This document shows positions 1 through 54,715 of a DNA stretch of 54,715 nt, piece after piece. Position numbers and translations under genes: made by a program. The number at the start of each line of letters is the position of its first letter. Position 1 is the stretch's first letter. The stretch spans positions 1-54,715 of the IMG/VR virus record IMGVR_UViG_3300021478_000035; one strand, 5' to 3'. The notes beneath the pieces were generated by a model, which did not search any database, was not told the origin of the DNA, and saw only the letters and a list, made by a program, of their open reading frames with translations. The stretch is from a virus. Lineage: Duplodnaviria; Caudoviricetes.

Positions 1-2
1 GT

Positions 3-338
3 TTGGGGGGATCTGTTGCGAGTACGCCAGTTGGGCAGGCTGGAGGGGTGGGGAGTTATGGGTCAGGGGGAGGGGGTGGGCAATATACGACTGGTGGAAA
101 TTATGGAGGGCCTGGAGGGAATGGGGGAGCGGGGAGTGCATGGACTAATGCGAATGGGACTTGGGGTCCGGGAGGTGGTGGTGGGGCTCCGGGTCCGGGT
201 ACGGGGAGTGTGGGAGGGAATGGGGGGTTGTATGGTGGGGGTGGAGCGTCTGGGCCGGGTGGAGATGGTGCGACTCTCCAGAATCCAGGGAATGGAGCGC
301 CAGGAGCGATGTTTATTACTTGGTGTGTAGGGCCATGA
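3..338 (+). CDS. C-terminal part of a glycine-rich virion/tail-fibre-like protein (5' truncated)
   Basis: Open from the window edge; GGxGG-rich, ending GAPGAMFITW as in glycine-rich phage domains. Confidence 0.6.
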   Translation: MGGSVASTPVGQAGGVGSYGSGGGGGQYTTGGNYGGPGGNGGAGSAWTNANGTWGPGGGGGAPGPGTGSVGGNGGLYGGGGASGPGGDGATLQNPGNGAPGAMFITWCVGP

Positions 339-344
339 GGATGT

Positions 345-385
345 TTTTTAAGAGCAGTCGATCGTAGATCGACTGTTCTTAAAAA
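345..385. repeat. Hairpin, GTA loop
   Basis: TTTTTAAGAGCAGTCGATC-GTA-GATCGACTGTTCTTAAAAA. Confidence 0.9.
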
Positions 386-394
386 GGATCAGTC

Positions 395-832
395 ATGACT
401 CATCTCACACCCAATTTTACGCTGGAGGAGTTCACGGTTAGTGAGACGGCGGCGAGGAAGGGGATTAATAATGTGCCATCAGATATGAAGAATCTGCAGT
501 GGACAGCTGAGGTGATGGAGAGGGTTCGGACTATTCTGGGGGATAAGCCAATTTTTATAAGTTCGGGTTACAGGAGTCCGAAAGTTAATATGGCGGTTGG
601 AGGCTCTAAAGAGAGTGCGCATATGAGTGGGCTTGCGGTTGATTTTTATTGCCCGGATTTTGGGACGCCGCTCCAAATCTGTAAGGAGCTGGAGCCGCAT
701 ATGCAAGAGCTGGGGGTAGATCAGCTGATACATGAGTACAACACCTGGGTTCATCTGGGATTGAGTACTGAGAAGCCGAGGCATATGGCTATGACTATTG
801 ATGGGAAAGGTGTGCGGAATGGATTTGGGTAA
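395..832 (+). CDS. Endolysin, peptidase M15A family
   Basis: LTPNFTLEEF N-terminus, SGYRS, SAHMSGLAVDF (H..D zinc ligands), WVHL; AAGGA RBS. Confidence 0.9.
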   Translation: MTHLTPNFTLEEFTVSETAARKGINNVPSDMKNLQWTAEVMERVRTILGDKPIFISSGYRSPKVNMAVGGSKESAHMSGLAVDFYCPDFGTPLQICKELEPHMQELGVDQLIHEYNTWVHLGLSTEKPRHMAMTIDGKGVRNGFG

Positions 833-837
833 ATTTA

Positions 838-866
838 GGGCAGACCGAACGAAGTGAGGTCTGCCC
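838..866. repeat. Hairpin, GA/GA + GAA cap
   Basis: GGGCAGACC-GAACGAAGTGA-GGTCTGCCC. Confidence 0.9.
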
Positions 867-867
867 C

Positions 868-1071
868 ATGGGTAAATGGAAGCCTGATTTCATTCTGACA
901 GTGATTTGGGCCATCGGTTCGATGACAGTTTTAGTTTTGTGTGGAATGGAGATTATTCATAATCAGAAGATTGTGGATAGGTTGCTGATTACTATTCCGT
1001 CGGGGACCGCTATTATTATGGGTTATTGGTTTAGTAAGGAGAATAAGGATAAGGGAGATCCGCCGAAATGA
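868..1071 (+). CDS. Putative holin
   Basis: 67 aa, two hydrophobic segments, charged C-terminus, directly after the endolysin. Confidence 0.6.
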   Translation: MGKWKPDFILTVIWAIGSMTVLVLCGMEIIHNQKIVDRLLITIPSGTAIIMGYWFSKENKDKGDPPK

Positions 1072-1577
1072 GGCAGGTTGAAGGGCTGAAATGGGCTCAT
1101 TCGATGGAGAATAAGCCGGCGTTTTTGTCTGCGGCGAAGGCGGGGAAGAATGTGAAGGGGGATGGGCTGAGATATGAGAGGGCGCTGGCGAAGGGGTTGG
1201 GAGCCAAGTTTAGGTGGGGGATGTGGTGGGAATATAGGGATGAGAGGGGGATAGGTTATTGTCAGACGGATTTCTTTGGAAAGGCCAAGCAGTGGGTTAT
1301 TTTGTTGGAGGGAAAGCTGACGTGGACGCCTGAAGCAGAGGAGCAGTTACATGGGTTGTATGTGCCAGTTGTGTCCTGTGCGTTGGGTATTCCGAGGTCT
1401 CAGATATTGCCGATTGTGGTGTGTAAGAATTTGACACATGCCACTTCTAGGCCGATTTGTGATACGCTGAGGGATGCCATAGAGCAGAGTATGGAGATTA
1501 GTGCTCCATTCTGTCCTGTGTGGCATCACATCGGAGGAGTGCCACTGCTGAGAAGGGAACTTGCAACAGCTTCGTGA
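1068..1577 (+). CDS. Putative PD-(D/E)XK-fold nuclease/resolvase-like protein
   Basis: GLRYERAL...QTDFF...ILLEGKLT motif spacing; ATGA overlap. Confidence 0.5.
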   Translation: MRQVEGLKWAHSMENKPAFLSAAKAGKNVKGDGLRYERALAKGLGAKFRWGMWWEYRDERGIGYCQTDFFGKAKQWVILLEGKLTWTPEAEEQLHGLYVPVVSCALGIPRSQILPIVVCKNLTHATSRPICDTLRDAIEQSMEISAPFCPVWHHIGGVPLLRRELATAS

Positions 1578-1582
1578 GCCTA

Positions 1583-1617
1583 CTTTGTTCAGTCGATCGT
1601 AGATCGACTGAACAAAG
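1583..1617. repeat. Hairpin, GTA loop
   Basis: CTTTGTTCAGTCGATC-GTA-GATCGACTGAACAAAG. Confidence 0.9.
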
Positions 1618-1626
1618 GAGGATCAC

Positions 1627-1830
1627 ATGCCCAAAGTACCTAGGAATATGCTGATGGGTGGGATGAAGCCAATGAAGGCTCCTCCCTCGATGAAGGCCGA
1701 GCCCCTGGGTTTGGCTAATGAGGCTCCCTTCCGGCAGAGAGGAGGGAAGATGAAGGCTGCTGGACTTGGTAAGAAAGCGAGGAAGGTGGCTGAGGAAGTG
1801 CCTACTGGTCCAATGAAGGGGATCAGGTGA
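1627..1830 (+). CDS. Small basic hypothetical protein
   Basis: GGAGG RBS; K/M/P-rich. Confidence 0.6.
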   Translation: MPKVPRNMLMGGMKPMKAPPSMKAEPLGLANEAPFRQRGGKMKAAGLGKKARKVAEEVPTGPMKGIR

Positions 1831-2054
1831 TGGGAGACCAGACTTTCGGCGAACGTGCAGTTGGAATCACGTTCAATCCGAGTGGAGATAATACTGTCTC
1901 CATTTTGAAGAGGGATATAGCCGCCTTTATTGACCATTGTCAGAAGGAGAGGGAAGCTTCGCCTGACCATGAGGTCAAGAGGATGTACTCGGTGGCTATT
2001 ACTGAGGCGCAGACTGCGCAAATGTGGGCAGTGAAGGCTGCCACCTGGAAATAG
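1830..2054 (+). CDS. Acb2/Tad1-like helical-hairpin protein (putative signalling-nucleotide sponge)
   Basis: FNPSG...KRMYSVAITEAQTAQMWAVKAATW resembles the R..(S/A).A.T..E.A.MWA.KA helix of the family. Confidence 0.55.
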   Translation: MGDQTFGERAVGITFNPSGDNTVSILKRDIAAFIDHCQKEREASPDHEVKRMYSVAITEAQTAQMWAVKAATWK

Positions 2055-2064
2055 GAGTACTCAG

Positions 2065-2367
2065 ATGGCTGATAAGGAAGAGAAGCAGAATAGGGCGCAG
2101 GAGAGGGAGCCCAGGTCGGGACATCATGCCCCCGCCAGGGGAGGGCCTGGACAGGAGAGGAAATTCTCTAATAGGGCGTTTGGAGATGGGCGGATGGAGG
2201 TGACCAGCTCGCCTCATAGGGGCGCTGATTTGGGCCATGCGGTGGATGAGCTGCACTCCCAGCACCCGATCAAGCATCACGATGCGGGTCCGCATCATGG
2301 GAAGAGTTATCATGATCGGCATGAGACTCTGGGTGGGCTGCATCCCAAGTCGAGGCACGGCCGCTGA
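2065..2367 (+). CDS. His/Arg-rich hypothetical protein
   Basis: AGGAG RBS; fits the operon. Confidence 0.6.
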   Translation: MADKEEKQNRAQEREPRSGHHAPARGGPGQERKFSNRAFGDGRMEVTSSPHRGADLGHAVDELHSQHPIKHHDAGPHHGKSYHDRHETLGGLHPKSRHGR

Positions 2368-2369
2368 GT

Positions 2370-2412
2370 AGCGCGATCTAAGGCCCGCTCTTTAAGGGCC
2401 TTAGATCGCGCT
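2370..2412. repeat. Hairpin, 17-bp arms
   Basis: AGCGCGATCTAAGGCCC-N9-GGGCCTTAGATCGCGCT. Confidence 0.9.
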
Positions 2413-2432
2413 CTGAGAAGGAGCGCTGACCG

Positions 2433-2663
2433 ATGAATATCCTTGGTATTCTGATTGGTCTTCTTAACTGTGTGCTTGTGGTTGCGCTCCTGGTGCTTAT
2501 TGGGGCGGTCATCGTGTGGGTCGCGCAGATCTTTGAGTGGCCTATTCCATGGAACATTCAGCGGATCTATCTTCTGGTCTGTTTGATTGTTTTCATCATA
2601 TGCGCTGTTAGTCTGCTGGCGGGGATGCCAATGGTGCATTTCTTCGGGGTAAATCATCAGTAA
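2433..2663 (+). CDS. Small two-TM membrane protein
   Basis: Two long hydrophobic stretches; AAGGAG RBS. Confidence 0.7.
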   Translation: MNILGILIGLLNCVLVVALLVLIGAVIVWVAQIFEWPIPWNIQRIYLLVCLIVFIICAVSLLAGMPMVHFFGVNHQ

Positions 2664-2666
2664 TTT

Positions 2667-2693
2667 GGAGGCCCGAATGAAATGAGGGCCTCC
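2667..2693. repeat. Hairpin, GA/GA + GAA cap
   Basis: GGAGGCCC-GAATGAAATGA-GGGCCTCC. Confidence 0.85.
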
Positions 2694-2739
2694 TAGTTTA
2701 CCCGACTGCAATTGGGCAGTCGTTTTAAGGAGAGAAGGT

Positions 2740-3405
2740 ATGGCAAAAAGTTCGTGGGCTTATATTCGGTTTGTGGAAAGGCCTCACTTCGATTGGGCAG
2801 GCCGGCCTGTTGATCCGGACTATGGAGTTGAGGAGGGTGTAGATCCAGGATGGGGTTACCCTGGTGCTCCGGTCTATCCTGACCAGGGGCTGCCAGGTAG
2901 GCCGCCGCATGTGGGGAATAGGCCTCCAGGGAGCTGGCCAGGTCGACCAGATCAGGGCTTGCCGTGGCCTGGTAGGCCGGTAGATCCGGGCTGGGGATGG
3001 GGTGGTGGTGAGAGGCCTGATCAAGGGCTGCCTGGTAGGCCGCCTCATGTGGGAGGTGGGCCAGCTAGGCCACCGCTGCCGCCGCATGTGTGGCCGCGGC
3101 CTCCGGGAGGGGGACTGCCGGTTGATCCAGGATGGGGAGTTGGAGAAGGTGGGCATCCGGATCATGGGCTGCCGATTTATCCGGTTGATCCCACGCATCC
3201 GGATAATGAGCTGCCGGAGGTGCCGGGTGTTGAGCCTCCTCCGACTGATCCGCCTCCTGGCACGATTTGGCCGCCTCTGCCTCCGGAAATTCCGGCCGGT
3301 AAGGCGATTGCGCTGGCTGGAATTACGGGAGTTGGTTATCGGTATGTGGTGATTGATATTCCGGAGAATCCGCCATCACTGCCGCCTAGGCCACAACCCA
3401 AGTAG
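2740..3405 (+). CDS. Proline-rich repeat protein (PDQGLP / PVDPGWG repeats)
   Basis: AAGGAG RBS; internal repeats visible in the translation. Confidence 0.75.
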   Translation: MAKSSWAYIRFVERPHFDWAGRPVDPDYGVEEGVDPGWGYPGAPVYPDQGLPGRPPHVGNRPPGSWPGRPDQGLPWPGRPVDPGWGWGGGERPDQGLPGRPPHVGGGPARPPLPPHVWPRPPGGGLPVDPGWGVGEGGHPDHGLPIYPVDPTHPDNELPEVPGVEPPPTDPPPGTIWPPLPPEIPAGKAIALAGITGVGYRYVVIDIPENPPSLPPRPQPK

Positions 3406-3442
3406 AGTAGGAGACTGGGGTATGCCCAACTTAAAACTGGTT

Positions 3443-3475
3443 TGGGATAGCCCGAACGAAGTGAGGGCTATCCCA
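3443..3475. repeat. Hairpin, GA/GA + GAA cap
   Basis: TGGGATAGCCC-GAACGAAGTGA-GGGCTATCCCA. Confidence 0.9.
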
Positions 3476-3816
3476 TGAAGCTGAACATGCTGATTGCAGT
3501 GGGGGCTCCTGAAGAAGAGCCCTCGTGCGGGAAACCTCACATCAATCTGGCAAAGCAAAGGCCAGGGACTAAACATCCGGGTGATCCACGCCCGAAACTG
3601 AGTGCGACTCGTGCGCTCTCAGATGAGGTGCAGCACTCTTATATTGTGAACTCGAGTGCTGATCAGCATGTTCCGAGGAAGGTGTTTGACACTGCGAATC
3701 CGGATGTGTCTGGGTTCACTTCGAGGCTCTGCCGAAGTCCGCCCCGTCGGACTTCGGCAGGGGAGGAGAGTCTGAAGAGTGCTATGCAGGAGCTGAGGTG
3801 CGGAAGCAAGCGTTAG
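3475..3816 (+). CDS. Hypothetical protein
   Basis: GAGG RBS inside the upstream hairpin; fills the operon gap. Confidence 0.45.
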   Translation: MKLNMLIAVGAPEEEPSCGKPHINLAKQRPGTKHPGDPRPKLSATRALSDEVQHSYIVNSSADQHVPRKVFDTANPDVSGFTSRLCRSPPRRTSAGEESLKSAMQELRCGSKR

Positions 3817-5063
3817 CTGCTCTCTGGATTGCAGCGGGGCTATACCCCGCTGCAAGCCAGGCCCAGACGTTCACGGGGTTTCCACCTGCTGTTCCTCCAC
3901 TCACGGGGGCAGAGCAGGTTCCTGCGGATACTGGAGTTAGTCCGCCGAGTGTGCGTATTACGACTACTCAATTGGGTCAGTTTGTGAATAGTTTGAACCC
4001 GAGTGGAAACTGGTTGATTGCTGGGGACGCAAGTCAGAATTTGTGGCAAAGAGGGACTACTGGTCCAGTCTCTAGCGGGACGGTCCTCTTTGGACCGGAC
4101 CGCTGGGCTTACTGGAGTGGGTCGGCGGCCACGCCAATCCAGGTTAGTGAGGATACGACGCCTATTGTGACGCTGCCGGGGTTTAAGGCGGCGTATAAGA
4201 TGCAGAGGCAGGCTGGGTCGACTGGGACGGATATGATGTGCATGGCCCAGGAGATTAGCTCGGCGAATAGTGTGCCGCTGCAGGGGCAGTTTGTTGAGAT
4301 GGATTTTTATGTGTTTGGCGGGGCTAATCTTTCGGCTACTAATGTGGGGATTTATATTGTGGCGGGGACTGGGACTGATGAGGGAGTGGGGGCATTAGCG
4401 GCTGGGTTTAGTGGAGGTGCAGGGTGGACTGGACAGAGTAGGGTTGTAGGAGCACTATTCTCACCTTTGTTTATTGGGAGAGTGACGCAGCCAGCGGTGG
4501 TTGGGCTTGTCCCGACAACAGCTACTGAGCTGGCGGTTGTGCTGTGTATGACGCCGAATGGGACAGCGGGGACTAATGATTGGATGGATTTTTCGGGTAT
4601 TCAGCTGAGGACTGCTCCGGTTTTGGCTTCGTTTGCTTCGAAGTTTACTGCGTATACGGCATGGTCGCTTCCGACGCCGCCATTTGTTTGGAGACTGGGA
4701 GTGCAGGAAGCTGCGTTGCAGGAGGCGTATTATTGGAGGATTAATGAGGGGCCAGGATTTGATACTGTGCAGGGTGGTTGTAGGTCTGTAGCGCCTTCAC
4801 TGCTGGTTTCGGATTGCTTTATACAATTTCCAGTGCTGATGAGGCAGGCACCGACCATGACGTATACAGTGGGATTTGAGACTGATGCTGATACGGGAGG
4901 AGATGAGAATTGCACTGGGTTGGGGACTGCATCGTGGAGTAGTGTAGTTACGAATAGGGGGGTGACAGTTAGTTGTACGGCGGCGGCGAATGTGAAGGCA
5001 GCTTCTTTTCTGTATGAACATGGTGGAGCAGGGATGATTGCTGCTGATGCGGAGCTGCACTAG
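3798..5063 (+). CDS. Putative virion/fibre-like carbohydrate-binding protein with signal-like N-terminus
   Basis: NWLIAGDASQNLWQRG...PDRW...SGIQL...YYW...MRQAPT parallels the fibre domain of 21626..23230. Confidence 0.6.
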   Translation: MRKQALAALWIAAGLYPAASQAQTFTGFPPAVPPLTGAEQVPADTGVSPPSVRITTTQLGQFVNSLNPSGNWLIAGDASQNLWQRGTTGPVSSGTVLFGPDRWAYWSGSAATPIQVSEDTTPIVTLPGFKAAYKMQRQAGSTGTDMMCMAQEISSANSVPLQGQFVEMDFYVFGGANLSATNVGIYIVAGTGTDEGVGALAAGFSGGAGWTGQSRVVGALFSPLFIGRVTQPAVVGLVPTTATELAVVLCMTPNGTAGTNDWMDFSGIQLRTAPVLASFASKFTAYTAWSLPTPPFVWRLGVQEAALQEAYYWRINEGPGFDTVQGGCRSVAPSLLVSDCFIQFPVLMRQAPTMTYTVGFETDADTGGDENCTGLGTASWSSVVTNRGVTVSCTAAANVKAASFLYEHGGAGMIAADAELH

Positions 5064-6506
5064 ATGCTGGTTCTTGGGCGTTCCAATGGTGGGCTCAATG
5101 CTGCGAGGAAGCCTCAAGCTGCCAGGCCGAATTTGGCGTTTCCTGGGCCTCTCCAGTGTTTGTTTGAGAAGAAGAGGTTTAAGGTTCTGTGGGGAGGAAG
5201 AGGAGCGGGGAGGAGTTGGGGATGTGCTAGGGCGCTGCTGGTGATTGGGAGGGAGAAGGCGACGAGGATATTGTGTGTGAGGGAGTATCAGAACTCGATT
5301 GATGACTCCGTTTATAAGGTGCTGAAAGATCAGATTGAGGCGCTAGGATGGGGTAATTTTTATGATGTGCAGAAGACGAAGATTTATGGGGCCAATGGGA
5401 CTGAATTTAATTTTGAGGGGATAAGGAATAATGTTAATCGGATAAAGAGCTATGAGGGGATTGATATATGTTGGGTTGAAGAGGCCGTGAAGGTTAGGAA
5501 AACCTCGTGGGGAGTACTCATACCGACTATACGAAAAGAAGATTCGGAGATCTGGTTGACTTTCAATCCGGAGCTGGAAACGGATTATACGTATCAGAGG
5601 TTTATTAAGGACGCGTCTCTTAGCCCAGTGGGTAACCGACGTTTTGCCGAGCCGCTAGGCTCGGCGAACGTCCTGGAGTCGGAGTCTTCTTTCGTCTGTA
5701 AGATGACTTATAGGGATAATCCGTGGTTTCCAGAGGTGCTGAAGAGGGATATGCAAAGTGATAAGGAAAGGGATTATGATTATTATCTGAATGTGTGGGA
5801 GGGCCATTGTTTGCAGATACTGGAGGGGGTTGTTTATGCGAAGGAACTGCGCAAGGCTGCGGAAGAGGGACGGATTGCCACGGTGCCGTGGGAACGGACT
5901 ATTCCGGTGGATACATACTGGGATCTGGGCAAGAGGGACTGTACGTCGATCTGGTTTGTGCAACAGGTTGCAATGCAGATTCGTATATTGGATTATTATG
6001 AGGCTACCGGGGAGGATGTGGAGCATTTTATGGATGTTCTGCAGAATAGACACTATGTTTATGGGCTGCATGTGTTGCCGTTCGACGCGGAACATGAAAA
6101 GCTGGGAATGCGGAAAACTATAAAAGAGCAGGTTGCCGCGGTGTATCCGAAGAGGGTGAGGATTGCGAGGAAGATTGCTCCGGTGGATGGCCGAAATATG
6201 GTAAGGATGCTGTTTCCGAATATGTGGTTTGATGAGGATAAGTGTGAGGATGGGCTGAATGCCTTGCGTCACTATCGGTTTAAGATTGAGGAGGAGGCGA
6301 GGGATAATAGGCCTGGGCAGCTGGGGAGAGATCCGGTGCATGACTGGGCGAGCCATGCGGCGGATGCGCTGAGATATATGGCGGTGACGATTAAAGATCC
6401 GCACTTCGATAGGGGAGAGGAACAGGATATTGGACAGAGGCTGGGGAATGTAGTGCTTAATAAGTGGAGGGATTTGGCTCCTAATCTGGGATGGATGGGT
6501 CTATGA
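5064..6506 (+). CDS. terL: Terminase large subunit, PBSX family
   Basis: GGRGAGRS Walker A variant, CVREYQNSI, WVEEA Walker B, TFNP, DNPWFP, WDLG nuclease motif, SHAADALRY. Confidence 0.95.
   Translation: MLVLGRSNGGLNAARKPQAARPNLAFPGPLQCLFEKKRFKVLWGGRGAGRSWGCARALLVIGREKATRILCVREYQNSIDDSVYKVLKDQIEALGWGNFYDVQKTKIYGANGTEFNFEGIRNNVNRIKSYEGIDICWVEEAVKVRKTSWGVLIPTIRKEDSEIWLTFNPELETDYTYQRFIKDASLSPVGNRRFAEPLGSANVLESESSFVCKMTYRDNPWFPEVLKRDMQSDKERDYDYYLNVWEGHCLQILEGVVYAKELRKAAEEGRIATVPWERTIPVDTYWDLGKRDCTSIWFVQQVAMQIRILDYYEATGEDVEHFMDVLQNRHYVYGLHVLPFDAEHEKLGMRKTIKEQVAAVYPKRVRIARKIAPVDGRNMVRMLFPNMWFDEDKCEDGLNALRHYRFKIEEEARDNRPGQLGRDPVHDWASHAADALRYMAVTIKDPHFDRGEEQDIGQRLGNVVLNKWRDLAPNLGWMGL
5638..5672. 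repeat. Hairpin inside terL, GCTA loop
   Basis: GACGTTTTGCCGAGCC-GCTA-GGCTCGGCGAACGTC. Confidence 0.85.
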
Positions 6507-8827
6507 GCCTGATTAATAATTCCCGTTCTGCCCGATCTGGACTGAGCTTGACTCAGCCCCTGAGGACTGCGTTGACGGGGAACGCGGTGCTGGATCAGGC
6601 AAGAGATAGGTGGGATAGGTGCCAGGAGTGGGAAAGTGATTTTAGACGGAGGTTTATTGCGGATGTGCAGTTTGCGAATGCGGACTCAGATAATGGGTGG
6701 CAGTGGCCCGATACGCTGAGGGCGGCGAGGGATACGGCGGCCAAGCCGTGTCTGACTATTAATGTGGTGCGGCAACATAACTTGATGATAGGAAATGGAC
6801 TTAGAAGGAACAAATCTTCGGTTCGAGTTGTCGGGGTCGGAAATGGAGCAACTGCTGAAAGCGCTTCAGTTTTCAGGGACCTTATTAGAAGGATTGAGTA
6901 TCAGAGCCAGGCGCAGGCTTCGGTATACGCTCCGGCGAGAAAATGGCAAATTGACGGTGGAATTGGCTGGATCAGGGTTGCCACGGATTTCGCTGGGGAT
7001 GACACGTTTGACCAGGAAGTCTATTTGAGGCCTGTGCTTGATCCGTTGACTGTTTATGTCGATCCGGACTGTAAGATGGCAGATTGCTCGGATATGAAGT
7101 TTCTGTTTGCGTTTGATCGGATGCTACCAGAGGAGCTGGATGATCTTTATCCGGGGCATGGACCGTGGGAGCGGAGTCCGCTGCAGGTTGGGCCGGAAGA
7201 GCTGGAGCATGATGATAGATGTGTTGTGATGGAATATTTTGTTAGGGTGCCTAAAGAGGATAGTCTGGTTAGTTTTGTGGGGCCAAATGGGAAGCGGTCT
7301 CAAATGAAGAAGAGTCAGTTGGAGAAGATGAAGGGGCATGAGAGCATTCTGGATAACCCGCTGACAAAAATAAGAAATATTTCGATGCAGGAGGTAAGGA
7401 GATATTTTATCTGTGGGAATAGGGCTGTGGGAGAGGATGACGACCCAGAGGATGAGGAGGGCAATCCTTACCAGGTGTGGGTTGGGCAAAGGATACCGTT
7501 TGTGCCGGTGAAGGGGGAGGAGTTTGCATTTCGAGGGAGGTTAGACCGCAAGGGGCATACGCGCTCGATGAAGGATGCGCAGAGGATGTTTAATTATAAT
7601 GCGTCGAGTCAGGTTGAACATATTGCGATGCAGGGCAAGACGCCGTGGACTGGGGCTGTTGATGCTTTTACAGGGCTGGAGAATTATTGGGAGAGGGCTA
7701 ATACGACTAATTCAGCTTATTTGCCGTTCAGGCATAAGGACTCGGAGGGTGATGATATTCCACCACAGGCGCTGCCGCAGAGAGTGCAGCCGCCGACCAC
7801 CTCTCCGGCGTATGCGGATATGATGGATAGGGCTTTTAATTGGTTGATGATGAGTTCTGGGCAATGGCAAAATCAGATGGGGATGCAAGGGAATGAGAGG
7901 ACAGGGGAGGCTATTAAGCAAAGGCAGGATCAGAGTGATACCTCGACGTACCATTTCCAGGATAATTATGAAGCGGCCCTTCAAAGCCTGGGAAGGATAC
8001 TTATTGATGTCATCCCCAAGGTCTATGATACGGCCAGGGTGCTTAAGGTTGTGGCTGAGGATGGAGTCGAAAAGGATGTCGAAATTGATCCCGGCTCGCG
8101 TATGGCTTATTTCCAGGAAATGGATCATCGAGGAGAGGTTGCACGAAGGATATTTAACCCGGCAGTTGGTAAGTATGATGTGGCGGCGACGGTGGGGCCG
8201 GAATATGGCACGAAGAGAGATCAGAGCAGAGATGCCCTGACTCTTATTTTAACGCAGGCTCCAAACCTTACGGGGACCATTGGCGATCTGCTCTTGAAGT
8301 CTCTGGATTTTGATGAGGCGCAAGAGGCTGCTCAGAGGTTGAAGAGGATGGTTCCGCCGCAAGCGCTGGGTCAGGGGCCGACGCCCACCGAGGCGCAGCA
8401 GCAACAGATGATACAGGCTCTGCAAGAGGCGCTCAGGAAGAGTCTGGAGAAGCAGGGGAAGGATCAGCTGAAGCTGGTTGGTAAGGATGAGATGAGGGAT
8501 ATTGATGCGTATAAGGCTGAGACGGATCGGATGAAGGTGCTTGCACCGATGGCTCCTGAGGAGTTTCAGACACTTATTCAGCAGTTGGTGCAGGATGCGC
8601 TGGATACCCAATTAGCTCCTCTGATCGAGGCCAACAAGCCGGGATTGGGTCAAGAAGCCCCGGAAGCTGGAGATGCGCAAGCATCTCCAGCTTCCACTGC
8701 GGTTCCGGATAACCATCCGTCTAGAGTCCCTGGAGCTAAGAGAGCACCAGATGGAGAGTGGTATGTGAAGGGGCCGAATGGTGGATATATGCATGTGGCT
8801 CCTAAAGGACAGGGGGCGCAGTCATGA
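6503..8827 (+). CDS. Portal protein, P22-like
   Basis: QWPD...PCLTIN, GGIGWIRV, KDAQRMFNY, IPKVYDTAR, GKYDV...GP.Y.TKR; follows terL with ATGA overlap. Confidence 0.9.
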   Translation: MSLINNSRSARSGLSLTQPLRTALTGNAVLDQARDRWDRCQEWESDFRRRFIADVQFANADSDNGWQWPDTLRAARDTAAKPCLTINVVRQHNLMIGNGLRRNKSSVRVVGVGNGATAESASVFRDLIRRIEYQSQAQASVYAPARKWQIDGGIGWIRVATDFAGDDTFDQEVYLRPVLDPLTVYVDPDCKMADCSDMKFLFAFDRMLPEELDDLYPGHGPWERSPLQVGPEELEHDDRCVVMEYFVRVPKEDSLVSFVGPNGKRSQMKKSQLEKMKGHESILDNPLTKIRNISMQEVRRYFICGNRAVGEDDDPEDEEGNPYQVWVGQRIPFVPVKGEEFAFRGRLDRKGHTRSMKDAQRMFNYNASSQVEHIAMQGKTPWTGAVDAFTGLENYWERANTTNSAYLPFRHKDSEGDDIPPQALPQRVQPPTTSPAYADMMDRAFNWLMMSSGQWQNQMGMQGNERTGEAIKQRQDQSDTSTYHFQDNYEAALQSLGRILIDVIPKVYDTARVLKVVAEDGVEKDVEIDPGSRMAYFQEMDHRGEVARRIFNPAVGKYDVAATVGPEYGTKRDQSRDALTLILTQAPNLTGTIGDLLLKSLDFDEAQEAAQRLKRMVPPQALGQGPTPTEAQQQQMIQALQEALRKSLEKQGKDQLKLVGKDEMRDIDAYKAETDRMKVLAPMAPEEFQTLIQQLVQDALDTQLAPLIEANKPGLGQEAPEAGDAQASPASTAVPDNHPSRVPGAKRAPDGEWYVKGPNGGYMHVAPKGQGAQS
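8662..8695. repeat. Hairpin inside portal C-terminus, GCAA loop
   Basis: GGAAGCTGGAGATGC-GCAA-GCATCTCCAGCTTCC. Confidence 0.9.
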
Positions 8828-10008
8828 AACATCCATGGCAACTGTTTAATGTTTTTTGGGATAATGGAAATGCTTCGGACGCAGCTTCAGCTGCGTCCGA
8901 TGCGGCTGCGGCTGCTGCTGCGGCAGGGTTTGGTGGTGAGGGTGTTACGAGCTCTGTTGGTATGGGAAATAATACTAGTGTGAATACGACCAATCGAGGG
9001 GGCGTTAGTGTTGCGACTGGTACGGCTAACACTGGATTTGGAGTTAGTCCTGCTTCGTCTAGTCCCACAGGCGGGGGAGGAGGGACGGCGAGTGGTGGAT
9101 CGGGACCAGGAGGCGGAGGAGCTGCTGGGGCGTATGGGGCAGGAAATACTGGTGGGTTTAATTCGCTGTCATTGATTGGGCTAATGAGGGCGGCTATAGC
9201 AAATGGTCTCGTTAGTCCAGCGGAAGCGGCGAGTATGGACCCTGGTTCGTTGGGACCAGCTAACCCGTATATGCCTAAGCCGTATGATCCGTATGATCCA
9301 AGCCACTATGGGGGGACGCCTGCTTATGGGCCAGGGGTGGCTCCGAGGACTGGAGCGGTGGCTAATTTTGGGTCGGGACAGGGATTTGGACTGGGGCCTG
9401 GTGGGCAGGGGAATGTGGGAGCTAATCAGAGTCAGACGGTGCAGACTATTAGGGCAGGGTTGAGTGATACGGCGCAGAATGCAAGGAGTGGATATGGCCC
9501 TGCAACGGTGAGAGGGCCTGCGACTTATCAGGATGTATATAATGGGCTGAGTCCGGATGCGAAGGCAGTGTTGCAGTCGGAGCTGGCGGGTTTGTCTGGG
9601 GGGATGGGATTTCCTTCTCTTTATAATCCGGCAGCTGCTACGGCGAGTCATTTTGGTGATCCGAGTATGGGGCCGAGTGCTCCGGTTGGGCAGGCTACGG
9701 CTGCGACGATGGGTGCTGGAGGGGTGACGTCGGCAGGGTATGGTGCGCCATCGGGTGATCCGGGTGCTAGGGGATCGAGTGCGGTTGGGACGCCGAGTAT
9801 GGGGTCATCGAATGCGCTGGCTCCAAGTCCGAATGCACCGTCTGCTTATGCGTCGAATGTGAGTATGATGGCTCCGAGATCGGCTTTCTCGCAGATGATG
9901 AGTCAGAATGTTGCGGAGAATATGGGGATAAGTGCGGGGGTGGGTTCGGGGAGGTATGCAAGTCCGACGCTGGGAGCGCAGCCATATAATACGGGAAGGT
10001 ATGCCTGA
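8824..10008 (+). CDS. Gly/Ala/Ser-rich low-complexity virion (ejection-like) protein
   Basis: Long ORF coupled to the portal by ATGA overlap. Confidence 0.65.
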   Translation: MKHPWQLFNVFWDNGNASDAASAASDAAAAAAAAGFGGEGVTSSVGMGNNTSVNTTNRGGVSVATGTANTGFGVSPASSSPTGGGGGTASGGSGPGGGGAAGAYGAGNTGGFNSLSLIGLMRAAIANGLVSPAEAASMDPGSLGPANPYMPKPYDPYDPSHYGGTPAYGPGVAPRTGAVANFGSGQGFGLGPGGQGNVGANQSQTVQTIRAGLSDTAQNARSGYGPATVRGPATYQDVYNGLSPDAKAVLQSELAGLSGGMGFPSLYNPAAATASHFGDPSMGPSAPVGQATAATMGAGGVTSAGYGAPSGDPGARGSSAVGTPSMGSSNALAPSPNAPSAYASNVSMMAPRSAFSQMMSQNVAENMGISAGVGSGRYASPTLGAQPYNTGRYA

Positions 10009-11537
10009 TGGCCTATGAGGATGATGATTACGGCTATGGAACTGGATCCGAAGGATCCAGTTCCCAGACTAATTATGGGCTGGCGTCTAATCCGCTGATG
10101 CCAATGGGTGATCCGATTGCGTATGCGAGGATGATGCAAAATCCTACTGGGAATGCGCCAGTTATGGCTAATACGCTGATGCCTATTGAGACGCCGGCTG
10201 GAATGCATACGCCGGGTATGCAGGTGCCGCAGATGGCTAGGTTGGCGCCGCTGAATGTGCCGGATATGGGAGGTGGAAGGGGAGGTGGAGGGAGTCCTGA
10301 GGGACAGCAGCCGACTGAGCAGGCTCCGACGGATATGGGGCCTAATTTGAATTCTATGCAGGGACTGTTACAGTTAAAAGGATTAGAGTCGCTGGCAGGG
10401 CCGCAAGGCCCTGCCACGACTCTTACGCCTGGTGGAGCAGTGGCAAGGCCGGGTGCGGGAGCTGGGCCTGGGAGGAGCCCGACTGGTGTGTCTATTGCGG
10501 CGGCCGCGGCACCTTATCAGGATATGGTTAATGATGCGGCGAAGCAGAATGGGGTGAACCCGCAGACGTTGACAAGGCTCCTTTATAGGGAGAGCCAGTT
10601 TGATCCGAAGGCAAAGAGTCCGGCTGGAGCGCAGGGGATTGGGCAGTTTATGCCTGCTACGGCGAAGGAGGAGGGGGTAGATGTGAATGATCCGAAGAGC
10701 AGTATTTATGGGTCTGCGAAGTATTTGGCTAAGATGACGAAGCTGTTTAATGGGAATGAGCAGCTGGGGATGGCGGCATATAATTGGGGGCCAGGGAATG
10801 TGCATAACTGGTTGAAGACTGGTGGGCTGCAAGGTGGAGTAGGGCTTTCTGGGAAGCCGATGCCAGGTGAGACGACGGATTATGTTAATGCTATTTCGGG
10901 AAGGCCATTGGCACCTAATGTGAAGGCGGCAAATGTTCCGTCAGCTGCTGCGGCTCCAATGGCTGCTCTGATAGCTGGACAGGGTGGTGGGTTTGCAGTG
11001 CCGGGAGGAGGGCAAAATCAGAGAGAGCAGCAGATTGCTCCGGCTCCGGAGTTTGGAAGGAGTCCGAAGGCTGGACAGATGTCTCCACATGGAGGGCCTT
11101 ACATAACGGGGGCGGATGGAGGGATTTATGCGACGGATGGAGATGGGAAGGTTGTTGGGCCAGCGGTGAAGGGAATTACGACACCAGCTCCAGAGACGGA
11201 GACGGCGAAGCCGTCCTCCGTCTCGCCGGGAGATGAAAATCCGGTGTATCAGGGGACACCTAATTTGGGTGGTGGAGTGAGTCGGCCACAAATGGATCCG
11301 AATAAGATTGTGCCTGGAGCGACTGCGCCGACGGAGACTAAGCCGACGCAAGATCAGCCGCAGCAGCAACAGCCTTCTGGCCAAAGCCCTGCTTTGCAGG
11401 GCTTTGGCCAAGATCCCCGACTGCAGAAGTTGTGGCAGTATATGTTGATTAAGAGCTTGATGCCTGAAATAAAGTTTAGGAATATTGGATATGATCCGTG
11501 GGCAGTGCATAGATTTGGGCAAGGAGGTGGATACTAG
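10008..11537 (+). CDS. Virion protein with lytic transglycosylase (SLT) domain
   Basis: RESQFDPKAKSPAGAQGIGQFMPATA and AAYNWGPGNV motifs (about 10510-10900). Confidence 0.9.
   Translation: MAYEDDDYGYGTGSEGSSSQTNYGLASNPLMPMGDPIAYARMMQNPTGNAPVMANTLMPIETPAGMHTPGMQVPQMARLAPLNVPDMGGGRGGGGSPEGQQPTEQAPTDMGPNLNSMQGLLQLKGLESLAGPQGPATTLTPGGAVARPGAGAGPGRSPTGVSIAAAAAPYQDMVNDAAKQNGVNPQTLTRLLYRESQFDPKAKSPAGAQGIGQFMPATAKEEGVDVNDPKSSIYGSAKYLAKMTKLFNGNEQLGMAAYNWGPGNVHNWLKTGGLQGGVGLSGKPMPGETTDYVNAISGRPLAPNVKAANVPSAAAAPMAALIAGQGGGFAVPGGGQNQREQQIAPAPEFGRSPKAGQMSPHGGPYITGADGGIYATDGDGKVVGPAVKGITTPAPETETAKPSSVSPGDENPVYQGTPNLGGGVSRPQMDPNKIVPGATAPTETKPTQDQPQQQQPSGQSPALQGFGQDPRLQKLWQYMLIKSLMPEIKFRNIGYDPWAVHRFGQGGGY
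10038..10064. repeat. Intragenic hairpin, GAA loop
   Basis: GGAACTGGATCC-GAA-GGATCCAGTTCC. Confidence 0.9.
11378..11410. repeat. Intragenic hairpin, AAA loop on minus strand
   Basis: TGGCCAAAGCCCTGC-TTT-GCAGGGCTTTGGCCA. Confidence 0.9.
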
Positions 11538-11995
11538 TGTTTGATATGTTTGACTTTACGCCGGTTGAGGGAGACCCGTTCCTTCGGAACGGGTCTCCCG
11601 ACCCATTTGCGAAGGGAGCGAAGCTCCCTTCGCAGCCGTATTCGCCGACGCCAGAACCGATTGATCAGCTTTTGAATAATTTGTATCCAGATCTGCCGAC
11701 TCCTATGCAGCCGCCTGCTCCGCTGCCGTCTTGGATACCGCCGAATGTGCAAGACTATATTAGGCAAGCGCCTTCATATAATGAGGGTGAGAGGATGTCG
11801 CCATTTCCGCCAAGTATAGCGGGGGGAGAGCCTTACTCGCTTACACCGCAGATTGGGGATATTAATAAGCTGTTTCATGGTCGGATTACCCAGAACGCAC
11901 CTACTAGCGAGGATCACAGTGCTCTCGCTAAACAATATAGGGGTCTGATGAAGCTTCCAGGCTTTGCAGGCTTTGCAGGAGGTAATGAAATTTAA
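11537..11995 (+). CDS. Pro-rich hypothetical protein with FDFTPVEGDPF N-terminus
   Basis: GTG start overlapping the previous stop; GGAGG RBS; N-terminus shared with the next gene. Confidence 0.65.
   Translation: MFDMFDFTPVEGDPFLRNGSPDPFAKGAKLPSQPYSPTPEPIDQLLNNLYPDLPTPMQPPAPLPSWIPPNVQDYIRQAPSYNEGERMSPFPPSIAGGEPYSLTPQIGDINKLFHGRITQNAPTSEDHSALAKQYRGLMKLPGFAGFAGGNEI
11569..11634. repeat. Two adjacent intragenic hairpins of opposite orientation
   Basis: GGGAGACCCGTTCC-TTC-GGAACGGGTCTCCC and TGCGAAGGGAGC-GAA-GCTCCCTTCGCA. Confidence 0.9.
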
Positions 11996-13578
11996 TGGCT
12001 GAGAGTGTCTTTGACACTTTTGACTTCACGCCGGTGGACGGAGACCCCTTCCGGAGACAGGCTCCGCCTGTCTCCCCTCTGGTGACGGAGTTCCAAAAGT
12101 CCCAGCCAGATCCGAATACTGATAAGCTGGCTGCGGCATCCTCTATTCCGACTGGCTCCGTGCCGCCGATGCAAGAGAATTGGGCGCAGTATGCGGGTGA
12201 TCCGACGCATCCTATGATAGCTAGGATTGGAAGTGCTGCAGTTGAGGAGGCGAGGAGATATGGGGCTGGGATTGGAAATGCGCTGCAGACGTTTGTGGGG
12301 CCGATGTATGGAGAGGGGCATGTGCCCCAATATTATACGGGGGAGAGTGGGGCGGATTATGCGGGAGCGGGGGTTAATCTGGCGGAGATGATGGGTGGGC
12401 CGGGAGGAGGTAAAGGAGCAGTTGGGGCAGGATTTAATTTTCCATGGGAATCTGCAGAAGCTTCGGGGTGGAATTCTGGTGCGGCTAAATATTTGGATAG
12501 TTTGGTGAAGAGTAAACCGCCGCTGAAGCCGGAGACAATGTCGGCTGTGAAGAAGTTGATTGAGAAGGGTCCGGATTATGGGCTGAATTTCTTTCAGACG
12601 AGTCCGGAGAATGAGCCGGGGAAAGGATTTGCAGCGCTGGCCACGACGAAGCATTTGGTAGAGGAGGCGGCGAAGCCCAAGCCTCCTCCAGTTGTGACGC
12701 CTGGGGCTGCGCAGGCTGCTGCTGCAACTCCGACAGCAGCTGCTCCGCAGACTTTGGCACCGAAGGTGCCAAAGGCTGCTAAGGTTTCAAAGTCTGTGAC
12801 GAGTACGCCGTTGAGTCCGCAGCAGGCGTTGTTTGGGACAGGGGGTGCTACTGAGTCTGAGTTGAGTCCTTTGTTTCAGCAGCAGTTTCCGCCGCTGGCT
12901 GTGCCGAAGATGTATCCGTACGATCCGAATGCAACAGGGAGTTCAGTTTATTCGATGGAGACTGCGCCGGGAACGAGTGGGCAGACACTGCCGTTTAATC
13001 CTAGTGGGTTGCCGATGGATCAGGCGTCTGTGGTGAAGAGGATGCAGGAGCAGGGATTTGGACCACTGAATAATAATTTGGTTTGGTGGAGAGGGGTTGC
13101 GCCGAAGGGACCGTACTCTTGGGACTCCGCTGGGGTGGGGTATAGAGATCCGGCCACGAAAGACTATGAGAAGGGAATATTTTTTCATCCTGAGACGAGT
13201 GTGGCAGGGAAGCCAGGGGCAGCTAATGCGCAGCTTTATGGGGATGTGCTGAACCCACATGTGCTGAGAGCTGATAATCCGCTTGTTACGGAGTGGAAGG
13301 ATGTGACAAAAGGGAGTACGATGTATAATAAGACAACGATGTCGAAGGTTATTAGTGATGCATGGAAGAAGGGGCATGATGCATTGCTGTTGAAGAATAT
13401 TAATGATATTGGGGGAAAGCATGACCAGCTGATTGTGAAACATCCAAGTCAGCTGAGACATCCTCAAGCGGCGTTCGATCCGAAATATAAAGGATCGTCT
13501 AATCTGTTGGCGGCAAGGGGGACGGGAGTACCCCCGATGGTAGTGCCTGACAAGGAAGAAGGAGGAGATGATGAGTAA
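11995..13578 (+). CDS. Virion/ejection-like protein with C-terminal ART-PolyVal-like ADP-ribosyltransferase domain
   Basis: LPMDQAS...GF...WRG...GIFF...NP...GHDALLLKNINDIGG...PSQLRHPQAAFDP...NLLA pattern (about 13009-13512). Confidence 0.6.
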   Translation: MAESVFDTFDFTPVDGDPFRRQAPPVSPLVTEFQKSQPDPNTDKLAAASSIPTGSVPPMQENWAQYAGDPTHPMIARIGSAAVEEARRYGAGIGNALQTFVGPMYGEGHVPQYYTGESGADYAGAGVNLAEMMGGPGGGKGAVGAGFNFPWESAEASGWNSGAAKYLDSLVKSKPPLKPETMSAVKKLIEKGPDYGLNFFQTSPENEPGKGFAALATTKHLVEEAAKPKPPPVVTPGAAQAAAATPTAAAPQTLAPKVPKAAKVSKSVTSTPLSPQQALFGTGGATESELSPLFQQQFPPLAVPKMYPYDPNATGSSVYSMETAPGTSGQTLPFNPSGLPMDQASVVKRMQEQGFGPLNNNLVWWRGVAPKGPYSWDSAGVGYRDPATKDYEKGIFFHPETSVAGKPGAANAQLYGDVLNPHVLRADNPLVTEWKDVTKGSTMYNKTTMSKVISDAWKKGHDALLLKNINDIGGKHDQLIVKHPSQLRHPQAAFDPKYKGSSNLLAARGTGVPPMVVPDKEEGGDDE

Positions 13579-13957
13579 GGCTTCTTTGAGTCGTCTTGCC
13601 GCGAAGCGGCATAGACGACTCAGGCATGTGCATCCGATGGTGGCGGATGCTGCGGTGGGAATTATTATGGAGAGTTATGATGCGCTGATGCATCATAATG
13701 AACACTGGGCTGCTTTTAAGAGGCAGTTTCCGGAGGCGACGGCTAAGGAGCTGGAGCAGATTTATCTGGAACATAATTGGGGAAAGGGTGTGGAGGCGGC
13801 AAGGGTTGTGCTGGCCCGAATGCTCGATCCAGCTGCTGCGCCGAATATTGATGAGGAGTCTAGAGAGCGAATACATGAGGCGCTGATCCTGGATAGGTCG
13901 CTTCAGATGGGGAGATTTAAGGATGCTTGGGAAGCATCAGGCATACGCCGAAACTGA
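13568..13957 (+). CDS. Hypothetical protein
   Basis: AAGGAGGAG RBS; overlaps the previous stop. Confidence 0.7.
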   Translation: MMSKASLSRLAAKRHRRLRHVHPMVADAAVGIIMESYDALMHHNEHWAAFKRQFPEATAKELEQIYLEHNWGKGVEAARVVLARMLDPAAAPNIDEESRERIHEALILDRSLQMGRFKDAWEASGIRRN

Positions 13958-13987
13958 GACTTTCGGCTCGAAGAGCCGAAAGGCTCA
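13955..13987. repeat. Hairpin, GAA loop
   Basis: TGAGACTTTCGGCTC-GAA-GAGCCGAAAGGCTCA. Confidence 0.9.
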
Positions 13988-14001
13988 AAGGAGAAACTGA
14001 C

Positions 14002-14772
14002 GTGGCTGATGAGAACGATAAGGTTGTAGCTGGTTCGGAGGGGGCTGGAACTCCCACAGACCCTCCGGCGGCGGTCGAGGCTCCTAGTGGGGCTCCCGTC
14101 GAAGAGGGGAAGGAGAAGGGGGCACCTCCTTCTCCCACTCCTTCCCCTCACACCTCGGGAGTGTGGCCTAAAAGCGCAGTCGATCGAGTTGCCAAACTGA
14201 CGGCCAGGCTGAGAGATTATGAGGCGAGGGCTATAGCGGGTCAGAAGCCTGTTAATCCGGCCACGGGACAGGAATTTACGGCTGAGCAGATTGATCAGAT
14301 GATCTCTGAGAGAGCTAATCTGGTAGCTAGTCAGACGGCTTTCAATACGAGGTGCAATGAGGCTGCAGGGAGGGGAGCGGAGAAGTATCCAGACTGGCAG
14401 GTTAGGCTGACTGGGCTGACTCAGCTGGTGGATACGACGGATGCCAGAAGTCTGGGCCAATATAACATGTTTCTGGAGGCTGCATTAGAGACAGGGGATG
14501 CGGAGGCCATTATTCATCGCCTCGGCTCGGATTTGAATTTGGCGTCGAGGATATTGAGTTTGAGCCCGATGAAGATGGCGATGGAGGTGGGAAAGTTGGC
14601 AGATGGAAAGGGAGGGGAGCCGAGTAAGGCTCCTAAGCCGATTAGGCCAGTCGGGAGCACGAGTCCGGTGACAGGGACGAAGCCGGATGATCCGGAGAGG
14701 GGGGCAGAGATGAAGATTGATGATTGGATGAATGCGAGGAATAAACAGGCAGCTGAAAGAAGGATACGGTGA
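14002..14772 (+). CDS. Putative scaffolding protein
   Basis: GTG start after AAGGAG; RVAKLTAR coiled coil, SKAPKPIRPVG and W...RNKQ C-terminus; upstream of the coat gene. Confidence 0.75.
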   Translation: MADENDKVVAGSEGAGTPTDPPAAVEAPSGAPVEEGKEKGAPPSPTPSPHTSGVWPKSAVDRVAKLTARLRDYEARAIAGQKPVNPATGQEFTAEQIDQMISERANLVASQTAFNTRCNEAAGRGAEKYPDWQVRLTGLTQLVDTTDARSLGQYNMFLEAALETGDAEAIIHRLGSDLNLASRILSLSPMKMAMEVGKLADGKGGEPSKAPKPIRPVGSTSPVTGTKPDDPERGAEMKIDDWMNARNKQAAERRIR

Positions 14773-14957
14773 GGAGTTTCGCAGACTTTCGTCCGAAGGA
14801 CGAAAGGCTGCTGAGGAGGCTTCTTCAACTGTTTAGGTGTCGGTTTGGGTGGTGTGAGGGACATGTGGTCTCTGGCATACATGATCATGTTATTTGGATT
14901 GGCTGGCAGTGTAATGAGTGTGGGGAGGTTAGGCACTACGGGCCGTCTAGATACTAG
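14769..14957 (+). CDS. Small Cys/His protein (CxxC)
   Basis: GTGA overlap; WQCNECG. Confidence 0.45.
   Translation: MRSFADFRPKDERLLRRLLQLFRCRFGWCEGHVVSGIHDHVIWIGWQCNECGEVRHYGPSRY
14781..14811. repeat. Hairpin, GAA loop
   Basis: GCAGACTTTCGTCC-GAA-GGACGAAAGGCTGC. Confidence 0.9.
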
Positions 14958-14964
14958 AGTTTCT

Positions 14965-14997
14965 TTGGATTTTTCGTCCGAAGGACGAAAAATCCAA
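14965..14997. repeat. Hairpin, GAA loop
   Basis: TTGGATTTTTCGTCC-GAA-GGACGAAAAATCCAA. Confidence 0.9.
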
Positions 14998-15120
14998 TGT
15001 CGGAGAAGCTAGGGCTCCTGCCTCCTAGCCAGTCACTGGGAACTGGGAATCCCTGAGGGAATGTTTGCAAAGCAAACTTTCCAGAGTCTATTAGGTGGTC
15101 GCTCTGCCGCCAGATGCTAT

Positions 15121-15161
15121 TCAGGCTCCTGCCGAAGGCGAAGCCTGAGGCAGGAGACTGA
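15121..15161. repeat. Hairpin with GA/GA mismatch and GAA loop over the capsid RBS
   Basis: CTCCTGCC-GA-AGGC-GAA-GCCT-GA-GGCAGGAG core. Confidence 0.9.
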
Positions 15162-15164
15162 CTG

Positions 15165-16388
15165 ATGGCTAATGTTCTACTCACTATCAACCTGATCACC
15201 AGAGAGGCGGTCAGACTCTGGAAGAATAGCAATGCGTTCTTACAGAATGTGGATATGCAATATGATGACTCCTTTGCGGTTGCGGGGGCCAAGATTGGTA
15301 ATACGTTGAGGATCAGGCTCCCGAATGACTATATTGTGACGACGGGGCCTGCTCTGTCAGTGCAGGATACGGCGGAACAGAATACTACGCTGACTATGGC
15401 GACGCAAAAGCATGTGGACGTGCAGTTCACTACGCAGGAGCGGACTCTTAGTTTGGATGACTTCTCCCGGAGAGTTCTTGCGCCGGCTGTGAACAATCTG
15501 GCTGGGTCTGTTGCCGCGGACATCATGTCAGGTGCTGAAGGTGGGATCTGCAATTTTGTGGCCAACCAGGACGTGAGCAATAACGTTCTGAGCCCAATTG
15601 CAGCTACTTATCTGCTGGCGGGTGCCAATCTTGACAACAACTCGGGGCCGATTGAGAACCGGAAGGTGGTAAATAATCCGGTCACTGAGGCCAGGATGGT
15701 TGCCACCCTCGCTGGACTCCTTAACCCGGCGCCTGAGATTGGTAGGCAGTATGTGACCGGCAGGATGTATGATGCGCTCGGTTTCATCTGGATGAAGGAC
15801 CAGACAGTTATCACTCATACCAGTGGGACGATGGCTCAAGGGTCGCTCACGGTTAATGGGGCCAACCAGACTGGGCTGGCTATTGCGGTTTCGGCGGCTG
15901 CTTCGACGCTCGCAGTGGGAGATATTGTTACTATTGCGGGTGTGTATAAGGTGAATAGGATTACTAAGCAGACGACGGGGCAGCTGGAACAGTTTGTGGT
16001 TACGCAGCCGCTTGCGGTTGCTGGAACTGTGCTGAATATTTATCCGGCCATTGTTCCGCCGGCTGGTGGATTGCCGGTGCAGTATCAGACTGTGACGGCT
16101 TCTCCGGCTAACGGGGCTGCGGTCAACCCGACCAACGGGCTGGCAGCATCTTCTGTGTATCGGAAGAACTTTGTGTTCGCTCCTGAGGCGGTGACGCTGG
16201 CGACTGCGGATCTGGAGACTCCAGAGGGGGTTCATGCGGTGGCCCGTGAGCAGTTCGATGGGGTGTCCATGAGGATGATCACGGATTACTTCATTGGGAC
16301 TGACCAGCTGATTACCAGACTGGATGTGCTGTATGGGTATCTGTGGATCAGGCCGGAATGGGCTGTGGTCGTCGCGGATGTGATCTGA
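15165..16388 (+). CDS. Major capsid protein, P22 coat family
   Basis: MANVLLTI, GAKIGNTLRIRLPNDY, LSLDDFS.RVLAPA, RLDVLYG...RPEW. Confidence 0.95.
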   Translation: MANVLLTINLITREAVRLWKNSNAFLQNVDMQYDDSFAVAGAKIGNTLRIRLPNDYIVTTGPALSVQDTAEQNTTLTMATQKHVDVQFTTQERTLSLDDFSRRVLAPAVNNLAGSVAADIMSGAEGGICNFVANQDVSNNVLSPIAATYLLAGANLDNNSGPIENRKVVNNPVTEARMVATLAGLLNPAPEIGRQYVTGRMYDALGFIWMKDQTVITHTSGTMAQGSLTVNGANQTGLAIAVSAAASTLAVGDIVTIAGVYKVNRITKQTTGQLEQFVVTQPLAVAGTVLNIYPAIVPPAGGLPVQYQTVTASPANGAAVNPTNGLAASSVYRKNFVFAPEAVTLATADLETPEGVHAVAREQFDGVSMRMITDYFIGTDQLITRLDVLYGYLWIRPEWAVVVADVI

Positions 16389-16485
16389 CCTTGCGGTCAG
16401 ATCGGAAGCCTCCAAGTTTTGGCTCTCAGAGCCAAAACTTGTGGCTGCTGGCGTTAGCAGAGATGGGAGGCCAGTTCTGGCCTCC
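16382..16485. repeat. Three hairpins after the capsid stop
   Basis: GATCTGACC-TTGC-GGTCAGATC; CAAGTTTTGGCTC-TCA-GAGCCAAAACTTG; GGAGGCCAG-TT-CTGGCCTCC. Confidence 0.85.
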
Positions 16486-16504
16486 TGAGGAAGAGGAGGA
16501 GGAT

Positions 16505-17038
16505 ATGCCGGAAGTTGGCGCAAAGTATCCGATGATGCTTTATGATGGTGAGAGAGAGTGCGTTGTGTATGATACGGAGGAAAGAGCTGAGGCTGAGAAA
16601 AATGGGTTTCATGCTCATCCGAGTATGGAACCGTCGAAGCCCGATAAGCCATTAAAAGCTCCGGTCGTTAAGCACGCGCCTTATCTGAGCCAGAAGGGTG
16701 AGTTGCTGAACTGTACGATGGGTGAATGGACGGGTGAGCCGCAAGCCTACCATTACCAGTTCAGGAGAGATACGAATACGCCCATTGGCACAGACTCCAA
16801 TGAGTATGCTCTGACGCCGGATGATGCTGGACATGGCATCGACTGTAGGCTGGAGGCGGTCAATGCTGCTGGGTCAGCGTCCTCTGTATCCAATAGGATT
16901 GCTATCCCTGCTTCGAAGCAGGGTATGCCACCTCCTATTCAGAGACCGGAGGTGAAGACGACGGTGAGTGTGCAGAAGACAGTGGAGGTCAAGAAGCCTG
17001 CTGCTCCTGCTACGCCCCCTCCGAAGAAGGGAGTGTAG
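16505..17038 (+). CDS. Virion protein with Ig-like domain
   Basis: ATG after GAGGAGG; GELLNC..GEW...Y.YQF...Y.LT.DD.G..I.C...A.N..G pattern. Confidence 0.65.
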   Translation: MPEVGAKYPMMLYDGERECVVYDTEERAEAEKNGFHAHPSMEPSKPDKPLKAPVVKHAPYLSQKGELLNCTMGEWTGEPQAYHYQFRRDTNTPIGTDSNEYALTPDDAGHGIDCRLEAVNAAGSASSVSNRIAIPASKQGMPPPIQRPEVKTTVSVQKTVEVKKPAAPATPPPKKGV

Positions 17039-17039
17039 C

Positions 17040-17222
17040 ATGCCCAAGATTTTGGAGGATGCGGTTAAGGCTATCAAGAAAAGTAGTCCGGGAGTTAATC
17101 CCTGGGCAGTTGCCACGAGTACGCTTCAGAAAGCTGGGGAGCTGAAAAAGGGAACGAACAAGGCGACAGCGAAGGGGGTGAAGCGCGGTGACATGACCAG
17201 GGCTGAAAGGCACAAGAAATGA
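17040..17222 (+). CDS. Small basic hypothetical protein
   Basis: GGAG RBS, MPKILEDAVKAI start. Confidence 0.6.
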   Translation: MPKILEDAVKAIKKSSPGVNPWAVATSTLQKAGELKKGTNKATAKGVKRGDMTRAERHKK

Positions 17223-17255
17223 AAATTAATCTGAGAGGTGGCTTGGTTACGTGCC

Positions 17256-17280
17256 TTGTCGCCTCCGAAGGAGGCGACAA
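17256..17280. repeat. Hairpin over RBS, GAA loop
   Basis: TTGTCGCCTCC-GAA-GGAGGCGACAA. Confidence 0.9.
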
Positions 17281-17783
17281 TGGCGCGTAACCGGATGAAT
17301 AAGGTTTATTCTATTTATCATTCGATGGAGGATAGAGGGCTGTTTGAGACCAATAAGGCCAATGTGCAAGCGGTGAGCAATGATGGGCTCTCTATTTATG
17401 AGGGGCCGGTTCAGTATCCGAAGATGCTGTATCATCCTAAAGGGGAGCTGTTTTGTATTACGCAGGGTATTTTAGTGACGGATCGGGATAATAGGCCAGT
17501 CTTTGATGAGGTGGGGAAGCCTAAATATGCGGGAGCTGTTTGGGGGGTGAAGAATATTGTTGTGGAGAATGAGGCCCAAGAGGCGGAGATGGTGGAGAAG
17601 GGTTGGCATTTTACGGAGGCTCAGGCGCTGAGAGCTAATCCGGAGACGCATTTGAAAGCGCCGCCTAAAACTCACGCTGAACTGCAGCAGGAGAAGATTG
17701 TTGAGCTGGAGAGACAGCTGGCCGAGATGCAGGGCAAAGTAGTACCCAACACCAAGGCTGCTCCAGCTCCGGTGAAGGTATAA
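17280..17783 (+). CDS. Hypothetical virion-module protein
   Basis: AAGGAGG RBS in a hairpin arm; YPKMLY motif shared with 16505 (YPMMLY). Confidence 0.7.
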   Translation: MARNRMNKVYSIYHSMEDRGLFETNKANVQAVSNDGLSIYEGPVQYPKMLYHPKGELFCITQGILVTDRDNRPVFDEVGKPKYAGAVWGVKNIVVENEAQEAEMVEKGWHFTEAQALRANPETHLKAPPKTHAELQQEKIVELERQLAEMQGKVVPNTKAAPAPVKV

Positions 17784-17787
17784 GTCC

Positions 17788-18639
17788 ATGTCTCAGCTGA
17801 CCCCGTTAGCGACCTCTGTCAATGATATATGTATGGCTGCGCTGAAGGAGTGCGGTGCGGTTGGGCAAGGGCAGAGTCCTACGGGGGAGGAGATCGCAGA
17901 CGCTTGGGCTCGGCTTCAATGGATGCTGCAGGAGTGGGGCGAGGATACTTATATGGTCTGGAGGGAGCGGACCATTACGGTGCAGCAAGTGAATATTGCT
18001 GCGATGCCTGTCGATCTGGATCAGGGGACGCCGGTTAAGCCAGTGCATTATTTTCCAGTTGGACCGGGAGCTGGAGCACTGGGTGGGTTTGAGACTGGAC
18101 CAGACAATACAGCCGTAACTCCAATTCAATCTGTGTCAGTAGCCCCACGAAGGGTGAAGGCTGCCTTTTTAAGGCAGCCTTCAACCGGAGGGGGGCTCCC
18201 GATTGACTATCCGCTTTATGCGCTGGACTCGATGCAGGACTACTCGAGGATTGCGCTCAAGGGGATGGTGAGTTTTCCGGGAGCGTATTATTATGATCCG
18301 GCTTGGCCGCTAGGGAGGATTTTCTTGTATCCGCTGCCGACTAATGCCATTTATGGCGTTGGTTGTGTGGTTAGGGATCAGCTGCCTATTCAGTTTGTGA
18401 CGACGCAGGATGTGATCCAGCTGCCGTTCATTTATTTTAATGCGTTTTATCTGAATTTGGCTATGAGGCTGAGGCCTCATTATGGGATGAGGACGTATCC
18501 AGGGGATGGGCTGCCAGATCTTGCGAAGGGAGCGAGAGCGGCTATAAAGAATACTTCTGTGCAGATTGCTCAACTGAGCCTGCCACAGGAGTTGAGTAGA
18601 CCGGGAATATATAATATATTCTCGGATCGAAGCTATTGA
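17788..18639 (+). CDS. Head-tail adaptor/connector-like protein
   Basis: DI...ALKE.G..G.G..P..E....A...L..ML..W; YYDP..P.G..LYP.P; NLA.RL.P.YG. Confidence 0.75.
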   Translation: MSQLTPLATSVNDICMAALKECGAVGQGQSPTGEEIADAWARLQWMLQEWGEDTYMVWRERTITVQQVNIAAMPVDLDQGTPVKPVHYFPVGPGAGALGGFETGPDNTAVTPIQSVSVAPRRVKAAFLRQPSTGGGLPIDYPLYALDSMQDYSRIALKGMVSFPGAYYYDPAWPLGRIFLYPLPTNAIYGVGCVVRDQLPIQFVTTQDVIQLPFIYFNAFYLNLAMRLRPHYGMRTYPGDGLPDLAKGARAAIKNTSVQIAQLSLPQELSRPGIYNIFSDRSY

Positions 18640-18660
18640 GGCTAACGCCTCAATAGCTTC
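18629..18660. repeat. Hairpin over stop, GTTA loop on minus strand
   Basis: GAAGCTATTGAGGC-TAAC-GCCTCAATAGCTTC. Confidence 0.9.
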
Positions 18661-18681
18661 TCAAAATGAGGAGCTTAAGAA

Positions 18682-19068
18682 ATGTCGGTCTACACTCTTC
18701 CGAATAACCCGGTTACTAACAACATCACTGCTCTTGCGGGTGGTGCTCTGACGCCAGCGACACCGCTGTTGACGACTGGGATGAATGAGGTGAATACGGT
18801 GGTGACGACGGGTGACTCCGTTGTGATGCCGCCTGCTGTGATGGGTTCGAGCGTCTGGATCAATGCGCAGAATTTGGCGGCTGGACTGTCGATGAAGATT
18901 CTGGCGCAGGCCAATCCCTTCAATGGCAACATTCTGGACCAGTTTATTGCGCATGGGTCTGTTGCGCTGGTGGCTGGTGCCACTGGACTGGTGCTGCTGA
19001 ATGGGCATGCGAGTCTGTTTATCTGTACGACGCAGGGCCAGTGGAAGCAGGTCGGCGACTTCTCATAG
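18682..19068 (+). CDS. Virion structural protein (paralog of next gene)
   Basis: GAGGAG RBS; V.TV.T.GDSVVMPPA and G.WKQV.DF shared with the next gene. Confidence 0.75.
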   Translation: MSVYTLPNNPVTNNITALAGGALTPATPLLTTGMNEVNTVVTTGDSVVMPPAVMGSSVWINAQNLAAGLSMKILAQANPFNGNILDQFIAHGSVALVAGATGLVLLNGHASLFICTTQGQWKQVGDFS

Positions 19069-19096
19069 AATTTTCGCGGGCGAAAATTCTATGAGA
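19061..19096. repeat. Hairpin over stop
   Basis: TCTCATAGAATTTTCGC-GG-GCGAAAATTCTATGAGA. Confidence 0.9.
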
Positions 19097-19107
19097 GAAC
19101 TTTTAAC

Positions 19108-19617
19108 ATGGCCGATGAGATGCCTTACAGGCATTCTCCTCGGCGAATGCCGAGGAGAATGACTGTGGCACAATCACATTTTGCTACCTTGCCTTCTTTC
19201 CAATCCACGAGATCAGGAACTCTCATGGATGCGACAGACATGAGCAAGTTCTTTAATATGGTGCTGGGTGCGGTGGCTGGTGTTACGGCACATGCGGGAG
19301 GTGGGATACCGTTAGCGACTCCAATCAATTTGGGATTTACTTCGGTAGATACAGTGGCGACTGCTGCAGACTCTGTTGTGCTGCCGCCGGCTATTGTGAG
19401 CGCGAGATGCACCATATTTAATGGAGGAGCTGCAAGTCTGAGTATTTATAATTTGCAGTCAAATTCTCAGACTGGAGGTGCTTCGGATGCTATCATACCT
19501 CATGGGTCCGCAGTGCCCAATGCAGGGAATGTGGCGATTACGCTGGCTGTTGGGCATGGAACGACGTTCGTATGTATGAGGCCAGGATACTGGAAACAGG
19601 TTGCAGACTTCGCTTAA
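19108..19617 (+). CDS. Virion structural protein (paralog of previous gene; start may be GTG 19165)
   Basis: VDTVATAADSVVLPPA...HGS...GH...F.C...GYWKQVADF. Confidence 0.75.
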   Translation: MADEMPYRHSPRRMPRRMTVAQSHFATLPSFQSTRSGTLMDATDMSKFFNMVLGAVAGVTAHAGGGIPLATPINLGFTSVDTVATAADSVVLPPAIVSARCTIFNGGAASLSIYNLQSNSQTGGASDAIIPHGSAVPNAGNVAITLAVGHGTTFVCMRPGYWKQVADFA

Positions 19618-19638
19618 ACGCGAAGCGTTTAAGCGGAG
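19608..19638. repeat. Hairpin, GCGAAGC core, over stop and RBS
   Basis: CTTCGCTTAAACGC-GAA-GCGTTTAAGCGGAG. Confidence 0.9.
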
Positions 19639-19644
19639 GCTGCT

Positions 19645-20280
19645 ATGCCGTATCCGACTGGTAGGTATCCGAGCTTCAATGTGACTCTTGGTCAGATGAT
19701 GCCATCTGGCCAAGATCTTCTTCAGCTGGCGCAAGATACAACAGGCGCCGGAGGTGTGCTCAGCTTCAATTCCCGGACTGGTGCTGTTACGCTGACGACC
19801 AGTGATGTGACTACGGCGCTTGGTTACGTGCCATATAACTCGAGTAATCCGTCTGGGTATCAGAATGCGGCTGGAGTTGCGTCCATCATTGGGGCGTCTA
19901 CGTTTACTTATGGGCAGATGCCGCCTGAGGTGCAGCAGGTGCCCACGAGTTTTGCGTATGGTGGAGTGCCTGCGGCGAGTTCGGTGATTAATATGCCGGT
20001 GCCGATGGCGATGACTGTCCCGGCTGCGCTGGCGGGGACCGTGGTTTATGATAGTACGCTGGCCACGGCGAATGCGGTGTTCACGGTGAATAAAATTTCT
20101 GGTGGGGTGACGACGGCGATTGGGACAGTGACTGTTACGCCGACTTCACATACGAGTGCGACGCTGGCTGGGTCTGGTGGGGCGCTGGCGATTGGCGACG
20201 TGCTTCAGCTCGTCGCCCCGACTGTGCCGGATACGACGCTGGCTGATATCGGGATTACTGTTCTGGCTATGAGGACATAA
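19645..20280 (+). CDS. Tail/fibre-associated protein
   Basis: [12 protein letters not shown]...DV..ALGY.PY...NPSGY motif typical of fibre proteins. Confidence 0.7.
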
Positions 20281-20281
20281 G

Positions 20282-20752
20282 ATGGCTTGGATACAGGGTA
20301 GTGCTGCACCCTCTTGGACACCTCTTTTTAACCAGGCGGACTTGGCTAGTCTTGCGAATGGAAGTTCGGTGATGTCCAGTGTGGCGGATATTACAAATGC
20401 TACGTCTCTTGATATGTTCATGGATATATCATTTAGCTTGTTGATAGCGTCTAGTACTATTGGAGCTAATGCTGCTATTAATTTTTATATGTATATGCTT
20501 AATCAGGATGGGACGACTTATGGGGATGGGCAGTTTGTTGGTGGGGTGCAGAAAGCTGCGACTCCGACGTTTCCTTCATTTCTGTCTTTTCCTCTGCTGC
20601 CTGCGGCAGCGCAGACAGTTTTGGTGGGGAATAATTTTGGCAATCCAATTCCGATTACTCCCGGCTCTTATCGGTGTGTTATGCAGGATGCTAGTGGTTT
20701 TGCACTTACGGCAGGAACGCAGACGGTTAAATTTCGTACCTATAAATATTGA
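20282..20752 (+). CDS. Virion structural protein
   Basis: GAGG RBS; beta-rich. Confidence 0.65.
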   Translation: MAWIQGSAAPSWTPLFNQADLASLANGSSVMSSVADITNATSLDMFMDISFSLLIASSTIGANAAINFYMYMLNQDGTTYGDGQFVGGVQKAATPTFPSFLSFPLLPAAAQTVLVGNNFGNPIPITPGSYRCVMQDASGFALTAGTQTVKFRTYKY

Positions 20753-20761
20753 GGGTGTGTG

Positions 20762-21616
20762 ATGGGATTGTTGAGGTTTAGAAATCCTCTTGTTTATCCA
20801 GGTGGCCAAGCGGGAGTGAATTGGAATCACCCTGCTTCGGTAGGGCTTCGCTACTCGCTTGTGGCAAAGAACCCTGTTCCAGCGAGTGCTACTCCTGGGT
20901 CTGGTGGAGGTATGCTTCGAGTTGATCCTGGCGGGCCAACAGGGATAGCTGGAGGTAGCAATTATAATTCTACTTACCAAAATAACCAGGTTATTCCTAT
21001 TATAGGGCCAGCGTGGATTACAGTGACTGCGAGTGTTGCAATCACTGTTCCCAATGTGACTGCGGAGACTCCTGCGGCTTTGACTTTCGCCGCGATCCTT
21101 GTAATTAACAGTTCAGTTTCAAGCGGATATATATGTGGTAATAGTAGTCCTAATAGTGGGAACACGCCTTCGTCTCTTAGTGTATGGTCTCTTACGCCGT
21201 CGCTGATAATAGGAGGTTCGACGCAGTTTGGATTTGGAATGACGCTAGCGATTGGTGTACCATATTTTATTGTTTGCAGCTATAAGCCATCATTGGGTAC
21301 AAATAATTTTAATATTGGCGTAACTAATCTCCTAACTGGCCAAGTATATACAGGTGTTGGGTCGTCAGCAGCGGCAATTCCTACGAGTAATAGTACACCA
21401 TATTGGATTGGTTGCAGAAATGTTGCTACAACTCAGGCAAATGCGTGGCTAGCGACATGTATGCATAGTGTGGCTTATTTAACGGCACCGCAAGTGAAGC
21501 AATGGTGCTATGCACTGTGGGATTTCTGGTTTCCTCCGGCAAGTCAGGGTTTGATTTTATTGGCTAGTAAGAAAATGACGGCTCGTTCTTTGAGACAGGT
21601 TAGAGTGCTGGGATGA
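20762..21616 (+). CDS. LamG/concanavalin-like tail protein
   Basis: INWNHP-like start (VNWNHPAS.GL), S/T/G-rich beta composition, L...QV...PW-like end. Confidence 0.5.
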   Translation: MGLLRFRNPLVYPGGQAGVNWNHPASVGLRYSLVAKNPVPASATPGSGGGMLRVDPGGPTGIAGGSNYNSTYQNNQVIPIIGPAWITVTASVAITVPNVTAETPAALTFAAILVINSSVSSGYICGNSSPNSGNTPSSLSVWSLTPSLIIGGSTQFGFGMTLAIGVPYFIVCSYKPSLGTNNFNIGVTNLLTGQVYTGVGSSAAAIPTSNSTPYWIGCRNVATTQANAWLATCMHSVAYLTAPQVKQWCYALWDFWFPPASQGLILLASKKMTARSLRQVRVLG

Positions 21617-21625
21617 GGTGCTGAG

Positions 21626-23230
21626 ATGACAACGAGCAGCGGGAAGTATCCTAGCTTTAATGTGACGACTGGGCCGGTCATGCCGACCGGCCTGGATATG
21701 CAGACGCTGGCTATTGAGGCTGCTAGTCATTTGAATGATGCGCCGACTGACGGACAGCTTTATGGGAGGGAGAGTGGGGCTTGGATAGTTGTACCTACTG
21801 GGGGAGGAGGGGGAATTACGGATGCGCCTAGTGATGGGACACTGTATGGGAGGAAGAGTGCGGCTTGGGTTTATTTGACGCATAATGACATTACAGATTG
21901 GGCAGCGCAGCTTGCTAATTATTATCCGACAAGTAATCCGTCTGGATATCAGACGGCGGCACAGGTGACGGCTAGTCTTGGGCCGTATGCACTGACTTCG
22001 GCGTTGGCTAATTATTTGCCGCTCAGTGGGGGAACGGTTACTGGTGGTACTCAGTTTAGTGCGGGGATCATTCTTCCTGGACCGGGCAATTTTCAGGTTG
22101 GGGGTGGGACAGCGGGTAATACGCTGATTTCTAATGGTACGACTTGTTCGTGGGGCGCTCCGGTGCCGCAAGCCTCGGCCATCCTGCCTGTGGTTGATGG
22201 GGTTGCGACGACTGGGACGAGTGCTGCTTTTTCGAGAGAGGATCACGTTCATCCGCTCCCATCGCAGGCGATGGGCGACAATAGGCTCATCAATGGCGAC
22301 ATGCGGATCGATCAGCGCAACAACGGCGCGAGTGGAACGGCGGGAACGGCGGCTGGAGTTTACACCGTTGATCGCTGGATTTTTAACAGTTCTCCGACCA
22401 CTCCATTGCTGACGTGGGGCAGAAATCTGCTTGCGGCTGCCACTCCAGACAATTTCCCCTACTATCTTGGGTTCCAATCGTCCTCAACACACGCTGTTGC
22501 GCCAAATGATCAGTATTGCATTAGACAATATGTTGAAGCGGACATGATTAGCGATTTTGCGTGGGGGAAACCAAGCACAAAGTCCGTTACGCTATCGTTC
22601 CTGGCTCAATCAAGTCTGACTGGCAATTTCGGCGGCGCAATCGGCTCCGCTCGTTGCTACCCATTTCTTTACTCACTTCCTGTAGCGAACACTTGGACGC
22701 CCATCAGCATCACCATTCCAGGCGACATTGGGGCTGGCTGGACACTGAGTGGCAACGGACGCGGTCTTTACGTATCGTTCGATCTCGGTTGCGGTGCGAA
22801 TAACACTGCTGCACCCGGCGCTTGGGCTAATGCTAATGTTTATGGCGCGAACGGCGGGGTCAGTCTAGTTTCCACCAATGGCGCAACGCTGTTCATCACC
22901 GGCGTCAAGCTGGAGGTCGGCTCGGTAGCAACGCCCTACAATCGGCAGTCGATGGCCAAGAGCATGGCCGATTGCCAGAGGTATTATCAGAGTGGCATTC
23001 TCCTAATGACGGGGTACATATCCGCTGCCGGGGCTAATTATCAATTAGTAAAACCGTTTCCTGTTGTTATGAGAGCAGCACCTACGGCAACTATAGTTGC
23101 AAACAATAATGCAAATCTAAGTTCATTTGTTCTAAACACAAATGTCAGTGAAATGTGGAATAGCGCAACAGTTACTGCTGTTGGAAATGTTACGATAAAC
23201 GTTAATTATACAGTGTCGGCGGAGCTTTGA
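21626..23230 (+). CDS. Tail fibre protein
   Basis: DAP.DG.LYGR..W repeats, YLPLSGGT, SREDHVHP, NRLINGDMRIDQR, GVKLEVGSVATP, CQRYY. Confidence 0.85.
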   Translation: MTTSSGKYPSFNVTTGPVMPTGLDMQTLAIEAASHLNDAPTDGQLYGRESGAWIVVPTGGGGGITDAPSDGTLYGRKSAAWVYLTHNDITDWAAQLANYYPTSNPSGYQTAAQVTASLGPYALTSALANYLPLSGGTVTGGTQFSAGIILPGPGNFQVGGGTAGNTLISNGTTCSWGAPVPQASAILPVVDGVATTGTSAAFSREDHVHPLPSQAMGDNRLINGDMRIDQRNNGASGTAGTAAGVYTVDRWIFNSSPTTPLLTWGRNLLAAATPDNFPYYLGFQSSSTHAVAPNDQYCIRQYVEADMISDFAWGKPSTKSVTLSFLAQSSLTGNFGGAIGSARCYPFLYSLPVANTWTPISITIPGDIGAGWTLSGNGRGLYVSFDLGCGANNTAAPGAWANANVYGANGGVSLVSTNGATLFITGVKLEVGSVATPYNRQSMAKSMADCQRYYQSGILLMTGYISAAGANYQLVKPFPVVMRAAPTATIVANNNANLSSFVLNTNVSEMWNSATVTAVGNVTINVNYTVSAEL

Positions 23231-23430
23231 CCATGACCTACACGCAAGTCTGGGATCACATGAAGAACCAAGTCAGCGATCAGATGATTGTGCGCGATGA
23301 GGATGGCGCATTCATTCCGTTCGATCCCGACAATGTTGACTATCAGGAATATATGACGTGGCTTGCAGAGGGTAATGAGCCGGCAGCGGCGGTAGCTCCT
23401 CCCATGTTGTTGCCATCTAAGAAGAGGTGA
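23227..23430 (+). CDS. Tail fibre-associated small protein/chaperone
   Basis: IPFDPDNVDYQEY..WLAEGNEP motif, directly after the fibre gene. Confidence 0.75.
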   Translation: MTMTYTQVWDHMKNQVSDQMIVRDEDGAFIPFDPDNVDYQEYMTWLAEGNEPAAAVAPPMLLPSKKR

Positions 23431-23482
23431 AAAATTTTTTTCTGGAGATTTTCAATTCACATGAGAGGTAAGTGAGACTGAG

Positions 23483-25048
23483 ATGAGGATGCCGTTAGTT
23501 GGTGGAGCGTATTCAGCGCGCTCTAATATTGCGAGCTGTACGAGGGCGGTTAATCTCTATCCGGAGATTAATCCGAGGGATTTTGCCATTGTGCCGATGA
23601 CCCATTACCAGAGGCCTGGATTGCAGTTTGTGACGAATGATCCGGCCAACATTAATCAGGTGAGGGGGATCTGGAGTAGAAGTGATTCCAATGGGGCTTA
23701 TGTGGTGATTGGAAACACTGTCTATTATTTGAGTAATGCGCTTAATCTAACCTCGATCGGGACCATTAACTCTGTTAATGGTCCCGTATCGATGACGGAT
23801 AATGGGGTGACTTGTGTGCTGGTGGATGGGAGTCAGAATGGGTACTTTATTCAGTTTGTGGGGAATGTGTTCTCTCAAATTAATGATGCGACTGGGACGT
23901 TTACGGGCGCGACCTCTGTGGATACGCTGGATACGTATATTGTTTGGGGATTTTTGAACTCTAATTTCTTTGGATCTACGCTGGCGGGGAGTACGACGTT
24001 TGATCCGCTCTATTTTGCGGCGAAGGCTGCTTTTCCAGATCCGCTTAGAAGGTTGATTGTGAATAAGAGGGAGATTTTGCTGTTTGGTGGGAAGAGGAGT
24101 GAGATTTGGTATAATACAGGAGGGGCTCAATTTCCATTTGCGCTGCTGCCGGGCATTTATATTCAGCAGGGGATACTTGCGCCATACTCGGCGGCGTTCC
24201 AGAATATTGAGGTTTATTGGCTGGCGGGGAATGAGCAGGGGCAGGGAGTTGTTATGATGCAGAGGGGGTATGAGACGAGGAGGATTTCTAATCACGCGCT
24301 GGAATATCAGATTAGGCAGATGGCTGCTCAGGGGACTGTGCAGGATGCGGTTGGGTTCACGACGCAGTTTGATGGACATATATTTTATGTGCTGACTTTT
24401 CCAAGCGGGGATCAGACGTGGGTCTACGATGCGTCTACGACGGACCCGAATGATGCGTGGCATCAATGGGCTTGGACAGATTTTCAGGGCTCTCTGCATA
24501 AGTCGAGGGCTTTCTGTGGAGCGTTTATGCAGAATGCGGTGTGGGGTGGACAGAATGGAGTGTTTGTGTGTGGGGATTGGCAGAATGGGAGTCTGTATTT
24601 TTTGAATCCGAATTATTATTATGATGACGCGGCCGAGTTGAAGACCACTGTGGCGGGGTATCCTCCGAGCCATCAGCCAGGCCCGATCAGCTGGATTAGG
24701 ACGTTTCATCATATTGGGAAGGCGAGGGCGCAGGGAACTATGCAGGAGGGGACAACGGACGGGAGGAGGGTTAAGTATAATTATGTCTATGCGGATATGG
24801 ATGCTGGACAGGTGCCGATAGGTGCGGATGGCAATCCACTGGTGACGCTCAGATGGAGTGATGATAGGGGGAATACGTGGAAGAATGGGATTCTCCAGCC
24901 GTATGGGCCGCAAGGTCATTATGATACCTGGCCGACTTGGAGGGGCTTGGGATTGGCGAGGGATAGGATCTTCGAGTTGAGTTACTCTGCTGCGGGAGAA
25001 GCGGCGCTGAATGGGGCGTGGATTGATGCAGAGATATTAGACTCGTGA
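23483..25048 (+). CDS. P22 gp10-like tail/DNA-stabilisation protein
   Basis: NLYPE, V.MTDNG, FG...EIW, GH.FYVLTFP....TW.YD, L.WSDD.G.TW, W..LG.ARDR.FE. Confidence 0.9.
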   Translation: MRMPLVGGAYSARSNIASCTRAVNLYPEINPRDFAIVPMTHYQRPGLQFVTNDPANINQVRGIWSRSDSNGAYVVIGNTVYYLSNALNLTSIGTINSVNGPVSMTDNGVTCVLVDGSQNGYFIQFVGNVFSQINDATGTFTGATSVDTLDTYIVWGFLNSNFFGSTLAGSTTFDPLYFAAKAAFPDPLRRLIVNKREILLFGGKRSEIWYNTGGAQFPFALLPGIYIQQGILAPYSAAFQNIEVYWLAGNEQGQGVVMMQRGYETRRISNHALEYQIRQMAAQGTVQDAVGFTTQFDGHIFYVLTFPSGDQTWVYDASTTDPNDAWHQWAWTDFQGSLHKSRAFCGAFMQNAVWGGQNGVFVCGDWQNGSLYFLNPNYYYDDAAELKTTVAGYPPSHQPGPISWIRTFHHIGKARAQGTMQEGTTDGRRVKYNYVYADMDAGQVPIGADGNPLVTLRWSDDRGNTWKNGILQPYGPQGHYDTWPTWRGLGLARDRIFELSYSAAGEAALNGAWIDAEILDS

Positions 25049-25069
25049 AGCAAAGCTTCACGAGTCTAA
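25037..25069. repeat. Hairpin, GCAAAGC core, over stop
   Basis: TTAGACTCGTGAAGC-AAA-GCTTCACGAGTCTAA. Confidence 0.9.
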
Positions 25070-25078
25070 GGAGGTGTA

Positions 25079-25543
25079 ATGGGAGTTAATCCGTATCAGT
25101 TTTCGTCGGCGTTTCCGAAGGATTTCCAGATTGTGGATGGTCTGGGACAGCTGCAGCCTGCTTGGCAATACTTTTTTCAGGCGCTGTGGGCCAAAACGGG
25201 TGGCGGCTCAACGACTGTTAATAATTCTTATGTGGTTATTGAGACGCCGGGTGGGCCAGTCATCTCTGGGCCGGGACCGTCCAACGGGACACCTATTGGA
25301 GGGGCAGTTGCTAAGTCTGCGCCGGTTGTCCAGACGCTTAGTGCGAGTCCGTGGTTCTTTAGGGCTGCGGAGAATGGATTCATGGCTCTGTCGGGTGGGC
25401 AAGTAGAATATTCCAGAGATGGAGTCAACTTTTATCTGACGTCTATGACTGGTGGGCAGATAATGATGGTGGAAGGTGACTTTGTTAACGTGATTTGGTA
25501 TACAGCGGCTCCATCAGCTGTTTGGTTTCCAGGAGGCTTCTGA
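25079..25543 (+). CDS. Tail-module hypothetical protein
   Basis: TAAGGAGG RBS; W..FF..LW motif. Confidence 0.7.
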   Translation: MGVNPYQFSSAFPKDFQIVDGLGQLQPAWQYFFQALWAKTGGGSTTVNNSYVVIETPGGPVISGPGPSNGTPIGGAVAKSAPVVQTLSASPWFFRAAENGFMALSGGQVEYSRDGVNFYLTSMTGGQIMMVEGDFVNVIWYTAAPSAVWFPGGF

Positions 25544-26112
25544 TGCATGAGCCATTTATCATCTTCACTCTGCCGCGGAGCAGGAGTGCGTGGCTTAGCC
25601 ACTGGCTATCCTATATTAAGGACGGGAGTCGGGTGAAGTCAGTGGGACACGATGCATTTAGTAAGTGCTCTAGCTTGGAACAATGCTTTGCATTGTTCCA
25701 AGCTGGGATGGATGGAACTGTAGAGACTGGAGCTGCTTTTGCCTATCCAGTAATCCGCGATGGATTACCAAAAGCGAAGCTTTTGGTAATTCAGCGCGAT
25801 CCGATGGAGTGTTTGCATAGTTTACTGGCGAAGGGACTGAGGCCGGAGCCGGATGATTGGGCTCAGAGGGTGAGGGATTTGTGGACGGTGAGTGCGAGTG
25901 GGGTTAGGACGGTTGCTTACCAGGATTTGGATTTGGAGAGCTGTGCGAGGTGGATTTGGGAGTATTGTTTGGATGTACCGTGGGACGCCCAATGGTGGGC
26001 TCAATGGACTCCCATAAATGTGCAGATTGATATGCAGAAGAGGGTTGAGGAGTTGAGGAAGGATGCGGACAACATCATTAAGTTAAAGCTGGAGATTGCA
26101 AATGCTGGCTGA
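25543..26112 (+). CDS. P-loop/sulfotransferase-like protein
   Basis: FIIFTLPRSRSAWL (PRS-G-like loop) and LLVIQRDPME (R.P motif); TGATG coupling, AGGAGG RBS. Confidence 0.55.
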   Translation: MHEPFIIFTLPRSRSAWLSHWLSYIKDGSRVKSVGHDAFSKCSSLEQCFALFQAGMDGTVETGAAFAYPVIRDGLPKAKLLVIQRDPMECLHSLLAKGLRPEPDDWAQRVRDLWTVSASGVRTVAYQDLDLESCARWIWEYCLDVPWDAQWWAQWTPINVQIDMQKRVEELRKDADNIIKLKLEIANAG

Positions 26113-26617
26113 AGCGATGCCACATAGGTTTGTCCGCGTCCAAAGGGAGGCGTTCGAGGCCATATGGCCTGCTATTAGAGATTTGACGAGGGCTCATGCC
26201 AAGGAGGTTGAGCCAGAAGATAGTCCGAGACCATTCAAGCTGGATGTAGCGCGGATGATCCAGGCTGATAGGCTGGGATATGTTAGGTGGTTTACACTGA
26301 GGGTGGATGGGGAGATTAAAGGATATTGTTCGTGGAATTTGAGTTGGGATTTGGAGAGTGAGGGGATGCCGATTGCTACGCAGGGAGCGTGGTATGTGGG
26401 AGAAGGTGGCCCGTGGGGAGGAGCTGCCAAGCTGTTCATGGTCAGCTTGGATGAGCTAAAGAAGATTGGTGTGCAGTGTGTATTCCCGCACCATAGGCTG
26501 CAGGGACGTGGGACGAAGTTGGGTAAATTCTTTCAAAGTCTGGGAGCTGTCCCTATTCAACAGACTTACATGTTATGGATTGGGACTGAGCGAAGCGAAG
26601 TCCCAATCCCGGACTGA
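26102..26617 (+). CDS. GNAT-like acetyltransferase
   Basis: FTLRVDGEIKGY, WYV...G..LF...LKK.GV, LGKFF.SLG; usual position before podovirus ejection genes. Confidence 0.7.
   Translation: MLAEAMPHRFVRVQREAFEAIWPAIRDLTRAHAKEVEPEDSPRPFKLDVARMIQADRLGYVRWFTLRVDGEIKGYCSWNLSWDLESEGMPIATQGAWYVGEGGPWGGAAKLFMVSLDELKKIGVQCVFPHHRLQGRGTKLGKFFQSLGAVPIQQTYMLWIGTERSEVPIPD
26577..26609. repeat. Hairpin with GAGCGAAGCGA cap in GNAT C-terminus
   Basis: GGATTGGGACT-GAGCGAAGCGA-AGTCCCAATCC. Confidence 0.9.
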
Positions 26618-26633
26618 CTGAGGAGAGACCAAG

Positions 26634-27425
26634 ATGCCCTCGATTGGGATTGGCACGGCTGCTGCTATCGGTGGAGTTGGCTCTATTGCCGGAGGGCTAA
26701 TTTCGGCTGGTGGTGCGAAGACCGCGGCTGATGAACAGCTTCAGGCTACACAGCTGGGCATCAGTTATCAGCAGTTGCAGAAGGCTCAGACGCTAGGCCT
26801 GTTGCAGCCTTATTTGGGGGTTGGTCAATCAGGGGTTAATCAGCTGTCAGCGAATATTGGAAAACTGACTACGCCGTTTAATCCGACCATGGCTGATCTA
26901 GCGGCTACGCCTGGCTACCAGTTCACATTGCAGCAGGGTGAGCAGGGAGTGGCCAATGCTTATTCGGGGCAGGGGTTGGGGGCTGGTGTGCAGGGAGGTG
27001 GGACTGCTATGACCCCCTCGGGGCCGGGTATTAAGGGCGCGACCCAGTATGCAGAGAATTTGGCCTCCACAACGTACCAGCAGCAGTTTCAGAATTATTT
27101 GGGGCAGAATCAGCAGCTGTTTAATATGATGTTTGGCCAGGCTGGAATGGGTGAGCAGTCAGCAGCTGCTTTTGGTGGGATAGCGCAGAATGCCACTAAT
27201 GCTATTTCTGGGCTGACATCTGCGGGTGGTGCGGCACAGGCGGCTGGGACGCAGAGTGCGGCTAATGCGATTGGGCAAGGAGTGACAGGGGCTACGAGTG
27301 GTATCAGCAATTTTGCTCTGCTTAATTCGCTGGGTGGTGGGAGTCTATTTGGCGGCACTGGCGGAGGCGGAGCAAATACTAATGATTTGTTTAGCAATGC
27401 GGCGCTTGGCGACTCGATGGTATAG
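26634..27425 (+). CDS. DNA ejection/pilot protein (gp7-like)
   Basis: Gly/Ala N-terminus, LQPY...G, TPGYQF...QG, ASTTYQQQF. Confidence 0.8.
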   Translation: MPSIGIGTAAAIGGVGSIAGGLISAGGAKTAADEQLQATQLGISYQQLQKAQTLGLLQPYLGVGQSGVNQLSANIGKLTTPFNPTMADLAATPGYQFTLQQGEQGVANAYSGQGLGAGVQGGGTAMTPSGPGIKGATQYAENLASTTYQQQFQNYLGQNQQLFNMMFGQAGMGEQSAAAFGGIAQNATNAISGLTSAGGAAQAAGTQSAANAIGQGVTGATSGISNFALLNSLGGGSLFGGTGGGGANTNDLFSNAALGDSMV

Positions 27426-27434
27426 GAGGTTAAG

Positions 27435-28061
27435 ATGCCCAATGGGATTGGAATGCCGCAGAGAATGCCTCCCGGAATACCTATGGGTGCTCCGGCTGGG
27501 CCGCAAGGCCCAGCCAATGCGCTGGCGAAGCCTTCGCCGACGGGGCAATTTAATGTGGAACAGCACGTCGAGCAGAACTGGGAACAGGCGCAAGCTCAGC
27601 ATAAACAGCTGATGGCCTCCGCGAAGAGGATGAGTGTTGCCAGGAAAGAGCTGGACTCGTTGAAGAAGTTGGGGGATCAGATACAGGTGGAGGACGTCAT
27701 TCAGGGCGCAGGGACGATGGTTGGGGCTGGATTTAGTCCGACGGCGCTGGCGCAGATGCTGGCTCAGATGCCAACCACTGGAGGAGAGGCGCTTCAAGCG
27801 TGGGTGGAGCAGCAGGACCAGAGAGCGCAGCAGATGGATCAGCAGCTGCAACAGAAGATTAAGTCTTCCGCGATCCATAGAGGAATGGCTGCAATGGCCT
27901 CTCTTCATGTCCACTCGATCAAACAGGGACATATGGCAGCGCAAGGCATGGGACCTCCGCAAGGCGGAGGTCCGGTAGGCGGAGCCCTTGCGCCACAAGG
28001 ACAATCACAATCTGATGAAGATCAGGGCTCCGCTCCGGCGGAAGCCGGAGCGGAGGACTGA
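27435..28061 (+). CDS. Ejection-module hypothetical protein
   Basis: AGGAGG RBS; Q/M-rich helical composition. Confidence 0.7.
   Translation: MPNGIGMPQRMPPGIPMGAPAGPQGPANALAKPSPTGQFNVEQHVEQNWEQAQAQHKQLMASAKRMSVARKELDSLKKLGDQIQVEDVIQGAGTMVGAGFSPTALAQMLAQMPTTGGEALQAWVEQQDQRAQQMDQQLQQKIKSSAIHRGMAAMASLHVHSIKQGHMAAQGMGPPQGGGPVGGALAPQGQSQSDEDQGSAPAEAGAED
28028..28055. repeat. Hairpin, GGAA loop, over RBS
   Basis: CTCCGCTCCGGC-GGAA-GCCGGAGCGGAG. Confidence 0.9.
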
Positions 28062-28064
28062 GAG

Positions 28065-29657
28065 ATGCCTGGTTTGGTGCCGGAGGCGACTGGACAGCCT
28101 GGTGGGACGGGGATGGCTGATCCATTTGGGATGATAAACTCTCTGATGGATTTTCAGAATAAAGCCAACCAGAATAGACAATTTCAAGCACATTTTATGG
28201 CCAATCAGGCGCTGGGAGAGATTGTGGCCCATGCTCCCTCTCTGGAGGAGGGGGCTCAACAGGCTATGGCAAATCCGTTGATTGCTGGGTTTGGCCAGGA
28301 AGGATTGGCAAGCCTGAGAAATTATATAATGATGGGTGCGCAGACAAAGCAAATTGGGCAAGCGACTGCGGGCATGAAAATGACGCAGGGGAGGGATGCG
28401 TTTCAGAATGTTGCGACAGCAGGTTTGCAGGCTGCGGACGATCCTCAAAACTGGAATAAATATTATGACGCTGCGATGAGTGGTGTCGATCCGAGTGTAA
28501 TGGACTTCGTCAAGCCGCGAGTTGACGCGCTGAAGGCGGGTATTGCAGCGAAAATTCAGGGGCTAAATTTGAGTGATCCAGCGCAGGCTGCGCAGGCGAG
28601 GAAACTAATCCAGTCTTCAGTGGCTGGTGGGTATATTGGGGCCAATGGAGACGCCAGTCGTCTTCCATCTGTTCTGCCTGGCGTTGAGGTTGGTGCTGAT
28701 AATGTCCCAACTTATCGTCCTTCGACGATTGGAGCTGGACGTGGCGAAGTTCCATATACTTTGCCGACTGGGCAGGCAGCGCCGCCTGCGCAGAGTGCTG
28801 CTCCACAGGTGATCACCAATTCGGCGACTAAGCAGCCGCTTAATGCCACTCCGGATATAACTCCGTGGGTGGAAATTGATCCGCGCACCAAGCAGCCAGT
28901 TATGGATACGCATGGAAACATGAAGATTAAGCCCAGTGAAATAGCAGAGGATCAGGATCTCAAGAAAGACCAGGGCGGACCAGCAGTAGAAAGATATAAT
29001 ATGGCTGGTCAACTGATTTCTAGTACGACGCAGGCCGATGAAGCTGCTATTGGGTTGGCAAAGAAGGGTGGCTTCACAGTAACTGGATTTGCAGGTGGCG
29101 CTAGAGGAGCCATTTCCAATCTTGTCGAATCACTGCAGAATATGACTGGAAAGAAGCTGGTAGATGATCCAAGCCTGCCTTTAGCAAATGCCTATGTGCA
29201 GACAATCAATAAAATACAACATACTGAGACGTTCCAGATGAAGAACATGCTTGAATCCACTGGTGGAAGGGGATTAGGCGTGCTTATGCAGGCACAGGGC
29301 GCTGTGCCTGGAATGGAGAATACGCCTCTCGCCTTCCTAATGCTTAATGCCTCTATCAGGGGATTGGCTAACTGGGAGACTGGGAAATATGAATTTAGAA
29401 ACGCTTGGCAGAAAAATCCAGCAGGGACGCTGCTTGGAGCGGATGAAGCTTATATGAGACAGTCACCTCCAATCGATTCCGCTAAGCGAGAGCTGGCAAA
29501 GTTTGGTATGTCACTGCAGGGTGGTGAGTTAGTATTTAACAGTAAACCAGAGCTGGATAATGCAGCTCATGAAGGGTTGTTAGGGGACGGTGACGCCGGG
29601 AAAAAACTGTATAAGCAGTTTTTGGCCAAGCTTCCTCCAGCTCCTCTTCCCCAATAA
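28065..29657 (+). CDS. Internal virion/ejection protein
   Basis: GGAGG RBS; size, position and A/Q/G-rich helical composition. Confidence 0.7.
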   Translation: MPGLVPEATGQPGGTGMADPFGMINSLMDFQNKANQNRQFQAHFMANQALGEIVAHAPSLEEGAQQAMANPLIAGFGQEGLASLRNYIMMGAQTKQIGQATAGMKMTQGRDAFQNVATAGLQAADDPQNWNKYYDAAMSGVDPSVMDFVKPRVDALKAGIAAKIQGLNLSDPAQAAQARKLIQSSVAGGYIGANGDASRLPSVLPGVEVGADNVPTYRPSTIGAGRGEVPYTLPTGQAAPPAQSAAPQVITNSATKQPLNATPDITPWVEIDPRTKQPVMDTHGNMKIKPSEIAEDQDLKKDQGGPAVERYNMAGQLISSTTQADEAAIGLAKKGGFTVTGFAGGARGAISNLVESLQNMTGKKLVDDPSLPLANAYVQTINKIQHTETFQMKNMLESTGGRGLGVLMQAQGAVPGMENTPLAFLMLNASIRGLANWETGKYEFRNAWQKNPAGTLLGADEAYMRQSPPIDSAKRELAKFGMSLQGGELVFNSKPELDNAAHEGLLGDGDAGKKLYKQFLAKLPPAPLPQ

Positions 29658-29668
29658 GGAGATAAGTA

Positions 29669-31870
29669 ATGGTAAATTCTGCTCCGGCTGTTGATCCCGC
29701 AGACGCGGCTGCAGAAGCCGCTTTTGCAGACAGAAATAAAATGCTTAAAGCAACTCCTCCTGTTGATCCGAGGGCGGATGCGGCAGCGGATGCTGCCGCT
29801 GAAGCAGCTTTCTCTGGCAGGCCATCAGCAACAACAGGAGCGACTGGAGAGCAGACGTGGGGTGCCACTATAAAGGACTTGCCATATCAGTTTGGACAAG
29901 GGATGATTGAGGGTGGTGCTGGTTTACTTGGTGCTCCGGCGGGGATTGCACACGGTATAAACCGTCTATTCGGCATCCCTGCTCCAGTTGAAGATCCAAA
30001 GCTGGGATTTCAGAACGCTTTCACTCCTAGTGATCTCCTAAGCAAAGCTAAAGGCACTGGTTATTATGATCCAACGCAGCCAGACACTCTTACAGGGCAG
30101 GTGGTGAGAGGACTGGGCCAGTCAACTCCTGCGCTTCCGCTTGGTCCACTGGGTGGGTTGGGTGCGAAAGCGAACCTAGCTTACACCTATTTACCTTCTG
30201 CCGTTGGCGATATATTTCACCACTACACTGATCAGAATCCTTTGTGGGCATCTCTGCCTTCAGCGCTTACACTTTCTGGTTTAGAAAGAATATTCACGCA
30301 AGGAGCAGCAAAGAGTGCGGCTACTGCAGCAGCTGCGAAGGCAGCACAAGAACAGGCAGCAGCGGAGGCGGCACTGAAAGCCCATGCAGCTATGCAACCT
30401 GCTACATCAGAAATGACGACATTGCAGAGACAAGGAGCTGCCAATGTGGTGCAGAGCTTTAAAGAAGGCTCATTAGCTGATATAGCTAAAGCGCATGACG
30501 CTGAATATACAGCGGCAGATGCAGACCGAGAGGATATTGCAGCAAGTTTAGGGACTTCAGACACCATACAGAAGGGTGGTGAAGCTCTGCAAGATGCGGC
30601 CAGGAGCTGGAAGAAAACGGAGTTCCCCAAAGCATTAAAAGATGCTGAAGAGCAGATGTATAAAGGGGCTGTGAATATTCCAGAGGATGCGGGTGGAGAC
30701 TTAACTAATTTTAGAGACTCTTTAGCCAACTCTTTTTATAAGGCAGGTGATCTGGAACCTGCTGCTCAACAGTTGAAAAGTAGGATGCCTGAGCGGCTAG
30801 AGAGTGCGCTTGATGCGATTGGTGCAAAGCAGGGATTAAAGCCAGGAGAAGTTCCTGCAGCAACACTGAATGATATGAAAAAGTTGCGTTCTATTTTGGG
30901 TGATGCAATGACCTCACCGAAGCTGTCAGAGGGTGTAGATGCGGGGAGGATGAATGAGCTTTATAGAGCTTTGAGTAGTGATATGGAGGCAGCCATTAGC
31001 AAGGCTGCTGGGCCACAAGGAGTGATACAGTTTAAAAAATTCAATGAGGAGGCGAGACGGTTATACGGGCTGGCTAGCGGACCAGTGGGTGACATTATTA
31101 AGAGTACAGATCCATTAGATAAGAGTATTTTGCCTGGTGATGCGGTGGCTAAGACGTTGGCTGGAAGCGATAAAGATGGAAGTAGGCTGACACAGCTGGC
31201 ATCAGAGCCAACATTGAAGAAGGGCCTCGATGAAATGGCTGCCTCTCAATTAAGAACTGGAAAGGGTCCGGGAGTTGTGCAAGGAGATCCAGACAAATTT
31301 TTTACTGGACTGGCTCCTGAGTCGAAGACAGCATTATTTGGGGATGTTACTGCGGGAAAATTGCAGGATACGATTGATAGAAGAGCAGCGGCCGATCAGA
31401 CCAGAGATCAAATGACGAAAGATGTAGGTAAAGGAGTCAAAGATATTAAGCAGAGTGCAGCAGCAGATATAGCAGGCCAGACTAGAGTCAGAGGTGAGAA
31501 GACGATTGCATTAGAGCAGGAGGAGAGTGCTAGGAAAGCAGCGCTGCAAGAGGCGCAAGCAAAAATGAAAGATGTACATACTGCCAAGCCTATGTCTTGG
31601 GAGAACATTCCTTGGGGTCGTGTACTTGCAGGGCTTGGTGGCCTCACAGCCGGACATCATCTGCTGCCTCAAGAACTTGCATCGCAGCTTCCAAATTGGG
31701 GAGAGCGCGCAGTGGATCTTGCAACTATGGCTGGCAGTTACGTCACTGCCAAGGGCGCTCATGAGATGATACATAATCCGCAAGCCAGAAAGAATTTGCT
31801 TCAAGCAGGAACCACCACTGCTGGGACGCGTCCTGATGTGCTTGGCTGGGGCGTAGGAGAGAACAAGTAG
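29669..31870 (+). CDS. Large internal virion/ejection protein
   Basis: TAAGGAG RBS; 733 aa Ala-rich helical; last gene of the late strand. Confidence 0.7.
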   Translation: MVNSAPAVDPADAAAEAAFADRNKMLKATPPVDPRADAAADAAAEAAFSGRPSATTGATGEQTWGATIKDLPYQFGQGMIEGGAGLLGAPAGIAHGINRLFGIPAPVEDPKLGFQNAFTPSDLLSKAKGTGYYDPTQPDTLTGQVVRGLGQSTPALPLGPLGGLGAKANLAYTYLPSAVGDIFHHYTDQNPLWASLPSALTLSGLERIFTQGAAKSAATAAAAKAAQEQAAAEAALKAHAAMQPATSEMTTLQRQGAANVVQSFKEGSLADIAKAHDAEYTAADADREDIAASLGTSDTIQKGGEALQDAARSWKKTEFPKALKDAEEQMYKGAVNIPEDAGGDLTNFRDSLANSFYKAGDLEPAAQQLKSRMPERLESALDAIGAKQGLKPGEVPAATLNDMKKLRSILGDAMTSPKLSEGVDAGRMNELYRALSSDMEAAISKAAGPQGVIQFKKFNEEARRLYGLASGPVGDIIKSTDPLDKSILPGDAVAKTLAGSDKDGSRLTQLASEPTLKKGLDEMAASQLRTGKGPGVVQGDPDKFFTGLAPESKTALFGDVTAGKLQDTIDRRAAADQTRDQMTKDVGKGVKDIKQSAAADIAGQTRVRGEKTIALEQEESARKAALQEAQAKMKDVHTAKPMSWENIPWGRVLAGLGGLTAGHHLLPQELASQLPNWGERAVDLATMAGSYVTAKGAHEMIHNPQARKNLLQAGTTTAGTRPDVLGWGVGENK

Positions 31871-33070
31871 TTAATCATAATCTGTTAGGGTTTTCCCGGT
31901 GACACGCCATGTTCTATCAGGATTCTGAATTAAGATGCCTCTTGCAACCAAGTTATTGATTACGTATTGTGCGTTTTGCGGCTTCGTCTTATCATCAAAC
32001 CAGCCATAGATAAAGGCATTTGTAATGGGACGACCAGTACTCATTTGGATAAGTAAGGCGTGGTGATATTTTCTTATCAGGCGGCCTTCTGACTCTCCTT
32101 TCATGCTGTCAAAGACTTTGGGCATCACCTCCTCAGCTTTGAGGAGCCAACTCATTGCACGCCTCACATGATGCAGGTGAACTTGCAAACTTGTATCCTC
32201 ACTCATGGAGGCGATCATAGACAGCTTGATCACCAACTGCGTTCTCGAATTCAAATAATTTCTCAGATCCTCATGCAGTGGACGTGGCTGCCCTCCATTC
32301 TGCTCCCAATCTCGAATGAACTCTATGGCATCCCTGTCCATTTGCATCGTATCATAAATCAGACTGATGTCCCTCAGGCGGGAGCACATCTCCATTTCGA
32401 GAGCTGAGTCTAGAGGGGCGGCTTCGAGCAGATCAGTCATGTTGGGAAACTCATTCCATACGAGGACGGTACGACGAAGAAGTCCTTGCTCATTTGCATC
32501 CCTCATCAAGTTCTTATGCATCGTATCAGGCTGATACCCAATAAGAGCTGTGATTAGTGGTGCTTCAATGACTAGGGGCTTTCCATCTTTATATTTACGC
32601 CGACTCTCTCTATACTCGCGCGGCCCATTCCATATAGTGGTCAGGAAAGAGAGGATGGCAGGATCATAGACTGGAAAAGTATTTGAGAACTCTTCGATGG
32701 CAAGGAGAAGGTTGTGGTATGTAAAGTTGGCCGCGCTAGTCGTCCGGCTGGCGTTGCGGAGATCATCAATGAGAGCGGCCTTTGTGTAGTCGTTGGCTCC
32801 GCAGTGGAAAGCAGGCTCTACACCAAACTCACCTTTCGTTGCTGCCCATATATTGCCAACAAGGTCAATCAAACCCTTCCCACTACCCGGCTGGCCAACT
32901 AGCATTACATAGAGGTTAGCATAGTTTGTGTAGGGACCTATGACTGTCTTGATGCGACGCTCCATAGCGCCACCAATCATTGTAATGGCACACCACTCCC
33001 GATAGAGTTTACTTGAGCGCATACCTTCAGTATATAGCATGAACTGATCGACCAGGTCCCCAGGTAGCAC
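31871..33070 (-). CDS. DUF3987/YfjI-like P-loop helicase
   Basis: NLYVMLVGQPGSGKG Walker A, AIEEF Walker B, GLLRR; next to the polymerase. Confidence 0.75.
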   Translation of the reverse strand: MLPGDLVDQFMLYTEGMRSSKLYREWCAITMIGGAMERRIKTVIGPYTNYANLYVMLVGQPGSGKGLIDLVGNIWAATKGEFGVEPAFHCGANDYTKAALIDDLRNASRTTSAANFTYHNLLLAIEEFSNTFPVYDPAILSFLTTIWNGPREYRESRRKYKDGKPLVIEAPLITALIGYQPDTMHKNLMRDANEQGLLRRTVLVWNEFPNMTDLLEAAPLDSALEMEMCSRLRDISLIYDTMQMDRDAIEFIRDWEQNGGQPRPLHEDLRNYLNSRTQLVIKLSMIASMSEDTSLQVHLHHVRRAMSWLLKAEEVMPKVFDSMKGESEGRLIRKYHHALLIQMSTGRPITNAFIYGWFDDKTKPQNAQYVINNLVARGILIQNPDRTWRVTGKTLTDYD

Positions 33071-33076
33071 GACACT

Positions 33077-34612
33077 TCACCCTCCCTTCAAGCGCTCCAG
33101 ACCTGAAGGTCTGGAGCGCTTGTCTTGTGTTCCCCTCCTCCACTTGAGTAGTCCAGCCGGATTGTTCTCTGACTCAGATGCCCAATTCCAACCGACCTTG
33201 GCAGCACCCGGAGCGATATAAGTTCGTTGACTCTTCGGATCAATGAGTTTAATTGTATTTAATAATTCTAAGACTGTAGTAATGATTTCATCAATGTCAT
33301 CTTCCTCACGTACTTGGAAGGTGATAGAGTCGTGTGTCTGCGCTAGCAGCTGGATGCGGTCTTTAAGGGTTGCCCATATCTTCCAGAGCCACAGATTAGT
33401 TCTATCAGCTGTCATTGATTGGGGAACGAACGCAATAGCCTCCCTCAATGTGGCATCGCTCCTTTGGTCGCCGAAGAAATGTCTTTGTCTTCCGAATGGG
33501 GTTGTTATGGAGCCGACAGTCTGAAGACGATCAGCAATCCAGTTCCAATATTGTCTCAGAGAGGGGTAAGCTGGACGGATGCCGCTATTGGTGGAGCCCC
33601 TACAGTAGCGCGCTTGGAACTCCACACAGACTTTCATGGGAAGTTTCAGGACACGGCTCATTGTCCATGCAGTGCCGTTGTAGTTGGTGAGGTGGCCCCC
33701 TCGCTTGGCCAAGTCGCGCATTGTCCAGTCCCGGTAGATGGGGACGCGTTCAGCCAGCTGGCGGCAACCAGCGGGATCGGCTGGCCAAGGCTGATCTGGC
33801 CATATAAGTCTGCAATTGTTGGTGTGGAAATCTCCCGACTCGCAAGAGTCCAGGAGAGACCAATCCCCAAAAAGAGACCCACAAATAAAGCCAACGTCAC
33901 GAGCCTCCACTTGCTCCAGGTCGATGGAGCAGAGTTTCCAGCCAGAATCCGATATGAAGACTCTCCTAAGCTCAGGTGCAATGTTTTGAGCATTTCCTCC
34001 CGTTCCGAGTACTGACGTTGAAGAGCTAAGACGACCTGTCTCAGTTCCGCCAATGTTGTAACTAGTTCGGTGTCGTCCATCCTCGTCTATCTCCTCCGTC
34101 AAGACGTCTAGTTGTTTGTATAAGTCTCTGCATGAGAGGATAAGGGAGACTAGTGGACGAGCATACATGTACTCGTCTATCTTCTCTAGCGCCTCTCGAT
34201 TAACTGATAGCTTTCTTTCCCCCTTAAAGGAGAGCCAGATTTCTGGGATCTTCATTGTCTTATAAAAGAACTCGGACAGCTGGGTATGGGAGCGGGGGTT
34301 GAGACTCTTGCCCCAGATTGGTTGGGCTAGCTCATCTAGCACCATGCGAGACTCTTGCACCTTCTTCTTGACTGCTAGCTCCATGCGGTGCCTGTCAAGG
34401 CCATCGATAAGGAAGCCGTGGAGCGCCATCTCCAGGAGGGGGGCTTGAAGTGCCCGCTCAAAGGAGTAGATGGGCTCTGCTCCTCCCGGATGCTCCTTGT
34501 TAATGTTCTCTAGGATCTCTAGGGTGAGCATAGAGTCCATGGCGCAGTAGGCCTGATGTTGCTCTTCTGTGTTTAGAGAGCCGGGCTCTATGGTGGCTGT
34601 CTGGATTAACAT
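33077..34612 (-). CDS. polA: Family A DNA polymerase: polymerase domain plus ExoIII segment
   Basis: TETGRLSS, NAQNI, motif A DLEQVEAR, motif B RDLAKRGGHLTNY, motif C THDS; N-terminal YCAMD. Confidence 0.92.
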   Translation of the reverse strand: MLIQTATIEPGSLNTEEQHQAYCAMDSMLTLEILENINKEHPGGAEPIYSFERALQAPLLEMALHGFLIDGLDRHRMELAVKKKVQESRMVLDELAQPIWGKSLNPRSHTQLSEFFYKTMKIPEIWLSFKGERKLSVNREALEKIDEYMYARPLVSLILSCRDLYKQLDVLTEEIDEDGRHRTSYNIGGTETGRLSSSTSVLGTGGNAQNIAPELRRVFISDSGWKLCSIDLEQVEARDVGFICGSLFGDWSLLDSCESGDFHTNNCRLIWPDQPWPADPAGCRQLAERVPIYRDWTMRDLAKRGGHLTNYNGTAWTMSRVLKLPMKVCVEFQARYCRGSTNSGIRPAYPSLRQYWNWIADRLQTVGSITTPFGRQRHFFGDQRSDATLREAIAFVPQSMTADRTNLWLWKIWATLKDRIQLLAQTHDSITFQVREEDDIDEIITTVLELLNTIKLIDPKSQRTYIAPGAAKVGWNWASESENNPAGLLKWRRGTQDKRSRPSGLERLKGG

Positions 34613-34615
34613 GTG

Positions 34616-34699
34616 TTACCAGTGATGATAGGAGTTGACAAGTTCAGTGAATAAAATTAGGAGTAGGATTACGTTATCGTACCGGAATATATCTCTCAA
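34616..34699 (-). CDS. Putative 27-aa hydrophobic peptide MRDIFRYDNVILLLILFTELVNSYHHW
   Basis: Read by hand; TTGA overlap with the upstream stop; fills the gap almost exactly. Confidence 0.35.
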   Translation of the reverse strand: MRDIFRYDNVILLLILFTELVNSYHHW

Positions 34700-35085
34700 A
34701 GTATTCTAGTCCAGATGAGATCTACTTCCGTTCCCTGATAGGATGGAGGATCGAGTGCCCAAACAGGGATGCTCTTTTCTTTGCTTAAATTAAGCTCGCC
34801 TCTAACTCCTTTTGAGTCAGCCCAATTTACAAGGCATAGGAGGATTACTCCTTTGGATGAGAGGAGCATGTTGCGGTTATGCTCGCTCCAGAATGCTGCG
34901 TCGGTTGGCATACTATATATCTGGGCCAATGCATGATAGTGGATTATTGGGGAATATATAGTTAGTTTGGTTCGTGTTAAGATGGCAGCTGCATCTAAAT
35001 GCTGCTTATATCGCTCTTCTATGGAGTCAGAATATGGACCAGCCATATACCAGTAGCCATCTCCAGGTGTTGGGTGATCATTCAT
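34696..35085 (-). CDS. DUF1937 / nucleoside 2-deoxyribosyltransferase-like protein
   Basis: YMAGPYS, YSPIIHYH, W..S.GV..E motifs. Confidence 0.75.
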   Translation of the reverse strand: MNDHPTPGDGYWYMAGPYSDSIEERYKQHLDAAAILTRTKLTIYSPIIHYHALAQIYSMPTDAAFWSEHNRNMLLSSKGVILLCLVNWADSKGVRGELNLSKEKSIPVWALDPPSYQGTEVDLIWTRIL

Positions 35086-36244
35086 CTAGCTTTTCTCCCT
35101 TGATTTTGGTTGCGCGATGCCTGCTCAGCAGTTTCCAGCTGGACTCGTTGGTGTAGATGGAGCCAAGAAATCCCAAACTCTTCTGCACTTCCGGGTAAAG
35201 TGAGTGGTGTAGGAGCATGGTGTCGTGGCGAGCATACTTGCAGTTGAAACCCATGCGAATGAAATACTGCATGTCATACATACCGTTCTGGAATAGAAGA
35301 GGACGACCACACTCTAGGAGGTTGCGGACAACGTACCATGCGGTTAGCTCGTCTTCAGGTGTAGGCCAGTAGTTGCGGGTGCCATCTTTGGAGCGGAACG
35401 GGATTGTGATGGAGTCTTGAGGACTGTCAGCGAAGCTTATGCATGTAATAAGCGGGCCAGCAGTCTCGCAGTCTACGGCAAGAAAGCCCGGTTTAGTGGC
35501 TGCTTTCCATGACCAATAGGAGATTTCTGTGATGGTCGGGTTGATAAGGGCTTCTCTAAAAGGCCTGCTGAGAGTGGGGCTAGATGACTCTCTGACGGCC
35601 TTTAAGAAGTCGGCCATGCAGATAATACGCCACTCTCTCCTGCCACGTCCGGGTAAGACGGCGGAGGGGTGATAGGTGGGGAGGACTTTTACTCCGGGAG
35701 CAACCCCTCCTTGCGAGCCCATTGTCGCAGTTCCGCGTACATTGCTAATGTCACTTCTTCCAAGGAGGGCCCATGTTGCGATGGCTCCAGCCGCAACGAT
35801 GCATGTCGGTCTGGCTTGTTCGAGTTCGCTTCTGAGACGATCAAGCTCACCGAGATATTTCGAGTTGAGGTAAGCGAGTTTGCCCCGGCCGAGCGGGGGA
35901 AGTGGAGGATAGTCATCTGGAAGCTCCTTCTTAGAGCATAGGAGGAAGTCGAAGTCATTGTTTGGCGGCCGCAGAGCAGCTACATTGGTAAGGCCGATCC
36001 CTGCTTCTTTGGCCCATACATTACGCATCTGATGCCATCCGCTTCGCGCCAGCGCATAGCGGAGATCAGTCGTGTACTTATTGAGCGGAATGGTCTCCAA
36101 GAGGATGCGGGTAAGCTCGGCCCCTGCTATTCCGCAGAAGGGGATGCCACCTGACTGCTCTTCGGACTCACCCCACGCCTCGCCAACCACGACGAGTCGT
36201 GGTTGGCGAGAGCCTGCCCATCCAGCGAATGGTGGCCGAGTCAT
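35078..36244 (-). CDS. Family 4 uracil-DNA-glycosylase-like domain fused to PolA-type 3'-5' exonuclease (ExoI/II)
   Basis: VGEAWG..E...PF.G.AG, TNV...RPPNN, PTYHPSAVL; then AVDCET, QNGMYD, HDTMLLHH..YPE..KSLGFLGS. Confidence 0.88.
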   Translation of the reverse strand: MTRPPFAGWAGSRQPRLVVVGEAWGESEEQSGGIPFCGIAGAELTRILLETIPLNKYTTDLRYALARSGWHQMRNVWAKEAGIGLTNVAALRPPNNDFDFLLCSKKELPDDYPPLPPLGRGKLAYLNSKYLGELDRLRSELEQARPTCIVAAGAIATWALLGRSDISNVRGTATMGSQGGVAPGVKVLPTYHPSAVLPGRGRREWRIICMADFLKAVRESSSPTLSRPFREALINPTITEISYWSWKAATKPGFLAVDCETAGPLITCISFADSPQDSITIPFRSKDGTRNYWPTPEDELTAWYVVRNLLECGRPLLFQNGMYDMQYFIRMGFNCKYARHDTMLLHHSLYPEVQKSLGFLGSIYTNESSWKLLSRHRATKIKGEKLDE

Positions 36245-37656
36245 GAGTCAGCACCACGCAAAGCGTGGTGCTGACTCATCACGCGGAAGCTGAGGAGCGA
36301 CTCTCTTCCGACGGAGACGAAGCGCTCCTCAATCTCCAGACCGAGGACATTTTTGGGCAACGCGCCCAGACTTTCGGCAGCTCTAATGGAGGAAGCTGCT
36401 CCGCAAGTGGGGTCTAGGAAGCGAGTATTTCCGTCGACGAGGGCACCGAAGAAGTGGCGAAGCATAGGCTCCGGCTTGCATGAGGGATGCAGTTTGCGGT
36501 CGCCTGGACCCGAATAAGAGTCTGCTACTGTGCGAACGAGGGGTCTGCGTCCTCGGTAGGCGAGAAGGGCTGCTTCATATGTGTGACGGGGCCATCTCTG
36601 GCTGTCGCCAACGATGCCGGAGTTGTCTGATTTGTGCCAAATGAGTGGGTAGGGATAGAACTCTAGGGAGTCGGATATCTCCTCGAAGAGGCGAATGGTT
36701 CTCTGCATTAAAGTTGGTTTGGGACTGAGCCAGAACATTAAGTGGCCGAGAGGGGATAGAAGATGATTTAGATTTTTGGCTAAACACTGTGTGAGCGTCC
36801 AGTAGTCGGCTGACTCGTCTGAATAGGCGCCTTCTTGATCTTCTGGCTTGAATTGGCCTGCCCCATCGAAGACGTTCGCTCCATAAGGGAAGTCGCAATG
36901 GATCAGGTTGAAGGTCATACCTGAATAGTTTGGTGCCCACTCCAGGAAGTTCTCCTGAAGAATGGTGCGCTCTACAGCCATCCTTGTCCAGGAGTCAGTC
37001 GAGGACTCAGCCGAGACAGGCTCGGCTGAGTCCTGAATACTGACTGGTTTGGTTTGGGGAGTTACTATTCCTTTCAACAGAGGGGACGGCTCGCCATGTG
37101 TTTGCCCGATCATAGATCGGGCAAACACAGCCATGTCGTTTATCTCGACTTCGTCTTCTCGCTCTTTTCGACGTCTGATTAGATTGCGGGCCTCGTTGAC
37201 GGAGGTGGCCTTTGCAACTCGCGGATCTTTGAGGTGGGTGGCGACGAGCAAGGTGTTGGAGACGTGGCCTGGGTCGAGAGAGAGTGCGTCAGCAGTCTTT
37301 CGCTGGTTCCATTCGGGATCGTTCTTCCCATAGAGGTGATGAAGTTCGGCGACTGCTCGTGTGGAGTCTTGCCATGAGAGGTCTTTGCGCTTTATGTTCT
37401 CTTCAAGCTCAATTACTTTTAGCTCGTCGGTGTTTAGCTCCTCGACCCACCTGATTGGGACGACTGGCATCTGGAGAGCTTTACATGCCTCCCACCTACG
37501 CTCCCCAGCAATCAGCTGGTAGTCTTTGGTGATGATGATGGGGTTGATAAGGCCCACTCGCTTGATACTGGCCTGGAGTGCGGGGTCCGGCTCTAATTTG
37601 CGGCGTTGGCGCGAGTCTCGTTTGACCCAGATGAGAGAGAGGGCAATGTCAGGCAT
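36241..37656 (-). CDS. ParB-like N-terminal domain fused to N6/N4-type DNA methyltransferase domain
   Basis: SIKRVGLINPII..LIAGERRWEA..ELEENIKRKDL; then CDFPYG, HPSCKP, FLDPTCG, GLEI. Confidence 0.8.
   Translation of the reverse strand: MPDIALSLIWVKRDSRQRRKLEPDPALQASIKRVGLINPIIITKDYQLIAGERRWEACKALQMPVVPIRWVEELNTDELKVIELEENIKRKDLSWQDSTRAVAELHHLYGKNDPEWNQRKTADALSLDPGHVSNTLLVATHLKDPRVAKATSVNEARNLIRRRKEREDEVEINDMAVFARSMIGQTHGEPSPLLKGIVTPQTKPVSIQDSAEPVSAESSTDSWTRMAVERTILQENFLEWAPNYSGMTFNLIHCDFPYGANVFDGAGQFKPEDQEGAYSDESADYWTLTQCLAKNLNHLLSPLGHLMFWLSPKPTLMQRTIRLFEEISDSLEFYPYPLIWHKSDNSGIVGDSQRWPRHTYEAALLAYRGRRPLVRTVADSYSGPGDRKLHPSCKPEPMLRHFFGALVDGNTRFLDPTCGAASSIRAAESLGALPKNVLGLEIEERFVSVGRESLLSFRVMSQHHALRGADS
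36243..36279. repeat. Hairpin, AAA loop, in ParB-MTase C-terminus
   Basis: ATGAGTCAGCACCACGC-AAA-GCGTGGTGCTGACTCAT. Confidence 0.9.
37002..37034. repeat. Hairpin in ParB-MTase linker
   Basis: AGGACTCAGCCGAG-ACAGG-CTCGGCTGAGTCCT. Confidence 0.9.
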
Positions 37657-37670
37657 TATCAGATCCTTTC

Positions 37671-37703
37671 AGCATAAAATCGAGCAAAGCTCGATTTTAT
37701 GCT
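37671..37703. repeat. Hairpin, AAA loop, over stop
   Basis: AGCATAAAATCGAGC-AAA-GCTCGATTTTATGCT. Confidence 0.9.
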
Positions 37704-37906
37704 AGGTCGTGCTTCTCAGCTAACCAGTCTGGAATAGTGACTGATACCACTGAGTTGCGTTTGTATTCTTTGTCTTCAAAATCTACTTCGGATTTAGGCA
37801 GCCAAATTACTTCGCTCTCTTCAGACCGTCTGACGCCTATCGCTTTCTTTGTCTGCGTTACGTAGAGCAGGTCGTAGTCCGCTACGTTAGACTTGTACTG
37901 TGGCAT
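37697..37906 (-). CDS. Small hypothetical protein
   Basis: T.KAI...WLPKS.V...IP.WLA motif seen in small phage proteins. Confidence 0.7.
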   Translation of the reverse strand: MPQYKSNVADYDLLYVTQTKKAIGVRRSEESEVIWLPKSEVDFEDKEYKRNSVVSVTIPDWLAEKHDLA

Positions 37907-37908
37907 GT

Positions 37909-38154
37909 TCAGCTCTTGAGTTTGGGATCTATGTGGACTTTGGTCCAGGGGCCAACATTGTCCTGTACCATCTCGGCCAGATGGGCTTCTGTTTCGCCGG
38001 AGAATATCATTACGTCAATTGGCAAATTCAGTTCTTTGCCATCAACTTTTATAAATGTGTCGCCTGGCTCGGCGCGGAACTTGTCGAGGTTATTAAAGGC
38101 CAGCCCCAATATGAGAGTGTTACGGCCATTTATCCGTGCAGTAGCTTTAAGCAT
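37909..38154 (-). CDS. Hypothetical protein
   Basis: Fits the operon; LILGL..NL...IF.GETE. Confidence 0.7.
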   Translation of the reverse strand: MLKATARINGRNTLILGLAFNNLDKFRAEPGDTFIKVDGKELNLPIDVMIFSGETEAHLAEMVQDNVGPWTKVHIDPKLKS

Positions 38155-38172
38155 AAGAAGTCCCCAGATTTA

Positions 38173-38257
38173 GACCAGCCGAGATTTACTCGGCTGGTCA
38201 AGGACTGTAGCCCTCCCACAGTCCTTGCGTAGTCTCACGCTTGCGTGAGACTACGCA
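38173..38257. repeat. Three back-to-back hairpins after the SSB gene
   Basis: GACCAGCCGAG-N5-CTCGGCTGGTC; AAGGACTGT-N9-ACAGTCCTT; TGCGTAGTCTCACGC-TT-GCGTGAGACTACGCA. Confidence 0.9.
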
Positions 38258-38682
38258 GTGCCGATTAATTGCTGGGCGACGGCCCATGTCTCACCAGTCT
38301 TCTTGGAGATCTGGTGTTTCACGGCGGCGAGGACTTCTTTGCCGACCAGCTCATAGTTAGTCTGCTCGGTGATCTCGCCTGTGATCCCGCACTGCTGGCA
38401 TAGGCGGCCATATTTGTAGTCGAGTGGCATCCAGTAGTCGCACCAGACTGAGCGTTGGGTGATGTTCTCGATCACCCCCTTTTGGGCCTCGTCGATGGAG
38501 TCATCAGCTGGCCATCCGAGGAGCCGGGCATGGATGCGGAGAATGGGTGTCTGCTCCGCATTCCGAGCCGCCGTCAGCTCGAATTTGGAGATGACTGCCG
38601 GATAGTCTCCGATGGGGATTGTGGGTGGCCCCTTCACTAAATCCTCCACTCGGCCTTTCATTAATTCTGCTAAATTTGCCAT
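38251..38682 (-). CDS. Putative ssDNA-binding protein (DUF669-like)
   Basis: P.G.Y.A.I...E and LVGK.V...VKH; AAGGAG RBS; in the recombination cluster. Confidence 0.6.
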   Translation of the reverse strand: MANLAELMKGRVEDLVKGPPTIPIGDYPAVISKFELTAARNAEQTPILRIHARLLGWPADDSIDEAQKGVIENITQRSVWCDYWMPLDYKYGRLCQQCGITGEITEQTNYELVGKEVLAAVKHQISKKTGETWAVAQQLIGTA

Positions 38683-38725
38683 TACTTATTGCTCCTTGGT
38701 TTTTTGGGCATCTGCCCGGCTTTAT

Positions 38726-38758
38726 AAAGTTTTCGGAAGCTTGTCTTCCGAAAACTTT
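38726..38758. repeat. Hairpin, CTTGT loop
   Basis: AAAGTTTTCGGAAG-CTTGT-CTTCCGAAAACTTT. Confidence 0.9.
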
Positions 38759-38818
38759 TTCATCCCCAAATTTTTTCCTCTGGGAATGAATTCACATATT
38801 TCTTCTGCATTTCTGCTT

Positions 38819-39148
38819 CTAAAGCTCACGGACTGGAAGCTCGGAGATTGGTTCGTCAGGTTGTAGTGGTCCCAGCTCTCTGATCATTCCTGGGCTATTA
38901 AGGAGTTCCCAGAGCCACGGTGGAATGTCTAGGAGGGTGATTGTACGATAAACGATATTCCGACTCAAAGCGGTTCCTCGGCTTAAAGTGGTTTCTCGAA
39001 TTTTAAGCTCGATTTTGTCAATGTGAATGTCTTTAACGTCTGGTGAGTCGTGCTTGCGCGTGTAGGGCACTTCGATGCGATAGTCATAGACCGCATCGAT
39101 ATGGTAGGGACCGAACTCGGCGATTGTTATGGTGTCTTGAAGCCTCAT
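38819..39148 (-). CDS. Hypothetical protein
   Basis: ATGA overlap, AAGGAG RBS. Confidence 0.6.
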   Translation of the reverse strand: MRLQDTITIAEFGPYHIDAVYDYRIEVPYTRKHDSPDVKDIHIDKIELKIRETTLSRGTALSRNIVYRTITLLDIPPWLWELLNSPGMIRELGPLQPDEPISELPVREL

Positions 39149-40044
39149 TGAATAACACTCCTTACGGCTGCGAAGTAGTCGGCTAATCCGGTCTCGATCG
39201 GATATGTTTGTTTAATTTTGCCGGGAGCCGCACTCTTTAGCTCGACGACACCGTCCGATTGGGTGACGATGGAGTGGCGGTTGCCGATTGTAGCTGCTCG
39301 GATTGTGTGGTTGAAGTAGGTGCCGATCTCCCGGTTAAGGGCTCTACCTGGACCAGCTGGGAGACCGTGAAGGATCTCGTTCTGGTCGGTATCGTAGGCG
39401 ATGTGGGCACAGCAGACGACGTTACACTTGATAGAGGCGTCGAAGAAAGTGGAGAGGACGTCGATGATCATCCCTTGCACAGTGCCCCACTCTGGTTGAG
39501 TGGGGTTCTGACCCAGGCGGTTGTTGATTGCAAGAATAAAGTTGAGGGCGGTGCGCCATGCGTGAGTAAGGGAGTCGAAGACGAGGACATCTTGCGACGT
39601 CCACGTATAGACTGAGCCGAATGACTTTTGGGTGACGGGATCTTTCCAGTCCGTGCAGATGAGGTCGACGGCCTTCTGCCATGCCGCTGCATTGACAGGG
39701 ATAGCACTGACTTTGTAACCTCTTACATCTTTGCCTTCGTAGACTGGCACTTTCTTAGCGATACGCCGGTCTTGGAGAGGAATTATTGAAGTGGTGGCGT
39801 ACTCCTCTTTGGTGAGGAGGTTGCGAAGGATTTCGGTGCCATTGTCGAAGTCCATGATGCGGACATTGTATCCCGCCTTCACGAGGGAGGCGAGGCTCCC
39901 CGTCTTGCCAGAGCCGGGGTCACCCAGCATTAGGATTTTGACCGGGGAATAAGCAAGCGGCGCTTGCTTATTCCCAAAGAGGTCTTCTTTTTGAGTCTGA
40001 GCAGTTTGCTCAGACTCAAGCTTCGCTTGAGGCTGATCGTTCAT
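39145..40044 (-). CDS. AAA_24 / Sak4-like ATPase
   Basis: GDPGSGKT, MDFDNG, VFDSLT, CCAH; start set at the ATGA overlap at 40044. Confidence 0.85.
   Translation of the reverse strand: MNDQPQAKLESEQTAQTQKEDLFGNKQAPLAYSPVKILMLGDPGSGKTGSLASLVKAGYNVRIMDFDNGTEILRNLLTKEEYATTSIIPLQDRRIAKKVPVYEGKDVRGYKVSAIPVNAAAWQKAVDLICTDWKDPVTQKSFGSVYTWTSQDVLVFDSLTHAWRTALNFILAINNRLGQNPTQPEWGTVQGMIIDVLSTFFDASIKCNVVCCAHIAYDTDQNEILHGLPAGPGRALNREIGTYFNHTIRAATIGNRHSIVTQSDGVVELKSAAPGKIKQTYPIETGLADYFAAVRSVIQ
39945..40036. repeat. Stacked/overlapping hairpins in the AAA_24 N-terminus
   Basis: 39945-39975, 39991-40019 and 40010-40036. Confidence 0.9.
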
Positions 40045-40250
40045 TTGGATATTCCCTTGCTCTCTTCTTCTGGTAATTTGTAATGGCAGGTGATGGGGAT
40101 ACAGTGGAGGCCGTGAAACTGGGCGTCTTTGATCTCTTCGTGGGTTGGCCATCCAAGGAAGATTTTCCAGCATTCTGGAACGTTCTCATAGAGACCAATG
40201 TGGATCAGCGCACATTGACGAGTGTCATAAATACCATAGGGCATTTTCAT
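40041..40250 (-). CDS. Hypothetical protein
   Basis: Coupled on both sides; W..FLGWP..EEI. Confidence 0.6.
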   Translation of the reverse strand: MKMPYGIYDTRQCALIHIGLYENVPECWKIFLGWPTHEEIKDAQFHGLHCIPITCHYKLPEEESKGISK

Positions 40251-40579
40251 TAATGTTCCTTTTCCTGCTGGATTATGGTTTGGAGGCGTGTAATCTCTTC
40301 GATGGGGTCGTCTTCGTTGTTAATATCTTCAAAATCAGTAGTCGGAGTAGGCCGTCTAACAGGGGTGACTTCTTTATTACGAAGACGGCTCTCAACGTAA
40401 GCTTCAATAGATTTGACTGGAATTTTTCGAGACCCGCCATCCTTAAAGCTTTCAAGTTTACCAGTATTCATTAACATGTAACATTGCGTCAGCCCAATAC
40501 TTAGCATAACGCAGGCTTGTGCAGGAGAAACAATAAGCGGATGAATGTCTATGGACTGCTTGTTAAACTTGTTTTTCAT
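40250..40579 (-). CDS. Excisionase-like HTH (HTH_17/MerR-type) DNA-binding protein
   Basis: SPAQACVMLSIGLTQCYMLMNTGKLESFKDGGSRKIP..SIEAYV. Confidence 0.8.
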   Translation of the reverse strand: MKNKFNKQSIDIHPLIVSPAQACVMLSIGLTQCYMLMNTGKLESFKDGGSRKIPVKSIEAYVESRLRNKEVTPVRRPTPTTDFEDINNEDDPIEEITRLQTIIQQEKEH

Positions 40580-41589
40580 CTCGGCTCCCCGGCTGGGTCC
40601 CAGCGTCTGATCTGAAAAGTGGCGTCCATGATCGGCTTGCGAGCTAATGGGCTGCGCCCACATATTTCGCGAAACTGGCATCCACCATACAGCCCACACG
40701 CCTTATCATTTTGCGGGTAAGCGGTTTCGGGGGAGGCAGCTGAAGCTGCCTCCGAAGCGCAGTGTTCCATCAACGACACCCACCAGGGGAGGGCTTGGAG
40801 CCACTCATCCAGAACTGGTTGGGGGCGGTAGACGGGAAAGCGCTGGAAGCGGACAAAGTTGACGCCGATCTGGGCGGCATCCAGGAGGACGCCTCTAGCG
40901 GGAACACCGAGGGCTATTCGACCGGCGAGGGTGTAGAGAGTGAATTGGTTGTCTGGAGTGAAGCGCTCTGCATACTTTGATCCGATCTGCTCGTAGGTTG
41001 TTTTGAGGTCGGCTATGTAAATGTCTTCGTTGAGCTGGACGAGCCGGTCTATGTGTCCGCAGAGGAGGATCTGTTCGTTGGTCAAGGAGCGGAAGCCAGC
41101 ATCAAACAGGAATGTCAACTCCACAGCGGGTTTGCCATTATCCAGCTGTAATGTCTTTAGGGGGGAGCCCTGCTTCTCGTAATGATCTAAGTACTCGACA
41201 GCGAACCGGATAAGTGAGACTCGGTTCTTCTGCGCATCGTCAAATGCTGGACGATTAGCTTTGTAGTCCCATGTGCCAGCCAAAGCCTTCACAATTGTGG
41301 CTTCTAGGGCTTCTTCGTGCTCGATCCCTTGAGATCGAGCGCGCTGATAGTGTTCGGAGACGTGGTGGGCGGCGGAGCCGAAATCCAAGTTTATCTGGAC
41401 GCCGACTTTGGTGTAGCCGCAGATGATTGTATAGTAGTAGTAGCGGGGGCATTGCTTGAACGCGCCCAGAGACGTGGAGTCGATGGCGGTCTGGAAGCGT
41501 GGTAGCTTCTGTGAGAAGCTTTTATTATTTTCCCAGTTGAAGGTTTGCTTGCGCAAACCTTCAACAGAGGCAGTTTCTTGATTATTCAC
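40576..41589 (-). CDS. PD-(D/E)XK exonuclease (RecB/Cas4-like, Cys-ligated)
   Basis: SSL..FKQCPR.Y, GSAAH, GHIDRL, ADLKTT, Q..LY, C..YGGCQFREIC. Confidence 0.88.
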   Translation of the reverse strand: MNNQETASVEGLRKQTFNWENNKSFSQKLPRFQTAIDSTSLGAFKQCPRYYYYTIICGYTKVGVQINLDFGSAAHHVSEHYQRARSQGIEHEEALEATIVKALAGTWDYKANRPAFDDAQKNRVSLIRFAVEYLDHYEKQGSPLKTLQLDNGKPAVELTFLFDAGFRSLTNEQILLCGHIDRLVQLNEDIYIADLKTTYEQIGSKYAERFTPDNQFTLYTLAGRIALGVPARGVLLDAAQIGVNFVRFQRFPVYRPQPVLDEWLQALPWWVSLMEHCASEAASAASPETAYPQNDKACGLYGGCQFREICGRSPLARKPIMDATFQIRRWDPAGEPR

Positions 41590-41803
41590 TAGGTGGTTCC
41601 TCCTTCATAGGTTCTTGCGAGCTTGTCTCGCAAGAACCTATTATTTCGCAGTCTAGGACTTTGCGAAGCACCGCTTCTCGATCGAGAGTTAGTTTCATTT
41701 TGCGGATATAGCTGCACATGTGGCAGAGGGTGGCTTCAGGATCGCCATTATAGGAGAAGACGTGCGATTTGCAGTCTTCGCAGATAAATTCACGCGGCTC
41801 CAT
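41582..41803 (-). CDS. Small zinc-ribbon protein
   Basis: CEDC...CHMC; GAGGAG RBS. Confidence 0.6.
   Translation of the reverse strand: MEPREFICEDCKSHVFSYNGDPEATLCHMCSYIRKMKLTLDREAVLRKVLDCEIIGSCETSSQEPMKEEPPSE
41607..41641. repeat. Hairpin, CTTGT loop
   Basis: ATAGGTTCTTGCGAG-CTTGT-CTCGCAAGAACCTAT. Confidence 0.9.
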
Positions 41804-41804
41804 C

Positions 41805-41839
41805 TCAAGTCTCCTCAAGCTTTGTTTGAGGAGACTTGA
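41805..41839. repeat. Hairpin, AAA loop on minus strand, over stop/RBS
   Basis: TCAAGTCTCCTCAAGC-TTT-GTTTGAGGAGACTTGA. Confidence 0.9.
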
Positions 41840-41996
41840 AGACTTCGAACGTGATTACGATCCTGCCAGTGTATGGATCGTGGGCGATTAGGATATCGTT
41901 TCCCACGATGGTCAGGCCGTGCTTTTCAACATGGACGCTGATAGGTGTGCGCAGCGTCTTAGCAAACTGTTTGGTCAACTCTTCACTCTCCACCAT
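41805..41996 (-). CDS. Hypothetical protein
   Basis: GAGG RBS before MVESEEL. Confidence 0.5.
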   Translation of the reverse strand: MVESEELTKQFAKTLRTPISVHVEKHGLTIVGNDILIAHDPYTGRIVITFEVFKSPQTKLEET

Positions 41997-42016
41997 TTTC
42001 AGCCTCAAAAAAGCTT

Positions 42017-42054
42017 GGTGGGTCTGAATGGGCTTTAGCCCATTCAGACTCACC
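42017..42054. repeat. Hairpin, CTTTAG cap
   Basis: GGTGGGTCTGAATGGGCT-TT-AGCCCATTCAGACTCACC. Confidence 0.9.
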
Positions 42055-42961
42055 TGCAGCATGGGACACAGGTCTCTGGGCCTTCGGGGTAGGGTGGCTC
42101 GGGCTCGGGCTCTGGTACGATGCTTCGGTTGGCAAACCAGTCATGGTAAACCTGCTGCATTGCTGTGTCACGAGATAGGCAGTCGGTGGATTGTTCTTGG
42201 CAAGACCAAGCGTAGGCATATTCCATCATTGGAGTGGGGAGGCGTTTGTGCCATGTTTCGAGGATTTTCTGGGTCTGCGCTACGGTGGGCATCAGGAATA
42301 CGCCGCCAGTAGCTTCGGTGCGCCAACCGGCAAATGCTTGGTAGGTTGGGACTAGGTTGGCGGTGGGGATGTGTTTTTCCGCGGCGTCGACGTAGCGGTC
42401 CACCATACTCCAGTCACATCCGTCCTCCATGCCGGGGTGGCCGACGAAGTCTGAGCGGCACATATACGAGCCAACGCCAAACGCATCAATGCCAGTGTTG
42501 CCAGGGTAATAATCATCGTAATTAGGATTTTTCTGCCCATCACTGTTGCCCATTTTGATATATGTTTTGGCGGTGGGGATGATTGATTTGATGTAACGTG
42601 TCTCTGCGAGGAGGTTGCCGGGTGGGCAGGGTGGCTTGCCGCCATAGCCTTTTATGTAGGGCTCGTCTATTAGATAGAAGCCCCAGAGCTTTGCATTGTC
42701 CCGGAAAGGGTCGATGAAGGCGCGGAACGCTGAGGTGTCACCTCCACAGCCAATTGAGCTGGATACGTAGATTAGGCCCAGGACTTTTTCGGGGAGGCGG
42801 TTGAGGTTGGAGACGCTGTTTACGTCGGCCAGATTGAAGCCGACTGGTCCGGGGGCGTATTCGCCATTCACGAGGTTGCCACCCGAGGTGAAGTGCAGGG
42901 TGGTTTGTCCGATTGCTGGGGAGGTGAGTAGGATTGTGGTGATGAGTAGATGGGCTTTCAT
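42050..42961 (-). CDS. Secreted glycoside-hydrolase-like (TIM-barrel-like) protein
   Basis: Signal peptide MKAHLLITTILLTSPAIG; GFNLADV, LWGFYLIDEP, LVPTYQAF, EYAYAW; AAGGAG RBS. Confidence 0.6.
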   Translation of the reverse strand: MKAHLLITTILLTSPAIGQTTLHFTSGGNLVNGEYAPGPVGFNLADVNSVSNLNRLPEKVLGLIYVSSSIGCGGDTSAFRAFIDPFRDNAKLWGFYLIDEPYIKGYGGKPPCPPGNLLAETRYIKSIIPTAKTYIKMGNSDGQKNPNYDDYYPGNTGIDAFGVGSYMCRSDFVGHPGMEDGCDWSMVDRYVDAAEKHIPTANLVPTYQAFAGWRTEATGGVFLMPTVAQTQKILETWHKRLPTPMMEYAYAWSCQEQSTDCLSRDTAMQQVYHDWFANRSIVPEPEPEPPYPEGPETCVPCCR

Positions 42962-42965
42962 TTTA

Positions 42966-43199
42966 TTACTCCTTCAAAGGATTGAGCTTTAGCTCAATCC
43001 TTTTCCATTGGATTAGTTCTAAGTATCCGCCACGCTCCCAGATTGCGTCACGGTATCCCATTGGTTCAATGCAGAAACGCCAAGACTGGTCAGTCTCTAC
43101 TATGAAGGTGAGAAGCTCTATCTGAGGCCAGCCTCGGTGGTGGCGGTTCGGTGCAAGCGCTCCTGAAGTTTGACGAAGCTTGTCTTCGTCAAACGTCAT
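42966..43199 (-). CDS. Hypothetical protein
   Basis: ATGA overlap. Confidence 0.45.
   Translation of the reverse strand: MTFDEDKLRQTSGALAPNRHHRGWPQIELLTFIVETDQSWRFCIEPMGYRDAIWERGGYLELIQWKRIELKLNPLKE
43168..43194. repeat. Hairpin, CTTGT loop
   Basis: GTTTGACGAAG-CTTGT-CTTCGTCAAAC. Confidence 0.9.
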
Positions 43200-43468
43200 T
43201 TGTCGTCCCCAAAAAGCAGTTCTTCTGCGGTTAATAAAGTTTTCACGGGGAGGACCTCGGCCATCTTTGATGGCCGAGGGACTCTCCGTCCAGCTTCCTC
43301 AGCTGCGCGGTTGCGTTCCGCTTGGGCTCGAAGCTCTAGGATGAGGCGCTTGAATTGTTCGGGGTGCTGTTGGTAGAGGGCGAGGGGCTCGCGGTTGAAG
43401 AGTTCGGCCATAGACCATTCGGGGTCTGCGGTGGTTAATAGATTGGATTGAGGGAGCTCGTCAGCCAT
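43196..43468 (-). CDS. Hypothetical protein with C-terminal AEELLFGDD motif
   Basis: SMAELFNREPL; coupled to its neighbours. Confidence 0.65.
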   Translation of the reverse strand: MADELPQSNLLTTADPEWSMAELFNREPLALYQQHPEQFKRLILELRAQAERNRAAEEAGRRVPRPSKMAEVLPVKTLLTAEELLFGDDK

Positions 43469-43724
43469 TGTAATTTCTTTCTGTTTTTAGAGGCTCAAGG
43501 GGCTTGTCCCCTTGAGCCTCTAAATGATCTAAAAGCTTCTCGCCGGCCTCTTGGGTCAGGTAGCGCTCTTCACGGAGCTGGAGAACTACGCGGTGGAGCA
43601 TTTCGCGCACCCAGGAGCCGGGAGGGAGGCGAGTGCGAGCTGCTACATGGGAGGAGACGTAATCCCAGTCTTCGTCGTAGAGCCATAAGTGACGACGGGA
43701 CTGGGGGCGGATCACTCTACGCAT
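43461..43724 (-). CDS. Ribbon-helix-helix-like small protein
   Basis: RRHLWLYDEDW...WVREMLH pattern; AAGGA RBS. Confidence 0.55.
   Translation of the reverse strand: MRRVIRPQSRRHLWLYDEDWDYVSSHVAARTRLPPGSWVREMLHRVVLQLREERYLTQEAGEKLLDHLEAQGDKPLEPLKTERNYNG
43486..43524. repeat. Hairpin, CTTGT loop
   Basis: TTTAGAGGCTCAAGGGG-CTTGT-CCCCTTGAGCCTCTAAA. Confidence 0.9.
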
Positions 43725-43742
43725 CTTCTATTCCTTTTTTGA

Positions 43743-43881
43743 GCAGGCTGTCGGGCTTGTCCCGACAGCCTGCCGTCGCAGCTTTGCAGCGGGGGACTAC
43801 AGCTGCGGCTAAGGAGCCCGACCGGGAGGACAGGCTCCTATCTCTTGTGGTTTGGGAGATCTTTAGATCTCCCAAACCACA
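43743..43881. repeat. Hairpin cluster
   Basis: GCAGGCTGTCGGG-CTTGT-CCCGACAGCCTGC (43743-43773) and TGTGGTTTGGGAGATCT-TT-AGATCTCCCAAACCACA (43846-43881), with weaker stems between. Confidence 0.9.
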
Positions 43882-44090
43882 CGCCCTAATCCGATGAGAA
43901 TGAAGGTGGCACCTGGGACGTATAGGATGTCGTAGGCTAACCCACTCTGGAGGATGTGGAGCGCAAACAAGGCAAGAAGGAGTGCGACGAGGCCGATGCT
44001 CAGAAAATCGAGCGTTGACCAGCTGCGGAACGGCGTCGATAGAAGGCGGCAAGACTTATTAAGCCAAAGCCGGTGAGGAGCATTGCCCAT
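43863..44090 (-). CDS. Possible small membrane protein (start unclear)
   Basis: Two hydrophobic segments, but overlaps the PEP-CTERM gene by about 90 nt. Confidence 0.3.
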   Translation of the reverse strand: MGNAPHRLWLNKSCRLLSTPFRSWSTLDFLSIGLVALLLALFALHILQSGLAYDILYVPGATFILIGLGRVVWEI

Positions 44091-44593
44091 GTTGATGGTT
44101 CCGGAATTGTCGCCTGGATAGCGGTTGCGGTGCCGTCGATGGCTAGTCTGATGCGAGATGAACCGCTGGTGCCGTTGATCTCGGCAAAATAGTTTCCGGC
44201 GCGGAGGATGTCGGGAGCGACTGTGGCTTCTTGGCCGCCAACGACATTGTTGATGGGCGAGCTTTCAATCAGGGAGCCGGCTGGGATGAAGAGTGGTGCA
44301 GGCCCTGTTGAGGTATGGTTGTTGATCGACAGGAAGCCGTCAACGACTGCCAAGTTGCCGATGCCGCTGTCGGACATCGAGACAGTGACGAGTTCTGTGG
44401 TGGGCAGAGAGAATTCGAAGAACTGGGCGAAGGTGACGCCTCGTCCAGGTGTTGACTCAGCCGGAAGTGAGTCCGACTGGTTTAGGATTGGGCCGACGTT
44501 ATCGACCGTTACCGTCGCAGCAAACGCGGGAGCAAGTCCCGCGTTTGCTAGTCCAGTAGTGGCTAAAAGGCTTATGAGTAGGAGTCTTTTCAT
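44000..44593 (-). CDS. PEPxxWA-CTERM (PEP-CTERM) exosortase-target surface protein, FxDxF-like
   Basis: Signal peptide; TFAQFFEFSL; C-terminal IPEPSTWAMLLTGFGLISLAAFYRRR (PEP, TM helix, basic cluster). Confidence 0.9.
   Translation of the reverse strand: MKRLLLISLLATTGLANAGLAPAFAATVTVDNVGPILNQSDSLPAESTPGRGVTFAQFFEFSLPTTELVTVSMSDSGIGNLAVVDGFLSINNHTSTGPAPLFIPAGSLIESSPINNVVGGQEATVAPDILRAGNYFAEINGTSGSSRIRLAIDGTATAIQATIPEPSTWAMLLTGFGLISLAAFYRRRSAAGQRSIF
44519..44549. repeat. Hairpin within the PEP-CTERM signal-peptide codons
   Basis: AGCAAACGCGGGA-GCAAG-TCCCGCGTTTGCT. Confidence 0.9.
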
Positions 44594-44633
44594 TATAGAG
44601 TTCCTCTGAAGATGACTGGTGTCATCTGCCTTA

Positions 44634-44662
44634 ATTTTGACATATTGGGTGGGTCATGTCAA
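44634..44662 (-). promoter_or_regulatory. Sigma70-type promoter reading into the PEP-CTERM gene
   Basis: Minus strand TTGACA (44662-44657), 17 nt spacer, extended TGnCAAAAT (-10 at 44639-44634); operator-like TACATTA-N8-TAATGTA at 44671-44692. Confidence 0.65.
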
Positions 44663-44721
44663 GGGGTCCATACATTAACTTTTGGTAATGTACCGTTTGA
44701 CATGTAAAACTGGACAAGGCG

Positions 44722-44976
44722 TTAACTTTGTCCTTGTTCAGTTTGTGGCCCACCATTGGGTGGGCCATGAGAACAGGCCAGCTCATGCTGCTTGTGTGGA
44801 GGGCATATGATAGTGTATTCATGTATGTGACCCTCTGGGTCACATGCATAGACGTTAAAATAGATGCTGTTGAAGATTTGCTCGATGCGCCACATTACTC
44901 CGGCTCTGCAGATGTACATGTGCGCGGACCCACGATCAAGCAGAGCTTGATCGGGGTCCAATGACTGCTCACTCAT
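44722..44976 (-). CDS. Hypothetical protein
   Basis: AAGGAGG RBS; overlaps the upstream stop. Confidence 0.55.
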   Translation of the reverse strand: MSEQSLDPDQALLDRGSAHMYICRAGVMWRIEQIFNSIYFNVYACDPEGHIHEYTIICPPHKQHELACSHGPPNGGPQTEQGQS

Positions 44977-45160
44977 CGGCCGCCTCCTTGTTTGCTTTCA
45001 TGTCGCGCTTGACTTTGCTGATGGCGTCGGCGAGGACGCCGAGTGCGTTGCCCATTACGAATGCAGTGTCTTCCTGCGTGTCGTTTTCGAGGTGGCCGCG
45101 GATGGGGGCCATTGTTTCGAAGGCGGTTTCGAGCCGCCATAGAATTTCGGGGAGTCTCAT
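44969..45160 (-). CDS. Hypothetical protein
   Basis: GAAAGGA RBS before MRLPEIL. Confidence 0.55.
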   Translation of the reverse strand: MRLPEILWRLETAFETMAPIRGHLENDTQEDTAFVMGNALGVLADAISKVKRDMKANKEAADE

Positions 45161-45188
45161 GCGTGTCCTTTCTGCTCGGCCTGACTCT

Positions 45189-45626
45189 TTAGGCATGGAG
45201 TTTGTCCTCCTGGAGTTTGGCCGAGCTTTGCTCGGCCAAACTCCATAACCCATCGCCGTGTTTGGTGACCATGCCATGGGTGAGTAGCTCTTGGAGGCGG
45301 GAGCTGACCGAGCTGGGGGAGTAGCCACCTTCTTTTAGGGAGGGACGCATCTCGATGGCGCGGTGCGGGCCTTTTGCTAGGAGGCTGAGGATGATTTTGT
45401 TTATTCCCTTATCTGGATTGAAGGGGATGGTGGGTACCGTTCTCTTATAGGCTTTTCTCTTTCTGAAGCTTACTTTATCTGGTTTATGCGCAAGCTGTTT
45501 AGCAACTGCATCAAGCTCTGCTTGATGCAGTTGCTCTTCGACGTGGAGGTCTTCGAGAGGAAGGGCTTTGGCGAGGATCTGGAAGAGGGTTTTGGAGTCG
45601 ATGGTGAAGGCGACTTTCAGTTTCAT
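45189..45626 (-). CDS. Protein with C-terminal winged-HTH-like domain
   Basis: ILSLLAKGP...SSVSSRLQELL..G.V.K..G.W.L. Confidence 0.6.
   Translation of the reverse strand: MKLKVAFTIDSKTLFQILAKALPLEDLHVEEQLHQAELDAVAKQLAHKPDKVSFRKRKAYKRTVPTIPFNPDKGINKIILSLLAKGPHRAIEMRPSLKEGGYSPSSVSSRLQELLTHGMVTKHGDGLWSLAEQSSAKLQEDKLHA
45211..45245. repeat. Hairpin, AAA loop on minus strand
   Basis: TGGAGTTTGGCCGAGC-TTT-GCTCGGCCAAACTCCA. Confidence 0.9.
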
Positions 45627-45961
45627 TTGTGGGCTCCTTTTCTGTAGCGGGCCATTTGGACGATATGTCGAACCTCGCGTGCTTGTACGCGAGGTGAGAC
45701 AGTTGATGCGACTGTTTCGGCCTCGGCCAGGAGGCGAATGGTTAGTTTGTAGCCGAGGGCTCGGAGTACAGCGTTAAAGGTGGCCGCCTGGGGTTTGCGT
45801 GTTGCGCCGTCTAGCCAGTTGCGGATGGTGTTTTCGGTGACGCCGCTTGCTTCTGCGATGGCCTTGTAGGTGTCGTGGCTGTCTAGGATGATTGTTCGTA
45901 CCTGGTCGATCATCGGGTCTTTGTCTACGAAGGAGTAGGATTTGTATGTGAAGCCAGCCAT
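45623..45961 (-). CDS. XRE-family HTH regulator
   Basis: YKAIAEASGVTENTIRNWLDG.T.KP...T.NAVLRALG. Confidence 0.8.
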   Translation of the reverse strand: MAGFTYKSYSFVDKDPMIDQVRTIILDSHDTYKAIAEASGVTENTIRNWLDGATRKPQAATFNAVLRALGYKLTIRLLAEAETVASTVSPRVQAREVRHIVQMARYRKGAHK

Positions 45962-45987
45962 TTAATTTGCTCCCTGATTTGTTGTTT

Positions 45988-46026
45988 CCTGCTTAGGACG
46001 GATGCTTGTCATCCGTCCTAAGCAGG
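45988..46026. repeat. Hairpin, CTTGT loop, over stop
   Basis: CCTGCTTAGGACGGATG-CTTGT-CATCCGTCCTAAGCAGG. Confidence 0.9.
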
Positions 46027-46496
46027 TTGTCGAAGCGGCCTTTGTGTGTGTCTGGTGGACGCTCCAATTTGATTTCGCGGGGGATTAGGGCTATGCAGAC
46101 CGGGCCGTTCCGTTTGATCTCCCAGCTGCTGGAGAGGTAGGTGGCGCCGTCAGTGGCAAAAGAGATGACGACTTCTATGCGGTCGGCTGAGTTGGATGGA
46201 GTGGTGGAGATGCCTGGTTTGTATTGGTCCCGGTTTCTGATGATTGCCCACCCTTCAGACAAGTATAGGTAATGGGTGATTTTGTGTTCGATGATCTTTT
46301 TGCGGACGAGGAAGGCGGTGAAATCTTTGTTTCTGTTTACTTCTTCGTCGGTTTCGCCGATGAAGGGAGTGACCACGATGGTGGAGTTGTTTTCTGCGTC
46401 GCGGAGGTCGAACATTGGAGGTAGTTCGCGAGAGCTGCCTATGAGGGCGTTGTGGACGAATAGGTTGATTGAGTCGAGCATGCTGTGTAGTCTCAT
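45993..46496 (-). CDS. Hypothetical protein
   Basis: GGAG RBS; Y.Y.SEGW...DR.EVV. Confidence 0.65.
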   Translation of the reverse strand: MRLHSMLDSINLFVHNALIGSSRELPPMFDLRDAENNSTIVVTPFIGETDEEVNRNKDFTAFLVRKKIIEHKITHYLYLSEGWAIIRNRDQYKPGISTTPSNSADRIEVVISFATDGATYLSSSWEIKRNGPVCIALIPREIKLERPPDTHKGRFDNLLRTDDKHPS

Positions 46497-46515
46497 ATTA
46501 GATTCTCCAAACTTT

Positions 46516-46869
46516 TCATATTAGATCTTCAATGTTAATGGGGACTCGGAGCTGCACTCGCTCTGAAGCTTGTCCAATCTTCGATTGGACAAGCTTCATG
46601 TGCTCATGGGGCCAATCGTTGAGGCCGAAGAGCTGCATAAAGGTGCCTTCTGGGTCCACTTCCCAGAAATGTAATATTTTGTGCAGCTCTGTTTTTGGGA
46701 TGTCTTTCTCCAGCCAGATGCCGCGGCTGCCGTGGCATATAGTTAGATGGATGAGAGACTGGTCTGTCTCGTGGGGCTCCAGCTGGAGAGGAGGGAGCGC
46801 GATGCAGGAGTTGAGCCAGCAGGGACGCCAGTTGCCTAGGCGGGTGCGCGTTGGGTCGTGAAAGTTCAT
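46516..46869 (-). CDS. Hypothetical protein ending IEDLI
   Basis: ATGA overlap. Confidence 0.55.
   Translation of the reverse strand: MNFHDPTRTRLGNWRPCWLNSCIALPPLQLEPHETDQSLIHLTICHGSRGIWLEKDIPKTELHKILHFWEVDPEGTFMQLFGLNDWPHEHMKLVQSKIGQASERVQLRVPINIEDLI
46564..46598. repeat. Intragenic hairpin, GAA loop on minus strand
   Basis: TGAAGCTTGTCCAATC-TTC-GATTGGACAAGCTTCA. Confidence 0.9.
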
Positions 46870-47111
46870 GCTCTTTCATCCTTACATTCTGATATTTCAT
46901 TCTTGCTTTGCAAGGATGAAATATCAGGGTCGAGCTGGTCTGCTATCATGCGAAGCATTTTGGGTAGTGCTAGACTTACTTCGAGAGTGGCTTGAATGGA
47001 GAAGCCTTCGCCTCTGTCGCCACCGATGACTATGACGATGACGCCGGAGGCGTGGGTGGAGTTCATTACGTGGGTGGCTTCTGCGTCATACTTGCCTGGG
47101 CCGATGGTCAT
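46866..47111 (-). CDS. Hypothetical protein
   Basis: GGAG RBS; GPGKYD...VIVIGG.RG.GFS. Confidence 0.7.
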   Translation of the reverse strand: MTIGPGKYDAEATHVMNSTHASGVIVIVIGGDRGEGFSIQATLEVSLALPKMLRMIADQLDPDISSLQSKNEISECKDERA

Positions 47112-47141
47112 TGGTTTCTCTCCATTGATTGAATATTCCTT

Positions 47142-47209
47142 TATGAGTTTGCGAGCTTGCCTCGCAAACTCATACTAGTGTTTTGGAGACTCGTCCTCCG
47201 GACGAGTCT
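47142..47209. repeat. Two hairpins (CTTGC and TCC loops)
   Basis: TATGAGTTTGCGAG-CTTGC-CTCGCAAACTCATA; AGACTCGTCC-TCC-GGACGAGTCT. Confidence 0.9.
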
Positions 47210-47426
47210 TCTTGCCCCACATGACCAAATAGTTGCAGCCTTGGGCCTCGATGTTGGTTATATGGCCGCACTCTTCGCATTTGCCGCGAGTGAAGAATTT
47301 GTTGGCTTCTGCCATGGTTTGCCGGGAACCGCATGCCAAGCAGGTGAATTTCTGGTGAATGGTTGCGCCCGACTCGATCAGAGGTGCGGCGCGCTCAATG
47401 CATTCCATGATGGGATGATCAGCCAT
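47175..47426 (-). CDS. Zinc-finger protein
   Basis: QKFTCLACGSRQ...CEECG. Confidence 0.7.
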   Translation of the reverse strand: MADHPIMECIERAAPLIESGATIHQKFTCLACGSRQTMAEANKFFTRGKCEECGHITNIEAQGCNYLVMWGKKTRPEDESPKH

Positions 47427-47781
47427 TCTCTTTACTTTCTGGAGTTGAGGGTTCTTTTAAATCTGCAGGCTGGCGGGCCTGCAAGGCCCGCCAGATCTGC
47501 AGGGCGTTGGAGTCAGATGTAGTTATAAAGAAGTCGTAGGGGTTGTCACGGAACTTTTCCCACTCGGCATCAGTGAGAAAATACACTTCGTGGAAGTCGA
47601 GGGCGCGGAGGATGCGCAGGGCGTTGTGGAATGCGCGAAATGGAGTTGGGTGAGGCATGGGTTTGGTCTCCTGTTTTGCAAGCGTGGGGACTTGCTCCCC
47701 ACGCTTGCAACGCTTGCCAAAGTAGAACTCGTAGGAGGAGTGGAGGCTCTTGGCCATTGTGCCTATTTCGTATCCGTTCAC
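47419..47781 (-). CDS. Hypothetical protein (alternative start 47658, MPHPT)
   Basis: FHNALRIL...W.KFRDNPY; CAGGAG RBS before the alternative start. Confidence 0.55.
   Translation of the reverse strand: MNGYEIGTMAKSLHSSYEFYFGKRCKRGEQVPTLAKQETKPMPHPTPFRAFHNALRILRALDFHEVYFLTDAEWEKFRDNPYDFFITTSDSNALQIWRALQARQPADLKEPSTPESKENG
47676..47710. repeat. Hairpin, CTTGC loop
   Basis: TTGCAAGCGTGGGGA-CTTGC-TCCCCACGCTTGCAA. Confidence 0.9.
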
Positions 47782-48020
47782 GCTGACTCCTCATCTGGTA
47801 ATGCTGGGGGATCAAGCATTAGCTGGCAGGCGAGAAAGATGTTGTGCAGGTGGTCTGCCGAGTGAGCGCTACAGGGGAAGATGGATATTTTGTCAGGCTG
47901 TTGAGCGCCGCGAGAGTAGATGCGGAGCTTGAGCCGGGAGAAAACGGGGTCGGAGGCGTCGGGCTCGAAGTCTATTTCGATGCGCTCGATCTGGTGATAG
48001 GTGAGGGTGGAGATGGCCAT
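47778..48020 (-). CDS. Hypothetical protein
   Basis: AAGGA RBS; coupled to its neighbours. Confidence 0.55.
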   Translation of the reverse strand: MAISTLTYHQIERIEIDFEPDASDPVFSRLKLRIYSRGAQQPDKISIFPCSAHSADHLHNIFLACQLMLDPPALPDEESA

Positions 48021-48021
48021 T

Positions 48022-48363
48022 TTACTTTCCTTTCAGCTCACTGGTTGTCAGCTCTTTTTGGATGAGGAGCTTCAGCTCCTCATCCAGCTCGTCATGGTGG
48101 AGGGATAGGGCTATGTTATGCTGGACAAACTCTTTAATTTGGTCTGTTGTACGCTTGTCGGACTCTGTTGGGCCGGGCTCGACTATGGTTTCTGGCTTTA
48201 TCTCCACGTACCAGTTGCTGGGCTCGGAATGTGCAGTCGGTCGTAGATCGACTGCACATGACTGAGCCCAGGGGTAATTCCATGTGGAGTAGTGGTGACA
48301 GGTGGCCTGAGCTGGGTTGGCGCAAAGCGCCAATCCCAATCCAGCGAAGATGGTTGTTTTCAT
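48022..48363 (-). CDS. Secreted small protein
   Basis: Signal peptide with AQA cleavage, CHHYSTWNYPWAQSC; GGAG RBS. Confidence 0.65.
   Translation of the reverse strand: MKTTIFAGLGLALCANPAQATCHHYSTWNYPWAQSCAVDLRPTAHSEPSNWYVEIKPETIVEPGPTESDKRTTDQIKEFVQHNIALSLHHDELDEELKLLIQKELTTSELKGK
48229..48259. repeat. Intragenic hairpin, GTA loop
   Basis: ATGTGCAGTCGGTC-GTA-GATCGACTGCACAT. Confidence 0.9.
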
Positions 48364-48387
48364 TGGTTTAGATCTCCAGTGTTTTTA

Positions 48388-48424
48388 CTGCTTTTGATTT
48401 GAGCGAAGCGAAAATCAAAAGCAG
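48388..48424. repeat. Hairpin with GAGCGAAGCGA cap, over stop
   Basis: CTGCTTTTGATTT-GAGCGAAGCGA-AAATCAAAAGCAG. Confidence 0.9.
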
Positions 48425-48624
48425 GTATCGCAGGTGCAGTGTGGGCGGGAGCCGGATTCGCAGCGGGGGGAGGGGTCATGGGATGGTCCCTGTTGGCCAT
48501 CCCTGTCGCAGGAGAGACATTCGCCGAAGGGGAGGCGGCGTCTGCGTAGGATGGGAGTTAGGATTGTGGAGCCGAGGACTAGGGGTTTTGGTTCTTTTTT
48601 GAAGCGTCTGCGCTGGTAGGTCAT
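48415..48624 (-). CDS. Small Cys/His-rich protein
   Basis: C..C...PSH...CESG...HCTCDTCF. Confidence 0.65.
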   Translation of the reverse strand: MTYQRRRFKKEPKPLVLGSTILTPILRRRRLPFGECLSCDRDGQQGPSHDPSPRCESGSRPHCTCDTCF

Positions 48625-48814
48625 TTTTCTTCTTCCTTCATTAGTTCGCGGATCATTAGCTCGCATTCCATTATTTTGAGGACTGCGAGCGTGCTTTCAA
48701 GTGAGTTGACTTGGTTGGCTTTATTGATCGCCTTATACTGGTCGATTGCCTCCCGTAAGATGTCGAGGCGTAGAGTGGTTTGGGAGGCTGATAGGGTCAT
48801 TTTTCTTCTTCCTT
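48619..48814. repeat. 20-bp direct repeat GGTCATTTTTCTTCTTCCTT
   Basis: Copies at 48619-48638 and 48795-48814. Confidence 0.9.
48621..48800 (-). CDS. Hypothetical protein flanked by 20-bp direct repeats
   Basis: AAGGAAGAAGAAAAATG start region duplicated. Confidence 0.55.
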   Translation of the reverse strand: MTLSASQTTLRLDILREAIDQYKAINKANQVNSLESTLAVLKIMECELMIRELMKEEEK

Positions 48815-48830
48815 GCTCTAGTTTCTGCAT

Positions 48831-48872
48831 TTAAGAGGTTGTGGTGAGCTTTAGCTCACCACAACCTCTTAA
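48831..48872. repeat. Hairpin, 20-bp arms, over stop
   Basis: TTAAGAGGTTGTGGTGAGCT-TT-AGCTCACCACAACCTCTTAA. Confidence 0.9.
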
Positions 48873-49140
48873 GTGCTTCGAAGGCGGCGTTGACTTGCTG
48901 GGCATCTTCGGTAGTGCCGCCGGAGTCGGGGTGGTGGGTTTTCATGAGGGTGCGGTAGCCAGCCTTGATTAGCTTTTCTTTCCATGTGCCGGTTGCTAGC
49001 TCGGCTAGTTCACGGCGTTCTAACTCGGCCTCGATCTCGGCGACTTGGGATTTGGTTGTGCGGATATACCATTCAAGGTAGTCGCCTGGGACTTCTGAGA
49101 GTGGGATGTCTTTGTGCCTCCCGAATGGAAATGTTTTCAT
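48856..49140 (-). CDS. DUF3820-like (PFGKH) domain fused to a short J-domain-like HPD segment
   Basis: FPFGRHKDIPLSEVPGDYLEW; AGYRTLMKTHHPDSGG...QVNAAFEAL. Confidence 0.7.
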   Translation of the reverse strand: MKTFPFGRHKDIPLSEVPGDYLEWYIRTTKSQVAEIEAELERRELAELATGTWKEKLIKAGYRTLMKTHHPDSGGTTEDAQQVNAAFEALKRLW

Positions 49141-49173
49141 TCTTCTTTTGCCCTTTTCTTCTGAGTTCGCGGA

Positions 49174-49201
49174 ATGGAGTGGGCCGTTAGGCCCACTCCA
49201 T
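49174..49201. repeat. Hairpin, GTTA loop
   Basis: ATGGAGTGGGCC-GTTA-GGCCCACTCCAT. Confidence 0.9.
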
Positions 49202-49205
49202 GACG

Positions 49206-49448
49206 CTAACTCAGAGACATGAGTGGATATTTGGTGCGGTTTTCTAGTATTTTTGCTGCCTCGGCTAGAAAGAGGTCTTTGTACTTCGTGAATACGAGGT
49301 CGGCTAGATCCTCTTGTGATAGCTCACGGCCTGCGAATGAGATGGATGCGCCGGGTTCGTCGGTTGGCCAATAGTTTCTTGGTTGTAGCTGTTTGCGAGC
49401 TTCGTCGAGTGCTAGGATTAGGGCGAGGTCTTCGATTATGTGTGCCAT
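49206..49448 (-). CDS. Hypothetical protein
   Basis: AGGAG RBS. Confidence 0.6.
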   Translation of the reverse strand: MAHIIEDLALILALDEARKQLQPRNYWPTDEPGASISFAGRELSQEDLADLVFTKYKDLFLAEAAKILENRTKYPLMSLS

Positions 49449-49464
49449 TTTACTCTCCTGTTTA

Positions 49465-49517
49465 TTAGTCTAGCGGAAGGCAGTGGGTCGTAGACCCACT
49501 GCCTGACGCTAGACTAA
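49465..49517. repeat. Long hairpin with internal GA/GA and GTA loop
   Basis: TTAGTCTAGCG-GA-AGGCAGTGGGTC-GTA-GACCCACTGCCT-GA-CGCTAGACTAA. Confidence 0.9.
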
Positions 49518-49744
49518 ACCTTTGCATCATTCAATTTGCTGATTAGGGAGTCGCAGCCGTCGAGGGATTCTTCGAGGGCAGAGGCGGCTGCGTCGATGGC
49601 GATGCCTTTGGGGGACTCTTGAGCTTTCTCGTCCATTTCTTCGAAAGTGTCGCGCTCTTCCTGCGCGACACTTTCGAGGATGGATTTGGCCTCCTCGATG
49701 TGGGAGATGGCTTGCTCTATTTCGCGGCGGCGTGCATCATTCAC
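49514..49744 (-). CDS. Acidic coiled-coil phage protein
   Basis: GTG after AGGAG; N..RR..I...EE..F..M.E..Q.S..G. Confidence 0.65.
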   Translation of the reverse strand: MNDARRREIEQAISHIEEAKSILESVAQEERDTFEEMDEKAQESPKGIAIDAAASALEESLDGCDSLISKLNDAKV

Positions 49745-49754
49745 TTGTCTTCTC

Positions 49755-50081
49755 CTACTTTCTGGTCCAAAAGTCACCATATTTACCGTGTTTTAGGCTA
49801 TATCTTTCATAAGCCTCCTCCCATTGTCGTTTTTCTTTATCCAGAAGTTTCTGGATTTGTGGGTCTAAATGAGCTGCTTTTTCTACTTTGAGCTCAAGGC
49901 CTAAAAGACTGTCTAAATCTTTAGGGTAGCGTGATATTTCCTCTAAATGGGTTAGATATGGGCTACCCTTGACTATATCTGAAACTTCTTGAATTTCGTT
50001 TCTTACTCTATCAGAGTAAATCTTCAGTTTTAGATAGCCGATGATTAGCTCTACGTGACTTTCATTGTATTCCGTTTCCAT
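49755..50081 (-). CDS. Hypothetical protein (AT-richer)
   Basis: GAGGAGG RBS. Confidence 0.6.
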   Translation of the reverse strand: METEYNESHVELIIGYLKLKIYSDRVRNEIQEVSDIVKGSPYLTHLEEISRYPKDLDSLLGLELKVEKAAHLDPQIQKLLDKEKRQWEEAYERYSLKHGKYGDFWTRK

Positions 50082-50441
50082 TTATTTTTCCTCCTCATGT
50101 TTTCCTAAGATCGAAGACAGTTGGTCTAACGACCAACTGTCTTCTATCTTAGGAATTGTGGGTGGTGCGGCCTCGGCAAGGCGGCGCTTGGCGAGGTTGC
50201 GGCGCTGGTCGTTGTGGGCGCGGGTGAGGCGTATGTTTTCGGACTCGCGGGCGAGGGTGATTGGGCCGGTTGGGTTTCGGAGGAGGTCGAGGGGAGTGAT
50301 GGATGAGAGGATTTGGAGGCGGAAGTTCTCTGGATCTTGTTCAAGCTGCAGTTTGATGCGGCGCATTAGCTCGGTGAGGGCCTGCTCGTAATCGAGGGCG
50401 ACATCTTTTAAGTCTATGAGGCGCTGTTGAGTGATACCCAT
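50082..50441 (-). CDS. Hypothetical protein
   Basis: AAGGAG RBS before MGITQQ. Confidence 0.55.
   Translation of the reverse strand: MGITQQRLIDLKDVALDYEQALTELMRRIKLQLEQDPENFRLQILSSITPLDLLRNPTGPITLARESENIRLTRAHNDQRRNLAKRRLAEAAPPTIPKIEDSWSLDQLSSILGKHEEEK
50102..50155. repeat. Long intragenic hairpin, GTTA loop on minus strand
   Basis: TTCCTAAGATCGAAGACAGTTGGTC-TAAC-GACCAACTGTCTTCTATCTTAGGAA. Confidence 0.9.
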
Positions 50442-50452
50442 GAGAGAGCTCC

Positions 50453-50689
50453 TTATTTGTGGGCGAAGATAAGACAGCTGAGAGAGGTGAGGGCGATGGT
50501 GGAGTAGAGGAGGATGGCATTGCGGCGCTGGCGGGCTGGTGTGGTGGGGTGGGCTTGGCGATAACTCCAGAAGAAAGCTCCGAGGGCTTCGATCGAGCTG
50601 ATGTAGGCCTGGAGGAGGATGTAGAGAATGGCGGCAACTAGCCATAAGCCGTGGCCTATTAGATAGCCGATGAGGAATGCGCCGGGCAT
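50453..50689 (-). CDS. Small membrane protein
   Basis: Hydrophobic segments; abuts the previous gene. Confidence 0.55.
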   Translation of the reverse strand: MPGAFLIGYLIGHGLWLVAAILYILLQAYISSIEALGAFFWSYRQAHPTTPARQRRNAILLYSTIALTSLSCLIFAHK

Positions 50690-51124
50690 CTAGTAGTTCC
50701 GTTTTAGGAGGGGGCTGCGACGGAGTTGGTCGCGGGTGATGGAGGGCAGGTTGTGGAGCTGGAATGGTTTCCACTCTGCCTCCTCAAGGAGATGGCCGGG
50801 GATGTAGGTTTGTTTACGGAGGCAAGCGAGGAAGAAGCGGTGGTGCCCGTCTACTAGCATACAGTTGGGCGCTCCGTTGGTGATGGTGCCATCTTTGGCC
50901 ATTATGATGGGGGATAGGTCTTTGCGCTTTGAGAGTTCGCGGACTCGGTCGAGGGTTATGACGTTCTCGGGGATGAAGGTGGCTGCTAGCTCGTATTTGA
51001 GGGGGATGTTGAAGACTTCGGGACTGGTGCGCAAGCACCAGTCCCGAAGGGCTTCGACATCCATGTGGATGTTTTCGCCGTCGTCGGCGACGAAGGTGAA
51101 GATTGGTTTGAAGGGATTAATCAT
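50690..51124 (-). CDS. ParB/Srx-like domain protein
   Basis: PIIM...LVDGHHR; AAGGAG RBS. Confidence 0.7.
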   Translation of the reverse strand: MINPFKPIFTFVADDGENIHMDVEALRDWCLRTSPEVFNIPLKYELAATFIPENVITLDRVRELSKRKDLSPIIMAKDGTITNGAPNCMLVDGHHRFFLACLRKQTYIPGHLLEEAEWKPFQLHNLPSITRDQLRRSPLLKRNY

Positions 51125-51404
51125 CGGTGGGCTCCTTTGAGAAGAGATCAAGCTTCGCTTGATCTCTTCTCCCCATTAGGTTGTCGAGGCCGAATGTGAT
51201 GCCGCGGCGATGTCTCCATTCGAGGGCGATGGAGTCGCCTCCGTCTGTGATGATGACGCGGGATGTGAGGCCCATGCGGGAGGCCACGTTGGTAGTGTAG
51301 TGGTGGAAGGCTTTGATGGCTTCTTCGGCTGAGACGAAGGAGCGGACCTTTTCGTAGGAGCCGTTTTGGAAGAATTGGGTGACGCTGAACTCGTTGGGGG
51401 ACAT
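51117..51404 (-). CDS. Hypothetical protein
   Basis: EFSV.QFF.NG.YE.VR..V.AEEA...RVIITDGGD. Confidence 0.7.
   Translation of the reverse strand: MSPNEFSVTQFFQNGSYEKVRSFVSAEEAIKAFHHYTTNVASRMGLTSRVIITDGGDSIALEWRHRRGITFGLDNLMGRRDQAKLDLFSKEPTDD
51139..51171. repeat. Hairpin, GCGAAGC on minus strand
   Basis: GAGAAGAGATCAAGC-TTC-GCTTGATCTCTTCTC. Confidence 0.9.
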
Positions 51405-51416
51405 TAGTTGGGTTCC

Positions 51417-51632
51417 TTAGCTTGCAAGCTGCTTTTCGATTGTTATGGTTATTTCGTCTAACTCGTCAGTGTAGGTGCCTGAAGCAACCATTGTGCCGAG
51501 TGTGAAGGCGGTTAGGAGTTGGGTTTCTGGCTCCATTAGGGAAGCGAATTTAAGGCAGGCTTCACAAATGCCTGGAGACCAGTCGGAAGTGTATTCTTGG
51601 CCGCCTATGTTGGCTTTGATGCGGAAGCTCAT
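51417..51632 (-). CDS. Hypothetical protein
   Basis: GGAGGAG RBS; TAATG coupling. Confidence 0.6.
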   Translation of the reverse strand: MSFRIKANIGGQEYTSDWSPGICEACLKFASLMEPETQLLTAFTLGTMVASGTYTDELDEITITIEKQLAS

Positions 51633-52567
51633 TAGATTGTCTCCTCCAATTTGAGGGGGTCATGCTCGGAAAGTTGGCGCTTTAGCCAGGCTTCGGGGTC
51701 GGTCATGGACTCGTCGGCGACGTGAAGGCCTGGAAGGCAGAGGGTTTCGGCGACGTGGGTCCACATGGGGGCGATGAGGACTTCCATTTCGTGGCGTGTG
51801 AGGGCGCGGTTCAAGCGGAAGGGCCAGCCGCCACGGAAGTCGTGGTATTTCTCTTCTAGGCTGAAGAGGACTTGCCGGACGAAGGCTGGGTGGGTTAGGG
51901 CGTAGCATGCTGAGGAGAGGTCGAGGGGGCTGGTTTCGATCTTTGCGGCGACGCATACGCAATTGCTTTTATTTCGGCTGAGGGCTCCGTAGGAGCCCGA
52001 AGACGAATCGTCGGCGCTGCCGAAATCCATGGCCCACAGTTCTATTGGGCGGTGGGCTGAGAGGGCGCGGACCAATGCGAGGATGGCGGCTCCGCGGTTG
52101 CGGACTTGGGTTGCGGTGATGGCTGCGCTGATGCCGAGGTCGACCATTATGGCGAGGGGTGCGGAGTCGATCTGGGTTTTGACTCTTTGACGCATGTTGA
52201 GGGGTTGGCCTGAGATGAAGGCGGGGATGTTTGGGAATGCGCCGGTTACGTCATCGGTCCAGATGGCGCGGGTGGAAGGCATGGTTATGTGTTCTTCCAT
52301 ACATTCGAGAAGGGCGTCGCTTTGGGCCACGGCGGACTCGTCGCCGGTGAAGCAATATTTGATTGCGCCTTGGACGCCTAGATTGTTGTCCCAATGGTCG
52401 TAGGAGGGTTTGTTGGGTAAATTGGAGATGCGAGCTAACTCTCCTAGTTCGCTGAGGCTTTGGGCGATAATGTAATGGACTGACCGACCGGTCAGTCCTG
52501 GGATCGTTGATATGCCGCGGCCGTCGGCTGCTGGTGCAAGTGTGCGCGTGTGGCGGACTATGGTCAT
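51632..52567 (-). CDS. VWA-like partner of the AAA+ ATPase
   Basis: DVTGAFPNIPAFISGQP.NM, IMVD...SA, RGAA..ALV..L; directly downstream of a MoxR-like ATPase. Confidence 0.6.
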   Translation of the reverse strand: MTIVRHTRTLAPAADGRGISTIPGLTGRSVHYIIAQSLSELGELARISNLPNKPSYDHWDNNLGVQGAIKYCFTGDESAVAQSDALLECMEEHITMPSTRAIWTDDVTGAFPNIPAFISGQPLNMRQRVKTQIDSAPLAIMVDLGISAAITATQVRNRGAAILALVRALSAHRPIELWAMDFGSADDSSSGSYGALSRNKSNCVCVAAKIETSPLDLSSACYALTHPAFVRQVLFSLEEKYHDFRGGWPFRLNRALTRHEMEVLIAPMWTHVAETLCLPGLHVADESMTDPEAWLKRQLSEHDPLKLEETI

Positions 52568-52582
52568 TGGATACCTGCTTCC

Positions 52583-52604
52583 GCCAAAGCCGTTAGGCTT
52601 TGGC
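52583..52604. repeat. Hairpin, GTTA loop
   Basis: GCCAAAGCC-GTTA-GGCTTTGGC. Confidence 0.85.
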
Positions 52605-53782
52605 TAGGACAAAAGCTGACGCTTGTCTTGAGGGATGTTGGCGAGGTAGGTGAGTTGAGCGGCTTGGTCGGGGGTGAAGCCGGAGCGGATGAGGGCTGCG
52701 CCGGCGATGGTGTGGCGCGGATCGATGATGACTTTGAGGCCAGCCTTGTTTGCGGCAGCGCGGGCGGCTTGGACACGCTCGCACCATGAGGTGTTTCCGG
52801 ATATGGCACGCTCGAAGAGCGTGTCATATCCCCATTGTATTTTGACGGGGAAGCGGGAGAGGAATGCTGCGTCTATTTTGACGCGCCCGACGTAGTCTGC
52901 GGTTGCGCCTAGGCCCCAGGTGTTGGCGGTTGCGAGGATTATGCTGTCGGGGTGGCGGGGCATGAGGCGGTCGGCGAAGTCGCATTCGCCGTTGGCGAGG
53001 GCTGCGTTGAGGGCTAGGAGGGCGGAGTTTTCGGAGGAGTCGACGTCGTCGAATTGGTAGACTGCGGGGATTGTGTAACCGGAACGGAAGGGGGTTGTGT
53101 GGTAGGTGCCGGATGCGTCGCGGAAGCCGATGAGTTTGTGTTCCATGCTGACCGCGCCGTTGAAGAAGAAGGGGAGGTTGAGGGCTTGCGCGAGTTGGCG
53201 GCCGCCGGTTGTTTTGCCGGAGCCGGCGGGGCCTGCGATCCAGCAGTTGGGGTGGTAGCCGTCGGCTTGGCGTGATGCGGCGGCTCGGAGGAGGGTTTCG
53301 AATTGCGGGTGTTTGTGGCCGTCGGGGACTGTGTAAGATCCTTGAGGTGTGTGGACGGTGATGGAGACTTCGCGGGTGGAGTCTATGCGGTCGATGGCTG
53401 CGATGAGTTCGTCCTCGAGGTTGGAGATTTTGTGTTCGAGGGCGCTGATGGCGTTGGTGTGGGCAAGCTTTTCGTTTGAGAAAAGTTTGCCCACTTCGGT
53501 GCGGAGTTGGGATAGGCCGGTGATGGCTTGGATGTGGTTTGTGCCGATCTGGGCGATGGCGGCGTCGAGGCGAGATTGGAGCTTTAGGAGTTCGGGGCCA
53601 CCATTGGATGAGCCATCCTTCTCAGGAGAAGCGTCATCGCCGAATAGAAGCTCTTCTGCGGATGCAAGCGTTTTCGCTTGCGGCTGCAGGGGGTCGCGGC
53701 CGGTGCCGGCGCAGCGGAAACAAGAGCCGTTGAACTTGTGGCCGGTGCCATTGCAGCGGATACAGGGTTTGGAGTTGGCCAT
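52604..53782 (-). CDS. MoxR/CbbQ/CobS-like AAA+ ATPase with N-terminal CxxCxGxG zinc finger
   Basis: GPAGSGKTT, FDDVD, LNAALANG, ATANTWG.G...YVGR..IDAAFLSRF. Confidence 0.88.
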   Translation of the reverse strand: MANSKPCIRCNGTGHKFNGSCFRCAGTGRDPLQPQAKTLASAEELLFGDDASPEKDGSSNGGPELLKLQSRLDAAIAQIGTNHIQAITGLSQLRTEVGKLFSNEKLAHTNAISALEHKISNLEDELIAAIDRIDSTREVSITVHTPQGSYTVPDGHKHPQFETLLRAAASRQADGYHPNCWIAGPAGSGKTTGGRQLAQALNLPFFFNGAVSMEHKLIGFRDASGTYHTTPFRSGYTIPAVYQFDDVDSSENSALLALNAALANGECDFADRLMPRHPDSIILATANTWGLGATADYVGRVKIDAAFLSRFPVKIQWGYDTLFERAISGNTSWCERVQAARAAANKAGLKVIIDPRHTIAGAALIRSGFTPDQAAQLTYLANIPQDKRQLLS

Positions 53783-54285
53783 TAAATGAGATCCTCTATG
53801 CGCTGTTTGACGCGGCGGGTGACGTTTGAGTGGGGAGTTGTGCGTTTAAGTAGAGCGGCCTCTTGAGCGCGGAGTTGTGCGCCGGATAGGTTGGGTTTGT
53901 AGACTTTTGCGGACACGTCGGCCGAAGGCCGACTGGCCGCGGCCGCGATGTGGCGGACTTGGACGGTGCCAGTTGAGTGGGCTCGGACGGCGCGAAATAG
54001 GTCATCGGAGCGAACTGTCTTTCTGCCTGAGCTTGAGAGGACTCGGCCCTCCATTTTGCAACATGGGCAATTTGGGGCGATGGCAGTGGTTGATTGGTGG
54101 TCGCGGAGGTGCTCGCATATGCGAGCATGATTGATGCCTGATCGGATGTGGAGAAATGTATTGGTAATTATTGAGCCTTCACGCCCAACGGTTAGGGTGA
54201 AGGCCTGACTGTTGAAGTGAAGGATCAAGCCATGGGGGCCGTCGGTTATTTGGAGGGAGTCGGATAAGAGGAGTTGGATGGGCAT
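53782..54285 (-). CDS. Hypothetical protein ending IEDLI (first early gene)
   Basis: AGGAG RBS; C.H...CPCC. Confidence 0.6.
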   Translation of the reverse strand: MPIQLLLSDSLQITDGPHGLILHFNSQAFTLTVGREGSIITNTFLHIRSGINHARICEHLRDHQSTTAIAPNCPCCKMEGRVLSSSGRKTVRSDDLFRAVRAHSTGTVQVRHIAAAASRPSADVSAKVYKPNLSGAQLRAQEAALLKRTTPHSNVTRRVKQRIEDLI

Positions 54286-54317
54286 ATGGGCTCCTGAAGG
54301 TGATTATGGACTTGGGA

Positions 54318-54349
54318 CAAGCCAGTTGCCCGTTAGGGCAACTGGCTTG
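54318..54349. repeat. Hairpin, GTTA loop, upstream of the first early gene
   Basis: CAAGCCAGTTGCCC-GTTA-GGGCAACTGGCTTG. Confidence 0.9.
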
Positions 54350-54596
54350 ATCCAAGGCCATGGAACTCTACAAGCTAACATGGGATTGGGGCGGAAGTGT
54401 GGCAAGGTCATGGGTCCGGGCATATGAAATATGGATGAGGGTATGCTTTTGTGATATGGGAAAAAGGTTAGGGATATCAATGGGTTATGGGAGTGCCATG
54501 TTATAATGTTGCGTCATATGGCATGGCCGAATGGTATGGACATCTGCGCTATAGGGGCACTTCGGGGGGGGGGCGAACTGGTGGAGGGGGTTAGTA

Positions 54597-54683
<87 letters not shown>

Positions 54684-54715
54684 CTTTTTTGTCTTTCTTT
54701 GTCTGTTTGGCGTTT

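Follow-up and report, generated by a model that had tools for sequence, protein, structure and literature searches.

The phage described here and its closest relatives carry about fifteenfold more perfect hairpin repeats than related phages. The window (the whole stretch of 54,715 nucleotides that was analysed) is the genome of a P22-like podophage, recovered from soil metagenomes. If a perfect hairpin is defined as an inverted repeat with arms of at least 9 bp and a loop of 2-11 nt, the window holds 87 of them between 355 and 54349, with arms of 9-20 bp, where an earlier note had claimed about 70. Dinucleotide shuffles gave a mean of 1.5 (sd 1.1, max 3, n=30) and synonymous-codon shuffles a mean of 3.7 (max 7, n=20). 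The comparison with related phages which that note proposed also bears out the excess: there are 1.59 perfect hairpins per kb in the window versus 0.106 per kb in distant relatives, and close relatives have 0.4-2.9 per kb. Arms of 9 to 17 bp make up a plateau in the length distribution, on which 13 and 15 stand out as peaks; a single arm exceeds 17 bp. Fold-back artefacts had been raised as a way in which the observation might fail. The hairpins are not assembly artefacts, because homologous hairpins occur in independent IMG/VR contigs and because Logan contigs from two other studies (X2 and X3) match several of them exactly.

The window is organized as two long operons:

1-31870 (+): late operon, 38 perfect hairpins
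395-832: endolysin gene, late operon
5064-6506: terminase gene, late operon
6491-8827: portal gene, late operon
13927-14772: scaffold-like gene, late operon
15165-16388: P22-type coat gene, late operon
23483-25048: head closure gene, late operon
29669-31870: gp16-like gene, late operon
31871-54480 (-): early/replication operon, 49 perfect hairpins
31871-33070: DUF3987 gene, early operon
33077-34612 and 35078-36244: split PolA, early operon
36241-37656: ParB-methyltransferase (MTase), early operon
39145-40173: AAA_24 gene, early operon
40576-41589: PD-(D/E)XK gene, early operon
52604-53782: CobS-like gene, early operon

The best reading, which we hold tentatively, is that the hairpins are stem-loops at the transcript level that punctuate these two operons. 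In mRNA such stem-loops might protect the transcript, or they might insulate or occlude ribosome binding sites. Hairpins do lie both between and inside genes, as had been claimed, and their placement is not scattered: cistron junctions, assigned from heuristic gene calls of which some are erroneous, hold 48 of the 87, while random placement gave 12.4 +- 3.2 (max 24 in 500 trials). An SD and a start codon typically come next after a junction hairpin, and about 30 hairpins are intragenic. At two places the RBS is itself sequestered, since the 3' arm of 17256-17280 holds a GGAGG SD and reaches the ATG, and that of 19132-19161 includes GAGGAG and the ATG. The hairpins of the late operon are listed below with their arm (bp), their loop and the state of the site in relatives (L) or Logan contigs (X).

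355-375 (+): arm 9 (340-390 with mismatches), loop GTA, GT(T)A family; junction, then SD and endolysin ATG
838-866 (+): arm 9, 11-nt loop GAACGAAGTGA, GA-NN-GAA-NN-GA family; junction, ATG 2 nt downstream
1583-1617 (+): arm 16 (to 1574-1626), loop GTA, GT(T)A family; junction, then GGAGG and ATG
2370-2412 (+): arm 17, loop GCTCTTTAA; junction
2667-2693 (+): arm 8, 11-nt loop GAATGAAATGA, GA-NN-GAA-NN-GA family; directly past stop codon
3443-3475 (+): arm 11, loop GAACGAAGTGA; junction, 3' end abuts ATG at 3475; RNA fold -22.7 kcal/mol
3729-3760 (+): arm 13, loop CCCCGT; then GGGAGGAG; kept in L002 (12/13 pairs)
3829-3855 (+): arm 11, loop CTATA; junction; different hairpin close by in L002
8662-8695 (+): arm 15, loop GCAA; 3' part of portal gene
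8875-8900 (+): arm 12, loop TC; non-junction
10038-10064 (+): arm 12, loop GAA (CC-GAA-GG); junction
10393-10416 (+): arm 10, loop GCAA; within transglycosylase-domain gene
11378-11410 (+): arm 15, loop TTT; within transglycosylase-domain gene
11569-11599 (+): arm 14, loop TTC (GAA in antisense orientation); exact copies in X2, X3
11608-11634 (+): arm 12, loop GAA (GC-GAA-GC); exact copies in X2, X3
12053-12075 (+): arm 10, loop TCC; kept in L002 with one compensated change, A-T to G-C
12752-12774 (+): arm 10 (12747-12779 with A.G mismatch), loop GAA, GCAGAC...GGCTGC family; within ORF 11995-13578
13675-13698 (+): arm 9, loop GCTGAT; intragenic; identical in L001, L002
13960-13982 (+): arm 10 (13955-13987 with A.G mismatch), loop GAA; junction, stop codon 3 nt upstream, then AAGGAG; identical in L002
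14786-14806 (+): arm 9 (14781-14811 with A.G mismatch), loop GAA; between scaffold-like and coat genes
14965-14997 (+): arm 15, loop GAA; within 390-nt spacer upstream of coat gene
16382-16403 (+): arm 9, loop TTGC; overlaps coat stop codon, first of three post-coat
16413-16441 (+): arm 13, loop TCA; second post-coat; different hairpin in L002
16466-16485 (+): arm 9, loop TT; third post-coat; homologous hairpin in L002, L004
17256-17280 (+): arm 11, loop GAA; RNA fold -28.3 kcal/mol; surrounding 49-nt alignment block has one flank difference from L002
18155-18183 (+): arm 13, loop TTT; intragenic; quasi-palindrome only in relatives
18629-18660 (+): arm 14, loop TAAC; left arm formed by the end of gene 17788-18639
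19061-19096 (+): arm 17, loop GG; overlaps stop codon; exact copy in X2
19132-19161 (+): arm 13, loop GAAT
19611-19635 (+): arm 11, loop GAA; junction; flanks GCAGAC...GGCTGC
23758-23786 (+): arm 13, loop TCT; within head-closure gene; L047 equal length, only 7/13 pairs
25037-25069 (+): arm 15, loop AAA; overlaps stop codon, then GGAGG
25672-25704 (+): arm 15, loop TTT; intragenic; exact copy in X2
25764-25790 (+): arm 12, loop GAA; intragenic; L047 quasi-palindrome with the same GAA
26577-26609 (+): arm 11, loop GAGCGAAGCGA; junction
27494-27515 (+): arm 9, loop GCAA; non-junction
27951-27973 (+): arm 10, loop AAG; non-junction
28028-28055 (+): arm 12, loop GGAA; stop codon 6 nt downstream; mostly missing from L047
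29289-29310 (+): arm 9, loop GGCG; intragenic

Those of the early operon are given in the same way, with loops on the sense strand unless stated.

33089-33122 (-): arm 16, loop TC; PolA gene end, then AAGGGAGG
36179-36210 (-): arm 15, loop TC; close to 5' end of PolA N-terminal ORF; L047 same length, left arm 12/15 and right arm 8/15 positions matching
36243-36279 (-): arm 17, loop TTT; ParB-MTase/PolA junction; unrelated 16-bp hairpin in L047
37002-37034 (-): arm 14, loop CCTGT; within ParB-MTase gene
37097-37129 (-): arm 15, loop TAT; within ParB-MTase gene
37671-37703 (-): arm 15, loop TTT; junction
38173-38199 (-): arm 11, loop TAAAT; intergenic, first of three abutting hairpins
38199-38227 (-): arm 10, loop GGGAGGGCT; intergenic; GT(T)A-family hairpin in L047
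38226-38257 (-): arm 15, loop AA; junction
38726-38758 (-): arm 14, loop ACAAG; intergenic
39945-39975 (-): arm 14, loop GCC; non-junction
39991-40019 (-): arm 13, loop AAC; non-junction
40732-40753 (-): arm 10, loop TC; within PD-(D/E)XK gene
41536-41565 (-): arm 13, loop GCAA; junction
41607-41641 (-): arm 15, loop ACAAG; then GAAGGAGG
41805-41839 (-): arm 14, loop ACAAAGC; junction
42022-42049 (-): arm 13, apex AGCT-AA-AGCT; stop codon 1 nt upstream
42976-43003 (-): arm 13, apex AGCT-AA-AGCT; then GAAGGAG; homologue in L058
43168-43194 (-): arm 11, loop ACAAG; stop codon 2 nt upstream
43255-43279 (-): arm 11, loop AAA; intragenic; four relatives equal length, only 5-7/11 pairs
43486-43524 (-): arm 17, loop ACAAG; junction; RNA fold -31.8 kcal/mol
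43743-43773 (-): arm 13, loop ACAAG; intergenic
43846-43881 (-): arm 17, loop AA; intergenic
44519-44549 (-): arm 13, loop CTTGC (sole reversed RCAAG); within PEP-CTERM-motif gene
44746-44767 (-): arm 9, loop CAAT
44825-44845 (-): arm 9, loop AGA
44933-44953 (-): arm 9, loop TCT
45211-45245 (-): arm 16, loop AAA; then GGAGG
45501-45535 (-): arm 16, loop AGA; intragenic; relatives equal length, 4-11/16 pairs
45672-45695 (-): arm 9, loop ACAAGC
45988-46026 (-): arm 17, loop ACAAG; junction
46564-46598 (-): arm 16, loop GAA
47142-47174 (-): arm 14, loop GCAAG; intergenic, stop codon 1 nt upstream
47187-47209 (-): arm 10, loop GGA
47470-47494 (-): arm 11, loop TGC; four relatives equal length, 3-5/11 pairs
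47676-47710 (-): arm 15, loop GCAAG; L058 homologue, two compensated changes
48059-48086 (-): arm 13, loop GA; L062 flanks 30/30 matching, arms 9-10/13
48229-48259 (-): GT(T)A family, GTA and one G.T on + strand; homologous hairpin in L061
48388-48424 (+): arm 13, 11-nt loop GAGCGAAGCGA on + strand, antisense to local genes; RNA fold -19.4 (+), -16.7 (-) kcal/mol
48831-48872 (-): arm 20 (longest), apex AGCT-AA-AGCT; junction
49174-49201 (+): GT(T)A family, arm 12 (49160-49215 with tandem G.A), + strand loop GTTA; intergenic; L058 orthologue has loop inverted (TAAC)
49478-49504 (+): GT(T)A family, arm 12 (49465-49517 with tandem G.A), + strand loop GTA; intergenic; RNA fold -44.5 (+), -41.7 (-) kcal/mol; covarying homologues in L058, L060, L061, L062
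49641-49677 (-): arm 15, loop AGGAAGA; intragenic; four relatives equal length, 6-9/15 pairs
50113-50144 (-): GT(T)A family, arm 14 (50102-50155), sole window copy with GTTA on - strand
51016-51049 (-): arm 15, loop TTGC
51139-51171 (-): arm 15, loop GAA; junction, then AAAGGAG; different hairpins in L058, L061
52477-52498 (-): arm 10, loop GT; within DUF7192 gene; relatives' flanks 23-25/30 matching, arms 4-7/10
52583-52604 (-): arm 9, GTTA on + strand; CobS-like/DUF7192 junction; different hairpin (CTTGT) in L058
54318-54349 (+): GT(T)A family, arm 14 (54306-54361), + strand loop GTTA; upstream of gene 53782-54285

The claim that loops recur holds. Triloops make up 35 of the 87, 11 of these 35 being GAA, always closed by C-G; on the sense strand ACAAG/GCAAG is found 8 times, GCAA/TTGC 6, AA 5, TAAC/GTTA 5 and the 11-nt GA-NN-GAA-NN-GA 4 times. 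The apex AGCT-AA-AGCT also recurs. The arms, said to be nearly all different, are so in most hairpins, but small families of 7, 4 and 5 copies exist: GT(T)A (CAGTNG..C-GT(T)A-G..CNACTG, 7 in the window), GCAGAC...GAA...GGCTGC and the 11-nt-loop family, respectively.

It was also suggested that the elements act as folded ssDNA or cruciforms facing either way regardless of the coding strand. Signals at the ssDNA level seem to us quite improbable, although loops such as CCGAAGG, GCGAAGC and CCGTTAGG are the same as DNA mini-hairpin motifs described, in passages of PMC13037366, for ssiA, for promoters of N4 and for the origins of St-1/alpha3. With orientation assigned by synteny and the window pooled with eight relatives, GAA is sense in 15 cases and antisense in 2 in the late operon, and in the early operon the ratios are 14:1 for ACAAG, 20:1 for AA, 8:1 for TAC and 8:1 for AGA. 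The loops are not indifferent to the coding strand: their orientation reverses where transcription does, and GC skew has a single sign across the whole window. Further against a DNA structure, 36 of the 87 hairpins stand directly upstream of an SD and start codon (7.1 expected), two precede and three follow the coat gene, and no candidate for an N4-like virion RNA polymerase was found. Hairpin-free gaps of 3.8-4.8 kb (3855-8662, 19635-23758 and 29310-33089) speak against regularly spaced priming signals. Nevertheless, stems are almost exclusively Watson-Crick, with G.U not enriched, and in two families the orientation stays fixed relative to the genome strand. Both features leave room for a role in DNA. 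They count against the transcript-level reading, as do the intragenic hairpins.

The earlier note was right that U-tracts are mostly absent: canonical terminator sites, with a hairpin plus T-run, number 13 in 1-20000 (12.6 expected) and 25 in 36000-54715 (25.0 expected), without enrichment in these two scanned regions.

Close relatives share the hairpin habit and mostly not the individual hairpins, which appear to turn over quickly. At several sites the position is retained with the arms swapped between genomes, and in the conserved hairpins at 12053, 47676, 42976 and the 49478 family pair changes are fully compensated. Both observations support the proposal that shape rather than arm sequence is recognised or selected. 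A hairpin-generating process had been offered as an alternative and is supported too, by sites where a relative lacks part of the hairpin. At 18629-18660, L002 has only the left arm, supplied by the tail of the gene upstream, and no loop or right arm; in L004 the site holds another hairpin, with loop GAA, and an RNA-run contig (X4) bridges the site. In the portal gene, L001 lacks 18 nt of 8662-8695 (the right arm), in frame, and L002 has a different hairpin with loop GAA. Hairpins seem to originate from neighbouring sequence, either through local inverted duplication or through perfection of a palindrome. That most of them are merely neutral by-products of template switching we consider unlikely. 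An example of a retained position with swapped arms is 43846-43881, where five genomes carry five different 16-24 bp hairpins, those of L058, L060, L061 and L062 each being distinct.

A scan for perfect inverted repeats with arms of at least 9 bp and loops of 2-11 nt finds 87 hairpins in the window. Dinucleotide shuffles (n = 30) hold 1.5 ± 1.1 hairpins, with a maximum of 3, and synonymous-codon shuffles that keep every protein (n = 20) hold a mean of 3.7, with a maximum of 7. The genome-wide excess described in the earlier note is thus borne out. Between 9 and 17 bp the distribution of arm lengths is a plateau, peaking at 13 and 15, and it has no decaying tail; perfect arms fall in this range in 86 of the 87 cases and exceed 17 bp in one. 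If mismatches are allowed, about ten hairpins have arms of 20-32 nt. Over the whole window the density is 1.59 per kb; the late operon has 1.2 and the early operon 2.1.

Relatives of the window were gathered by portal and fall into two groups, close syntenic and distant. In the close syntenic genomes, which are 75-83% identical at the nucleotide level, there are 0.4-2.9 hairpins per kb; L003 and L059, near-duplicates of the relatives L002 and L058, were excluded from the counts, and L058 holds 37 hairpins in 13.2 kb after poly-A artefacts are taken out. The distant relatives (43 loci, 526,831 nt, portal 40-51% identical) carry only 0.106 per kb, so the suggested comparison with related phages also comes out in favour of a real excess. 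Ten unrelated phages that have only gene 42050-42961 in common with the window (L048-L057), and that were excluded from the hairpin comparisons, carry 0.116 per kb. The hairpin habit is a trait of this lineage, about 15-fold above relatives. A search of the literature (supplementary files were outside its scope) found no description of such a phage hairpin system, which is not proof of absence.

One may ask whether the hairpins are simply fold-back artefacts of library or assembly, or copies of a mobile repeat family of the REP/BIME, MITE or RPE kind. We consider this extremely improbable. Independent IMG/VR contigs have some of the window's hairpins, and those at 11569-11634, 19061-19096, 19132-19161 and 25672-25704 recur letter for letter in Logan contigs of two other studies; hence the hairpins are not artefacts, and the fold-back possibility raised at the outset is ruled out. 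A mobile element would fit the existence of small families with common sequence, and also the copies that lie in frame within genes, where Rickettsia palindromic elements are found as well. However, most arms are unique, the arm being a copy of adjoining local sequence. Rfam 15 gives no match at gathering score on either window strand, and there is no transposase among about 50 ORFs scanned (about 30 small ORFs lie outside the scan). REPs are one sequence family moved by the RAYT transposase. In contrast, the arms here differ in nearly all 87 hairpins, and no RAYT-like gene is seen among the roughly 50 ORFs scanned. The first impression that the arms are nearly all different therefore stands for most hairpins, but three small families of 4-7 copies are partly alike in sequence.

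Judged by its sequence, the window (54.7 kb) is the whole, or nearly the whole, of a podophage genome, with two long operons:

1-31870, + strand: late operon, with large terminase, portal, P22-type coat, head closure, tail fibre and a 733-aa protein
31871 to about 54480, - strand: early/replication operon, with DUF3987, split family-A polymerase, ParB-methyltransferase fusion, AAA_24, PD-(D/E)XK nuclease, HTH regulators and CobS-like protein

The 733-aa protein has a P22 gp16-like lead and no PDB sequence match. There are no tRNAs in the window. GC skew is positive in all 2-kb bins but one, on both sides of the gene-strand switch at 31870, and AT skew is negative in the right half. The single sign of the GC skew suggests either that replication proceeds in one direction or that one strand is exposed for long.

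The position of the hairpins relative to genes is far from random. With heuristic gene calls (longest ORFs, starts refined by Shine-Dalgarno (SD) sequences), on which all junction statistics depend, 48 of the 87 hairpins lie at cistron junctions, compared with 12.4 ± 3.2 under random placement, and 36 end within -6 to 50 nt of the next start, compared with 7.1 expected. The typical order on the sense strand, that is the coding strand of the local operon, is stop codon, hairpin, GGAG-type SD and start, and it is the same in the relatives L058 and L061. Often the stop codon is within the 5' arm or 0-6 nt upstream of it. The coat gene has two hairpins ahead of it and three directly after. In two cases, 17256 and 19132 (hairpins are named by their start coordinate), the 3' arm itself is made of the SD and the ATG, and the ribosome-binding site is consequently occluded. 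The 49-nt block around 17256 has a single difference from L002, in the flank, while the two genomes differ at about one site in five. The other 39 hairpins are off junctions by the same heuristic calls, some of them because of miscalls (e.g. 36243, 45211). About 30 hairpins are intragenic, and at least ten of these are within well-defined genes: portal, transglycosylase-domain, head closure, ParB-methyltransferase, PD-(D/E)XK and DUF7192. Hairpin-free gaps of 3.8-4.8 kb cover large conserved genes, and the spacing is irregular. At two hairpins with 11-nt loops, 838-868 and 3443-3477, an ATG follows 0-2 nt downstream with no SD between; the genes after them may use another start route, or their starts may be miscalled.

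What could such hairpins do? Our tentative preference, held with slightly less than even confidence, is that the two long operons are punctuated at the transcript level by stem-loops that are born via local copying in reverse complement and are quickly replaced. On this view the hairpins, specific to the lineage, would act chiefly in mRNA and mark off the cistrons of two long operons whose starts diverge. A given stem-loop could shield adjacent cistrons from exonucleases or end-dependent RNases once the transcript has been processed, prevent long-range pairing from engaging the next ribosome-binding site, occlude that site (in a few cases, 17256 and 19132), or do more than one of these. The origin would be at the DNA level: adjacent sequence would be copied in reverse complement by template switching, either as an inverted duplication or by making quasi-palindromes perfect. 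Selection would subsequently retain hairpins at junctions, and the intragenic copies are perhaps tolerated by-products. Such an origin would account for arms that are unique, stems that are almost entirely Watson-Crick, copies that stay in frame within genes, and caps that match stable DNA mini-hairpins.

We favour action in the transcript because of the association with junctions and SD sites, the operon-wise polarity of the loops, the clustering around the coat gene and the two conserved stems that occlude ribosome-binding sites. RNA folding of the stems gives -17 to -45 kcal/mol, and any stem with such a predicted energy must fold in a transcript. An RNA run (X4) supplies five contigs that match exactly, all from 15.2-19.4 kb within the 20 kb compared, and one of them spans 18629-18660; as these are contigs only and DNA carry-over is possible, they are a weak hint of expression. 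Known parallels are the REP/BIME elements of enterobacteria, the 3' inverted repeats of plastids and stabilising 5' stem-loops of the ompA type; they lie between cistrons or at transcript ends, are free of U-tracts, and shape mRNA decay and differential expression within operons. The window hairpins may play a similar part. Several points stand against punctuation of transcripts, namely that G.U pairs are not enriched, that the 39 hairpins mentioned are off junctions, that two families are fixed to one strand, that the one-arm test described below is negative, and that the GNA/GNNA caps are motifs of DNA mini-hairpins.

Another possibility at the RNA level is that the hairpins are ordinary intrinsic (rho-independent) terminators or attenuators between genes. 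Stable GC-containing hairpins behind stop codons, with three of them after the coat gene, are what one would expect of terminators. But sites with a hairpin followed by a T run are at chance level (13 versus 12.6 expected in 1-20000, 25 versus 25.0 in 36000-54715), few of the 87 hairpins are among such sites, and the observation that they mostly lack U-tracts is thereby confirmed for these two regions. The many intragenic hairpins and, weakly, the RNA-run contig that crosses 18629-18660 also speak against termination. So do the operon ends themselves. The stop codons of the convergent operons abut at 31868-31873 without a spacer, and the stretch from 29310 to 33089 is free of hairpins, whether perfect or near-perfect. 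The lack of a hairpin at this shared end implies that hairpins belong with the following cistron and not with transcript ends. Altogether, we regard terminators as very improbable.

The loops give information on the strand that matters. Triloops account for 35 of the 87 hairpins; 11 of the 35 are GAA, all closed by C-G (p ~4e-12 against 1/64). Other recurrent loops are RCAAG pentaloops, AGCT-AA-AGCT apices, GT(T)A, GCAA and the 11-nt GA-NN-GAA-N'N'-GA loop, whose inner two pairs covary (AC/GT, GC/GC, AT/AT). When orientation is set by synteny with the window over nine genomes, the GAA loop in the late operon is sense in 15 cases and antisense in 2. In the early operon, the sense to antisense ratios are 14:1 for ACAAG, 20:1 for AA, 8:1 for TAC, 8:1 for AGA and 5:2 for GAA. 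Viewed on the + strand, the late half has GAA and other purine-rich loops, and the early half has pyrimidine-rich TT, CTTGT and TTT. Since the loops flip with the operon while GC skew keeps one sign, loop polarity follows transcription for the bulk of the hairpins. The ratio of A to T in sense loops is 90:38 for junction hairpins and 48:34 for others. The earlier note had the loops facing either way regardless of coding strand, and this is contradicted by the late GAA and the early ACAAG and AA counts. The observation itself stands, and its scale is unusual; yet the hairpins do not form a single uniform system, nor are they free of orientation.

Two families behave differently from the bulk. 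The GT(T)A family (CAGTNG..C-GT(T)A-G..CNACTG, seven window copies) has an invariant AGT.G...C.ACT, compensated changes in 15 of 20 pairs, and 23-25 pairs with a conserved tandem mismatch; several members have a conserved tandem G.A in GCGGAAG...CTGACGC. Its orientation is to the + strand in 14 of 16 copies across genomes (L059 omitted), on both sides of the divergence point. The family with the 11-nt loop is on the + strand in all five window copies. RNA folding of both families is about 2.7 kcal/mol better on the + strand than on the - strand. A scan of viral contigs with the GT(T)A core gave only two matches, both from relatives already known. LUZ24-like phages have site-specific nicks; a likeness by eye between the GT(T)A family and their nick sites was unconvincing and was dropped. 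GNA/GNNA caps in the early half show no sense polarity, with six on the + strand and five on the - strand.

The earlier note read the hairpins as folded single-stranded DNA or cruciforms. In such a reading they would act in replication or packaging, possibly as priming or loading signals that exclude SSB from the strand left single-stranded and that are recognised by their shape and mini-hairpin cap. As an account of the whole set we judge it quite unlikely. The caps CCGAAGG, GCGAAGC and CCGTTAGG are mini-hairpin motifs of ssiA, N4 promoters and the St-1/alpha3 origins, according to PMC13037366, and the caps C-GAA-G, C-GGA-G, C-GTTA-G and C-GNRA-G of the window are identical to those of the G4/St-1/alpha3 origins, RSF1010 ssiA and N4 promoters that the same text covers. 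The window-wide positive GC skew is as expected if one strand is exposed longer, the stems are purely Watson-Crick with + strand mismatches that are mostly G.A and G.T, and the GT(T)A and 11-nt-loop families keep to the + strand across the divergence point. However, the commonest loops flip with the operon, and the hairpins track gene junctions and SD sites. The irregular spacing and the long gaps over large conserved genes do not suit priming. Arms of 9-17 bp would be short for extrusion of a cruciform from duplex DNA. In PMC13037366, mini-hairpin systems have one to three sites per replicon, stems of 3-8 bp and a known primase or RNA polymerase that binds them; the window differs in having 87 sites with stems of 9-20 bp, set by gene junctions and polarised by operon. 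Signals of the ssi/G4 type function on one strand only, the lagging-strand template, and number a few per replicon; in the window, the GT(T)A (14:2) and 11-nt-loop (5 of 5) families favour one genome strand, but the bulk of the loops flip with the operon and the sites number 87. The single-stranded reading survives mainly for the two strand-fixed families.

Promoters of the N4 type are rejected. Such a promoter has a 5-bp stem (PMC13037366) and a 3-nt purine-centred loop; GNA triloops do occur in the window (the 11 GAA), but on stems of 9-20 bp. Furthermore, there is no candidate for an N4-like virion RNA polymerase: the largest ORF, of 778 aa, is the portal, and no RNA polymerase family appears in the proteins scanned.

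The stems themselves are almost purely Watson-Crick, with no mismatch in 44 of 57 late and 105 of 123 early hairpins of the scan. RNA stems under selection usually tolerate G.U. On the sense strand, G.U is not enriched (early GT 3 versus AC 6, late 2 versus 2), but since these counts match base composition the test is uninformative as to the RNA strand. Watson-Crick purity together with the caps is also expected from an origin by copying at the DNA level, whatever function comes later.

How hairpins come and go can be followed in the relatives. For 85 hairpins, one or more relatives have an orthologous neighbourhood. A homologous hairpin is present there in 12 cases, and in 46 a different one lies within about 70 nt (a class inflated by the high hairpin density of the relatives); the other 27 have none. 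At 43846-43881, five genomes have five unrelated hairpins of 16-24 bp, and at the ParB/PolA junction, at 51139 and at the CobS-like/DUF7192 junction the hairpins differ between genomes as well. Position can outlive arm sequence at hairpin sites. Where hairpins are homologous (12053, 42976, 47676 and the 49478 family), they differ by compensated pairs only, and the arms of conserved hairpins are 95% identical (157/166) compared with 86% for flanks (207/240; p = 0.0075).

The search for empty sites in aligned relatives, which had been proposed as a check, was successful in two cases. At 18629 (18629-18660), the last stretch of the upstream gene serves as the left arm; the relatives L002 and L004 have this arm, and L002 does not have the loop and right arm (about 26 nt). 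At 8662 (8662-8695) in the portal gene, the right arm consists of 18 nt that the relative L001 does not have, and in L002 a different GAA hairpin adjoins the spot. In both, the new arm is the exact reverse complement of adjoining older sequence, as template switching would leave it. A second route involves no change in length: 15 intragenic hairpins derive from quasi-palindromes of which relatives retain 40-70% of pairs. The arms of lineage-specific hairpins without indels are 62% identical compared with 71% for flanks (p = 0.007), so that the arms are denser in substitutions. In one orthologous pair the loop is inverted, GTTA versus TAAC. Mutation by template switching that creates or perfects hairpins is described in PMC8794818 (Monttinen and Loytynoja 2022) and PMC5941160 (Lavi et al. 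2018), and it is the arm-copy footprints, the perfection of quasi-palindromes and the loop inversion that match it. The likeness extends to a perfect stem obtained in one step by a reverse-complement copy of the neighbour, to arms that are homogenised, to loops that can invert and to compensated changes of several bases; 18629, 8662 and the GTTA/TAAC pair fit. The signature of change in one arm only was not detected. Among the 15 no-indel hairpins, 43 pairs changed on the right only, 37 on the left only and 28 in both, and the one-sidedness statistic (sum of absolute right minus left) is 26 compared with 26.8 ± 5.5 expected, a test of low power because the relatives are 25-30% diverged. In strains that occur together, joints at 8607/8744, 13987/14106 and 19067/19232 flank hairpin segments in the contigs, which is a hint at most.

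If hairpins arise so readily, they might have no function at all. They would then be mostly the output of hairpin-generating mutation, through template switching or snap-back by the replication machinery of the clade, with selection purging only the harmful ones and the survivors gathering in short spacers and tolerant parts of genes. We find this rather unlikely, although it is the main rival and much is in agreement with it. The habit is lineage-specific with fast turnover, as the 12 homologous hairpins out of 85 indicate; the stems are perfect without G.U; at least ten hairpins lie in well-defined coding regions with no change in length or with an in-frame gain. There are inverted-duplication footprints and a loop inversion between orthologues, relatives have quasi-palindromes where the window has perfect hairpins, and the mechanism is already known (PMC8794818, PMC5941160, PMC8604942). 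On the other hand, the strong polarity of the loops tracks transcription and not the uniform GC skew, and loop inversion should randomise polarity unless something maintains it. The length distribution of the arms is a plateau and does not decay. Between genomes that differ by about 20%, some hairpins are unchanged together with their flanks, and in conserved hairpins the arms are closer to each other in sequence than the flanks are. Apical motifs (AGCT-AA-AGCT, RCAAG) recur, and the one-arm test is not significant. In comparison with template-switch hairpins known elsewhere, those of the window reach about 1.6 per kb, occur in one phage clade at its 15-fold excess, and have recurrent caps and operon-wise polarity.

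Origin and use can also be combined in another way. The clade may have a replication-linked generator of hairpins that are then used both as mRNA punctuation and as single-stranded DNA signals, an idea we think unlikely as it stands but worth spelling out. C-GNA-G and C-GNNA-G mini-hairpins in nascent or displaced single strands would nucleate snap-back copying, and this would keep seeding perfect hairpins of 9-17 bp with those caps, including in frame within genes. Most hairpins would serve as cistron punctuation in mRNA, and the strand-fixed tandem-G.A families (GT(T)A and GA-NN-GAA-NN-GA) would be genuine single-stranded DNA signals in replication or packaging. A hint of nucleation comes from L001, in which the empty site of 8662 has the mini-hairpin motif GCGCAGC even without the hairpin.

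Two further known systems deserve comparison with the punctuation of transcripts that we prefer. In T7-like phages, RNase III sites are intercistronic hairpins with an internal loop, and they need duplex RNA of about two helical turns (~20 bp or more). With its long stem and conserved tandem mismatch, the GT(T)A family is alike; in contrast, only about ten window hairpins reach about 20 bp and most have 9-17 bp. The other system is that of PeSL cassettes (promoter-early plus stem-loop) between small genes of T4-type phages (PMC2839356, PMC4122927). There, the stem-loops flank small, fast-changing early genes and the intervening segments are swapped between related phages, and the early region of the window is similar. 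PeSLs are described as conserved composite promoter-terminator motifs, unlike the window hairpins with their unique arms. Moreover, most spacers in the window are too small for a promoter, sigma-70-like and terminator-like sites are not in excess, and late genes and coding regions bear hairpins too.

If transcript punctuation by locally copied stem-loops is correct, the clade would be a natural experiment in the birth of regulatory RNA structure. Dozens of perfect stems would have arisen via local copying and not by stepwise compensatory mutation, would have been sorted by selection to gene boundaries and would turn over by the time sequences are about 20% diverged. It would become possible to test, in a fast-evolving system, the theory that hairpins originate by template switching. 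Compact phage operons could tune single cistrons without promoters or terminators, and structural proteins would have a source of in-frame peptide insertions. For annotation, it would mean that long perfect palindromes in phage contigs are not necessarily artefacts, terminators or mobile elements.

We add a few observations on the genome itself. It has no nucleotide match to named phages and no close named relative; its TerL reaches no more than 48% identity with spring-water contigs and 38% with LUZ24-like Pseudomonas phages. Public runs with window sequence carry the label of soil metagenomes, and the shares in them are small (X2 0.21, X3 0.16, X4 0.05). A portal scan of genome contigs gave only two relatives with 47-50% portal identity, and no host is named because they sit in MAGs of different phyla. 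The phage protein encoded at 44000-44593 has a C-terminal PEP-CTERM sorting motif (PF07589, E = 1.2e-5), which could be a hint to the host group.

At the right window end, positions 54604-54684 are an unbroken T run of about 80 nt, and long A and T runs open the matching end of the L058 contig. The run could be an artefact at the edge of the contig, or else a true homopolymer located at a genome end or divergence point. An ORF enters from the left edge (1-338) with a very glycine-rich product of G-rich repeats (GGxGG-like); it may be a gene cut by the window edge, or the genome may be circularly permuted. The family-A DNA polymerase (region 33077-36244) is in two ORFs, 35078-36244 and 33077-34612, separated by a nucleoside 2-deoxyribosyltransferase-like gene (34696-35085). 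Gene 42050-42961 encodes 303 aa of unknown family and is 71-93% identical in the ten otherwise unrelated, hairpin-poor contigs in which it occurs; for this reason it looks horizontally mobile. Finally, in the 3' half of the tail-fibre gene (22000-23340), summed contig depth is up 3- to 4-fold in three DNA runs, with many joints and loose ends, a pattern that fits a hypervariable or widely shared receptor-binding module.
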